NCBI GenBank assembly: GCA_963702475.1
Contig: CAVPCT010000005.1
Location: forward strand, 800,001-864,000
Direction: 5' to 3'
Origin: an uncultured Thermoleophilia bacterium
Lineage (GTDB): Bacteria; Actinomycetota; Thermoleophilia; UBA2241
Length of the DNA: 64,000 nucleotides
The position numbers and the translations under genes are program-made. The notes below the pieces were generated by a model that did no database searches, had not been told where the DNA came from, and saw only the letters and a list, made by a program, of their open reading frames with translations. Below are positions 1 through 64,000 of the stretch, in pieces (within the stretch, counting starts at the first letter, position 1; the number at the start of each line of letters is the position of its first letter).

Positions 1-463
1 CGCAGCGACGCTCGTACTCCGCCACGGTCACCGTGACGCGGTAGGCGTCGTCGCGCTGCAGGACCTCACCCTGCGACAGGCCGACGGCGGCCGCACTGAG
101 GCTGTCGACGGCGGCCGCGTCGCCGGTGCCGGCGAGCTCCTGGAACGCGCGCGCCAGCAGGAAGTTGCCGGCCGAGACGGCCATCTCGACCCCGAACGCG
201 TGCGCGACGGTCGGGCGGCCGCGGCGCAACTCCGCGCGGTCCAGCACGTCGTCGTGCACCAGTGTCGCCATGTGCAGCAACTCGACGGCGGTGGCGCCGC
301 GCAGGGCGGCTCGGCTGAGCGGCCGATCCGCGCGTGCGCAGAGCAGCGCGAGCAAGGGACGCACGCGCTTGCCGCCGGCCGCCAGCGTGGCCCGGCAGGC
401 CTCGCCGAGGGCCCCGGGCGGGCCGGAAGCCACCGCGTCAAGACGGCGCTCCACACGCTCCAT
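1..463 (-). CDS. Polyprenyl diphosphate synthase (heptaprenyl/octaprenyl type), runs off window edge
   Basis: Not in ORF track. Manual translation from ATG at 463: MERVERRL...AAGGKRVRPLL...AVELLHMATLVHDDVLD..RRG..SAGNFLLARA. Contains GGKRxRP and the first DDxxD motif. Start may extend upstream to an in-frame CTG at 526. Confidence 0.9.
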   Translation of the reverse strand, partial: MERVERRLDAVASGPPGALGEACRATLAAGGKRVRPLLALLCARADRPLSRAALRGATAVELLHMATLVHDDVLDRAELRRGRPTVAHAFGVEMAVSAGNFLLARAFQELAGTGDAAAVDSLSAAAVGLSQGEVLQRDDAYRVTVTVAEYERRC

Positions 464-522
464 GGCGCGTCCGTAGCGCACCTTCTGCCGGGCGGAGGCC
501 CAGACCAGCTCCGGCCGGCCGC

Positions 523-1296
523 TCAGTGCCCCCCCTCGCCGTCCCAGGGCACCTCGCCCACGTGCAGGGCGACGGCGCCGAAGCCGAGACGTCTGTACCG
601 CAGACGCACGAGGCCGGCGCGGCTCATGAGCGCGGCCAGCTCGCCCGCTCCAGGAAACGCCGCCACGGACGCCGGCAGGTACGCGTAGGCGCGTGGGTCA
701 CCGGCCACGAGACCGCCGAGCCGAGGGACCACCTGGCCCATCCACACGCGCTGCACCGCCCTTTGCGGCCCGGCCGGCGCACTGGTGGATTCGAGGCACA
801 CCACCCTGCCGCCCGGCCTGGTGACCCGCCGCATCTCGGCGAAGGCGCGCGGCACGTCGGGCACGTTGCGGACCCCCCACCCCACGGTGACGGCGGAGAA
901 CGCACCGTCGGCGAACGGGAGGGCGAGGAGATCACCGCGGACGAACGAGACGCGCGCCGAGAGGCCGGGGTCGCCGCCGACCTTCTCCCGCGCGACCTGC
1001 AACATGTCGCCGGTGAGATCGAGGCCGACCACCGTGCACCGCGGCCAGGCGGCAGCGACGGCGAGCGTGAGGTCGCCGGTACCGCAGCAGGCGTCCAGGG
1101 CACGGCCGCCGTCGCCGACCAGCGCCTGCACGGCGGCGAGCCGTCGCCAGCCGGCGTCCAGGCCCAGCGTCATGAGGCGGTTCATGAGGTCGTAGCGGCG
1201 CGCGATGCCACTGAACATGGACTCGATCCGGGCCGGGTCGCGGTCCATGGGCAGCTCGGGCCCGCGGCGGGCGGGCCCGGCCTGATCGCGAGGCAT
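523..1296 (-). CDS. menG: Demethylmenaquinone methyltransferase (UbiE/MenG family)
   Basis: MFSGIARRYDLMNRLMTLG, LDACCGTGDL SAM motif, GVRNVPD. ATG at 1296 overlaps the UbiX stop (TGATG). Confidence 0.9.
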   Translation of the reverse strand: MPRDQAGPARRGPELPMDRDPARIESMFSGIARRYDLMNRLMTLGLDAGWRRLAAVQALVGDGGRALDACCGTGDLTLAVAAAWPRCTVVGLDLTGDMLQVAREKVGGDPGLSARVSFVRGDLLALPFADGAFSAVTVGWGVRNVPDVPRAFAEMRRVTRPGGRVVCLESTSAPAGPQRAVQRVWMGQVVPRLGGLVAGDPRAYAYLPASVAAFPGAGELAALMSRAGLVRLRYRRLGFGAVALHVGEVPWDGEGGH

Positions 1297-1898
1297 CAGA
1301 CCGCGCCTCCATCCCAGGGCGGGAACAGGGTCTGCTCGAAGCCGAGCGCCGCCATGATCTTGCCGGCCACGTGATCGACGGCGTCCTGCAGGCTCTGGGG
1401 GCGCGAGTAGAACGCCGGCATGGCCGGGAGCACCACGGCCCCGGCCTCGGCCAGTTCGAGTAGCCGCCGGAGGTGGATCCGGGTGAGCGGCGTCTCCCGG
1501 GGGACGATCACGAGCGGCCGCCGCTCCTTGAGAGCGACGTCGGCGGCCCGGTGGATGAGCGTGCGAGTGGTACCGAGCGCGATGTGGGCGGCAGCGGCCA
1601 CCGAGCACGGACACACGACGACGGCATCCGGCGCGCTGCTGCCGCTGGAGGCCGGCGCAGCGAGGTCGTCCGGCGCGTACACGGCCGCCGTCACACCGGC
1701 GAGCTCGAGAAAAGCCCGAACGACGTCGGCCCGGTGACGGGCGTGCAGCTCGAGCTCGTGATCCAGCACCAGCACGCCGCTGTCGGAGATGCACAGCTGC
1801 AGGCTGCAGCCGGCCGCGTCCAGCGCCTGGACAAGGCGCAGGGCATACGGCGCCCCGCTGGCGCCACTCACGCCCACGAACACGCTCCTGGGGGTCAT
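1296..1898 (-). CDS. ubiX: Flavin prenyltransferase UbiX family
   Basis: VGVSGASGAPY, ASSGS, VCPCS, LIHRAADVALKERRPLVIVPRETPL, PAMPAFY. Confidence 0.92.
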   Translation of the reverse strand: MTPRSVFVGVSGASGAPYALRLVQALDAAGCSLQLCISDSGVLVLDHELELHARHRADVVRAFLELAGVTAAVYAPDDLAAPASSGSSAPDAVVVCPCSVAAAAHIALGTTRTLIHRAADVALKERRPLVIVPRETPLTRIHLRRLLELAEAGAVVLPAMPAFYSRPQSLQDAVDHVAGKIMAALGFEQTLFPPWDGGAV

Positions 1899-1944
1899 CC
1901 CTGTCCTCATGCTGGCCGCCGCGACGGCGCCGTTCACCCGCGCG

Positions 1945-3165
1945 TCAGTTGACGCTGCTGCCAGGCTCGTGACACTGGCCGCCCCAGCAACCCTGCGGGC
2001 CGGTGCCGCCGTTGCCGTGGCACTTCATGCACACGCTGCCCTGGTTGTACACGTGGTTCGGGTGGTCGGCGACGAAGGCCGCGGAGTGTGGCAGCGCGAC
2101 GCCGTGACAGCTGGTGCAGAACTGGCTGGAGTGGCACTTGCCGCAGAGCGACGGGTTCGAGAGAGCCACACTGGAGTGCTGACCCATCCAGCTGCTCGGG
2201 TGCGGCATCTGCAGGCCGTGGCAGGTGATGCACGGGTCTTTGCCGTGGCACTTGACACACACCTGGGGATCCTTCTGACCCACGGTGTCGTGCCGCGCCG
2301 TCCAGTCGTCCGGGTGCGGGATCACGACGCCGTGGCAGTCGATGCAGAACCTGGGGTCGTTCTTGAGGTGACACTCTACGCAGATCTCCTTGCCGCGCTC
2401 GTTCACGATGGGACCGTGCTGCTTGATCCACCGCGCCGGGTGCGGCATGGCGAGGCCGTTGTGGCACTCCTCGCACACGACCTCCCCCTTGTGACAGCCG
2501 GCGCAATCCGCGACCGTCATGGGGGCGGTCATGGCCACGTTGATGTCGGCCGGCGGGCGGCCGCCGACGTGGCAGGTGTTGCAGTCGTCCGGCAGCTGCT
2601 TGCCGTCGTGGCAGCGCGCGCAGATGGGCATCTTGTTCTGCGATGCACGCGCGATCTCCAGCTGCGTGCCGGGGTGGCTGATGCTGGCGTGGCAGGTGAT
2701 GCACTGGTAGCCGGCCTCGCGCAGGCCCGTGTGATTGACGCGGATGCCGTCGATCACCTGGTCGCGCTCGATCTGCGACTTGGGGTGACACTGCACGCAG
2801 TTGTTGGTGCCGACCGCGGTGGTCAGCGGACGCTCATACGTGTCGGACACGTACAGGATGAGGTTCGTGACGCCCTGCAGGTTACGGATCGCGTAGTTGA
2901 ACACGCCGGGCTTGGTGTGGCACTGCTGGCAGCCCACTCCGGCCTGGTAGTGGGCGGAGCGCTTGTACGAGTCCACCTCCGGCTGCACGAGATGACAGAG
3001 CTCGCACGTCCTGATGTTGTTGACGGCAGAGAACCCGATGACGGCCACGACGACGATCAGGGCGACGGCAGCGAGCACCCCGAAGATCCAGGCCGCCGGC
3101 ACTGTACCCTCGAGCAGGACCCGTTTGCCGGAGTCGCCGTTCTTGCCTTTGCGGGACACGGTCAC
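1945..3165 (-). CDS. Membrane-anchored multiheme cytochrome c with NapC/NrfH-like N-terminus, 15 CxxCH + 1 CX4CH
   Basis: Single N-terminal TM helix; 15 CxxCH counted plus terminal CWGGQCH; repeated PH-x3-W/F-x3-H di-heme modules. Confidence 0.92.
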   Translation of the reverse strand: MTVSRKGKNGDSGKRVLLEGTVPAAWIFGVLAAVALIVVVAVIGFSAVNNIRTCELCHLVQPEVDSYKRSAHYQAGVGCQQCHTKPGVFNYAIRNLQGVTNLILYVSDTYERPLTTAVGTNNCVQCHPKSQIERDQVIDGIRVNHTGLREAGYQCITCHASISHPGTQLEIARASQNKMPICARCHDGKQLPDDCNTCHVGGRPPADINVAMTAPMTVADCAGCHKGEVVCEECHNGLAMPHPARWIKQHGPIVNERGKEICVECHLKNDPRFCIDCHGVVIPHPDDWTARHDTVGQKDPQVCVKCHGKDPCITCHGLQMPHPSSWMGQHSSVALSNPSLCGKCHSSQFCTSCHGVALPHSAAFVADHPNHVYNQGSVCMKCHGNGGTGPQGCWGGQCHEPGSSVN

Positions 3166-4208
3166 TCGCTCACCGGTTGGGTGGTGGCCCCGGCCGCCGG
3201 CGAGACGCGCGGCTCCGGCGTGTAGTCGACACCGTCGAACAGACTGTGGGCGCGCGGGTCACCCGAGGCGTGCTGCACGTGGCAGGCCTGGCAGTTGTCC
3301 AGGACATGGCAGTTGAAGCAGGTCGGGACCCCGGCTTTCTCCACGGACTGGGGGTGCGCGGCGACGTAGTCCTCGGGGTGGGGCATCTTCACCTGGTGGC
3401 AGGTGCGACAGTACTCCTTGACGTCGTGACACTGCACGCACGTCTCGCGTCCCTGCGCCTCGGCGGTCTTGCCGTGGGTGGTCATCCAGACGGCGGCGTG
3501 CGGCATCTCGATGCCCGAGTGGCAACTGCTGCAGGCGTCCTTCTGCAGGTGACAGGCGCTGCACGTGGAGAGGATGCCGATGGCCCCGTGACGCGTGTCC
3601 CAGCCGGCCTGGTCGTGGGTGGCCGGAACGGCGCTGCTCACCGGCTTCTCGTGGCACTGGTCGCAGCGGGACGTCGCGACCGTACCGTCGTCCGCCCGGT
3701 AGCGGTTGTTGTGGCAGATGAGGCACTGGTCCATCGCGGGGTAGGTGCGCGACCCTTCGGGTACCGCTTCGCCGTGCGCGACTGTGGAGTGGCAGCGTTG
3801 ACAGAGGAATCCCGCCTCGATGAGGTGCTGGTGGTCCACGCGGATGCCCTGGGCGCTGATGGTCGTGAACAGGCTGTCGTTGGTGTGGCAGCGGCGGCAC
3901 GACTGGTTGAGCACGAAGCCAAGGATGGGCTTCTCGTAGTCACCCGTGATCTGAGCGATGGGCTGTTGCAGGGCCTCAAGCTTGGAGGTGAGGAAGAACA
4001 GCGGGCCCGGCTTGGTGTGGCACTGCTCGCAGTTGACGCTCCCGTGAGCTGACTGCTCCCACCAGGCGACGTACGGCTCGTGGCTCTTGCACGCGGAACA
4101 GAACGTGGCCGTGGATGTGGCCGCAAGCAGCACGCCGATGAGCACGACCAGGACGGTGAGGCCGATGGCTGCGATGGTGATGCCGCGTGCGGTGAGACGG
4201 AACTTCAC
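3162..4208 (-). CDS. Membrane-anchored multiheme cytochrome c with NapC/NrfH-like N-terminus, 11 CxxCH + 1 CxxCK
   Basis: N-terminal TM helix, then FCSACKSH...SAHGSVNCEQCH; 11 CxxCH; same architecture as 1945..3165. Confidence 0.92.
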   Translation of the reverse strand: MKFRLTARGITIAAIGLTVLVVLIGVLLAATSTATFCSACKSHEPYVAWWEQSAHGSVNCEQCHTKPGPLFFLTSKLEALQQPIAQITGDYEKPILGFVLNQSCRRCHTNDSLFTTISAQGIRVDHQHLIEAGFLCQRCHSTVAHGEAVPEGSRTYPAMDQCLICHNNRYRADDGTVATSRCDQCHEKPVSSAVPATHDQAGWDTRHGAIGILSTCSACHLQKDACSSCHSGIEMPHAAVWMTTHGKTAEAQGRETCVQCHDVKEYCRTCHQVKMPHPEDYVAAHPQSVEKAGVPTCFNCHVLDNCQACHVQHASGDPRAHSLFDGVDYTPEPRVSPAAGATTQPVSE

Positions 4209-4211
4209 GTG

Positions 4212-5162
4212 CTATCGGCGGACCGAGCCGGCGTGAGGGAAGCGGGCATGGACGGCGTCGCTGTGACACAGACTGCACGCGTATCCATTGGTGTGCCTGG
4301 CAGCCGAGCCGTGGCACCTGAGGCAGGTGGAGTTGCCCGGGATGGGCATCCGGGAAGCGTGGAACCTCTTGCCGTGACACGAGTTGCAGGTGAGTCTGGA
4401 GCCCGCGGGCGCCGCGTGGAGGGCCTTGTTGTGACAGCCGGACAGGTTGCAGCTGAGCTTCTTCGTGACCTTCGTGGAGTGCTGCGCGAGCTTCTGCGCA
4501 CCGGTGCCGGTGCCCTTGTGACAGGTGGCGCACTTGCCGCCGGAGACCGTGCGACCGGCGTGCCTCATGGAGTGGCAGCCGGCGCACTTCTTGAAGCCGG
4601 GGCTCGTGGCCTGGTAGGTGTGGTAGGCGTTCGCCGCGGTATGGCACGCCTCGCAGTCGACCGTGCCGGCGTGCTGTTTCTGCTTGTGACAACGCGAGCA
4701 CGGCGACATGCCGGGCGAACCGCCGTTGTGGTGCGGGCTGACGCCCGGCTGGGCGACGCCGTCACTCGGCGCGTGACAGCCGAGGCACTGCGGAAGCGAG
4801 CCGCGGTGGGGATCCGTGCCGTGGGCGAACTCCTTGCCGTACACCACGCCCTGGCTCTGCAGGTGGCACGTGCCGGCGCAGTCGGCGCTGGTGGCCGACA
4901 TGGACGACGTGTCCTGGCCGGGTGCGTGACACGACCAGCACGTGTACCCCTTGAGGCTCTCGAACCCGGTGTGGCAGGACGTGCAGGAGGCGTCTGTGGG
5001 CTTGCCCTGAAGGTGGCAGACGCAGCCGGTGGCGCCGTCGTGCTTCCAAGGGTCGTAGGCGGCGGCCGGCGCGGTGAAGAGGGCTGCGCCGGCGGAGACG
5101 CCGACGAGTGCGAGAGCAGCCGCGGCGACCGCGACCGCCACCCACCGGCGGATACCTCTCAC
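4212..5162 (-). CDS. Secreted multiheme cytochrome c, 10 CxxCH + CxCH + CX3CH + CX4CH
   Basis: GTG at 5162 after a GGGAG RBS; Sec-like signal (RR, hydrophobic stretch, APAAA); no further TM segment; motifs counted by eye. Confidence 0.88.
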   Translation of the reverse strand: MRGIRRWVAVAVAAAALALVGVSAGAALFTAPAAAYDPWKHDGATGCVCHLQGKPTDASCTSCHTGFESLKGYTCWSCHAPGQDTSSMSATSADCAGTCHLQSQGVVYGKEFAHGTDPHRGSLPQCLGCHAPSDGVAQPGVSPHHNGGSPGMSPCSRCHKQKQHAGTVDCEACHTAANAYHTYQATSPGFKKCAGCHSMRHAGRTVSGGKCATCHKGTGTGAQKLAQHSTKVTKKLSCNLSGCHNKALHAAPAGSRLTCNSCHGKRFHASRMPIPGNSTCLRCHGSAARHTNGYACSLCHSDAVHARFPHAGSVRR

Positions 5163-5320
5163 GCTGACTCCCTTCCCCTCACCGACGGCGCTCTCCACAG
5201 CGCCTCGCCGGCCTCACGGCTTCCTCCACACAGAGTCGCGGCTCCGCGACCGTACTCGTACCCCTCGAGCGCGCCGACGCCCCTCCGATGCGGCCACGCT
5301 CCGCGCCAGTGTACCAGTCC

Positions 5321-5338
5321 TCGTGAAGCCGTTCACCG
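5321..5338. promoter_or_regulatory. Putative Rex operator
   Basis: TCGTGAA-GCCG-TTCACCG matches the GTGAA-N4-TTCAC core of the Rex box (TTGTGAA-N4-TTCACAA). It lies upstream of the three-cytochrome cassette, and rex is in the same cluster. Confidence 0.6.
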
Positions 5339-5389
5339 TCGAAAAGCGGTCCGCGACGGCTGAACGCCCCGAGCGTGACACCGGCTGCG

Positions 5390-5398
5390 ATTGTACCA
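5390..5398 (-). promoter_or_regulatory. Putative extended -10 element (TGGTACAAT) for cytochrome cassette 5162->1945
   Basis: TGnTACAAT on the minus strand in the intergenic gap; identical 9-mer at 9457..9465. Confidence 0.45.
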
Positions 5399-5441
5399 CA
5401 CGGGGTATCTCGCGACCGCATGTACCAGGCACTCGCCACGC

Positions 5442-6311
5442 TCAGAGCACCAGCGTTGCGGCGATGACGATGGCGCCGTAGAGAAGCCCGACCGCGCCGT
5501 TCACCGTCATGAAGCTCATGCCCACCCGGTCGAGCCCGCGGCGGGCGATGTCGACGTGCGGCCAGGCGAGCAGCGCGAGCACCGCGGTCAGCCCCGCCCA
5601 GTAGACCGGCCCCAGGCCACAGAGGGCGCCCACCGCGGCCAGCAGCACGCCGGCGCCCACGTGAGAGGCCGCCGCGACCCACAGCGCGCCGCGCGGACCC
5701 ACGGCCACCGGCACGGAGTGCAGGCCCTCGCGGCGATCGACGTCGAGGTCGAAGACCGCGTAGATCACGTCGAAGCCGCCCACCCACAGGCCGACGGCGA
5801 AGAACAGCAGCCAGGGGACCGCCCCGAGACGCCCGCTGACGCCCAGCCACGCGGCCGCCGGCGCGAGACCCAGCGTGAGGCCGAGCGCGTAGTGGCAGAA
5901 CCACGTGAAGCGCTTGGCGTAGGGATAGAAGACGAAGGCGGCCAGCGGCACGGGCCAGAGGTACCTGCACGGCTCCGAGAGCTGGAACGCGGCGAGCACG
6001 AGCAGGCTCACCGAGACGGCTGTGAAGACCCAGACCTCGCGCCGCCCCAGACGACCCGCCGGCAGCTCGCGCTGCGACGTACGCGGGTTGCGCGCGTCGA
6101 GCTCGGCGTCGATGAGCCGGTTCAGTGCCATGGCCGCGCTGCGCGCCCCCACCATGGCCACCGTGATCCACAGAAGCTGACTCCAGGTGGGGGCCCCCCT
6201 CGCGGCCAAGAAGGCGCCCGCGTACGCGAAGGGAAGTGCGTAGATGCTGTGCTCGATCTTGACCAGCCGGGCGAACAGCGCCGGCTTGGCGGCGGCGCCT
6301 GACCGGGTCAA
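5442..6311 (-). CDS. UbiA-family prenyltransferase, MqnP-like (futalosine pathway)
   Basis: VKIEHSIYALPFAY, ARSAAMALNRLIDAELDARNPRT, YPYAKRFT, WVGGFDVIYA; multiple TM helices. Confidence 0.9.
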   Translation of the reverse strand: MTRSGAAAKPALFARLVKIEHSIYALPFAYAGAFLAARGAPTWSQLLWITVAMVGARSAAMALNRLIDAELDARNPRTSQRELPAGRLGRREVWVFTAVSVSLLVLAAFQLSEPCRYLWPVPLAAFVFYPYAKRFTWFCHYALGLTLGLAPAAAWLGVSGRLGAVPWLLFFAVGLWVGGFDVIYAVFDLDVDRREGLHSVPVAVGPRGALWVAAASHVGAGVLLAAVGALCGLGPVYWAGLTAVLALLAWPHVDIARRGLDRVGMSFMTVNGAVGLLYGAIVIAATLVL

Positions 6312-6327
6312 GCCCAGAGGCCCCGCG

Positions 6328-6663
6328 TCAGCCCAGTCGTTCCGCCGCCGCGCCGCCCTGCCCGGCCTGGTGCCCGGACTCGGCTCCCTCGGGCGCGATC
6401 GGAACGTGCGCGAACTTCTCGAGCAGGAAACAGGCGATGGCCACGATGACCGCGAACAGGCCGATCACGAACAGCACCGTGTAGACGATGATGCTGGCGG
6501 GCGAGGTGATGCCCAGGGTCGCGCTGATCGTCCACGCGGCCACCGCGATACCCCAGTTCACGAGCGACAGGCGCAGCAGGAAACGCCGCGCCTTCTTGTC
6601 GCGTCCCGAGGCCTCCTGATGGGCCCGGTGGGAGCCGAGCGGAGCTGTCGACATCTCAGCCAA
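6328..6663 (-). CDS. Small two-TM membrane protein
   Basis: Two hydrophobic helices; overlaps the stop of the upstream cytochrome b/c gene. Start could be ATG at 6654. Confidence 0.7.
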   Translation of the reverse strand: MAEMSTAPLGSHRAHQEASGRDKKARRFLLRLSLVNWGIAVAAWTISATLGITSPASIIVYTVLFVIGLFAVIVAIACFLLEKFAHVPIAPEGAESGHQAGQGGAAAERLG

Positions 6664-8428
6664 AGACCATGATGAACAGTGCCCAGAGGATGAACGCCGT
6701 CATGAGCAGTGCCATGAATCCCATGACCAACGTTATCACCCACCAGAGGGCGTCCGAAAGTAGCGTGCGCCACGTGATGGTGCGCTCCACGAGGACCTGG
6801 TCGAGCGTGCCCTCGCGCACGTGCCGCGCATACTCCAGCGGGCGGTCCTCGCGGTAGTGCTCGACCGGCAGCGTACCGGTGAAGATCACCTTGTCGATGG
6901 GGAACGACTCGGGCCGCAGGTGGGCGCTGAAAAAGTGCACGAAGATGAAGATGACGCCCATGGCCAGCAGCGCCTCGCTGGAGTGGATGACGAGGGCGAT
7001 GTTGACGAACACGCCGGGCACGAGCTGGGTCGTCCTCTCCGGGAACCACATCATGAAGCCGGTGACGCCGATGATGACGGTGCCGGCGCCCAGAGAGAGA
7101 TAGTCGAACTTCTCCCAGTACGTGTAGCGGTCGAACTGCGGCTTGGGTCCGCGGCCGAAGAACCAGGAGAACATGCCGATCATGTCCTGCAGGTCTTTGA
7201 AGCTCGGCAGCATGGAGTTGGGGCCGCGCAGGTTCTTGCCCCGCTTTCGCGCGACCTGCACGACCATGTAGGTCACCTCGGACACGAAGTAGAAGACGGT
7301 GACGACGGCCGCGATGCGGTGATACACGCCGGCGGAGGTGACCCCGCCGAAGAGGTCCATGAACCACTGCGCCCACGGCGTGTCCTTGTACTTGAGCGGC
7401 ATGCCCGTGAAGACGAGCACGGTGAAGCTGACGATGACGAGGATGTGCATCCAGCGGTGGAACACGTTGAAGCGGTGGAACTCGATGCGCTTGTCGCCGA
7501 GCTTGTCGCGGTGCCGCGGCCGCGAGTACAGGCCGTCCCTGAAGCCCCGATAGACGTAGAGACCCGTGTGCACGGCAGCGAACGTGAACACGATGGAGAT
7601 GAGGAGCACGTAGGCCATCCAGAAGATCCAGATCTCCCACGACGAGCTGGGGCTCGCCGGGTTGACGTGCACCTTGAACCCGGCGAAGTTCTCGTTGGCG
7701 CCCGGGTGGCACGCCTGACACGTGGCGACCAGGTTCTCCTCCGACACGGAGCTGGTCGGATCCGACGCCGGGAGGATGTGGTGGCCGGTGTGGCAGTCGC
7801 TGCACACGGCCGTTTCGCCGTCGCCTAGCAGGTAGGCCTTGCCGTGGTAGCTGTCGAGGAAGGTCTCGCTCTTGTCACCGTGGCACTTGGTGCACATGGC
7901 GAGCTCGCCCTCTCGGAACTCCCTGGTGCCCGGCGGGACGATGTTGTGCGCGTCGTGGCAGTCGCCGCACAGCGGAGCCCTGCCGTCGCTCCCCGCGAGC
8001 GTGAGCTTGCCGTGGAACGAGCCGTCGTACATCTGGGCGACGTCGCCGTGGCAATCCTCGCACGCCTCGAACTTGGCGACCCGGAGCCAGTCCTCGGTGA
8101 CGCTCTCAGGGTGCATGCCGGCGTTGAAGCCGACGTGACAGCTCGTGCACGCCAGCTGACCGTGGAGCGAGCTCTCCAGCACGGGGCGCTGCACGTAGAT
8201 GCTCTTCTTCTCGCCGTTGACGTCGATGTACGCCGGCACCTTCTGGCCGTCGACCTCGATGAAGCCGTCGACGGGCCGCTGCCCGTGGCACTCGTAGCAG
8301 GCGTCGTTGTCGGCCGGTCCGCCGGCGGAGCCGCTCGACTGCGCGGCGGACCCGGCGGCGGCGACCGCGAGCAGCGCGAGCACGAAGAGGCAGACGAGGA
8401 CGCTGAAGGCTGGCCGGCGCGGTGTCAT
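6656..8428 (-). CDS. Multiheme cytochrome c (7 CxxCH) fused to a b-type cytochrome membrane domain, CbcL-like
   Basis: Signal peptide; 7 CxxCH; then about 6 TM helices with FHRWMH, YHR, YWEKFDY, IHSSEA and VHFF typical of FdnI/HydC-type cytochrome b. ATGA overlap with the upstream gene. Confidence 0.88.
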   Translation of the reverse strand: MTPRRPAFSVLVCLFVLALLAVAAAGSAAQSSGSAGGPADNDACYECHGQRPVDGFIEVDGQKVPAYIDVNGEKKSIYVQRPVLESSLHGQLACTSCHVGFNAGMHPESVTEDWLRVAKFEACEDCHGDVAQMYDGSFHGKLTLAGSDGRAPLCGDCHDAHNIVPPGTREFREGELAMCTKCHGDKSETFLDSYHGKAYLLGDGETAVCSDCHTGHHILPASDPTSSVSEENLVATCQACHPGANENFAGFKVHVNPASPSSSWEIWIFWMAYVLLISIVFTFAAVHTGLYVYRGFRDGLYSRPRHRDKLGDKRIEFHRFNVFHRWMHILVIVSFTVLVFTGMPLKYKDTPWAQWFMDLFGGVTSAGVYHRIAAVVTVFYFVSEVTYMVVQVARKRGKNLRGPNSMLPSFKDLQDMIGMFSWFFGRGPKPQFDRYTYWEKFDYLSLGAGTVIIGVTGFMMWFPERTTQLVPGVFVNIALVIHSSEALLAMGVIFIFVHFFSAHLRPESFPIDKVIFTGTLPVEHYREDRPLEYARHVREGTLDQVLVERTITWRTLLSDALWWVITLVMGFMALLMTAFILWALFIMVFG

Positions 8429-9369
8429 TGCGCCGTCACGCCGTTCTCCTGGTGACACTCGTCACACATGCTCTGCGGGTGACAGACGAGGCACGACTCC
8501 GGGCTCTTGCCGGCGACGTCGCCGTGAGCCTGCACCCAGTCGGCGGGATGCTTCACGGCGTGGCACTGCGAGCAGTAGCGCTCGTCGTGGCAGGCGTCGC
8601 AGCCCTCTGGGTCGGCGGCGGCGTCGGCGCCGTGGGTGTACCGCCACGTCCCGGAGAAGTGGTCGGGCGATGGATAGCCGTGGCACGTGTCGCAGAAGGC
8701 CTTCCTGTCGTGGTGACAACGCAGGCACTGCTCCTCGTTGACGCGAGCCTGCTCGCCGTGGTCCTTCATGAAGTCGACAGCGTGCGCGGTGGCCGGCTCG
8801 GCGTGGCAGTAGTCGCAGGCCGCCGGGGCACCCTGGTCGTTGTGGCACATGGTGCAGGTCGCCATGCTGACGCTGCCCGTCTGCCCGGCGCGCTTGTGGG
8901 ACGTGGTGGTGTGGCAGTCGTAGCAGAGCAGCCCCCTGTCCTCCAGGTGCTCCTCGTGGTTCATGCGTACGCCGTCCGTCTCGTCCGGGATGGACGACAC
9001 GGGGTGGCACTTGAGGCAATTGGCGTTGGTGGGGAGCTGGCGCACATCGTCGCCGGCTGCCATGCCGAGGTAGTCGGCCCAGATGTTGCGCGTCTCCGTG
9101 AGGCGCCACTTGGCATTGGCGACGGTGCCTTCCGGCACGTGGCATTCGACGCAGGACACCATGCTGTGGGCGGCGGCGGCCCACGAGCGTTCGGCCGGCT
9201 TCATGGCCTTGCAGGAGGTGCAGTAGGAGACCGTGTCTTGCGCGGCCACCGGAAGGACGAGCACGGCGAGGATGACCACGATGATGCCGACGACCACCAG
9301 CCAGCTGAACCACGAGGTGCGGTACCACGGCCGCTGGACAGGCCGATGCCGGTGTACTTTCTCAGCCAA
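8425..9369 (-). CDS. Membrane-anchored multiheme cytochrome c with NapC/NrfH-like N-terminus, 11 CxxCH + 1 CxxCK
   Basis: N-terminal TM helix, YCTSCKAM...AHSMVSCVECH; 11 CxxCH; paralogous architecture to the genes at 1945 and 3162. Confidence 0.9.
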   Translation of the reverse strand: MAEKVHRHRPVQRPWYRTSWFSWLVVVGIIVVILAVLVLPVAAQDTVSYCTSCKAMKPAERSWAAAAHSMVSCVECHVPEGTVANAKWRLTETRNIWADYLGMAAGDDVRQLPTNANCLKCHPVSSIPDETDGVRMNHEEHLEDRGLLCYDCHTTTSHKRAGQTGSVSMATCTMCHNDQGAPAACDYCHAEPATAHAVDFMKDHGEQARVNEEQCLRCHHDRKAFCDTCHGYPSPDHFSGTWRYTHGADAAADPEGCDACHDERYCSQCHAVKHPADWVQAHGDVAGKSPESCLVCHPQSMCDECHQENGVTAQ

Positions 9370-9456
9370 GAAGAGAGGCTCCCACGTGCTCCATCCTCAC
9401 GGTCCCCCCCGGCGACGGCCGTCCCCTCGATCCAGGCCGCCCCGGTTGTGGCGGGC

Positions 9457-9465
9457 ATTGTACCA
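9457..9465 (-). promoter_or_regulatory. Putative extended -10 element (TGGTACAAT) for cassette 9369->6328
   Basis: Same 9-mer as at 5390..5398, about 90 nt upstream of the start codon. Confidence 0.45.
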
Positions 9466-9497
9466 CCCCGTACCTACGCTCGCCACACGCACGACCA

Positions 9498-9537
9498 ATA
9501 CGGCGGTGGGTATCTCCGGAGATACGGCGGCAGGTAT
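9498..9537. promoter_or_regulatory. Tandem operator-like repeats
   Basis: ATACGGCGGTGGGTAT (9498-9513) and ATACGGCGGCAGGTAT (9522-9537), joined by the perfect palindrome GTATCTCCGGAGATAC (9510-9525). Confidence 0.45.
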
Positions 9538-9568
9538 GTGGACCGAGACTGCCGCCGGGCGCGGAGGC

Positions 9569-11005
9569 TCAGGAGAACGGCAGGCCGAGCTCGGCCCAGC
9601 GGTCCGTCACACGGCGCCGTATCAGGGGGTCCATGGCCAGCTCTTCGGGCCACTCGCGCGCATGGCCCTCGTCCGGCCAGGTCTTCGTGGCATCGATGCC
9701 CATCTTGGCGCCGTAGCGCGCGAAGGGGCTCGAGTGATCGAGCACGTCGAGGGGGCCGCGCACGATGACCGTGTCGCGCTCGGGGTCGACGTTGTTGAAC
9801 ACCCGCCAGGTCACTTCGCTGTAGTCGTGCACGTCCACGTGCTCGTCCACCACCACGACGAACTTGGTGAACATCATCTGCCCCATGCCCCACACCGCGC
9901 TCATGATCTTGCGCGCGTGGCCCGGGTACTCCTTGCGGATGCTGATGATGGCGCAGTCGTGGAACACGCCCTCGATGGGCAGGTCCATGTCGACGATCTC
10001 GGGCTGCACGAGCTGCAACAGCGGCAGGAAGAGGCGCTCGGTGGCCTTGCCGAGGTAGGCGTCCTCCATCGGCGGCTTGCCGACGATGGTGGCCGGGTAG
10101 ACGGGGTCGCGGCGGTGGCTCATGGCCGTGAGGTGGAACACCGGGTACTGGTCGGCCAGGGAGTAGTAGCCGGTGTGATCGCCGAACGGCCCCTCGAGCC
10201 GCGTCTCTCCCTTCTCCACGTAGCCCTCGAGGACGATCTCAGCGTCGGCCGGCACCTGCAGGTCGACGGTGGCGCACGGCGCCATGTCGACCGGCTCGCC
10301 GCGGAGGAAGCCGGCGAACATGAACTCGCTGATGCCCGGCGGAAGCGGCGCCGTGGCGGCGTAGGTGACCGCGGGGTCGGTACCGAGGGCGACGGCGACC
10401 TCCGTACGCTCGCCCGCCTCGCGCAGGTTGGAGGCGCCGTCGTGGTGGACGTGGATGTGCAGACCGGTGGTGCGCGAGTCGAACACCTGCAGGCGGTACA
10501 TGCCGGCGTTCTGGCGACCCTGGCGGTCTTTGGTCACCACGATGGGCAGCGTCATGAACGGACCGCCGTCGCCGGGCCAGGTGGTGAGCACCGGCAGGCG
10601 CGTGAGGTCCGGCGGGTCGACGACGACCTCACGCCACAGCGCCTTCTTGCCGTACCTGGGGCCGTACGAGGCCAGCTCCTTGAGCTGGCCGAGCGCCTTG
10701 ACCTTGCCGACGAGGCCGCTGGGGACCTGCAACTCGAGGAGGCCGCCGATGCGCTTCGCGATGTCGTCGAGCGGCGCCCCGAGCGCCAGCTCCAGGCGCC
10801 TGAACGAGCCGAGCTGGTTCATGAGGACCGGCACGGCGGAGCGCCCTGCCGGCATCAGGGGGCGCTCGAAGAGCAGCGCCGGCCCGTGCGCCTTGCTGGC
10901 GCGGTCGGCGATCTCGGCCATCTCGAGATACGGATCGACCTCGGGACGCACGCGAGCGAGCTCGCCCTCGCGTTCGAGCAGACTGATGAACGCTCGCAGG
11001 TCCAC
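9569..11005 (-). CDS. ubiD: UbiD-family decarboxylase (menaquinone biosynthesis, MqnL-like)
   Basis: Starts at GTG 11005 (DLRAFISLLEREGEL); NAGMYRLQV, EGPFGDHTGYY, TIVGKPPMED, KMGIDATK. Confidence 0.93.
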   Translation of the reverse strand: MDLRAFISLLEREGELARVRPEVDPYLEMAEIADRASKAHGPALLFERPLMPAGRSAVPVLMNQLGSFRRLELALGAPLDDIAKRIGGLLELQVPSGLVGKVKALGQLKELASYGPRYGKKALWREVVVDPPDLTRLPVLTTWPGDGGPFMTLPIVVTKDRQGRQNAGMYRLQVFDSRTTGLHIHVHHDGASNLREAGERTEVAVALGTDPAVTYAATAPLPPGISEFMFAGFLRGEPVDMAPCATVDLQVPADAEIVLEGYVEKGETRLEGPFGDHTGYYSLADQYPVFHLTAMSHRRDPVYPATIVGKPPMEDAYLGKATERLFLPLLQLVQPEIVDMDLPIEGVFHDCAIISIRKEYPGHARKIMSAVWGMGQMMFTKFVVVVDEHVDVHDYSEVTWRVFNNVDPERDTVIVRGPLDVLDHSSPFARYGAKMGIDATKTWPDEGHAREWPEELAMDPLIRRRVTDRWAELGLPFS

Positions 11006-11006
11006 G

Positions 11007-11606
11007 TCAGGCCGCCACCCCAGGCGACAAGGCGTCGAGGGCGCGCACGAGAGGCGCGGCGTCGCGCAGGTGGAGAGCCGGCGCCTGGACCCGAGCGAGG
11101 ACGGGTACGTCGACCGCGCCGCCCGCGGCCAGAGCCTCATCGAGCGCCTCGAAGAGCAGCGCGGCCTGCCGGAGGGCGACGCCCTGGCGCAGGGCGGCGA
11201 GGCCGCCGACGGTGTACGCCCACAAGGCGTCGTCGGCGGCGAACGGCGCCTGCAGGCTGCGCAGGTACGAGCAGGCTGCCATGAGACGCGCCAGCAGGCC
11301 GACGGCCGCCGCGTCGCCGCGCGCGGCGACGATGTGCAGGCCGCGCGCGTACAGGAAGTCGCCGGCGAGGAGCGCGTTCTCGCGGCACGCCTGCTCGCCG
11401 GCCGCGCACACGCGGCTCTGGCGATAGTGGAACAGGTAGCCCTCGTAGATGAGCTCGATGGCGCGCACGTACTCGGCGTCGTCCCCGCCGTCGAGCTCGT
11501 CGAAGAGCAGACCCCAGCGCAACCGGGGCTCGGCGCCGGCGGGCGGCCCAAAAGCAGCGCCCGCCTCCCGGAGACCCCGCGCGACCGGAGGGACCGAGAC
11601 CGGCAT
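11007..11606 (-). CDS. Degenerate isoprenyl-synthase-fold protein lacking DDxxD
   Basis: AIELIYEGYLFHY and ALLAGDFLYARG align by eye with AVELLHMATLVHDD and AVSAGNFLLARA of the synthase at 1..463. Confidence 0.6.
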   Translation of the reverse strand: MPVSVPPVARGLREAGAAFGPPAGAEPRLRWGLLFDELDGGDDAEYVRAIELIYEGYLFHYRQSRVCAAGEQACRENALLAGDFLYARGLHIVAARGDAAAVGLLARLMAACSYLRSLQAPFAADDALWAYTVGGLAALRQGVALRQAALLFEALDEALAAGGAVDVPVLARVQAPALHLRDAAPLVRALDALSPGVAA

Positions 11607-11607
11607 G

Positions 11608-12249
11608 TCAGACCTGCTCGTGGTCCAGATAGAACGTCAGCGACATGAGCTCGCTCGAGAGGTCGACCTGGCGCACGAGAGCATCTTCGGGCTTCTGGAC
11701 CTTGACGGGCGCGAAGTTGAGCATGGCCCGCACGCCGGCCGCGGCGAGGCGGTCGACGGTGGCCTGCGCCTCCGCCGCCGGCACGGTGACGAGGGCGATG
11801 TCCACGGCCTCGGAGGCGCAGAAACCCTCGAGATCGGCGATGCTGCGCACGCGTCCCGCGCCGTAGCTCGCGCCGATCACCGAGGCCGAACTGTCGAACA
11901 TCCCGACCAGGCGGAACCCCTGTTCCGTGAACCCCCGGTACCGGGCGAGCGCAGTACCCAGGAGGCCGGCTCCGACGATGATCACGTTCCACGAGTGGTC
12001 GAGGCCGAGGCAGTGGGAGATCTCGTCGATGAGGCGGGAGACCTCGTAGCCCACGCCGCGCGTGCCGAACTCTCCGAAGTAGGAGAAGTCCTTGCGGATC
12101 TGGGCGGCGTTGAGGCCGATGCTCTCCGCGAGGTCCTTGCTGGAGACGCGGCCGACGCCGCGGGCACGCAGCTCGCGCAGCTTGCGCAGGTACACCGCCA
12201 GCCGCGGCACAGTGACGGCGGGGACGTCGTTCTTGTCAACGTTGCGCAC
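11608..12249 (-). CDS. rex: Redox-sensing transcriptional repressor Rex
   Basis: RLAVYLRKL, VSSKDLAE, QIRKDFSYFGEFGTRGVGYEV, IIVGAGLLG, LNFAP. Confidence 0.95.
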   Translation of the reverse strand: MRNVDKNDVPAVTVPRLAVYLRKLRELRARGVGRVSSKDLAESIGLNAAQIRKDFSYFGEFGTRGVGYEVSRLIDEISHCLGLDHSWNVIIVGAGLLGTALARYRGFTEQGFRLVGMFDSSASVIGASYGAGRVRSIADLEGFCASEAVDIALVTVPAAEAQATVDRLAAAGVRAMLNFAPVKVQKPEDALVRQVDLSSELMSLTFYLDHEQV

Positions 12250-12252
12250 GTA

Positions 12253-13545
12253 TCACCCCTCCCCGGCCAAGAAGAAGCGCTGCGCCGCCGCGGCGGTCAG
12301 AGCGAGGTCATCGTCGGTGAGCGCCAGGGAGACCATGGCCGCCTCGAACTGCGACGGGGCGAGGTACACGCCACTCTCCAGCATGTGGCGCCAGTACCGC
12401 GCGTACAAGGCGGTGTCGGCGTGCTTCGCGTCGGCGAAGCTGGTGACCGGCCCCTCGCAGAAGAACATCGTCATCATGGCGCCGACGCGGTTGAGCGTGT
12501 AGGGCTGCTCGCCGGCGGAGGCGGCGATGATGAGCGCCTCGGCGATCTCCGCGCCCAGGTCCTCGAGCCGCTCGTAGACGCCCGGCGCTCCGAGCACGCT
12601 GAGCGTGGCGGCGCCGGCCGCCATGGCAAGCGGGTTGCCGGAGAGCGTGCCCGCCTGGTACGTGGAGCCGAGCGGCGCCACCGTCTCCATGACGTCGCGC
12701 CTCCCGCCGAAGGCGCCCACCGGCAGGCCGCCGCCGATGATCTTGCCGAGCGTGGTGAGGTCGGGCACGACGCCGAAGCGCGCCTGCGCGCCGCCCCAGG
12801 CCACGCGGAAGCCGGTGATGACCTCGTCGAAGATGAGCAGCGCACCGGCCGCCGTGCACGACTCGCGGCAGGCCTCGAGGAAGCCGGGCACCGGCGGGAC
12901 CACGCCCATGTTGCCGGCCACCGGCTCGACGATGAGCGCGGCGATCTCCTCGCCGCGCTGCTCGAAGAGCGCGGTGAGGGCCTCCACGTCGTTGTACTCG
13001 ACCAGCAGGGTGTCGGCGGTGGTGCCCTTGGTGACACCCGGACTGTCGGGCAGCGAGAGCGTGAGCACACCGCTGCCGGCGGCGGCCAGGAACGCGTCCG
13101 AGTGGCCGTGGTAGCAGCCGGTGAACTTGACCACCTTCTCGCGACCCGTGAAGCCGCGAGCCACGCGCACGGCGCTCATGGTGGCCTCGGTGCCCGAGTT
13201 CACCATGCGCACCAGCTCGATGGAGGGCACGGCGTCGCAGATCAGGCGCGCCAGCTCGACCTCGAGGTCGGTGGGCGCGCCGTAGCTCGTGCCGCGGTCG
13301 ATCTGGGCGTGCAGGCGGCCGACGACCTCCGGGTGACCCCAGCCGAGGATCATCGGCCCCCACGAAGAGACGAAGTCGACGAGCTCGTTGCCGTCGGCGT
13401 CCCACACATGAGAGCCGGAGGCGTGGTCGATGAAGAGCGGATACGGCATGCCGACGCCCTTCATGGCACGGACCGGCGAGTTGACGCCGCCCGGGATGTA
13501 CTGCTTGGCCTCGTCGAAGAGGCGCGCCGAGGTCTCTGTGTTCAC
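12253..13545 (-). CDS. hemL: Glutamate-1-semialdehyde 2,1-aminomutase
   Basis: PGGVNSPVRA, VNSGTEATMSA, GCYHGHSD, FDEVITGFR, LGKIIGGGLP, QAGTLSGNP. Confidence 0.97.
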   Translation of the reverse strand: MNTETSARLFDEAKQYIPGGVNSPVRAMKGVGMPYPLFIDHASGSHVWDADGNELVDFVSSWGPMILGWGHPEVVGRLHAQIDRGTSYGAPTDLEVELARLICDAVPSIELVRMVNSGTEATMSAVRVARGFTGREKVVKFTGCYHGHSDAFLAAAGSGVLTLSLPDSPGVTKGTTADTLLVEYNDVEALTALFEQRGEEIAALIVEPVAGNMGVVPPVPGFLEACRESCTAAGALLIFDEVITGFRVAWGGAQARFGVVPDLTTLGKIIGGGLPVGAFGGRRDVMETVAPLGSTYQAGTLSGNPLAMAAGAATLSVLGAPGVYERLEDLGAEIAEALIIAASAGEQPYTLNRVGAMMTMFFCEGPVTSFADAKHADTALYARYWRHMLESGVYLAPSQFEAAMVSLALTDDDLALTAAAAQRFFLAGEG

Positions 13546-13778
13546 ACAGTCCTCCCCACCGATGGGCTCGAGAGTTGGCAGGCCGGAAGGTAGGGAATGA
13601 TACTACGCTCCAACCGGAGCGTGTGCCCTGCCGCACATGATTCCACACGCGCGGCGACACCGCCACGGCGGGGCGCTCTCACGGGACCGCGTCGGGCGGC
13701 CCCGACGACCGGTCGCACAGCGGGATGCCGGCCGCCGACGGAGGCGCACGGCGCCGTCACACGCAAGGAGGCACAGGC

Positions 13779-14219
13779 ATGGCCATCAGCATCCGCGACG
13801 CCGGCCCGGGCGACGAGCCGGCGGTCGTCGACCTCGTCCAGGAGCTCGCCGTCACCACCGACTACCCCACGACCATCGACGAGCACTACGTGCGGCACTT
13901 CATGGCGTCGCCGGTGAGCGGCATCCTCATGGCGTTCGACGACCACGCACCCGTGGGACTGGTGAGCTACGCCACCGTGCCCGGCCTGTTCCACGCGGCC
14001 GACTCCGGCCTCATCGAGGCGCTGGTCATCACCGAAGGCCGCCGCGGCGAGGGCATCGGCCGCCTGCTGGCGCAAGCAGCGGTCGAAGTCCTGGAGCTGC
14101 ACGGCTGCGCCGAGATCTCGGTGAGCACGGGGGCCGACAACGAGGCGGCTCAGCGGCTGTACTTCGAGCTGGGCCTCACGGAGGCGTCCGTCCTCATGGA
14201 GAAGCACGTCGAGCGCTGA
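13779..14219 (+). CDS. GNAT family N-acetyltransferase
   Basis: AAGGAGG RBS; RRGEGIGRLL motif A; NEAAQRLY..LG. Confidence 0.85.
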   Translation: MAISIRDAGPGDEPAVVDLVQELAVTTDYPTTIDEHYVRHFMASPVSGILMAFDDHAPVGLVSYATVPGLFHAADSGLIEALVITEGRRGEGIGRLLAQAAVEVLELHGCAEISVSTGADNEAAQRLYFELGLTEASVLMEKHVER

Positions 14220-14235
14220 TCCGGAAGCCGGCCGC

Positions 14236-14727
14236 GTGACCCTGCGCAGAGCGCATGCTGAGGACGCGCCGTTCATCGCCACCATGCTCGTGGAGGCGGT
14301 GAGCTGGGAGCGCGAGCCCGGCGAGGCCCCGTACCGCCTCGACGAGCTGCTCGCGACACCCGAGATCGCAGACTACGTGGAGGGATGGGGCAGGCGGGGC
14401 GACTCGGGCGTTGTCGCGGAGGAGGCCGGCGGACCGGCCGGCGCCTGCTGGTACCGCCGCTTCACGCCCGAGCACCCGGGCTACGGGTTCGTCGCGGAGC
14501 ACGTCCCGGGAATGGCGATCGCCGTCGTGCCGGCGTTCCGCAAGCGGGGGCTGGGAACGGCGTTGCTCGCCGCGACCATCGAGTCCGCCCGAGCCGAGGG
14601 CATCCCGGCCCTCGGACTCAGCGTCTCGCAGCGGAACGTGGTGGCCCGCCGTCTCTACGAACGGCGAGGCTTCGTCGTGGTCGGCACGCAGGGCGACGCC
14701 CTCACCATGCGGCTGGACCTGGCCTGA
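14236..14727 (+). CDS. GNAT family N-acetyltransferase
   Basis: IAVVPAFRKRGLGTALL; N..ARRLYERRGF. Confidence 0.85.
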   Translation: MTLRRAHAEDAPFIATMLVEAVSWEREPGEAPYRLDELLATPEIADYVEGWGRRGDSGVVAEEAGGPAGACWYRRFTPEHPGYGFVAEHVPGMAIAVVPAFRKRGLGTALLAATIESARAEGIPALGLSVSQRNVVARRLYERRGFVVVGTQGDALTMRLDLA

Positions 14728-14796
14728 CGTGACCGGGGCCGGCGCGACCGTGGCGGCGCGCGCGCCGGTCGTGCTCTGCGCCGGCGCGCCGGCGCC

Positions 14797-15948
14797 TCAG
14801 CCCATCGCCGGCGCGCACCAGCCCTTGGGCACGTACGCGCAGTAGGGCTCCTCGGCCATGTAGTCGCCGGTGGCCTCGTAGGCCCGCGCGCGGCAGCCGC
14901 CGCAGACCTTCTTGAACTCGCACGCGCCGCACTTGCCCTTGAGCCCGTCGAAGTCGCGGAGCTCGTTGAAGAGCGGCGAGTCGCGCCAGACCTCGGGGAA
15001 CGTCTGCTCGCGCACGTTGCCGGCCACCTTGTCGAAGTAGCCGCAACCCTGCACGTCGCCGACGTGGCTGATGAAGCAGAAGCCGATGCCCGCGAGGCAG
15101 CCGCGGCTGAGCGTGTTCATGCCGCCGTGACTGTGCGGGTGCACCTCGAGCTTGCGGCCCTGCGCCTTGGCGCGCTGCCGCATGACGCGCCAGTAGTGCG
15201 GCACGTCGGTGGGCTTCATGAACAGATCGCTCTCCTGCTGGGCGTCGTACATCCACTCGAGCGCGCGTTCGTACTCCTCCGGCGGCAGCTCCTGGGCCTC
15301 GAGCTCCTTGCCGCGACCCGTCGGCACCAGCATGAACGGGTGGAACGAGACGGCGCCGAGGTCGGTGGCCAGCTGCAGCAGGTCGGGGAGGTAGTGCGCG
15401 TTGAGCCTGGTGATGGTGCTGTTGATCTGCACCTCCACCCCGGCGTCCAGGCAGTTGCGGATGCCCTGCACCGCGCCGTCGAACGCGCCGGGCACACCGC
15501 GGAACTCGTCGTGCTCCTTCGCCCCGGGAAAGTCGATGGAGATGCTGACACGTGCGATGCCCACGTCGTGCATGCGTCGTGCGACCTCGGGGGTGACGAG
15601 GGTGCCGTTGGGCGACATCACGGTGCGCAGGCCCGCCCCGATGGCGTGCTCGGCGATGGCGAAGATGTCGGCGCGCATGAGCGGGTCGCCGCCGGTGAGG
15701 ATGAGGATCGGGTTCGCGAACGAGGCGATCTGGTCGACGAGGGTGAAGCACTCCTCGGTGCTCAGCTCGCCGGGGTACGGGCCGTGGACGGCCGAGGCCC
15801 GGCAGTGCACGCAGGCCAGGTTGCAGCTGCGCGTGACCTCCCAGGCGACGACGCGAGGCGGCGCCGGGCCGTCTCCGGAGGCGGCGGCCATGCCGTGCGG
15901 GTGACCGCCGGGGTGGCGCTGTTGGTTTTGAGGGTGTGCATGGTCCAA
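14797..15948 (-). CDS. ahbD: Radical SAM/SPASM heme b synthase, AhbD-like
   Basis: TTG start after AGGAG; His-rich HPGGHPH N-terminus; WEVTRSCNLACVHCRA; SPASM cysteines GCLAG...CGACEFKKVCGGCRARA; next to hemB and hemL. Distinction from AhbC rests on N-terminal similarity only. Confidence 0.8.
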   Translation of the reverse strand: MDHAHPQNQQRHPGGHPHGMAAASGDGPAPPRVVAWEVTRSCNLACVHCRASAVHGPYPGELSTEECFTLVDQIASFANPILILTGGDPLMRADIFAIAEHAIGAGLRTVMSPNGTLVTPEVARRMHDVGIARVSISIDFPGAKEHDEFRGVPGAFDGAVQGIRNCLDAGVEVQINSTITRLNAHYLPDLLQLATDLGAVSFHPFMLVPTGRGKELEAQELPPEEYERALEWMYDAQQESDLFMKPTDVPHYWRVMRQRAKAQGRKLEVHPHSHGGMNTLSRGCLAGIGFCFISHVGDVQGCGYFDKVAGNVREQTFPEVWRDSPLFNELRDFDGLKGKCGACEFKKVCGGCRARAYEATGDYMAEEPYCAYVPKGWCAPAMG

Positions 15949-16044
15949 ACCGGCTCCTAGTGTGCCAGAGCAGCATGAGGGGCGCAACGCGGGCGCTCGG
16001 GGCGCGCCCTCACTCGGCGCCTCGATGGCCCGCCCGCCTCCGCC

Positions 16045-17019
16045 TCAGCCCTGCAGCCAGCGGGCGATGTCTTTGGCGTGGTAGGTGATGATGAGATCGG
16101 CCCCGGCGCGCTTGATGCCGGTGATGGCCTCCATGACGGCGCGCTGCTCGTCGAGCCAGCCGTTGGCGGCCGCGGCCTTGATCATCGCGTACTCGCCGCT
16201 CACGTTGTAGGCGGCCAGCGGGAAGCGGGTCTCCTGCTTGACGGCGTGGATCACGTCGAGGAACGGGATCGCCGGCTTCACCATGATGATGTCGGCGCCC
16301 TCCTCGATGTCGAGCAGCGACTCGCGCACGGCCTCCTCGAGGTTGGCCGGGTCCATCTGGTAGGTCTTGCGGTCGCCGAACGCCGGAGCGGATTCGGCGG
16401 CCTCGCGGAACGGGCCGTAGAACGCCGAGGCGAACTTGCTGGAGTAGGCCATGATGATCGTGTCCGGCAGACCCTCGTCGTCGAGCGCGTTGCGGATGGC
16501 GGCCACGCGCCCGTCCATCATGTCGCTGGGGGCGACGATGTCGGCGCCGCTCTCGGCGTGCGTGACGGCCATCTTGGCGAGCAGCTCGAGCGTGACGTCG
16601 TTGAGGATCTCGCCGTCCTGCACCACACCGCAGTGGCCGTGGTCCATGTACTCGCAGAGGCACACGTCGGTGATGACGACCAGGTCGGGGAACTCGTCCT
16701 TGATGGCGCGGACGGCCAGCTGGACGATGCCCTCGGGGTCGTAAGCGCCGGTCGCGGCTGAGTCCTTGTGCGACGGGATGCCGAACAGCAGCACCGCGGG
16801 GATGCCCAGGTCGACCGCCTCGCGCACCTCGGGGAGCAGGTTGCCGATGGAGAGCTGGTAGCACCCCGGCATGGAGCCGATCGGGTTCTTGACGTTCTCC
16901 CCCGCGATCACGAAGTACGGGTAGATGAGGTCGTCGAGCTTGAGCGTCGTCTCGCGCAGCATGCTGCGGATGGCCGGCGTGCGGCGCAGGCGGCGCATAC
17001 GGTAGCTGGGGTAGTACAT
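16045..17019 (-). CDS. hemB: Porphobilinogen synthase
   Basis: [21 protein letters not shown] (Zn-type), [34 protein letters not shown]. Confidence 0.97.
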
Positions 17020-17170
17020 GGGGTCGTGTCCTTTCTTCGCGCGGACCGGGGCGGACCGACTGCGTCAGGCATTGTCGCCCCCACACGCGAGGATGACAAC
17101 TCAGGCGGGGCCGCGCGGGGGCGCGGCGAAGCGGGGGCGCGGCGGCGGAGCCCTGCGGGCCCGCCGCGCC

Positions 17171-18445
17171 TCAGCCCCTCGCCAGGTCCAGCGCCGCCCT
17201 GGCTACGGCGAACACCGACTCGCGGTCGCGGAGGTGGCAGGGCAGCACCGGGACGTCGGCGCCGACGCCGATGGCCCTCGCGATCTGCTTGACGGTGAGC
17301 TCCTCGCCGGGCATGGACATGTAGGCGGCGACGACGAGTGGCGCGTCGCCGAGCGAGCGCACGAACGTGAGGTCCTTGCGCGAGGCGCGGAGGCTGTCGA
17401 GGTCGTTGGCGTTGGCGAGCAGTACCCAGACCGCGCTCTCGCCGCCCAGGCGCTTCCACGCACTCTCGGGCGAGCTGGTCGCCGCCGTGAAGACGATGAC
17501 GTCCTCGCCGGAGGCGCCGGCCTCGGACGACTCCTCGGCAGTGCCGGTCGCGGAGGCCAGGAGGAGCTGCCCGGCGATCACCGGGATCTCCACCTCCTTG
17601 TCGTCGATGAGCTCCACGCGCAGCTGCTTGACGACGTTGGAGTCGGTGAGGGTGTTGAGGAAGATCTCGTTGTAGAGGTCGATGGGGCCGCGCACGGCGA
17701 CCGTGAGGCCGCGGCCGATGTTCTCGATGGCCGGCTCGCTGACGGTGATGAGCCCGCTGGAGAACAGGCTGTAGATGACCTTGGCGCCGTGAAAGCGGTC
17801 CAGGCCACAGTCGCGCAGGATGATGTTGATGTCGGCGCGCCCGTCGATGCGCACCAGCACGCGCCACTCCTCGGCCGTGAGCGTGACCTCGCCGCGGTCC
17901 TCGATGCGGTCGCTGTAGGCGAGGTGCGGGACACGCTCCAGCGAGCCGAGCTGCTCGAAGATGAGCTCCCACTCGTCGATGCGCCGGCAGCCCTCCATGA
18001 TCACGTTCTCGACGTCCATCTGCACGAGGATGTCCTCGTCGGTGACCTGCTCGTCGGCGCTGAACTCGAACAAGCCGTCCATCCAGCTGAAGAAGTCGAA
18101 GGCCGCGTCCTGGATCTGCTCACGTACCGCGTGCTCGAGCGTGGACCGGTCGATGGCCCCGCTCTGAAGGAGGATGGTGCCGATGCGCTCGCCGCCGGCC
18201 TTCTCCTGGGCGGCGAGCGCGGCCTTGAGCTGGTCGGCGGTGATGGCGCCGGACTTGAGCAGACGCTCGCCCAGTGGCAGATGCTGCGGCACCGAGTACG
18301 CGTAGTAGATCTGGCCGTGCCGGAAGAAGATCTTGCCCCAATCGTCGCCACGCCGGATCGTGAGCGCACCCGACTTGGCGCTCATCTTCACCAGCTGGAA
18401 GATGTTGGGGAGGCTGAACTCCCTCAGGTTTCCCTGGAGCAGCAC
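17171..18445 (-). CDS. DUF4388/PATAN domain protein with MshEN-like tandem motif and degenerate small-GTPase-like C-terminus
   Basis: LQGNLREFSLPNIFQLV..KSGALT (DUF4388); PLGERLLKSGAI..QL..AL..Q...RIGTILL..GAI; C-terminal VPVLPCHLRDRESV resembles actinobacterial ATP/GTP-binding (MglA/CvnD-like) ends. Confidence 0.75.
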   Translation of the reverse strand: MLLQGNLREFSLPNIFQLVKMSAKSGALTIRRGDDWGKIFFRHGQIYYAYSVPQHLPLGERLLKSGAITADQLKAALAAQEKAGGERIGTILLQSGAIDRSTLEHAVREQIQDAAFDFFSWMDGLFEFSADEQVTDEDILVQMDVENVIMEGCRRIDEWELIFEQLGSLERVPHLAYSDRIEDRGEVTLTAEEWRVLVRIDGRADINIILRDCGLDRFHGAKVIYSLFSSGLITVSEPAIENIGRGLTVAVRGPIDLYNEIFLNTLTDSNVVKQLRVELIDDKEVEIPVIAGQLLLASATGTAEESSEAGASGEDVIVFTAATSSPESAWKRLGGESAVWVLLANANDLDSLRASRKDLTFVRSLGDAPLVVAAYMSMPGEELTVKQIARAIGVGADVPVLPCHLRDRESVFAVARAALDLARG

Positions 18446-18551
18446 GCGCGACCTCGACGGCTAGGGGGACGGCCACCTGTGGCCGCCAGTGTTCTACACC
18501 GGACGGGCTGCACTTCTCAAGACGCGGCCGAGATCGCCGGCCGGGCCGCGC

Positions 18552-19949
18552 TCAGGTCGTCCCCCGGCGCGGCGCGAGCTCCCAGTCCCTCGGGTCGGCC
18601 TCGGCGAGGTCCACGGTCTCGGCCAGGACCTCGCCGCCGAACGGCTCGTCCGGCAGGCAGGCCGGCCCCTCGCAGGTGCCGGCCTCGAGCCCGCTGCGCC
18701 GCAGGGCGGCGTACCCATAGGCGGACGTGGCGATGGTGGCGATGCCGCCGATGGCCAAGGCCCAGCGCACCCCGAGGCCGCGGACGATGAGCCCCGTGAT
18801 GGGGCCACCTATAGGGGTGCTCCCCAGGAACACCACGGCCCACAGCGCCATCACACGGCCGCGCATGGCGTGGCCGGCGTTCAGCTGCAGCAGGGAGTTA
18901 GTGCTGCCGTTGAACAGCATGGCGGCGGCGCCGATACCCACGAGCAGCCCGGCGGCGGAGTAGTACCCGGGCGTCAGCGCAAGCACCAGCGAGATGACAC
19001 CGAAGACGAACGTGCTGCCGACCAGGAGGCGCGTGGACGGGCGGGTGCGGCTCGCCATCACGAGCGCGCCCACCAGCGCACCGGCACCCATCGCCGCGGA
19101 GAGAGCGCCGTAGGCGCCGCCGCCGCGGTCGAACTCGCCCTTCGTCAAGATCGGGAGGACGACCGAGTAGTTGTAGGCCATGATGCTCACGATGCCGAGC
19201 ATCAGAAGCGGCACGCGCAACTCGGTGGTGCGCCACACGTGGCTGAACCCCTCGCGCACCTGTCCCTTCTCCCGCGCGACCGGCCTGCCGCGGAAGAGCT
19301 CGGCCGGTCGCATGAGGAGCAGCGCGGCGATCACCGCCAGGAACGACGCGGCGTTGAGCAGAAAGCACGGGCCGACGCCGACACTGGCGATGAGCACGCC
19401 TCCGAGCGCGGGGCCCAGGATCCGGGATGAGTTTATGACGACGCCGTTCAGGCCCACGGCGTTGGCCAGGTCGTCCGGACCCACCATCTCGTACACGAAG
19501 CTCTGCTGCGAAGGCATGCCCAAGGCCAGAGCCGTCCCGGTGAGGGCAGCGAGGAGCCAGATCATCCACACCGTGACGACGTCGGTGACGGTGAGCATCC
19601 CGAGGACGAGCGCGAGCACGGCCGCCACCGACTGCGTGGCCAGGAGCAGCTTGCGCTTGTCCACGCGGTCGGCCAGCGCGCCGGACCACGCCCCGAGCAC
19701 CAGGATGGGCCCGAACTGCAGGCCGACGGTGATGCCCAGATCCACGCTGCTGCCGCTGAGCTGCAGGACCAGCCAGGCCTGCGCGACTCCCTGCATCCAG
19801 GTGCCGCTCATCGACACCACCTGGCTGAAGAAGAAGAGGCGGTAGTTGCGGATGTGCAGCGAGCGGAAGGTACGGGACATCAGACCTCGCTGCGCGGGCC
19901 CGGGTACGCCGGCGGCGGCCGGGGACGTGTTGCCGGACGCCGGGCTCAC
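18552..19949 (-). CDS. MFS transporter (H+ antiporter/MFS_3-like)
   Basis: TFRSLHIRNYR, SGTWMQ, GALADRVDKRKLL, MRGRVMALW; about 12 TM helices. Confidence 0.9.
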   Translation of the reverse strand: MSPASGNTSPAAAGVPGPAQRGLMSRTFRSLHIRNYRLFFFSQVVSMSGTWMQGVAQAWLVLQLSGSSVDLGITVGLQFGPILVLGAWSGALADRVDKRKLLLATQSVAAVLALVLGMLTVTDVVTVWMIWLLAALTGTALALGMPSQQSFVYEMVGPDDLANAVGLNGVVINSSRILGPALGGVLIASVGVGPCFLLNAASFLAVIAALLLMRPAELFRGRPVAREKGQVREGFSHVWRTTELRVPLLMLGIVSIMAYNYSVVLPILTKGEFDRGGGAYGALSAAMGAGALVGALVMASRTRPSTRLLVGSTFVFGVISLVLALTPGYYSAAGLLVGIGAAAMLFNGSTNSLLQLNAGHAMRGRVMALWAVVFLGSTPIGGPITGLIVRGLGVRWALAIGGIATIATSAYGYAALRRSGLEAGTCEGPACLPDEPFGGEVLAETVDLAEADPRDWELAPRRGTT

Positions 19950-20194
19950 GCGCGCCGCAGGTACACCTGTCCGGCGCGCGAGACCACCTTGACGCCGGCC
20001 TGCTGCGCCTCGGCGGCCTTGCGCAGCCCGAGCGCCAGCGCCTGCGGCTTGCGCCCGGGCATCTCGACGAGGGCGGAGTCCATGTCCGAGTCGACGAAGT
20101 CGGCGATCACCTGCGTGTACAGGCCACCACCACCGCCCCGCCGGGGCGGCACGACCGCGGGGACGAGCTTGTACTCTTTCGCGCTGCGGGGCAT
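19946..20194 (-). CDS. Small basic hypothetical protein (82 aa)
   Basis: GGAGG RBS before ATG 20194; stop overlaps the MFS GTG start (GTGA). Confidence 0.7.
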   Translation of the reverse strand: MPRSAKEYKLVPAVVPPRRGGGGGLYTQVIADFVDSDMDSALVEMPGRKPQALALGLRKAAEAQQAGVKVVSRAGQVYLRRA

Positions 20195-20472
20195 GGCCTG
20201 CACCTCCGGTCCACGTCTGGTCATCGCGCGCCTCACGACTGCGCGCCTGCTGCGAGTGTACGCCACGGCAGGTCGCAGGGCAGCGCGCGGCCGGTGGTTG
20301 CGGATGTGCGGCACACGGGAAACAGCCATGTCGACCATCTCACGCGGAGGTTCAGGATGGCCGTGAAGAACGAGACGCTCGTCCCCCTGTTCGACGCTGA
20401 CGTACCAGCTGCGGGCCGCCCTGGCCGCAGGCTTCCGCCTGTACGAGGAGCGCGGCTGGGTGTGAGACCGAT

Positions 20473-20513
20473 GGCGCGACTCTCACCCTCATCTCAAGGG
20501 TGAGAGTCGCGCC
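20473..20513. repeat. Perfect 17-bp inverted repeat (terminator- or REP-like)
   Basis: GGCGCGACTCTCACCCT-catctca-AGGGTGAGAGTCGCGCC. Confidence 0.8.
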
Positions 20514-20686
20514 CAGAAAGCCCTCCGCGCACCGAAAGCCCGCCGGCGCAGGCCCCCGCCACGCGGGGGTGAGCGGTGCGACCGCCGGGGGTGCCCTTGA
20601 CGGCCGGCGTCGGGAGGGAAGAACGTTGCCGCAGAGACGATGAGCCGCGGGCCGCACCCGCGGAGGTACGCGCGGAGGGGGCGTCC

Positions 20687-21688
20687 ATGAAGAAGCTGAT
20701 CAACCGGCCCGCGGACGTGGTCCGCGACGAGCTGCGGGGCGTGGCGCTCGCGCATGCCGGCCGCCTCGTCGTACACCTGGACCCTCACTACATCGTGCGG
20801 GCGGACGCCCCGGTGCGCGGCAAGGTGGCCCTCGTGTCCGGCGGCGGCTCGGGGCACGAGCCCATGCACGGAGGATTCGTGGGCCCCGGCATGCTGGACG
20901 CCGCCTGCCCGGGCGAGGTCTTCACGTCGCCGACCCCCGACCAGGTGCTGGAGGCGACCACAGCCGTGGACGGTGGCGCCGGCGTGCTGCACATCGTCAA
21001 GAACTACACCGGCGACGTCATGAACTTCGAGATGGCAGCAGAGCTGGCCGACGCGGAGGGCATCCGCGTCGAGCAGATCGTCATCGACGACGACGTGGCC
21101 GTGCGCGACAGCCTGTACACGGCCGGGCGGCGCGGGGTGGGCGCCACGGTGCTGGCGGAGAAGATCTGCGGCGGCGCGGCTGAGCAGGGGCGGCCGCTCG
21201 CGGAGGTGGCCGCCCTCTGCCGCCGCGTGAACGCCGAGGCGCGCAGCATGGGCGTGGCGCTGACCTCGTGCACGGTACCCATGCGCGGCGTGCCCACGTT
21301 CGCGCTGGCCGACGACCAGATGGAGCTGGGCATCGGCATCCACGGCGAGCCAGGGCGTGAGCAGCGTCCGGTGGCCACGGCACGTGAGATCGTCGAGCTC
21401 CTGGCCGAGGCCGTCGTGGAGGACCTGCCGTTCGCCCGCGGCGACCAGGTCCTCGCCTTCGTCAACGGCATGGGCGGCACCCCACTGATGGAGCTGTACA
21501 TCGTCTTCGGGGAGCTGCACCGGTTCCTGGAGGACCGTGGCATCGCGGTGCGCCGGAGCCTGGTCGGCTCGTACATGACCGCGCTGGACATGACCGGCTG
21601 CTCATTGACACTCCTGCGCCTGGACGACGACCTCACGGCACTGTGGGACGCGCCCGTGGACACGCCCGGCATGAGGTGGGAGGCATGA
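20687..21688 (+). CDS. dhaK: Dihydroxyacetone kinase subunit K
   Basis: [60 protein letters not shown]. Confidence 0.96.
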
Positions 21689-22353
21689 GCGCGACGTTCG
21701 CGGCCGATGACACCGTCGCCTGGCTGCGCGCGTTCGCGGCGGCCGTGGCCGAGCACCGCGAGGAGTTGACGGACCTCGACGCGGCCATAGGCGACGCCGA
21801 CCACGGGGTCAACATGGACCGCGGGATGCGGGCCGTCGTGGCGAAGCTGGATGCCGGAGGCGACAGGGACCGGGGACCGGGGCAGCTGCTGAAGACGACA
21901 GGCATGACGCTGGTGTCGACCGTCGGCGGGGCGGCAGGGCCACTGTACGGCACGCTGTTCCTCGACATGGGCAAGGAGGCCGGGGACCGTGACGGACTCG
22001 ACGTGACGGCGGTGGCCGACGCGCTGGAGGCCGGCGTGGCTGGGGTGCGGCGTCGCGGCAAGGCCGAGGCCGGCGACAAGACCATGCTGGACGCGCTGCT
22101 GCCGGCGGCGGCGGCGCTGCGGACCGCCGCCGGCTCCGGCGCGTCCCTCGGCGACGCTCTCGACGCGGCCGCTGCGGCCGCGGAGGCGGGCATGAGGGGG
22201 ACGATACCCCTGGTCGCCCGCAAGGGCCGCGCCAGCTACCTGGGAGAGCGCAGCGCCGGACACCAGGACCCGGGCGCAACCTCGGCCTGGCTCCTGCTCG
22301 CGTCGGCCGCGGAGGCGCTGCGCGAAAGGCCGGCCGGCGGAGAAGCCGGGTGA
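21685..22353 (+). CDS. dhaL: Dihydroxyacetone kinase subunit L
   Basis: [49 protein letters not shown]. Confidence 0.96.
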
Positions 22354-22420
22354 GCGCCGGCCCCCGAGACCGAAGGCCGCCCGGCGACGCCCGCTCGGCC
22401 GGCGGAGCCTGAGGCCGCGC

Positions 22421-25072
22421 GTGATAGGCATCGTCCTGGTCAGTCACAGCGAGGAGGTCGCCGCGGGAGTCGCGCGACTGGCGGCGCAGATGGCCGCGCC
22501 GGAGGTCCGCATCGCCCCCGCCGGCGGGCTCGACGAGCCGGGCGTGCTGGGCACGGACGCGGCGAGGGTCGCGCGGGCGATCGATGACGTGTGGTCGGAC
22601 GACGGTGTGCTCGTGCTCATGGACCTGGGCAGCGCCGTGCTCTCGGCGGAGTTCGCCCTGGACCAGCTCGACAACGAGCGACGCGACCGCGTGCTGCTGA
22701 CGGCCGCGCCGCTGGTCGAAGGGGCCGTGGCGGCCGCCGTGACGGCCGGCCTGGGAGAGCCGCTCGAAGCCTGTGCGGCAGCCGCCCGCCGGGGACTGGA
22801 GGCCAAGGCGGCGCAGCTCGGCGAGGAGGCGGCGGGCGGCGAGGCGGCGGCGCCGGACGGCGCAGGCCCGGGAGCGGCGCCGCGGCGCCTGCGCGTGAGG
22901 GTGACGCCGAGGCTCGGGCTGCACGCGCGGCCGGCCGCACTGCTCGTCCGCACCGCCGGCCGGTTCGACGCCCGCGTGACGATCGCCGACGCGACCAACG
23001 GTCGCGGCCCGGTGAGCGCCCGCAGTCTGACGGCGGTCTCGCTCCTGGGCGCCGCGTGCGGGGACGACCTGCTGCTGACGGCCGAGGGACCGGAGGCGGC
23101 GCAGGCGCTGGACGCCGTGCGCCGCCTGAGCGAGGCGGGGTTCGGCGAGCCGGACGAGGCCGGACAGGGTCGTGGAGCGGCGGGTCCCGCCGGCGCGGGC
23201 GGCACGGGGCCGACCCCGGCGGCGCCCGCCGCGACGGTCCCCGCCTCTGCCCGCGGCGCGGGCGAGCGGCCGCCCGCGCCCGGGACGGTGCTCCGCGGCG
23301 TCCCCGCCTCGCCCGGCGCCGCCGTCGGACGTGCCATGACGCTGCGACCGCGGGCCGGTGCCCCGAGCGGTCGGGCGCCCTGCGACCCTGGCGCCGAGTG
23401 GGCGGCGCTGGGCGATGCCCTCGGCGCGGTCGCTCGCGACATCGCCGCCGTCAGGGAGCGCATGGCGCGCGTGGCCGGTTCCGGGGATGCGGGCATCTTC
23501 GATGCCCACCTGCTCTTTCTGGAGGACGAAGGGCTGCTCGACGCGACCCGTGAGGGAGTGTTCGACCGCGGGGAGACCGCCGCCCAGGCTTGGGCGACAG
23601 CCGTCGCCGCGGTCGCTGCGCAGTGGGACGGCCTGGCCGACGCGTACCAGCGCGAGCGGGCCGCGGACCTGCGCGCTGTGAGTGAGCAGCTCCTCACGAG
23701 ACTGCGAGAGAAGGACGAAGAGGCGGGCCGGGGCGGCAGCCGGGGCGCGACACCCGCCGGGACCGGGGCGCGGGTCGCGAAGACGGCCGAACGTGGGTCG
23801 TCTGCCGGGCCGGCCGTCCTCCTGGCGTACGACCTGACGCCGGGGCAGGTCGCCGCCCTGGACACGGCGCTCGTGGCCGGCGTCGCGTGCGCCGCGGGCG
23901 GGCCGACCTCGCACGCGGCGATCCTCGCGAGAGCGCTCGGCGTGCCGGCGGTCGTGGCCGTGGGCCCGGCCGTGCTGGACTTGGCGGAGGGCACCCTCCT
24001 CGCCGTGGACGGCGACGCCGGCACGGTGACGGTCCGGCCCGACGCCGACGCCGTCGACGAAGTACGCAGGCGGCGCGAGCAGGCGGCCGCCAGCTCGGCG
24101 TCCGCGCGGGAGGCGGCCGCCGAGCCGGCGGTGACGCGCGACGGACTGGTGGTCGCCGTGGAGGCCAACGTCACGGACGCGCGGGAGGCGGCGGCCGCGG
24201 TCCAGGCCGGCGCCGACGGCGCCGGCCTGCTGCGCACCGAGTTCCTCTTCCTGGAAGCCGCCACCCCGCCGGGCGAGAACGAGCAGGCGGCCGCGTACGG
24301 CGCCGTCGCGACGGCGCTCGGCGGCCGCCCGCTCACCATCCGCACCCTCGACGCCGGCGCCGACAAGCCACTGGCGTATCTGCCGCTCGAACCTGAGGCC
24401 AACCCCTTCCTCGGGGTGCGCGGCCTGCGCCTGGGACTGGCGCACCCCGAGCACCTGCTCGCTCAGCTGCGCGCCGTGCTCCGCACCGCGGCGCGCTTCC
24501 CGGTGCGAGTGATGTTCCCTATGGTGGCGACCGTGGACGAGCTGCGCCGCGCGCGCGCTCTCGTGGACGACGCGCGCACCTCCCTGCTCGAGCGGGGGAC
24601 CGCGGTGCCCGACGTTCTCGCCACCGGAGTCATGCTGGAGGTCCCGTCCGCGGCCCTGGTCGCAGACATGCTCGCACCCCTCGTCGACTTCTTCTCCGTG
24701 GGCACGAACGACCTGACCCAGTACACACTGGCGGCCGAACGCGGGAACGCCGGTGTCGCCGGCCTGTACGACCCGTTGCACCCGGCCGTGCTGCGCCTGA
24801 TCGGCATGACGGCCGACGCGGCCGCTGCCGCGGACCGCCCCGTGGCGGTCTGCGGCGAGCTCGCGGCCGACCCGCTCGCGGTACCGCTGCTGCTCGGCCT
24901 GGGGGTGCGCGAGCTCTCCGTGGCTCCGGCGTCGGTCGCCCTCGTCAAACAGGCGGTGCGACACACGGACGTCGCGGCGGCGCGGGCCGTGGCGCGCGAG
25001 GCCCTCCGGTCGGAGTCCGGGCAAGACGTGCGGCGTCTGCTCGCCGAGGCGGAGGCGTCAGGCGGAGGCTGA
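22421..25072 (+). CDS. dhaM: Multidomain DhaM: EIIA-HPr-complete Enzyme I phosphotransferase
   Basis: IGIVLVSHS and MDLGSA (EIIA); GLHARPAA (HPr); [24 protein letters not shown]-like [22 protein letters not shown] (EI). Confidence 0.92.
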
Positions 25073-25128
25073 CACGCTCTCGGCACGGCGGCCGCGACGC
25101 GACTCCACCGCGAGCCGCGGAGCCGCGC

Positions 25129-26202
25129 TCACCCCGGCCCCGCGGCGAAGGCCTCGTGGTCGGCTACGGCCGCGGCGGTCCGCCGGATGAGCTCGAGGTT
25201 GGCCTCGAGCCTCATCATCCCGCCGACGGCGAGCGAGACGACCATCGCCTCGAACCGGTACACGAGGTGGCTGCGGAAGCGGCACGCCAGGTGCGAGAGG
25301 GAAGGCGCGCCCACCCCGGCGGCCAGCAAGCCGTCGCGGTAGCGCGCGAGGAGCGCGTCCTCGTGGCGGCGCCGCACCTCGGGTGGCAGCGCCGTGGCGA
25401 GGAAGTAGGCCACGTCGCCGACACCCTCGCCGGCACGCACCAGATGCCAGTCGAGCAGCCCCGGGCGGCCGCCGCTCCAGAACAGGTTCCCGGGGTGGAC
25501 GTCGTGGTGGACGAGCGTGCGCGGCCCGGTGGAGAGCTGCCGCATCCAGGCGCGCCGCCCGCGGGCGTAGGCGAGCGCGGGGCCGCGCAGAGCGCCCGGC
25601 ACCGCCGTGCCGGCGCGCCGGAGGCCCGCCAGCATGAGCGGGACGGCCAGGGCCGACCCGAGGGCGTCCTCGGTGTGACGGACCGGACCGGCCAGCCAGC
25701 GGTACTCCGCGTCCAGGGCCGGGTCCTCCCAGAAGCGGGCGTGCAGGCGGGCCAACTCGTCGACGGCCAGGCCCGCCTGCTCCGGCGTCCACGCGTCTCC
25801 CGGTGACCCGGCCGTCGCGCCGTGCTCCGTGACATCCTCGAGAACGAGCGTCGCGCCCCAACCCGGCCGCACCTGTCCGGCCAGCAGACTGGGGCGCAGC
25901 ACCGGTACGTGAGGCGCGATCTCCCGGTAGAAGCGCGCCTCGGCCTGGAGCAGTCGGGGAAGCGCCGTGATCGCGCGGGCCTTCCACCACAGCGACGGCA
26001 GCTTGGCGAACCAGCGTCTGGGCAAGGCGCCTGCGTCGTGCTCGACGGCGATGCGCACCCGGGTCGTGGTGCCGACGTCCACGGAGAGGACCGCGGCCCC
26101 GGCAACCCGCGTGCCCGGCCCGTGGAGCGCCAGGACACGCTGCGCCCAGGCGGCCGTGAGGTCGCCGGGATGCCTGGCAAGGATGCTGGTGTGTGAGTCC
26201 AT
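25129..26202 (-). CDS. Aminoglycoside/choline/EcKinase-like phosphotransferase
   Basis: FAKL, EARFY, LARLHARFW, LVHHDVHPGNL, LLDWH. Start uncertain (26202 or 26274). Confidence 0.85.
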   Translation of the reverse strand: MDSHTSILARHPGDLTAAWAQRVLALHGPGTRVAGAAVLSVDVGTTTRVRIAVEHDAGALPRRWFAKLPSLWWKARAITALPRLLQAEARFYREIAPHVPVLRPSLLAGQVRPGWGATLVLEDVTEHGATAGSPGDAWTPEQAGLAVDELARLHARFWEDPALDAEYRWLAGPVRHTEDALGSALAVPLMLAGLRRAGTAVPGALRGPALAYARGRRAWMRQLSTGPRTLVHHDVHPGNLFWSGGRPGLLDWHLVRAGEGVGDVAYFLATALPPEVRRRHEDALLARYRDGLLAAGVGAPSLSHLACRFRSHLVYRFEAMVVSLAVGGMMRLEANLELIRRTAAAVADHEAFAAGPG

Positions 26203-26372
26203 CCCGCCGCAGAGCGTACTGCGGACGCGCTCCCGGCTCACTGGGCTCAGGGCCGACTTCGGTCGACCGACCACGGGCTCGTCCCGGCCCCGCGCACGCT
26301 CTCGCGGGGCCGCCTCAGACCTGCTGCGGGCCGGCGCGCATGGAATCCGGGCCGGCTAGCGGCTGTGCCGCC

Positions 26373-27096
26373 TCACTGCCGGGCGGGCCGGCCTACGGGC
26401 AGCAGATACAGGAGCGTCTCAGCCGGCGGCAGCCCGAGGACGCGGGCGGCCGAGTCGTCCACGAACGCGCCGATGGGCACCGACCCCAGCCCGAGTGCGA
26501 CCGCCTGCAGACAGACGTTCTGGGCCGCGTGACCCGCCTCCAGCGCCACGTACCGCCGCCCCCGTTCGCCGTACTTGCCGGTCGTGCGCGAGAAGTCGGC
26601 CGTAACGACGAGCGTGAGTGGCGCCCGTGCAATGACCTGCTGCGACAGGGCCGCTTGCGCCAGCGACGCGGCGACAGGCCCCGCACGCACGCGCTCCAGG
26701 GAATGGCTCCCGGGCACGTAACGATAGACGCCGGCGAGCAGTCCTGAGACGCGCCCCACGACCACGTAGACCTCCAGCGGGTACAGGGCCCCAGCCGACG
26801 GCGCCGTGCGTCGCCCGCCGACGGGGTCGCTCACGCCCTGCGCCGCCCAGAGCAGCTGCGCCACCTGCTGGATCGTCAGCGAGCCGGCCGCGAAGTCGCG
26901 CACCGACCTCCGCTCCGCCAGCGCCTGCTCGAGCGACATCGCTCCGACCGTGCGAGGCGGCGGCAGCGACACGCACGCCGGAGACGGACGGCGCGGGCGA
27001 CGTCGTGACGACACCGGCGGCGGACCGGCCGCCGCACGCACCCGCGGCCGCCGCGACCAGCGCCAGCACGAGCAGGCTCCCCGCTTCTGCCCGCAC
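26373..27096 (-). pseudogene. SagB/ThcOx-type nitroreductase-family protein, apparently frameshifted away from its lipoprotein-like leader
   Basis: Core: LAERRSVR, LLWAAQG, RTAPSAGALYPLEVY, LEAGHAAQN. The leader (GTG 27096, GGAG RBS, LLVLALVAAAAGAC) is in another frame and joins near 26975 with one extra base. An intact core could still start at ATG 26939. Confidence 0.6.
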
Positions 27097-27294
27097 AGCG
27101 CCTCTCCGGTGTCCGCCCACGCCCCGGTCCCCTTTCGCTGCGGCCGCGTCCCTCCGCGGACTGCTGCCTGCATGGTCCCCGGCGCGGCGACCGGCCAAGC
27201 CGTACGCCGGCCCGGTGCCGCCGTACGGCCGCGAACCGGACCGGACCGATGCGGCGCACCCGCGCCGGGGAGGCGCTGCCCTATACTCCTGACC

Positions 27295-29202
27295 ATGCCC
27301 GACGCACCCTCGTCAACAGCCCGCGACAGCCACGGTGACTCCCTCGCAGGCGCGCGCGTCGCCCTCGTGGACATGCCGTTCGCGGGCTACCGGCAGCCGT
27401 CGCTCGCGTTCGGGCTGCTGGCGGCGGTGCTGCGCGAGCGGGACGCCGAGGTCGCCGTGATCGACGCGACCCTGGACTTCGCGGCGATGGTCACCCCGGA
27501 GGTGTACGACGTCATCGCCGGCTGGCAGGCGCAGGACCTTCTCGGCGAGCGCGTGTTCGCCGGCCTGACGTCTCGCCCACCCGTGACGACCGACGAGGAT
27601 CACGCGCGGGAGGTGCTGGCCGGGGGCCATCCCGCCCACGACATCATCCACTTCGGCAAGCCGCCGCTGGCGCAGGTGCTGCGCGCCTTGCACGAGGCTC
27701 GTCGTCAGGCGCCGGCCCTGCTCGATGGCTGCCTCGCGGAGCTCGTCTCCCTGAGGCCCCACGTCGTGGGCTTCACCGTGATGTTCGCGCAGCTGACGGC
27801 GTCGCTGGCCCTGGCAGAGCGCGTCAAAGCGGCGCTGCCCGACGCGCTGCTTGTATTCGGCGGCGCCGGCTGCCGCGGCGAGATGGGCGAGGAGCTGCGC
27901 CGCCGGTTCCCCGCCGTCCACGTCGTGGTCGACGGCGAGGGCGAGGCGGCGCTGCCGGACATCGTGCGCGCGCACCTCGCAGGCGATCCGGTCACCCTGG
28001 ACGTTGACCGGACCGCCCGCGAGGCCGACGACGTCGGGGCAACCCCGGTGGACCTCGACGCCCTCCCCTCCCCGGACTTCGGCGACTACTTCGCGCGCCT
28101 CGCGGCCGGCCCCCTGGCGGGCACGTTCACGCCGCGCCTGCCGCTCGAGACCTCGCGCGGCTGCTGGTGGGGAGAGCGGCGACGCTGCACGTTCTGCGGC
28201 CAGGCCAGCGCCGCCCTCGCGTACCGGCACAAGAGCCCGGGGCGGGCGCTGGCCGAGCTCGAGCGCCTGGCGCGGGAGCACCCGGGCTGCCCCGTCTTCT
28301 TCACCGACGAGATCGCGCCGCGTGACGCCTTCCGGACCCTGGTCCCCGAGCTCCCGCGGCGCGTGCCGGGGCTGGAGGCCGTGTACTTCGAGGTGCGCCC
28401 CGATCTCCCGCGGGACGACCTGCAGGCGCTGGCGGCCTCCGGCGTGCATCGCGTGGAGACCGGCATCGAGAGCCTGAGCACGCAGGTCCTCAGGCTCATG
28501 CGCAAGGGCACCACGGCGCTGCAGGGCGTCCGCTTCCTCAAGTGGGCGCGCGAGCTCGGCCTGCACGTGGTGTGGAACCTGCTCTGGGGGATCCCCGGTG
28601 AAGAGCCTTCGGAGTACGGGCGCATGGCGTCTCTCGTCCCGCTGCTCACGCACCTGCAACCCCCCAACACGGTGGGTGAGGTACGGCTGGACCGCTTCTC
28701 GCCGATGTTCGAGGATCCCGAGGCATACGGCCTGACTGACGTGCACGCCGTCCCCGCGTACGGGCACGTCTTCGACCTCCCTCAGGACGACCTGGACCGG
28801 CTGGCCTACTTCTTCGCGTCCTCCTGCCGGCGCCCGCAGCCCCTCGCCGAGTACACCCTGTGGCTTGCAGAGGCCGTGACGGCGTGGAAGGAGAGCTCCG
28901 GCCGCAGTCACCTGTGGTACGTGGACGACGGCGAACGCCTGCTGATCGACGACGGGCGCCCGGCGTTCGCGAGCGACGACCTCACCGTCCTGAGCGGCGC
29001 GCACCGGGCGGCGTATGTGGCCGCCGACGGGGTGGCATCGGCCCAGGAGCTCGGCCGCGCCGTGTCGGCGGCCGAGGGCCGCGAGGTCGGCGCCGCGGAG
29101 CTCCAGGCCCTGCTCGAGCCGCTGCTCGAGCAGGGCCTGATTGCGCGGGAGGGCGCTCGCTTCGTCAGTCTCGCCGCGCGGGCCCCGCGGTCTGCTTCGT
29201 GA
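27295..29202 (+). CDS. B12-binding radical SAM, RiPP-maturation C-methyltransferase type (TIGR03975-like)
   Basis: VDMPFA...PSLAFGLL N-terminus; ETSRGCWWGERRRCTFCG (CX7CX2C); GIESLS, WNLLWGIPGE, HLQPP, RLDRFSP. Confidence 0.88.
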   Translation: MPDAPSSTARDSHGDSLAGARVALVDMPFAGYRQPSLAFGLLAAVLRERDAEVAVIDATLDFAAMVTPEVYDVIAGWQAQDLLGERVFAGLTSRPPVTTDEDHAREVLAGGHPAHDIIHFGKPPLAQVLRALHEARRQAPALLDGCLAELVSLRPHVVGFTVMFAQLTASLALAERVKAALPDALLVFGGAGCRGEMGEELRRRFPAVHVVVDGEGEAALPDIVRAHLAGDPVTLDVDRTAREADDVGATPVDLDALPSPDFGDYFARLAAGPLAGTFTPRLPLETSRGCWWGERRRCTFCGQASAALAYRHKSPGRALAELERLAREHPGCPVFFTDEIAPRDAFRTLVPELPRRVPGLEAVYFEVRPDLPRDDLQALAASGVHRVETGIESLSTQVLRLMRKGTTALQGVRFLKWARELGLHVVWNLLWGIPGEEPSEYGRMASLVPLLTHLQPPNTVGEVRLDRFSPMFEDPEAYGLTDVHAVPAYGHVFDLPQDDLDRLAYFFASSCRRPQPLAEYTLWLAEAVTAWKESSGRSHLWYVDDGERLLIDDGRPAFASDDLTVLSGAHRAAYVAADGVASAQELGRAVSAAEGREVGAAELQALLEPLLEQGLIAREGARFVSLAARAPRSAS

Positions 29203-29698
29203 CCGGCGGCCCGCCCCGCGCCGCGAGCGCCGCGGCGGCCCGGACCGCCCCTTCCTGCATCGCCGCGGCGGCGTAGCAGAACACCGAAAGCGTCTCGACC
29301 ACCTCGAACGCACGCCCCCGCACCAGCCCCGCCAGCCGGTCGAACGAGCCGATGGGCCCGCCGGCGTGGGTCACGCCGACCACGGCGGGCCGACCCCGCC
29401 CTTCCGGCAGCGCCGCCACGAAGCTGCGCACCGGCGGCGACGACATCCACCCCCAGGTCGGCGAGAAGAGCACCAGAGCGTCGAAGCTGTCGTCGTCGGG
29501 CGCGGCCGTCTCGAGCGCGACCATCGTGCCGGCCATGGCCTCCCGCACACCTCTGATGCCGGCCGAGAAGTACGAGTACTCCCTGGCCGGCACGATGCGC
29601 AGCACCCTCACGTCCTGGCCGGCGAGCATCTCCGCCGTCGCCGCCGCCAGCTTCTCCGTGAAACCGGAGAGCGAGTAGTAGGCGACGAGGACCCTCAC
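29165..29698 (-). CDS. Flavodoxin-like protein
   Basis: VLVAYYSLSGFTEKLA, SPTW...SPPVRSF. Confidence 0.75.
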   Translation of the reverse strand: MRVLVAYYSLSGFTEKLAAATAEMLAGQDVRVLRIVPAREYSYFSAGIRGVREAMAGTMVALETAAPDDDSFDALVLFSPTWGWMSSPPVRSFVAALPEGRGRPAVVGVTHAGGPIGSFDRLAGLVRGRAFEVVETLSVFCYAAAAMQEGAVRAAAALAARGGPPVTKQTAGPARRD

Positions 29699-29758
29699 TG
29701 CAACGTCACCCGGCGCGGCCCGTCCGGCGCCGGTCGGCGCGCCGGCGCTCCGCGGCCG

Positions 29759-30535
29759 TCACTGCGCCGTCCAGCCCCCGTCGATGGTGAACTCCGCGCC
29801 GGTGACCCACTTGGACTCGTCCGAGGCGAGGTACACGTCGAGGTAGGCGATGTCGATAGGCTCCCCGATGAAGCCGATGGGGTGCTGCGCCCCGACCTTC
29901 GCGAAGTACTCGTCGGGGCTCAGGCCGAAATCGGAGGCCTCCTTCTCCGTGAGCGGCGTGTGCACGTAGCCGGGGTGCACCGAGTTCACGCGTATGGAGT
30001 AGCCCTTCTCGCCCATCGCCAGGGCGGCCGACTTGGTCATCACCGTGACGGCGCCCTTGGACGCACAGTACGCGAACAGGCCGGCCTCGGCGATCTGGCC
30101 GTCGATGGACGAGCGGTTCACGATGGAGCACCGCTCGCCGCACTCCTTCATGGCCGCGATGGCGTGCTTCATGCCGAGGAACACGCCGGTGGAATTCACC
30201 GCCATGAGGTGGTCCCACTCCTCGAGCGTGGTCTCCTCCACGTCGTGGCCCAGCGAGATGCCGGCGTTGTTCACCAGCACGTTGACCTTGCCGTGGAGAG
30301 CGACGGTGTCCGCGACCACCCGGCGCCAGTCGTCCTCGCTGCGCACGTCGAGCTTCATGAAGGCCGCGGTGCCGCCGTCGGCGACGATGGCCGCGGCGAC
30401 AGCGCCGCCGGTGACCTCGTCGACGTCGGCGACCACCACGCAGGCGCCCTCCCGTGCGAACAGCGAAGCCGTCGCCGCGCCGATGCCCATGGCCGCGCCG
30501 CTGACGATCGCGACCTTGCCGTCGAGCCTGCCCAT
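29759..30535 (-). CDS. Short-chain dehydrogenase/reductase (hydroxysteroid/secondary-alcohol DH-like)
   Basis: SGAAMGIG, NNAG, YCASK, VNSVHPG, DGGWTAQ. Confidence 0.93.
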   Translation of the reverse strand: MGRLDGKVAIVSGAAMGIGAATASLFAREGACVVVADVDEVTGGAVAAAIVADGGTAAFMKLDVRSEDDWRRVVADTVALHGKVNVLVNNAGISLGHDVEETTLEEWDHLMAVNSTGVFLGMKHAIAAMKECGERCSIVNRSSIDGQIAEAGLFAYCASKGAVTVMTKSAALAMGEKGYSIRVNSVHPGYVHTPLTEKEASDFGLSPDEYFAKVGAQHPIGFIGEPIDIAYLDVYLASDESKWVTGAEFTIDGGWTAQ

Positions 30536-30642
30536 AAGTCAGCTCCTTTCGGGATCACTGTGCGTGACGCCCGGCCGCAGCCGGCCACCGGGGCCGCCGG
30601 CCGGGCGCTCGACCGCGACGGCTCCCGGCCGCCGCGGGCCGG

Positions 30643-31416
30643 TCACTCGACCGCCCCGGCCCCCTCCGGCAGCAGCTGGCCGCCGTCCACGACGATGGTC
30701 TGGCCGGTGATGTACGCGGCCTCGTCGGAGGCCAGGAAGAGCATCGCGTAGCCGATGTCCTCAGGCGTGCCGAGCTTCTTCATGGGGATGGAGGCGGCCA
30801 GCGCGTCGATGTACTCCTGGCCCATGCCCTTCATGCCGGGCGTCAGGATGTTGCCGGGCATCACGGCGTTGATGGTGACACCCTGCTGGGCGACCTCGAT
30901 GGCGGCGCTGCGCATGAAGCCCAGCATCGCCGCCTTGGTCGCCCCGTAGTGGGCCCAGCCGGGGTAGCCGGTCACCGGTCCGGTGACCGACGAGGTGAGC
31001 ACGATACGGCCGTAGCCGCGCTCGCGCATGCCGGCCACCACGGACTTGACCATGAAGAACATGCCCTTGACGTTGATGGCGAAGATGCCGTCCCAGTCGG
31101 CCTCCGTCATGTCGGCGAGAAACGCCTGCGGATAGATGCCGGCGTTGCTGACGAGCACGTCGATGCGGCCGTGCGTGTCGAGCACGCAGCGCACGGCCGA
31201 CGCGCACGATGCCTCGCTCGTCACGTCGACCTTGAGGAACTCGACCGTGCTTCCGCCGGCCGACAGCTCGGCCGCCGCCTGCGTGCCGGCGGCCTCGTCG
31301 ATGTCGGCGATGTAGAGCGTCGCGCCCTCGCCGGCGAACACGCCGGCGATGCCGCGGCCGATGCCCTTGGCGGCGCCGGTGATGAGCGTCACCCTGTCAT
31401 GCATGCGGTCTGCCAC
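30643..31416 (-). CDS. Short-chain dehydrogenase/reductase (FabG-like)
   Basis: TGAAKGIG, SNAG, SSVTGP, YGATK; GTG start after GAGGAGG. Confidence 0.93.
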   Translation of the reverse strand: MADRMHDRVTLITGAAKGIGRGIAGVFAGEGATLYIADIDEAAGTQAAAELSAGGSTVEFLKVDVTSEASCASAVRCVLDTHGRIDVLVSNAGIYPQAFLADMTEADWDGIFAINVKGMFFMVKSVVAGMRERGYGRIVLTSSVTGPVTGYPGWAHYGATKAAMLGFMRSAAIEVAQQGVTINAVMPGNILTPGMKGMGQEYIDALAASIPMKKLGTPEDIGYAMLFLASDEAAYITGQTIVVDGGQLLPEGAGAVE

Positions 31417-31487
31417 GATGGTCCTCCTCGCGTCCATGGGGATCCGGAGACCGCGCGATCGCCCGCCGGCCTGCGCCCCCGCAGGCG

Positions 31488-31519
31488 ACGAGGGGGGCGA
31501 CTGCCGCCGCCCCCCTCGT
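31488..31519. terminator. GC-rich hairpin between permease and SDR
   Basis: 12-bp perfect stem ACGAGGGGGGCG/CGCCCCCCTCGT; no clear U-tract, so it may instead stabilise mRNA. Confidence 0.45.
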
Positions 31520-31559
31520 GCCTACGTGCCTTCTGTGCTGCGCGCTGTGCGCGCCGGTC

Positions 31560-33047
31560 TCAGTACTCCTTGATGCCGTCCGGGGTCTCCATCCAGACGG
31601 GCTCCTTGCGCCACTTCCACACGATCATCCAGATCCACAGGACGGCGCCGATGCCGAGGTACTCGAGCATCACGGTGTAGCCGGCCTGGCCGAGCACGGT
31701 GAGGAAGGCGAACACCACCGAGATGATGAGGCTCAGCACGCGCATGAACATGCCGCCCGGGATCTTGTACGGACGCGGCCAGTCGGGATGCTTGATGGCC
31801 GCGCGGATGGATGCCGCGGAGATGATCGCGTAGCACGCGGCCGCGGCGAACGCCATGAGCGTGAAGAAGTTCTGCAGGAAGCTGCTGTAGTTCATGGTGA
31901 TGATGGCCGCCAGGCTGATCCCCAGGATGAGCAGGTTGGGGAGGATCGGCTGGTGGTGCTTGTTGGTCTTGGCGAACACCTTGGGCAGGAAGTTCTGACG
32001 GCCCATGGCGAACAGCATGCGCACCGAGCTCAGCCAGAAGCCCAGCACCGAGGTGGTGATGGGGAACAGGGCCGCGCCGATGCCGAAGATCCACAACCAG
32101 GCGGCCCAGAAGCCGCTGGTGCCGATCTCCTTGACCGCGAACAGCGAGGCAAACGGCTGGCCGGTGCCGTCACCGGTCAGCTCGCCCCACGACGCCATGC
32201 CGGAGAGCGAGAAGTAGTACAGCATGTAGAGCAGGCCGCAGGTGATGATGGAGCCCAAGATGGCCTGGTTCTGCTTCTTGATGGGGAAGTCGCCCTCCTC
32301 CACCATGTTGGGCACGATCTCGAAGCCGAAGTACGGCGTGACGAGCAGCGCGACGCCGATGACCGCCGCCGGGATACCCAGGTGCGTGGCGAGGCCGGAC
32401 TGGATGAAGGGGTCGAAGTTGTCCCAGCTCCAGGCGTCGCTCGTGATCCAGAAGATGCTCCCGAGGATGCAGACGGAGAAGCCGAACAGCAGCATGAAGG
32501 TCTGCACCTGGCCGGAGATCGTGATGTTCTGCAGGCTGAGGAGCGTGTAGAGCGCCAGGACGATGCAGCTGATGAGAGCGATCCAGCCGACCGACAGGTT
32601 CAGCTCGAACATGTAGTCGATCCAGGAGATGATGCCGAGCACGCCGGCCGGCGGCACCGCCAGCCAGGCGGCGAGGATGAGCCACGTGGACCAGAAGCCC
32701 GCGTGCTTGTTCAGCCCCACGGTGCCATACACCAGCTCGACGCCGGCGGTCGGGCACATGGTGGCCCACTCCGCGTACATGAAGCCGATGGGCAGCACGG
32801 CGATCATCATGAGGCCGAAGCCGATGAAGGTGAACGGCCCCGTCGTGGTGAGGAAGAAGCCGTCCCAGTACGCCATGAAGGTGAAGATGGCGCCGGTGGC
32901 GATGGCGTACACGTAGAACAGGCGCAGGGACTTCTTGAGGGTCCCGGAGCCGTGGTAGTACTTGTCCCGCATGGCCAGCTCTTCCGGGGTCTCCCCCGGC
33001 GAGGCCGGCACGTCCGCGTATTCGGACTTCGTCGGTTCGTCCGCCAT
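31560..33047 (-). CDS. APC-family amino acid permease
   Basis: LKKSL, YAEWATMCPTAG, YFGFEIVPNMVEE, RMLFAMGR, RPYKIPGG; about 12 TM helices. Confidence 0.92.
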   Translation of the reverse strand: MADEPTKSEYADVPASPGETPEELAMRDKYYHGSGTLKKSLRLFYVYAIATGAIFTFMAYWDGFFLTTTGPFTFIGFGLMMIAVLPIGFMYAEWATMCPTAGVELVYGTVGLNKHAGFWSTWLILAAWLAVPPAGVLGIISWIDYMFELNLSVGWIALISCIVLALYTLLSLQNITISGQVQTFMLLFGFSVCILGSIFWITSDAWSWDNFDPFIQSGLATHLGIPAAVIGVALLVTPYFGFEIVPNMVEEGDFPIKKQNQAILGSIITCGLLYMLYYFSLSGMASWGELTGDGTGQPFASLFAVKEIGTSGFWAAWLWIFGIGAALFPITTSVLGFWLSSVRMLFAMGRQNFLPKVFAKTNKHHQPILPNLLILGISLAAIITMNYSSFLQNFFTLMAFAAAACYAIISAASIRAAIKHPDWPRPYKIPGGMFMRVLSLIISVVFAFLTVLGQAGYTVMLEYLGIGAVLWIWMIVWKWRKEPVWMETPDGIKEY

Positions 33048-33127
33048 ACCTAGTCCCCCGTTTCTGCGTGCTTGCGATGTGCCCGGCGCCCCCGCAGGAC
33101 GCCCTCCTCACACGTCGAGTCGGGCGA

Positions 33128-34252
33128 TCAGTCTGACACCCTGACCGCGATCTCCTCGTCGTAACCCGTGGTCACACGTATGTAGCCGGTGAGCATGTCG
33201 TTGACCTCTTCGCTGCCTGTGTCCACGAGCAGCGGCCTTCCGCCCAGGGCGGCGATCTTCTGCCTGGTGGCGACGACCAGCACGTTGTCCCTGCCGACGC
33301 GCTCGATGACGCGCGGGCTGAACTGCTGGTTGCCGCGTCCGAAGATGTAGCCCTGGCCGCCGATGACGGTGACGACGATCTTCGCTGGCACGCCTCCTTT
33401 CGGGCCGAGCAGGTCGAGCAGCCGGTGCTCGGTGACGTCCTTGGCCACCAGCCGCCGGTCGCGCACCACGTCCACGCCCAGCAGCGTGCCGTCGATGCCG
33501 AGCCGCTTCTTGATGCCGAAGACTGTACTCCCCGTACCGAGCAAGTACAGGGTGTCGGCGTGCATGCGGTCCATGAGGCCGAACGCGATGGCGTCCAGGG
33601 CGTTCTCGTCGGATGCGGCGCGCCCGGCCTTACCGCCCTGCACGCGGGCCTCGTCGCGGGGCACCGTGAGATAGCCGAAGAGCTCGGCCGACACGCGCCC
33701 CTGGCGGAACGCGTCCTCGTCGATGTCCATGACCTCGGCCTGCTTGACCTTGGTGACCTTGCCCTGCAGATACAGGGCCGCGAGCTCTCCGGCGTTGCGC
33801 GGGTTGATGCCGTACACGCCGGAGTGGATCTTGCAGCCGGCCGGGACGCCCAGACACACCACGTCTGGGCCGACGGCCGCGAACACGTCGCGGGCGGTGC
33901 CGTCGCCACCCGCGAACACGATGAGGTCGACACCCGCCGCGGCCATCTCTGAGGCGGCGCGGCGGGTGTCTTCGCTCGTGGTGGTCTGACCGTCGGTCGA
34001 GAACAGCACCGTGGGCGAGAAGCCGGCCTCGCGGGCCTCGTTCTCGCCCATGTCGCCCGAGACCGTGAGGATCTCGAGGTCCTCCTTGAGTGACTCCAGT
34101 CGGCTCACGGCCAGCTCGGCGCGGCCCGGGGCCTCCGGCTCCGCGCCGAGGTCACGCGCCTGCGCCAGGATCTCTACGCCGTCGGTGCCCTTGAGACCGC
34201 AGCGGCCGCCCATGCCGGCGATGGGATTGACGATGAGACCGATCCGTTTCAC
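33128..34252 (-). CDS. ATP-NAD/AcoX kinase-like protein (COG3199-like)
   Basis: IGLIVNPIAGMGG..GLKGTDG, FAGGDGTARD, GCKIHSG, GTLLGVD, GRGNQQ, VDTG. Confidence 0.85.
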   Translation of the reverse strand: MKRIGLIVNPIAGMGGRCGLKGTDGVEILAQARDLGAEPEAPGRAELAVSRLESLKEDLEILTVSGDMGENEAREAGFSPTVLFSTDGQTTTSEDTRRAASEMAAAGVDLIVFAGGDGTARDVFAAVGPDVVCLGVPAGCKIHSGVYGINPRNAGELAALYLQGKVTKVKQAEVMDIDEDAFRQGRVSAELFGYLTVPRDEARVQGGKAGRAASDENALDAIAFGLMDRMHADTLYLLGTGSTVFGIKKRLGIDGTLLGVDVVRDRRLVAKDVTEHRLLDLLGPKGGVPAKIVVTVIGGQGYIFGRGNQQFSPRVIERVGRDNVLVVATRQKIAALGGRPLLVDTGSEEVNDMLTGYIRVTTGYDEEIAVRVSD

Positions 34253-34259
34253 GCGCGCG

Positions 34260-35825
34260 TCACGCCGATCCGTGCTTGCGCTGGTAGGCGCGCCAGGTGG
34301 TCGCCCACTTGGTCGGGTCGTCCAGCTCTTCTTCGGCCGAGCGCTTGTGGATGGCGCACTTGTGCGGAGCCGCCTTGACGAGCTCCGTATCCTCGCGGGC
34401 CTCCTGGGCGATGGTGCGCAGCACCTCGGAGTACTCCTCGAGGTCCTCCTTCGAGAACGTCTCGCACGGCTCGATGGTCATCGGCTCCGGCACGACCCAC
34501 GGGTGGTGGCTCGACCAGTAGTGCTGCAGGCCGAAGTCGCCGACGCGCCGCAGGATGTCGTCGGTGCCCACGCCGGTCTCGTCCGTGAGCTCCTGCCACG
34601 ACCAGCGGCACTCCTCGAGGCGGCGGTGCCCCTCGGCGTACGGGTGCGTGAGGCCGGGGATGTCTTCGCAGAGCTTCATGAAGTAGTTGTTGTTGAGGGC
34701 CGACATCTGGGCCGTCTCCTTGAGGCCGCCCGGACCCATGGTGATTGCCCACGCGTAGGCGCGCAGCACGACGCCGGCCGAGCCGAGGAAGCCCTTGATC
34801 TTGCCGATGGACTCGGGCCGGTCGAAGTCGAGGTAGAACCGGCCTGTCGCCTCGTCCTTCTCCACGGTGGGGTACGGCAGGTACTTGGCGAACTCCTCAC
34901 GGCAGCCCATGGCGCCGGTGCCGGGGCCGGAGCCGGCGTGCGGGGTGCCGAACGTCTTGTGCAGGTTGTAGTGGCACAGGTCGAAGCCGGCGTCGCGCGT
35001 GCGGGCGATGCCCATGAGCACGTTGCCGTTGGCCTGGTCGTTGAAGCACACGGCGCCGGCCGCCTTCGCGACCTTGACGAACTCCTCGATGAGCGGGTTG
35101 TAGATGCCCGTGTCCTCGGGGTTGGTGAAGAAGATGGCCGCCGTCTGCGGGCCTACGACAGCCTTCATGGCCTCGAGGTCAGGGTAGCCGTCCTCCTTGG
35201 GCATGAGGGTGACGATCTTGTAGCCCGCCGTGGCCGGCGAGGCCGCGTCGCACGGGTGCGAGAACATCGAGGTGACCACCTCGGTGCGCTGGTCGCCCTC
35301 GCCGCGGTCGCGGTGGTACGCGCGGATGATGGAGGCGGCGGTGAACACACCGTGCGCCCCGCCGCCGGGCTGGAGCGTGAAGCGGTCCATGCCCGACACG
35401 GCCTTCATGATCTGCTCGTGTTCCCAGTAGACCTCGAGGATGCCCTGCAGGGTGGAGTCGTCCTGCCAGGGGTGCACGTTGGCAAAGCGCGAGTACGCGA
35501 CCAGGTCCTCGTTGATCCGCGGGTTGTACTTCATGGTGCACGTGCCCTGGCTCATGTCTGCGGTGAGGTTGGAACCGAGGGTCTCCTGCGAGAGGTGCAG
35601 GAAGTGGGCGAGCACGTGCTTCTGGTCGACCTCGGGCAGGCCCGGAGCGTTCTTGCGGCGGATGCTCTCCGGCAGCGCAGCGGCGACGTCGCCGACCGCT
35701 TCGACGATCTCGTCCTCCGGCATGGGCGGATACATGCCGCGCGTGCCGGGGGTGGAGAGCTCGAAGATCATGGGCTCGTCCCAGCGAGCCTGATGGTAGT
35801 TCTTGCGCACCTTCACGATGGCCAT
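34260..35825 (-). CDS. gcvPB: Glycine dehydrogenase (decarboxylating) subunit 2-like, divergent
   Basis: QGTCTMKYNP, QPGGGAHG, NLHKTFGTPH (PLP lysine), MTIEPCET; ATG overlaps the gcvPA stop. Confidence 0.85.
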   Translation of the reverse strand: MAIVKVRKNYHQARWDEPMIFELSTPGTRGMYPPMPEDEIVEAVGDVAAALPESIRRKNAPGLPEVDQKHVLAHFLHLSQETLGSNLTADMSQGTCTMKYNPRINEDLVAYSRFANVHPWQDDSTLQGILEVYWEHEQIMKAVSGMDRFTLQPGGGAHGVFTAASIIRAYHRDRGEGDQRTEVVTSMFSHPCDAASPATAGYKIVTLMPKEDGYPDLEAMKAVVGPQTAAIFFTNPEDTGIYNPLIEEFVKVAKAAGAVCFNDQANGNVLMGIARTRDAGFDLCHYNLHKTFGTPHAGSGPGTGAMGCREEFAKYLPYPTVEKDEATGRFYLDFDRPESIGKIKGFLGSAGVVLRAYAWAITMGPGGLKETAQMSALNNNYFMKLCEDIPGLTHPYAEGHRRLEECRWSWQELTDETGVGTDDILRRVGDFGLQHYWSSHHPWVVPEPMTIEPCETFSKEDLEEYSEVLRTIAQEAREDTELVKAAPHKCAIHKRSAEEELDDPTKWATTWRAYQRKHGSA

Positions 35826-37213
35826 CAGAGGATCTCCTTCAACGCGCCGACGAGTGTGTCGAGGTCGTCCTTGCTGAGGACCTCGGTCACGCAGTAGAGG
35901 GCGCTCTGGCCGAGGGCGGGGAACCACGCTGAGAGGTCCTTGCCACCGAAGATGCCGCGCTCGAGCAATGCCGCGTTGATGTCGGCCACCGACGTGCCGG
36001 TGCCGTTGAAGTCGACCACGAGCTCCTTGAAGAACGGCGCCGAGCAGGCGGGAGCCTTGACGCCGGGCAGGGCGTCGAGCTGCTTCGCCAGGTAGGCCGA
36101 GCGCTGCAGGAGCCCCTCGCCCAGCTCTTTCATGCCCTGCGGGCCCATGAGCGAGAGATAGACACCTGCGCCGATGCCGTGCAGCTGCGCCATGGTGCCG
36201 AGGAAGTCCTTGGCCTTCTCGCGCGAGGCGTACGAGGTGCGCTCGAAGTACACCTCGCCGAAGCCGTACTCGCCCTCCACGATGGTGGGCGTGACGCCGA
36301 ACATGAGGGCGTTGAACTCGGCGAAGTAGGTGGGCGTGTCCTGGGTGGCGATGAAGCCGCCCTGGCCGCCGCCGCACTGCATGGGGATGCCGAGGCCCTG
36401 CACGTCGCCGCAAGCGATGTCGACGCCGTAGTTGGCGGGGGCCTCGAGCACGCCGAGCGACACCGGGTCCACGCCGCACGACACGACGCCGCCGGCGCCG
36501 TGCACGATGTCGGCGATGGCCGCGCCCTGATGCTCGATCACACCGAGGAACGACGGGTTCTCGTAGTAGAACACGGCGACCTTGTCGGTCATCTTGGCCT
36601 TGAGGTCGTCGAGGTCGAGCAGCCCCGTCTCGGGGTCGTGCTCCACGGTGGTGATGGTCGGGACCGTCGACCACACGTAGTTGCGCACGCACGAGAGGCG
36701 GTCGGGGCTCATGTGAGCCGAGACCAGGGCCTCGCTGCGGCCGTTGATGCGGGCGGCCATGCGGATGGTGGTGGCGGCCGCCATGCCCCAGTCGTACGTG
36801 GGCGTGTTGACGGCGTCCATCTCGAGCAGCTCGGCGAGGCAGCTGGCGTACTCGAACTGCGCCTGCCACTTGCCGTGATCGGCGAAGGCCTCACCCACGT
36901 AGGAGGTGAGGAACTCGTCGCGGCCCATGATGGTGGTGACCACCGACGGCACGTAGTGGTTGTAGACTCCGCCGCCGAGGAAGCTGATGCACTCCTTGCA
37001 GTCCTTGTTCTTGTCGAGGAGACCCTCGACGTGCCGCTTGAGCGCGGCCTCGGACTTGTACGGGCCGGGCGTCTTCAGCTCGCCCTTGAACCGCAGCTTG
37101 TCCGGGATCTCGGCGAAGATCTCCTCGGTGCTGGCGATGCCGACGTAGTCGAGCATCGCCTGTTTGACCTCAGGGACTGAGTTCGGGATGTACGGGTAGA
37201 CGTCGTCTGCCAT
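35825..37213 (-). CDS. gcvPA: Glycine dehydrogenase (decarboxylating) subunit 1-like, divergent
   Basis: YPYIPNS, FLGGGVYNHYVPS, EFLTSY, YENPSFLGVIE, REKAK, VTEV; GGAGG RBS. Confidence 0.85.
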   Translation of the reverse strand: MADDVYPYIPNSVPEVKQAMLDYVGIASTEEIFAEIPDKLRFKGELKTPGPYKSEAALKRHVEGLLDKNKDCKECISFLGGGVYNHYVPSVVTTIMGRDEFLTSYVGEAFADHGKWQAQFEYASCLAELLEMDAVNTPTYDWGMAAATTIRMAARINGRSEALVSAHMSPDRLSCVRNYVWSTVPTITTVEHDPETGLLDLDDLKAKMTDKVAVFYYENPSFLGVIEHQGAAIADIVHGAGGVVSCGVDPVSLGVLEAPANYGVDIACGDVQGLGIPMQCGGGQGGFIATQDTPTYFAEFNALMFGVTPTIVEGEYGFGEVYFERTSYASREKAKDFLGTMAQLHGIGAGVYLSLMGPQGMKELGEGLLQRSAYLAKQLDALPGVKAPACSAPFFKELVVDFNGTGTSVADINAALLERGIFGGKDLSAWFPALGQSALYCVTEVLSKDDLDTLVGALKEIL

Positions 37214-37429
37214 GGGCCCACACCTCCACTGGTCGGTCAACGCTTAGGACGAACACGACTGCTTGCGGGTGACGACCTCCTCGCTCATGCGCAGAGCGCG
37301 CCTGCAGGGGTGCCCACGCCGGGGCCGCGCCAGGGCCGGGAGCCCGGCGAGGGAAGTACTTTACACAATAAGCTGCCGAATCGGCGTTGCAAGTAGTGGC
37401 TTCTTATGGTCTTCTCCTATGGTTGACCT

Positions 37430-46931: not shown

Positions 46932-47701
46932 CGACGCCCACCACAGGACCGGGCGGGCGCGCCTCCAGCCGGCGCGCCGCGCGCCACACGCAGACACGCA
47001 ACGAGATCCTCGACGCGGCCGCCGAACTGGTCACCGAACAGGGCGCGGAGGCGCTCAACCTGAGCGAGCTGGCCACCCGGGCGGGTTTCAGCAACGCAGC
47101 GTCCCTGTACCGCTACTTCTCGAGCAAGAAGGAGCTGATGGGCGCGCTCATGCGCCGGGGGCTCGAGCGCCTCGAGGAGCACCTGCAGGACGTGCCCGCC
47201 GACCTGCCTCCGGAGGAGCAGGTGGTGGAATTCTGCCTCGCCTACGTCGACTACGCCCGCACCCATCCGGGGGAGCGGGCGCTGCTGCTCACCACCACCT
47301 CGATCATCGCCCCGGAGGATCGCGCCGCCTCGCTCCCCGAGGCGTTCGTGAGGCGGGTGTTCGGCCTCATCGCCGCCGTCATGGCGAGCGGTGAGGACGC
47401 GGCCGGGCAGGTCGCCGGCATGCAGGCCCTGAGCGCCGGTATCGGCGACCTCGGCCGCACGCTGCAGGAGGCGGGACGGCGGGGCGCCGGGCCGCAGGCC
47501 GCTGGCGCCCCCGACGTGGGCGACGTGTTCGCCATGCTGCACGCCGTGTGGGCCCTGGCGCAGGGCATGGCGGAGTACGACCGTCTGTACACCGGCCCGG
47601 AGCGCGAGGTGCTGCGCAGCCGGCACCGCGAGGTCTTCCGGGCCTACGTCGAAGGCTCGAAACTCGTGTGGGCGGGCCGGCGGGGCGAGCGGACCACGTA
47701 G
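46928..47701 (+). CDS. TetR/AcrR family regulator
   Basis: ILDAAAELV...LSELATRAG...SLYRYFSSKKEL; ATGA overlap with the MMPL gene. Confidence 0.9.
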   Translation: MTTPTTGPGGRASSRRAARHTQTRNEILDAAAELVTEQGAEALNLSELATRAGFSNAASLYRYFSSKKELMGALMRRGLERLEEHLQDVPADLPPEEQVVEFCLAYVDYARTHPGERALLLTTTSIIAPEDRAASLPEAFVRRVFGLIAAVMASGEDAAGQVAGMQALSAGIGDLGRTLQEAGRRGAGPQAAGAPDVGDVFAMLHAVWALAQGMAEYDRLYTGPEREVLRSRHREVFRAYVEGSKLVWAGRRGERTT

Positions 47702-47723
47702 CGGTCCCGTCCGCCCCCCCGCC

Positions 47724-48239
47724 TCAGCCGCCGGGCCGCTGCTCCCCGGCCAGCCTGTGCGCGGCCCGCTGCCCGGCCGCGCGGCCGAGCTCCCCGTCCT
47801 CCCCATAGCGCAGCGCCCGGGTCGGGCAGGCGCGCACGCAGGCCGGCTCCAGGCCGGCCTCCACGCGCGCCGCGCACAGATCGCACTTGTGCATGCGCCC
47901 GTCGGCGCCGTACCGCGGCACCCCGAAGGGGCAGGCCAGCGAGCACATGCGGCAGCCGATGCACAGGGAGCCCTCCACGACCACCGCGTCCGGATCGTAG
48001 GCCCGCCGCAGGGCTCCGCTGGGACACACGGCGACGCACGGCGCCCCCGCGCAGTGCTGACAGGCGAGGGACACGTAGCTCAGCCGCGCCTCGGGGTACG
48101 CGCCGTCCTCCACCACGAACACCTGGCGCCAGGCGTCGCTCGCAGCGCGCCCGTCGAGGTCGTTCTGGTCGTAGCACGCCACCACGCAGGCGTAGCAGCC
48201 CGAGCAGCGCTCCACGTCGAGTGAGAACCCTCTGCTCAC
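47724..48239 (-). CDS. 4Fe-4S dicluster electron-transfer subunit (DmsB-like)
   Basis: CSGCYACVVAC, CQHCAGAPCVAVCP, CIGCRMCSLACP, KCDLC...PACVRACP; GTG overlaps the upstream stop. Confidence 0.92.
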   Translation of the reverse strand: MSRGFSLDVERCSGCYACVVACYDQNDLDGRAASDAWRQVFVVEDGAYPEARLSYVSLACQHCAGAPCVAVCPSGALRRAYDPDAVVVEGSLCIGCRMCSLACPFGVPRYGADGRMHKCDLCAARVEAGLEPACVRACPTRALRYGEDGELGRAAGQRAAHRLAGEQRPGG

Positions 48240-50437
48240 GGCCGCCTCCCCTCGCCGGACACCCTGGTCAGGCGACAGCGGGCGCCCTTGTACGCCGGAA
48301 AGCCGGAGACGGGATCGAGGTGGTCCGCGTCCAGCAGCGTGTTCGCGTCGGCCTCCGGACAGTCGTGAACCAGGTGGACCACACCGGGCTGCGCGAGCTC
48401 GGTGATGTTGACGCGCACGCGCACCGCCCCCCTCGGTGTCGCCAGCTCGGCCCAGTCGCCCTGCGCCAGGCCCAGCCGCCGACCGTCGGCAGGGTTGAGG
48501 TCGGCGGCGGGGTCGGGGCGAAGCCCGCGCGTCCACGGCAGGCGATAGGTGCGTGAGTGCGCGAACATGGGCAGCCGCGACCCGGTGTTGAGCACGAGCG
48601 GGTACTCCTCGGCCAGCTCGGCGGCGAGCTCGTGCTGCGGCGGGACATAGACCGGCAGCGCGCCGACGCCGGTGACGGCGGCGTGCCGCGCGAGCACCGT
48701 CGAGCTGAGCTCCATCTTGCCGGTGGACGTGGGAAAGCCGCCGGCCTCGTAGGACCGTTCGCCGGGGACGATGGGATCGGGCACCGGCATGCCGCCGGGA
48801 TGCGCCGTGAGCTCGTCCATCGTGAGACCGCTCGGCTCGAGCAGCCAGTCCATCACGTGGTCGAAGGCGGCGGCGCGGGCGGCGGCCGAAGGCGGCTCGC
48901 CGTCCGCCCACGGGTCCAGCAGACCGTCGTCGAGCCTGAGACGGTGCGCGAGGTCGAAGACGATATCGGTGTCCGACCTGGCCTCGCCGAGCGGCTCGAT
49001 GGCCGGCCGGGTGGCCACGACGTACTTCTGCGGGTAGGCGCGCACCTCGCTGCGCTCAAGGGAACTGGCGGCCGGGAGCACGATGTCGGCGTACTTCGCC
49101 GAATCGGTGAGGAACAGGTCGACGTCGCAGATGAAGTCCAGCCGCCCGAGGGCCTCGGCGAAACCCGTTGAGTCGGGGAACATGCGGTGGTTCAGGCCGA
49201 AGGCGACCAAGCCGCGCAGCGGATACGGGTCGCCCGAGCGCAGCTGCCGCGGCAGGTCCATGCTCTGACCCTGGTCCAGGAGGTCGGCCCACACCGGGAA
49301 GCGGGCGGCGCCCACCCGCGGCGGCAGGTCGTCCCAGGGGCGCGGCAGCTCGAACTCCCTCTGCCGCGTGGTGAAGCCGCCTCCGGCGACCTCGAGCCAC
49401 GTGTACGGCTGCGGGCGGTTGCCTCCGGCCACGTCCCAGTTGCCGGTGAGGCCGATGAGCGCGTAGACGGCGCGCGCGTTCTGCACCCCGTTGGTGTGGT
49501 GCACGACGGACGCGCCGCTGGACTGCAGCGCCGCGGGCCTGGTGGTCGCGTAGAGGCGGGCGGCGGCGCGCACCTGCTCGGCCGGGACGCCGGTGATGCC
49601 CTCGACCGTGCCCGGGTCGAACCCGGCCACGTACTCGCGGTACTCGGCGAAGCCGTGGGCCCAGGCCTCGAGGAAGGCTGCGTCCTCGAGGCCCTCCTGC
49701 AGGATGACGTGCGCGAACCCCAGCGCGAGCGCGCCGTCGGTGCCCGGACGCGGCCGGAGGTGCAGCGTGGCCCGCTCGGCCAGCGGCGTGCGTCTCGGGT
49801 CGACGACGATGAGCCGCAGGCCCCGGTCGAGCGCATCGAGGAGCGGCTCCAGCATCGGCGTGCCGGCGTAGAAGGGATTGGTGCCCCATGAGAGCAGGCA
49901 GCGGGCGTTGCGCACGTCGGGCCCGCCCATCTGCCCGTACAGCAGCTGGAACGCCATGGCCGAGGCCTTGTGGCAGGCGCTGGACTCGGTGCAGAAGTTG
50001 GGCGAGCCGTACAGCAGCGCCAGCCGCTGGACGAACGGGCGCTGCTGCTTCGGGTAGCCGACGTAGAAGACGACCGACTCCGGGCCGGTCTCGGCCTTGA
50101 GGCGCTCGAGGTGGGAGACCACCTCGTCGAGCGCCTCGTCCCACGAGACCGGCTCGAACTGCCCGGACCCGCGCGGGCCGGTGCGCCGCAGGGGCGTCAG
50201 CAGCCTGTCGCGGTGGTACACGTACTGCCGCGTGGCGGCGCCCTTGGCGCACAGTGTGCCGCGGCTGTGCGGGTTCTCGCGCGAGCCCTCCACCTTGATC
50301 ACGCGGCCGTCGCGCACGTACAGGTCGAGGCCGCACTGGGTCATGGGATCGCAGATGGCGCAGACGGACTTGCGCACCTCGATGCCGGTGTCGTCTCCGG
50401 GGAGCTTGCCCCTGATCCTGCGCGTGAGCCTGTCCAT
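48236..50437 (-). CDS. Molybdopterin (bis-MGD, DMSO reductase family) oxidoreductase catalytic subunit, no export signal
   Basis: CAICDPMTQC...LCAKG Fe-S motif, RLLTPL, SWDEALD, RPGTDGALA, ADIVLPA, LNTGSR; no twin-arginine leader. Confidence 0.92.
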   Translation of the reverse strand: MDRLTRRIRGKLPGDDTGIEVRKSVCAICDPMTQCGLDLYVRDGRVIKVEGSRENPHSRGTLCAKGAATRQYVYHRDRLLTPLRRTGPRGSGQFEPVSWDEALDEVVSHLERLKAETGPESVVFYVGYPKQQRPFVQRLALLYGSPNFCTESSACHKASAMAFQLLYGQMGGPDVRNARCLLSWGTNPFYAGTPMLEPLLDALDRGLRLIVVDPRRTPLAERATLHLRPRPGTDGALALGFAHVILQEGLEDAAFLEAWAHGFAEYREYVAGFDPGTVEGITGVPAEQVRAAARLYATTRPAALQSSGASVVHHTNGVQNARAVYALIGLTGNWDVAGGNRPQPYTWLEVAGGGFTTRQREFELPRPWDDLPPRVGAARFPVWADLLDQGQSMDLPRQLRSGDPYPLRGLVAFGLNHRMFPDSTGFAEALGRLDFICDVDLFLTDSAKYADIVLPAASSLERSEVRAYPQKYVVATRPAIEPLGEARSDTDIVFDLAHRLRLDDGLLDPWADGEPPSAAARAAAFDHVMDWLLEPSGLTMDELTAHPGGMPVPDPIVPGERSYEAGGFPTSTGKMELSSTVLARHAAVTGVGALPVYVPPQHELAAELAEEYPLVLNTGSRLPMFAHSRTYRLPWTRGLRPDPAADLNPADGRRLGLAQGDWAELATPRGAVRVRVNITELAQPGVVHLVHDCPEADANTLLDADHLDPVSGFPAYKGARCRLTRVSGEGRRP

Positions 50438-50559
50438 CAGGGTGCCTCCCTGTCAGAGGTCCGCAGCACCTCGGGGATGTGGAAGCGCTGGAACCAGCGC
50501 TCGGCCGCGGGCAGATCGTCCAGGTCCTGCAGGTGGTGGAGCACGAAGGTCTTGACCAC
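50437..50559 (-). CDS. 40-aa ORF, probable truncated gene remnant
   Basis: AGGAG RBS 7 nt before GTG; MVKTFVLHHLQDLDDLPAAERWFQRFHIPEVLRTSDREAP; stop overlaps the Mo-enzyme ATG (TGATG). Below the ORF-track cutoff. Confidence 0.6.
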   Translation of the reverse strand: MVKTFVLHHLQDLDDLPAAERWFQRFHIPEVLRTSDREAP

Positions 50560-50670
50560 GAGGCGGCTCCTGGGCGTCGAAGGTCACGCAGTGCGGTGGC
50601 GGAGCAGGTCGACCTTGCCGCATGCGAGCGGGGAATGCAACGCGACCGAGACGCCGACCGGCGCCGGACG

Positions 50671-50898
50671 CAGAAGCGCCGGTGTGAACTGGCGGGTCAC
50701 ACCGGCGCCTCTGGAGGCGGCACGCCATCCAGGAAGGAGGAGGTCGGCCTTCCTGGGCGGCGACCCGGCTCAGTGGGGGCACACTGTTCACGCTGCCGGG
50801 CGTAGTGACGGTGAGGGGGAGACCGCCACTGCCGTTCTCTGTCTTGGGCCGCAGTCTGCCCCCCGGTTGTTAAGCCCGTGCGACGGGATTGTGGAGCC
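50671..50898. ncRNA. Candidate structured non-coding element of unknown family
   Basis: Four stems plus a closing helix found by eye in an intergenic gap (detailed under findings). No family recognised. Confidence 0.45.
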
Positions 50899-51060
50899 AG
50901 GTTGCGTTCGTGTTGCGGGCCTCGCAGGTCGTACGGCACTGCCGCGAGCTGCGGTCGCGGCACTCGCGAGCGTGCCGGGGGCCACCTCGCCGTCCCTTCC
51001 CGAACGCGCGGGGGGAAGCCCCCGGCCGGCGCCCCCGAGGTGCTAGAGTCGACCTCGCCC

Positions 51061-52269
51061 ATGGCCGTCGCGACTCACACCGGCTCCCGCCGCACCCTGT
51101 TCTCGCTGACCACGGGCCACCTCACCGCCGATCTCTGCGCGGGGGCGCTCTGGGCGCTCCTGCCGTTCCTCGTGGTCGAGCGCCACTACAGCTACGCGGC
51201 CGCGGGCGTCTTCGCGCTCGTGATCAGCGTGACGCACGCCGCCGTACAGCCGCTGGTGGGGGCTCAAGGCGACCGCTGGGACAGCATGCCGCTGCTCGGC
51301 GCCGGCCTCGTGGTGACCGGGATCGGCATCGGCGTGGTGGGGTTCGTCTACAGCTTCCCCCTGACGCTGCTCGCGGCGGCGCTGTGCAGCATCGGCGTGG
51401 CCGCCTACCACCCGGAGGCGGCACGCTGGGCGCGCCGGGCCGCAGGCGCCAAGGTCGCACTCGACATGAGCCTGTACTCGGTGGGCGGCAGCGCCGGCTA
51501 CGCGCTCGGCCCGCTCGTGGTCGCGGCGGTGCTCACGCCGCTGGGCCTGCACGGCACGCTCGTCATCGCCGCGGTGCCGCTCGCGGGCGCGGTGGTGGTG
51601 CTCACGTCCGTGAGCCGTTTCCGCGCCAGCGACCTGCATGCCCGCTCGCAGGCCAGGCGCATGGAGACGATGGCCTGCGAGTGGCGCCCCTTCGCCCTCT
51701 TCGTCGCCATGTTCTCCGTCTCTTCCGGCATCGCCACCGGACTGATGACCTTCGTGCCGCTGTACCTCGTGGACGCCCGCGGCGCGACACCCGCCGCCGC
51801 GAACGTGATGACGAGCGTGCTGCTGGCCGCGGCGGCCGCCGGCACGGTGCTCGGCGGCTACTTCTCGCACCACCTCGGAAGGCGGTCCGTGCTCGTGGCG
51901 CCACAGCTCCTCTTCGTCCCGACGATCGCGCTCCTGCCGCTCGTCGCCGGCTGGGCGATCGTGCCGCTGGTGGCCCTGGCCGGCGTGTGCTCGAGCGCCA
52001 ACATGGCGGTGGCGGTGGTCACGGCGCAGGAGTACCTGCCTTCGCGCATGGGGCTGGCCACGGGCCTCACGATGGGCGTCTGCGGCGGCGTGGGCGGCCT
52101 CATCGTGGCCGCGCTCGGGCCGCTCGGCGACGCGGCCGGCCCGGCGGCCGTGCTCTACGTGCTCGCCGCTCTCCCGCTGGCGGTCGCCGTGCTCGCCGCG
52201 CTCCTGCCGCGGCCGGCCGCCTGCCCGGACGACGCCATCTGGAGCCTCCGCGTGCACGCCCCGCGCTGA
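51061..52269 (+). CDS. MFS transporter (Fsr-like)
   Basis: GHLTAD, VQPLVG, AAYHPEA, SLYSVGGSAG.ALGP, AQEYLP.RMG.ATGL. Confidence 0.88.
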   Translation: MAVATHTGSRRTLFSLTTGHLTADLCAGALWALLPFLVVERHYSYAAAGVFALVISVTHAAVQPLVGAQGDRWDSMPLLGAGLVVTGIGIGVVGFVYSFPLTLLAAALCSIGVAAYHPEAARWARRAAGAKVALDMSLYSVGGSAGYALGPLVVAAVLTPLGLHGTLVIAAVPLAGAVVVLTSVSRFRASDLHARSQARRMETMACEWRPFALFVAMFSVSSGIATGLMTFVPLYLVDARGATPAAANVMTSVLLAAAAAGTVLGGYFSHHLGRRSVLVAPQLLFVPTIALLPLVAGWAIVPLVALAGVCSSANMAVAVVTAQEYLPSRMGLATGLTMGVCGGVGGLIVAALGPLGDAAGPAAVLYVLAALPLAVAVLAALLPRPAACPDDAIWSLRVHAPR

Positions 52270-52334
52270 CGCGCGCGGCCACGACCGCAGCGGGCCGGCC
52301 ACCTCGGGCCGGTCAGGTGTTCACGCTTCGGCCG

Positions 52335-52679
52335 TCACTGTGGCCGGCACTCCGCGCGCGCGCACCTGTCGGTCACGAAGAGCTTGTACTTCTCGAGGTC
52401 GCGCTCCAGCGTCGCCTGGGCGCGCGCGACCTCCTGCTCGGCCGTCGCGTGCGTCCGCGGCGTGTAGTCGAGCTCCACCGAGACCCTCACGAGGCGCTCG
52501 CCCTCCGTGGAGAGATCGACCTTGCCGGCGGCGATGTCGTCCTCGTCGATGAGGGGCTCCACGTCGGTGAGGCCCCGCGTGTACCCGCTGAGCAGCGACT
52601 TCAGCACGAACTCGCTCCACTCCAGATCTGCGAACTCGAGTGGGACGTCGACCTCGACGGATGCCTGGATGATCGCCAT
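52335..52679 (-). CDS. Small SRPBCC/cyclase-like hypothetical protein
   Basis: IQASVEVDVP...W and ERDLEKYKLFV resemble SRPBCC termini; GGAGG RBS. Confidence 0.6.
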   Translation of the reverse strand: MAIIQASVEVDVPLEFADLEWSEFVLKSLLSGYTRGLTDVEPLIDEDDIAAGKVDLSTEGERLVRVSVELDYTPRTHATAEQEVARAQATLERDLEKYKLFVTDRCARAECRPQ

Positions 52680-52827
52680 GACGCCTCCCTCCATCTCGAC
52701 ACGCCCCCCATGGAAGAGGGACCGTAGAGACAGTCTCCCCGCCGCGTGACGTTCTTACATCCTGTGGTTCGCCTCCTCCCGCGTTCGCGCGGTGGTACCG
52801 TAGTCACCGCGCACCTGCCGGGAGGAG

Positions 52828-53481
52828 ATGACAGTGAGCGAGAGCGCGGGCACTGCCCGGATACGCGTCATGATCGTGGACGACCACGAACTGGTACGCA
52901 GCGGGCTCGAAGCCATCCTGGACGTGATCGACGATGTGGAGCTCGTGGCCGAGGCGGAGTCGGGCGAGGAGGCGGTCGCCCTGTGCGACGAGCTCCACCC
53001 CGACGTGGTGCTCATGGACCTCGTCATGCCGCGCATGGACGGCGCCACCGCCACGCGGGAGATCCTGAAGCGCCGTCCCGACACCAGGATCCTGGCCCTC
53101 ACGAGCTTCTCTGATCCGGCCATGATCCAGGAGGTGCTCAAGGCCGGCGCCATCGGCTGCCTGCTCAAGAACGTGACCTGCGACGATCTGACCCTGGCCA
53201 TCCGCCGAGCCCATGAGGGGTCGGCGACGCTCGCCCCCGAGGCCGCGGGCGTGCTGATCCACGCCGTGCGCACTCCGCCGGCGCCCGAGACGGCACTCAC
53301 GCCCCGCGAGCGCGAGGTGATGGGCCTGCTGGTGCAGGGGCTCACCAACAGCGAGATCGCCGAGCGTCTGGTAGTGAGCCTCTCCACGGTGAAGACGCAC
53401 GTGAGCAGCATCATCGCCAAGCTCGGAGCCTCCACGCGCACCGAGGCGGCGGCCATCGCCGTGCGCGACCGGCTCGTCTGA
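52828..53481 (+). CDS. NarL/LuxR family response regulator (no adjacent kinase)
   Basis: IVDDH, VLMDLVMP.MDG, LTSF, LLK, LTPREREV...TVKTHVSSIIAKL. Confidence 0.93.
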   Translation: MTVSESAGTARIRVMIVDDHELVRSGLEAILDVIDDVELVAEAESGEEAVALCDELHPDVVLMDLVMPRMDGATATREILKRRPDTRILALTSFSDPAMIQEVLKAGAIGCLLKNVTCDDLTLAIRRAHEGSATLAPEAAGVLIHAVRTPPAPETALTPREREVMGLLVQGLTNSEIAERLVVSLSTVKTHVSSIIAKLGASTRTEAAAIAVRDRLV

Positions 53482-53723
53482 CCGAGACGACTTCGGCGTC
53501 ACCGCGGGCGGAGCTCCCGCCCGGCCGGTGCGACGCCGGCGGCGTCGCTGGTCCAGCGACCCGTATCGGTCACCTGGCCGATGCCGGTCGGACCACACGG
53601 ACGAGGCAAAAGACCCTGCTCCCGGCCACGTTGAAGACCGTTCCACCGCCCGATGCGCGACGCCGCGCACGCGCCTATGGTGAGCGCGTGCTTGGCGTGG
53701 ACGGCGACGAGGAGTCGGGGCAC

Positions 53724-53960
53724 ATGACAGAGGTGAGGAATACGCTCAGTCGCGAGCAGGTCATGAGGACTGAGCGACGCGCGTGGGCGTGTGGCAACAA
53801 CACCGGCGGCCGCGACTACTCCTTCGACGGCATCAACTTCTGGCGGCACCGCGGCCGCGGGGATGCCGAGCTCGTCGCCCCGTGGCGAGCCCCGACGACG
53901 GGCTGGCGGCATCGCGCCGGCTGCACCTGCGGGGAGTGCTCCCCTCTGGCGGTGGCATGA
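53724..53960 (+). CDS. Small hypothetical protein with C-terminal HxxxCxCxxC
   Basis: GAGGAG upstream; ends WRHRAGCTCGEC; ATGA overlap with the next gene. Confidence 0.55.
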   Translation: MTEVRNTLSREQVMRTERRAWACGNNTGGRDYSFDGINFWRHRGRGDAELVAPWRAPTTGWRHRAGCTCGECSPLAVA

Positions 53961-54376
53961 TGAGCACGCGGATCTCGGGCAGTCTGGTGCGCGGCGCCTC
54001 CGTCGCCCGGGCCGAGAGGGTCCGCACCTACGCCGGCGGCCGCATCTGCGCGGTCGAAGGCTGTCTCACCGTGCTGTCGATCTACAACCCGTCCCGGTTC
54101 TGCGGACTGCACGCGGCGCCGGACCGCTCCGGCGCCCGGCGCAAGCCCCTGCGCCCGCTGCGCCGAAGCAAGTGCGAACACTGCGGCACGGAGTTCGAGA
54201 CGACCAACCCGGTGCGCAAGTACTGCTCCGACCGCTGCCGGATGGCCGCGTTCGCGGCCCGCCAGCGGACTCCGGACGGCGCCCGGCCGCGCTCACGTGC
54301 ACCCAGTCGCGAGACGCCGCTCCCCCCCGGGCTCCTGAGGGCGGCCGGCGTCGGCAGGGACGTCGACGCCGCTTGA
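53957..54376 (+). CDS. Small double zinc-finger protein
   Basis: CAVEGC...LSIYN...CGLH and CEHC...YCSDRCR (CGNR-like). Confidence 0.7.
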   Translation: MMSTRISGSLVRGASVARAERVRTYAGGRICAVEGCLTVLSIYNPSRFCGLHAAPDRSGARRKPLRPLRRSKCEHCGTEFETTNPVRKYCSDRCRMAAFAARQRTPDGARPRSRAPSRETPLPPGLLRAAGVGRDVDAA

Positions 54377-54411
54377 CCCCTCGCCGCGCCGCCACCGCAG
54401 GCGGCGCGGCG

Positions 54412-55320
54412 TCACGGCGGGCACTTGCCGCAGATGGAGCGGAACTGCATGGTGCTCAGGTACCGGTCGCCGCGGTCCGGCAGGAGGACGACGATCGTGC
54501 CGCCGTCGATCTCCGTGGCGATCTGCATGGCCACCGCCACGGCGGCGCCGCTCGACGAGCCCACGAAGAGTCCCTCGCGGCGCGCCAGCAGTTTCGTCAT
54601 CTCAAAGGCCTCGCCGTCGCTCACCAGCCGGCGGTCGTCCAGCTCCTCCGGCCGGAAGATGCCCGGCACCATGGACTCCGTCATGTTCTTGAGACCCTGG
54701 ATGGCGTGGCCCTCCACGGGCTCCACGCCCACCACCTTCACGCCGGGCACATGGGTCTTGAGGTACCGCCCGGTGCCCATGAGCGTGCCGGTGGTGCCCA
54801 TGCCGGCAACGAAGTAGTCCACCTCGCCGGCCGTCTGCGCGACGATCTCGGGACCGGTGCCCTCGACATGCGCCCTGGCGTTGTCGGGGTTCTCGTACTG
54901 GTTCGGCATGTAGTAGAGCTCCGGGAAGCGCTCGAGCAGGCGATGCGCCTCGTGGATGGCTCCGTCGATGCCCTCGTGCGCCGGCGTGAGGGTGACCTGG
55001 GCGCCGAGGCCCTGCAGGATCATGCTGCGCTCGGCGCTCACACACTCAGGCATGCAGAGATGGACCGGGTACCCTTTCGCCGCGCCGATCATGGCGATGG
55101 CGATGCCGGTGTTGCCCGAGGTGGGCTCGAGGATCGTCTTGCCCGGAGCCAGGTCGCCGCGCTCCTCGGCGTGGCCGATCATGCTGAGCGCCGGCCGGTC
55201 CTTGACGGACCCGCCGGGATTGGCGCCCTCGAGCTTGCAGAGCACGCGCACGCCGGGCTTGGGCGAGCTGTTCATCAGCTCGACCAGCGGCGTGTTGCCG
55301 ATGGCCTCGAGCAGATTCAC
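54412..55320 (-). CDS. PLP-dependent cysteine synthase family protein (CysK/CysM)
   Basis: IGNTPLV, KLEGANPGGSVKDRPA, TSGNTG, GMGTTGT, GSSSG, DRGDRYLS; C-terminal SICGKCPP. Confidence 0.93.
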   Translation of the reverse strand: MNLLEAIGNTPLVELMNSSPKPGVRVLCKLEGANPGGSVKDRPALSMIGHAEERGDLAPGKTILEPTSGNTGIAIAMIGAAKGYPVHLCMPECVSAERSMILQGLGAQVTLTPAHEGIDGAIHEAHRLLERFPELYYMPNQYENPDNARAHVEGTGPEIVAQTAGEVDYFVAGMGTTGTLMGTGRYLKTHVPGVKVVGVEPVEGHAIQGLKNMTESMVPGIFRPEELDDRRLVSDGEAFEMTKLLARREGLFVGSSSGAAVAVAMQIATEIDGGTIVVLLPDRGDRYLSTMQFRSICGKCPP

Positions 55321-55390
55321 GACGGGGCACGCTCCTTCGTCCGCAATCAGCCGGAGCGTCAATCCTACTCGACCGGGCCGCGGCGAGCCG

Positions 55391-55528
55391 TCACCACCAG
55401 AGGCCGCTGGCCGCGCACCAGGCCGGGACGACGAGCGAGACCGCCACCAGCGCGGCCGCCACGACGAGCGCACCGATGCGCCTGAGGAGCGGGTGACGGG
55501 CGTCGTCCCTCCGCAGGCCGCCTCTCAT
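55391..55528 (-). CDS. 45-aa single-TM small protein
   Basis: MRGGLRRDDARHPLLRRIGALVVAAALVAVSLVVPAWCAASGLWW; ATGA overlap with the TetR stop; below the ORF-track cutoff. Confidence 0.5.
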   Translation of the reverse strand: MRGGLRRDDARHPLLRRIGALVVAAALVAVSLVVPAWCAASGLWW

Positions 55529-56181
55529 CCTTCGCCCTCCTGGGGCGCCGCGTCCACGGACGCCGCGTCCGGGAGCGTCGCGCCGGCGGCGGCCGCGGCG
55601 AGCGCGACGACAGCGCTCAGAGCGCCCCGCCGCACCTCCTCCGGGTCCTCTCCTCCGAGTCCGGCGCCATCGGCGAGCATGGGCTGCATGCCGGCCAGAC
55701 CGACGACGGCGGCGCCGACCGCCAGCGCGAGCAGGCGCGGGTCGACAGACGCCGTCCGCGCCGCCGGGTCCGCGTTGCGTTCGAACCAGTCGGCCAGAAG
55801 CCGCAGCGGGCGCAGCGGGGCCTCCTCGAGCAACCGCTCGGGAGCCAGACCATCGAGTTCGGCGCGGAGCATGAGCAGCAGGGAGGTGCGTCCCTCGCCG
55901 AGCAGGTAGGCGAAGGCCTCCTGCAGCGAGGCCAGCGATGCCGGCGCGGCGGCCTCCGGCGTCGCCATCGCGCCAAGGGCGCGGGCCTCGGCCAGCATGA
56001 TCGCCGCGACCATCTCGTCCTTGGTGCCGAAGTACCGGTGCACCAGCGCGTGGTTGACGCCTGCCGCCGCGGCGATCTGCCGCACACTCACCCCATCCAC
56101 ACCGTGCCGCGCGAACAGGTCACGCGCCGCGGCGAGGATCGCCCTACGGGTCACGCCCGAATCCCCTCGAGGGGCTCCCAT
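55525..56181 (-). CDS. TetR/AcrR family regulator
   Basis: ILAAARDLFARHG...SVRQIAAAAGVNHALVHRYFGTK. Confidence 0.9.
   Translation of the reverse strand: MGAPRGDSGVTRRAILAAARDLFARHGVDGVSVRQIAAAAGVNHALVHRYFGTKDEMVAAIMLAEARALGAMATPEAAAPASLASLQEAFAYLLGEGRTSLLLMLRAELDGLAPERLLEEAPLRPLRLLADWFERNADPAARTASVDPRLLALAVGAAVVGLAGMQPMLADGAGLGGEDPEEVRRGALSAVVALAAAAAGATLPDAASVDAAPQEGEG

Positions 56182-64000: not shown

Follow-up and report, generated by a model that had tools for sequence, protein, structure and literature searches.

The question raised by this locus is why five genes for multihaem cytochromes (together about 59 haems) lie within the menaquinone operon of an uncultured Thermoleophilia bacterium. 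Their most likely role is to pass respiratory electrons from the quinone to acceptors beyond the cell membrane. The window, i.e. the whole stretch of DNA that was analysed, is 64 000 nucleotides long; the features of positions 1–17019, with the cytochrome block at 1945–9369, are as follows.

1..481, minus strand: polyprenyl diphosphate synthase, 5′ part (ORF 2..481; the remainder lies below the window start)
523..1296, minus strand: menG/ubiE demethylmenaquinone methyltransferase (PF01209, 191.5 bits; TIGR01934, 208.8 against a cut-off of 158.35)
1296..1937, minus strand: ubiX-type flavin prenyltransferase, late menaquinone step (TIGR00421, 180.5; cut-off 108.9)
1945..3165, minus strand: cyt16, membrane-anchored NapC/NirT-type, 16 haem motifs (PF03264, 46.3; cut-off 24.1)
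3162..4208, minus strand: cyt12, membrane-anchored NapC/NirT-type, 12 haem motifs (PF03264, 55.4 bits)
4212..5162 (alternative start 5198), minus strand: cyt10s, secreted-type cytochrome, 12 haem motifs (from the motifs and an N-terminal hydrophobic stretch)
5308..5316, minus strand: TGGTACACT, similar to an extended −10 box; the Rex-like core lies 6 nt upstream
5323..5336, no strand: Rex-operator-like palindrome GTGAA-N4-TTCAC, upstream of cyt10s
5390..5398, minus strand: TGGTACAAT box after ubiA, exact (motif scan)
5442..6311, minus strand: ubiA/MqnP-type menaquinone prenyltransferase (PF01040, 161 bits; TIGR01475, 268; cut-off 180.8)
6328..6654, minus strand: tm111, small membrane protein outside known families (hydrophobic segments)
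6656..8428 (likely start ATG 8428; ORF open to 8458), minus strand: CbcL-like cytochrome (PF01292, 41.6; cut-off 30.1)
8425..9369, minus strand: cyt12b, membrane-anchored NapC/NirT-type, 12 haem motifs (PF03264, 40.3 bits)
9457..9465, minus strand: TGGTACAAT, exact, resembling an extended −10 box, ahead of cyt12b (motif scan)
9569..11020 (start approximate), minus strand: ubiD-type menaquinone decarboxylase, SCO4490 family (TIGR03701, 597.1; cut-off 495.9)
11007..11606, minus strand: orf199, conserved, between rex and ubiD (no Pfam or NCBIfam match)
11608..12249, minus strand: rex, redox-sensing repressor (NF003992, 252.2; cut-off 226)
12253..13545, minus strand: hemL (PF00202, 261 bits)
14797..15948, minus strand: ahbD, haem b synthase of the sirohaem-dependent route (TIGR04545, 505; cut-off 500)
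16045..17019, minus strand: hemB (PF00490, 506.9 bits)

The profile scores bear out the layout given in an initial annotation made from the sequence: five co-oriented cytochrome genes, all on the minus strand, form two cassettes between ubiD and ubiA and between ubiA and ubiX, and hemB, ahbD, hemL and rex lie upstream (with two GNAT genes on the plus strand between hemL and ahbD). The polyprenyl diphosphate synthase gene continues at L094:17547–17999, where polyprenyl synthase models match, all under their cut-offs because this piece is a fragment; MqnP models score 252–272 on UbiA, also under their cut-offs. Genes for MqnE, MqnA/D and MqnC follow just below the window, downstream in the same co-directional string. 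The operon is of the complete futalosine type, with early and late steps in one string, and the proposal that one locus makes the quinone holds. UbiD-, UbiA- and UbiX-type genes are also neighbours in Streptomyces coelicolor (SCO4490–SCO4492; the NCBIfam models for the UbiD and UbiA types are named after SCO4490 and SCO4491), whereas here they are set apart by added promoters and by cytochrome genes spanning 3 kb and 3.2 kb.

The junctions are tight. The stop of cyt12b overlaps the start of the CbcL-like gene (ATGA), and gaps of 1–16 nt lead from there through tm111 to ubiA; cyt10s and cyt12 are 3 nt apart, cyt12 and cyt16 overlap by 4 nt, and ubiX starts 7 nt past cyt16 and overlaps menG by 4 nt. 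Such junctions and overlaps would couple the cytochromes to ubiA and ubiX, and co-expression may follow.

The five cytochromes hold 54 CxxCH and five atypical motifs, 59 in total; the earlier count was exact for the former and one too high (six) for the latter. All 59 are conserved among the aligned orthologues (45, 32, 26, 27 and 17 rows for the five proteins, window included). Cyt12b has 11 CxxCH and one CxxCK, kept in 45/45 rows, its haem 1 being CxxCKxM (Lys in 27 rows, His in 18), and one N-terminal helix (residues 24–42). Cyt12 likewise has 11 CxxCH plus CxxCK (haem 1 Lys in 30/32 rows) and one N-terminal helix (residues 10–28), and cyt16 has 15 CxxCH plus CxxxxCH, all kept in 25–26 of 26 rows, behind a single N-terminal hydrophobic helix (residues 27–45). 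Cyt10s has ten CxxCH, one CxxxCH and one CxxxxCH; one hydrophobic stretch followed by Ala-rich residues forms its N-terminus, and its likely start (GTG 5162) is preceded by a GGGAG box conserved among relatives. The CbcL-like protein combines a signal sequence, seven CxxCH motifs and a six-helix FdnI/HydC-type b-haem membrane domain, in which His 297, 338, 380, 492, 508 and 513 are invariant in 40 homologues; its predicted structure has six long helices and best matches the fold of 1kqf_C (FdnI; E 5.7e-4, TM-score 0.73 on the target). By domain content, the several quinol oxidoreductases and the secreted cytochrome of the initial annotation would be three membrane-anchored NapC/NirT-type proteins, one CbcL-type protein and one signal-peptide protein. 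Tm111 matched no Pfam or NCBIfam family and none of its 176 small homologues carries a Pfam domain; it occurs in cassette-bearing loci and is missing from cassette-less ones.

NrfH, CymA, NapC and TorC share with cyt12b, cyt12 and cyt16 a single N-terminal helix followed by a four-haem core (PF03264), but here 8–12 more haems are fused C-terminally, and cyt12 and cyt12b have CxxCK at haem 1 in place of the CxxCHxM of NrfH. In another, rather unlikely reading, the NapC- and CbcL-type proteins are quinol dehydrogenases feeding soluble-substrate enzymes just outside the membrane, as NrfH, NapC and TorC do; nitrite, hydroxylamine or sulphur compounds would be turned over by OcwA-like or HAO-like octahaem or nonahaem proteins or by molybdoenzymes, and no electrons would go past the cell wall. 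The N-terminal regions of the cytochromes do match NrfH and TorC models weakly, and the genome encodes an HAO-like protein that carries a PKD domain (6h5l_A, E 4e-29) and gives 29 hits for the molybdopterin oxidoreductase family (PF00384). Against this, the equivalog scores are far under cut-off (NrfH 50.4 versus 134.2, TorC 22.6 versus 455), the anchors carry 12–16 haems each instead of four or five, and neither the window nor any of the 41 loci with cassettes among the relatives has a terminal reductase gene within or beside them. The initial annotation had likewise noted neither a porin nor a terminal reductase in the cassettes, and none is present there.

Passages of PMC6295460 define the family of Geobacter sulfurreducens CbcL, MtoC and MtrH by an N-terminal multihaem c half and a C-terminal six-helix HydC/FdnI-like half, as found here; the present protein has seven CxxCH against nine in G. 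sulfurreducens CbcL, and its start codon overlaps the stop codon of the gene for a 12-haem NapC-type partner. As excerpted, that 2018 survey lists no CbcL homologue in Actinomycetota, and it places the relatives MtoC and MtrH in iron oxidisers, so the outward direction of flow is not fixed by family membership.

The element TGGTACAAT had been noted upstream of each cassette. It is exact at both places, but it is not specific to cassettes: it follows ubiA in 27 of the 60 syntenic loci, four of which are cassette-less with ubiX next. The count in the window is weak by itself (three matches at ≤1 mismatch against 0.99 expected), because 7 of 100 shuffles reach three or more; conservation in relatives, including all 17 loci in which cyt12b follows ubiD, marks it as a real element. 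After ubiA it is probably an old internal promoter.

A second box, TGGTACACT, has a counterpart (TGnTAnAnT) at the same position in 15 relatives. The Rex-like core GTGAA-N4-TTCAC lies 6 nt ahead of it, and an 18-nt operator match ends 4 nt before it. Only seven such cores occur in the 4.3-Mb genome, another of which adjoins a second rex-like gene and NuoE/F-like genes; all 15 exact cores in 1.38 Mb of relatives' loci lie upstream of cyt10s, with invariant half-sites and a variable spacer. Outside the window's own clade the operator was found in none of 13 other loci, and the putative operator differs at three positions from the Streptomyces Rex consensus. Rex-type repressors let go of their targets at high NADH; with such an operator on the promoter of the second cassette, a high NADH/NAD+ ratio would induce cytochromes and late quinone genes together.

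Electrons might also run inwards, from Fe(II), reduced humics, a partner cell or a cathode to menaquinone, as proposed for MtoC and MtrH, and the haem-copper oxidase and cytochrome bd of the genome could then accept them. This is improbable, since menaquinone, a low-potential quinone, is a poor acceptor for Fe(II) electrons and derepression of Rex at high NADH suits an outlet better than an inlet. The CbcL/MtoC/MtrH family does serve both reducers and oxidisers (passages of PMC6295460), but OcwA-type proteins are described as terminal reductases (in part of PMC6703420).

The window's 18 proteins were used to map 60 syntenic loci, of which 41 contain cassette genes and 19 do not. In the 14 cassette-less relatives whose sequence covers both flanks, ubiD, ubiA and ubiX are adjacent, the comparison that the initial annotation had proposed. 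It had also described the cassettes as inserted; a midpoint-rooted UbiD+UbiA tree points the other way. Loci with cassettes fall on either side of the root, the cassette-less state needs at least five changes and one locus retains a 148-residue cassette remnant, so the arrangement looks old and repeatedly lost. The tree and maps suggest modular cassettes with repeated loss rather than recent insertion. In the 'AtPB' layout a second NapC-type/CbcL-type pair follows ubiA; the window, L006 and L059 are without this second pair. Orf199 holds the same place in nearly all 60 loci. Since hemB, ahbD, hemL and rex also lie upstream in cassette-less relatives, their linkage is not peculiar to loci with cytochromes.

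The source genome is probably monoderm. No Omp85 was found in it or in 88 of the order's 89 genomes, and all 32 good ones lack it, so the earlier assumption of a monoderm host stands in the form that the organism looks monoderm. The genome contains a Ccm system I cluster for cytochrome maturation. A 23-haem protein is present in only 11 of the 89 genomes. Record titles give redox-fluctuating soils, peat and sediments as habitats of the relatives. Other quinone users are the haem-copper oxidase, cytochrome bd and the PF00384 proteins; the NapC-type proteins could feed these oxidases or molybdoenzymes, which speaks against electron export.

A candidate partner is encoded about 410 kb from the cytochrome operon (C5:392036–393721): a secreted nine-haem protein matching OcwA (6i5b_A, E 5.6e-20, limited to residues 241–439 of 562) and also the NrfA family (PF02335, 25.2 bits). 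In Thermincola, according to parts of PMC6703420, OcwA acts as the terminal reductase at the cell surface. The same passages relate OcwA-type proteins to NrfA and HAO and describe their reduction of nitrite and hydroxylamine in vitro, so that a soluble substrate is conceivable for the partner; nitrite turnover by OcwA is very slow there (kcat 1 per min), which weakens that reading. The initial annotation had regarded a known soluble reductase elsewhere, such as NrfA, as counting against its conduit, and this is half the case: an NrfA relative does lie outside the locus, but as an OcwA homologue. The homologue occurs in 15 of 16 good genomes with cassettes and in 1 of 16 without, counts that overstate the link because related genomes are not independent. 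In genus g10 it occurs in exactly the 5 of 13 genomes carrying the CbcL-like gene. It was not found in 12 of 54 cassette-bearing genomes and occurs without cyt16 in eight, many genomes being incomplete. The protein is a candidate terminal reductase, possibly surface-exposed.

The haems might instead serve mainly as a membrane electron store or redox buffer for oxic–anoxic shifts and not as a dedicated respiratory chain. The very high haem load, the coexistence of aerobic oxidases with many anaerobic reductases and the relatives' habitats would suit a store, yet we regard it as highly improbable: the conserved, specific pairing of quinol-dehydrogenase-type domains argues for directed flow, as do the tight linkage to the OcwA homologue and the joint loss of cassettes and Ccm system in several complete genomes.

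We therefore favour, at a probability of roughly 55%, the reading of the cassettes as menaquinol-oxidizing modules through which a monoderm exports electrons. Two modules interleaved with the menaquinone genes would oxidize menaquinol on the outer side of the membrane. In the first, cyt12b would pair its 12 haems with the seven-haem, FdnI-like, two-b-haem protein, together with tm111, and transcription would run on into ubiA. The second would combine two NapC-type anchors (12 and 16 haems) with the secreted 12-haem cyt10s; it would have its own promoter, overlapped by the Rex-type operator, and read directly into ubiX and menG. Electrons would next reach cytochromes encoded elsewhere, above all the OcwA homologue, and finally acceptors beyond the membrane, e.g. 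Fe(III), humic substances or other cells.

The pathway of Thermincola potens and T. ferriacetica (ImdcA, PdcA, CwcA, OcwA), as outlined in parts of PMC6703420 and PMC7911101, is similar in its monoderm host, a membrane-anchored multihaem protein thought to oxidize menaquinol, a secreted multihaem carrier and an OcwA-type nonahaem end point. That host belongs to Bacillota and the present one to Actinomycetota; three 12–16-haem NapC/NirT-type anchors and a CbcL-type c+b protein stand here in place of one decahaem ImdcA, and the cytochrome genes are embedded in the menaquinone operon, which has a Rex-like operator, with the OcwA homologue far away. An electron-export system of this kind is known, whereas the present layout with cytochromes within the menaquinone operon is undescribed in print; also new are the Rex-operator-like palindrome, the gene overlaps linking the cytochromes to ubiA and ubiX, the CxxCK haem 1 in two NapC-type proteins and the genomic OcwA homologue.

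The window is the segment G000:C5:800001–864000 of an assembly of 4.3 Mb (70% G+C, nine contigs) that was estimated to be 93.8% complete with 6.5% contamination. Nearly all real genes in window positions 1–17019 lie on the minus strand. Module A (cyt12b, a CbcL-like gene and tm111) is located between ubiD and ubiA, and a three-gene cassette (cyt10s, cyt12 and cyt16) between ubiA and ubiX; cyt12b and the CbcL-like gene are referred to below as the pair.

Genes of the locus in transcription order (window numbering; 'family' denotes a Pfam/NCBIfam score above the curated cut-off)
16045–17019, minus strand: hemB (family)
14797–15948, minus strand: ahbD (family)
between ahbD and hemL, plus strand: two GNAT genes
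12253–13545, minus strand: hemL (family)
11608–12249, minus strand: rex (Rex family score above the curated cut-off)
11007–11606, minus strand: orf199 (no family match)
9569 to ~11020, minus strand: ubiD (TIGR03701, 597.1 against a cut-off of 495.9)
8425–9369, minus strand: cyt12b (PF03264, 40.3 bits)
6656–8428/8458, minus strand: CbcL-like gene (PF01292, 41.6 against a cut-off of 30.1)
6328–6654, minus strand: tm111, small membrane protein gene
5442–6311, minus strand: ubiA
4212–5162/5198, minus strand: cyt10s (generic cytochrome c3/c7 profiles)
3162–4208, minus strand: cyt12 (PF03264, 55.4 bits)
1945–3165, minus strand: cyt16 (PF03264, 46.3 bits)
1296–1937, minus strand: ubiX (family)
523–1296, minus strand: menG (family)
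481–1, minus strand: polyprenyl diphosphate synthase gene, start only

Below the window the series is completed by MqnE, an MqnA/D-type gene and MqnC, and the whole futalosine route therefore lies in one co-directional block; the pathway set scored above the cut-offs (SCO4490-type decarboxylase, listed above as ubiD; PF02621 for MqnA/D, 220.6 bits; TIGR03699, 488.8 against 428.1; TIGR03700, 488.1 against 434.55). The cytochromes are tied to the quinone genes by gene spacing. The stop codon of cyt12b shares bases with the probable start codon (ATG) of the CbcL-like gene (ATGA), the gap from the CbcL-like stop codon to tm111 is 1 nt and that from tm111 to the ubiA start is 16 nt, and the spacings along cyt10s, cyt12, cyt16, ubiX and menG are +3, −4, +7 and −4 nt. 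The locus as described in the initial annotation was confirmed. Recent horizontal transfer of the cytochrome genes is not supported by their third-position G+C (0.89–0.94), which is similar to that of the neighbouring genes. No Rfam match and no tRNA were found within the window.

Two neighbouring genes were also recorded. Orf199 is retained between rex and ubiD in almost all of the 60 syntenic loci described below, with or without cassettes; its LLAGDFLYARGL stretch presumably resembles polyprenyl synthases, and it may be the small subunit of a prenyl diphosphate synthase. A DUF4388 protein with an MshE-like cyclic-di-GMP-binding domain (window 17171–18445, minus strand; NF053729, 50.9 against a cut-off of 38) is encoded next to hemB, as in many relatives.

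The 54 CxxCH motifs initially counted in the five cytochrome genes were reproduced; the atypical haem motifs comprise two CxxCK, one CxxxCH and two CxxxxCH. All of these motifs (59/59) are conserved in orthologues of related genomes and are therefore haem sites rather than chance occurrences. Cyt16, cyt12 and cyt12b exceed the PF03264 (NapC/NirT) cut-off of 24.1, and a simple hydropathy scan gave each a single N-terminal hydrophobic helix (residues 27–45, 10–28 and 24–42, respectively). All three fall far short of the NrfH and TorC equivalog cut-offs (scores of 50.4 and 45.1 bits were obtained with the NrfH model TIGR03153, cut-off 134.2) and carry 8–12 haems more than NrfH and TorC; no NrfA-type gene is present in the locus. 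The membrane-adjacent first motif, haem 1, is CSACK in cyt12 (lysine in 30 of 32 aligned rows) and CTSCKAM in cyt12b (lysine in 27 and histidine in 18 of 45 rows), and CxxCH is retained in cyt16. Two of the three NapC-type proteins are therefore of a variant kind. In cyt10s a signal-type N-terminus is combined with 12 haem motifs; only generic cytochrome c3/c7 profiles matched it, and no relative was found by sequence search of solved structures. The same search gave only weak matches for cyt16 (3ov0_A, 1.4e-7), and the AlphaFold2 model of this protein (25-row alignment, mean pLDDT 45.2) was too low in confidence to be used for shape or length.

The CbcL-like protein has a signal-like N-terminus followed by seven CxxCH motifs, conserved in 16–17 of 17 rows, and contains histidines that are invariant in 40 homologues. 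Its c domain gave a weak match only when solved structures were searched by sequence (28pb_A, 7.8e-10), and none of the NCBIfam models for CbcL matched the protein. The membrane domain contains six long helices in a predicted structure of moderate quality (mean pLDDT 65.5), the best Foldseek match of which was 1kqf_C, the γ subunit of E. coli formate dehydrogenase N (probability 1.00, E 5.7e-4, target TM-score 0.73). Members of the CbcL/MtoC/MtrH family are described as carrying, in the C-terminal half, a two-haem b domain of the HydC/FdnI kind that has six membrane helices, and Geobacter CbcL has nine CX2CH motifs in the N-terminal half (PMC6295460). The protein from the window has the architecture described for CbcL, but seven c-haem motifs instead of nine. 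Homologues of ~930 amino acids in other phyla (37% identity over 551 residues) have repeat-expanded haem domains; their interpretation as cyt12b–CbcL fusions was rejected because cyt12b aligns with them only weakly (E 7e-4 and 3e-4).

A scan with UbiA returned 80 loci, 60 of which (66–87% identity) constitute the syntenic set; the remaining 20 (Gaiellaceae and others, ~50% identity) showed no synteny. All 60 are from metagenome-assembled genomes labelled Thermoleophilia, Actinomycetes, Actinomycetota or Solirubrobacterales, and their sources are soils, peat, lake sediment and anaerobic reactors. Layouts were sorted by mapping the 18 proteins of the window on these loci; the one with a second pair after ubiA proved the most frequent in the clade of the window.

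Layouts of the 60 syntenic loci
pair before ubiA, second pair after ubiA, three-gene cassette: 14 loci
window type, without the second pair: 2 loci
as the 14-locus type, with a contig end preceding the three-gene cassette (AtP-): 1 locus (L007)
tm111–ubiA–pair–cassette: 11 loci
tm111–ubiA–cassette: 5 loci, including L036 with a remnant only
partial, contig or fetched flank ends: 8 loci
no cassette gene: 19 loci, 14 of them with both flanks in view

No open reading frame with at least three CxxCH motifs occurs anywhere in the locus in any of the 19 cassette-less cases (19/19), in which ubiD, ubiA and ubiX are neighbours and the ubiD–ubiA distance is 20–60 nt in most. The tm111 gene is present wherever a cassette is present and never otherwise; in one locus (L060) tblastn did not detect it, but inspection of the sequence shows the gene. 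In L036 a 148-residue, three-haem fragment of cyt12 (L036:11748–12194) lies between ubiA and ubiX with tm111 still in place, and looks like a cassette in decay. The loci L024, L028 and L058 carry two paralogous NapC-type/CbcL-type pairs several kilobases apart after ubiA, one 41–43% and the other 50–74% identical to the pair of the window. The pair before ubiA in the clade of the window looks like the closer of these paralogues, relocated.

A tree was calculated by a quick method from concatenated UbiD and UbiA (47 rows), omitting the 14 of 60 loci that did not provide one full-length match per protein, and was midpoint-rooted for drawing only. Cassette-bearing loci fall on both sides of the midpoint root, and the cassette-less state corresponds to at least five changes, three of them forced by well supported branches. 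The layout with the pair before ubiA is restricted to one 12-row clade (SH-aLRT 99), which includes the window, and L049. The cassettes had been described initially as inserted; the tree, the L036 remnant and the identical insertion points suggest instead an old arrangement rather than a new insertion. On these three grounds, and with midpoint rooting, repeated loss of a probably old arrangement is the simpler story.

The element TGGTACAAT, initially reported upstream of each cassette, is exact at 9457–9465 and 5390–5398 and reads as a candidate extended −10 box (TGn + TAnAAT). The copy at 9457–9465 is kept in 17/17 loci with cyt12b after ubiD. The copy after ubiA was found in 27 of the 60 loci, including four cassette-less loci in which it precedes ubiX, and is therefore older than, or independent of, the cassette. 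A palindrome, GTGAAGCCGTTCAC (5323–5336), precedes a third box, TGGTACACT (5308–5316), by 6 nt and the start of cyt10s by ~146 nt. GTGAA-N4-TTCAC cores occur seven times in the G000 genome (~0.7 expected by chance from base composition); 15 exact cores were found in the loci of relatives (1.38 Mb), and 15/15 stand in front of cyt10s. The common form in relatives is TTTTGAGGGTGAA-N4-TTCACAAGGAC-TGnTAnAnT, with a variable spacer. Outside the clade of the window no core was found upstream of cyt10s (0/13 loci), the site being confined to that clade. The Rex operator consensus of the Streptomyces literature is TTGTGAA-N4-TTCACAA. The site in the window has the GTGAA-N4-TTCAC core and three mismatches to this consensus; in the form shared by relatives the right half, TTCACAA, is complete and the left half is mostly matched. 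Both the overlap with the promoter and the conservation fit a putative Rex operator. A second rex-like gene is present in the region G000:C5:731228–733041, where the palindrome GTGAATGAGTTCAC, another of the seven cores, lies between this gene and NuoE/NuoF-like genes; it is likely to be a second Rex target and supports the idea of the core as the Rex box of the organism.

The leader of cyt10s (window 5163–5300, minus strand), which spans ~140 nt between the Rex-like box and the gene, is conserved in 16 genomes (loci L005–L063) and contains a CGTCGC...GCGACG-type hairpin together with a GGGGAGTGTGGCCGG block. Its RNAalifold consensus is weak (−3.08 kcal/mol, 8 pairs) and no Rfam family was matched.

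The search was extended to the rest of the genome and to a sample of the order consisting of 89 genomes from one family and 11 genera, 32 of which were classed as good (at least 90% complete, at most 5% contaminated). Omp85 was not found in G000 (93.8% complete) and was present in one of the 89 genomes and in none of the 32 good ones. Judged by this absence, the envelope would have no outer membrane, as a pathway of the Thermincola type presupposes. The sole match in the order (G078:C4:51634–52464) is in a genome that is only 69% complete and may therefore derive from a foreign contig in the bin. ResB of cytochrome maturation system II was not found in G000; lack of a maturation system, which this might suggest, was ruled out by a Ccm system I cluster (G000:C3:450208–459076; CcmE, CcmF, ABC ATPase and CcmC-like). 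This cluster adjoins hemC-/hemD-like genes, and the haem-synthesis genes are therefore split between it and the window.

A secreted homologue of the Thermincola surface reductase OcwA with nine CxxCH motifs is encoded at C5:392036–393721 of G000; it matches 6i5b_A (E 5.6e-20, residues 241–439 only) and also the Carboxydothermus multihaem protein 6qvm_A. The cytochromes outside the cassettes are scattered and include a three-haem protein, an HAO-like protein with seven CxxCH, one CxxxxCH and a C-terminal PKD domain (L087:8299–9822, on contig C6), and a secreted 23-haem cytochrome with internal repeats (L085:8260–10500, on contig C8). A membrane-anchored five-haem cytochrome (L088:8247–10196; G000:C3:307245–309194) is located directly downstream of a PF01794 + PF00175 protein, which combines a ferric-reductase-like membrane domain with an NAD-binding domain; together they could provide a second, quinone-independent electron route across the membrane. 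G000 also encodes a haem-copper oxidase, cytochrome bd, two nuo-like clusters and 29 PF00384 (molybdopterin-family) matches, so that menaquinone has many clients. This reductase set is unusually large; two of the 29 matches have an in-frame TGA (possible selenocysteine), and a molybdopterin oxidoreductase gene lies together with a 4Fe–4S subunit gene in the window itself (47724–50437, minus strand). None of the listed data sets with these sequences is recorded as RNA; short contigs of relatives were found in two sediment runs labelled RNA-Seq, the RNA origin of which is a guess.

Across the 89 genomes cyt16 was found in 54, the CbcL-like membrane domain in 45 (all inside the cyt16 set), the OcwA homologue in 50, CcmF in 71 and the 23-haem protein in 11 only. 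Among the good genomes, the two cassette markers occur together in 16 and are both absent from the other 16; an OcwA homologue was found in 15/16 of the former and 1/16 of the latter, and CcmF is absent from nine of the 32, all nine being cassette-less. Within genus g10 (13 genomes) the OcwA homologue and the CbcL-like gene occur in exactly the same five genomes, and seven further genomes have the three-gene cassette only and no OcwA homologue. Over all 89 genomes, 42 have both cyt16 and OcwA, 12 cyt16 only, eight OcwA only and 27 neither. As these counts come from non-independent kin and many of the genomes are incomplete, the association of cassette and OcwA is a lead with weight and not a test.

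In the best-supported mechanism the NapC-type and CbcL-type modules would oxidize menaquinol on the outer side of the membrane, and electrons would be passed outward along the long haem chains and by way of the secreted 12-haem protein, with an OcwA-type protein as the end point. In the clade of the window a Rex-type switch, opening on NADH build-up, would control the three-gene module together with the late quinone genes. For Thermincola a scheme ImdcA–PdcA–CwcA–OcwA is described (PMC7911101, PMC6703420). The proposed outward route parallels this scheme, with an OcwA-type nonahaem protein in both and monoderm-type gene content (no Omp85) here. The end point may alternatively serve a soluble substrate, as the relatives of OcwA are NrfA/HAO-like and reduce nitrite, if slowly. 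The conduit running from the pool of quinones to a monoderm's surface that was proposed initially is supported in part and in a sharpened form, without the insertion of the cassettes. A further-reaching reading is more tentative, with a probability of roughly one in three (0.35): a whole family of Thermoleophilia, uncultured and frequent in soils, peat, sediments and wastewater, would possess a self-contained 'electron outlet' supra-operon in which transcription couples the synthesis of menaquinone to dedicated multihaem quinol oxidases, Rex-gated in one clade.

Detailed knowledge of electron export in monoderms comes from a few Bacillota only, and the Actinomycetota are almost unexplored. A 2018 survey records no CbcL-type protein in Actinobacteria (PMC6295460), and a 2022 preprint noted CbcL homologues in eight of 19 Thermoleophilia genomes (10.1101/2022.03.26.485925). 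In their main texts, none of the papers retrieved by literature searching describes cytochromes embedded in this operon, a Rex-like site there, a CxxCK motif at haem 1 or the co-occurrence with OcwA; the supplement of the preprint may list the genes. What is added here is a set of cytochromes built into the quinone operon, behind a conserved putative redox-sensor site and co-travelling with an OcwA homologue. The OcwA link, the operon and the putative Rex site together define a proposed pathway in concrete, testable form and supply markers by which such organisms could be recognized in soil and sediment data. If the supra-operon reading is true, these actinobacteria would be Gram-positive iron and humic-matter reducers that have been overlooked, and the CxxCK NapC-type proteins, with lysine at the haem on the quinol side, would form a new quinol dehydrogenase subclass. 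Should the pathway work as proposed, a soil lineage of high abundance would be added to the known reducers of iron and humic substances, and the CxxCK haem 1 would give access to the way in which quinol is met by NapC-type enzymes.
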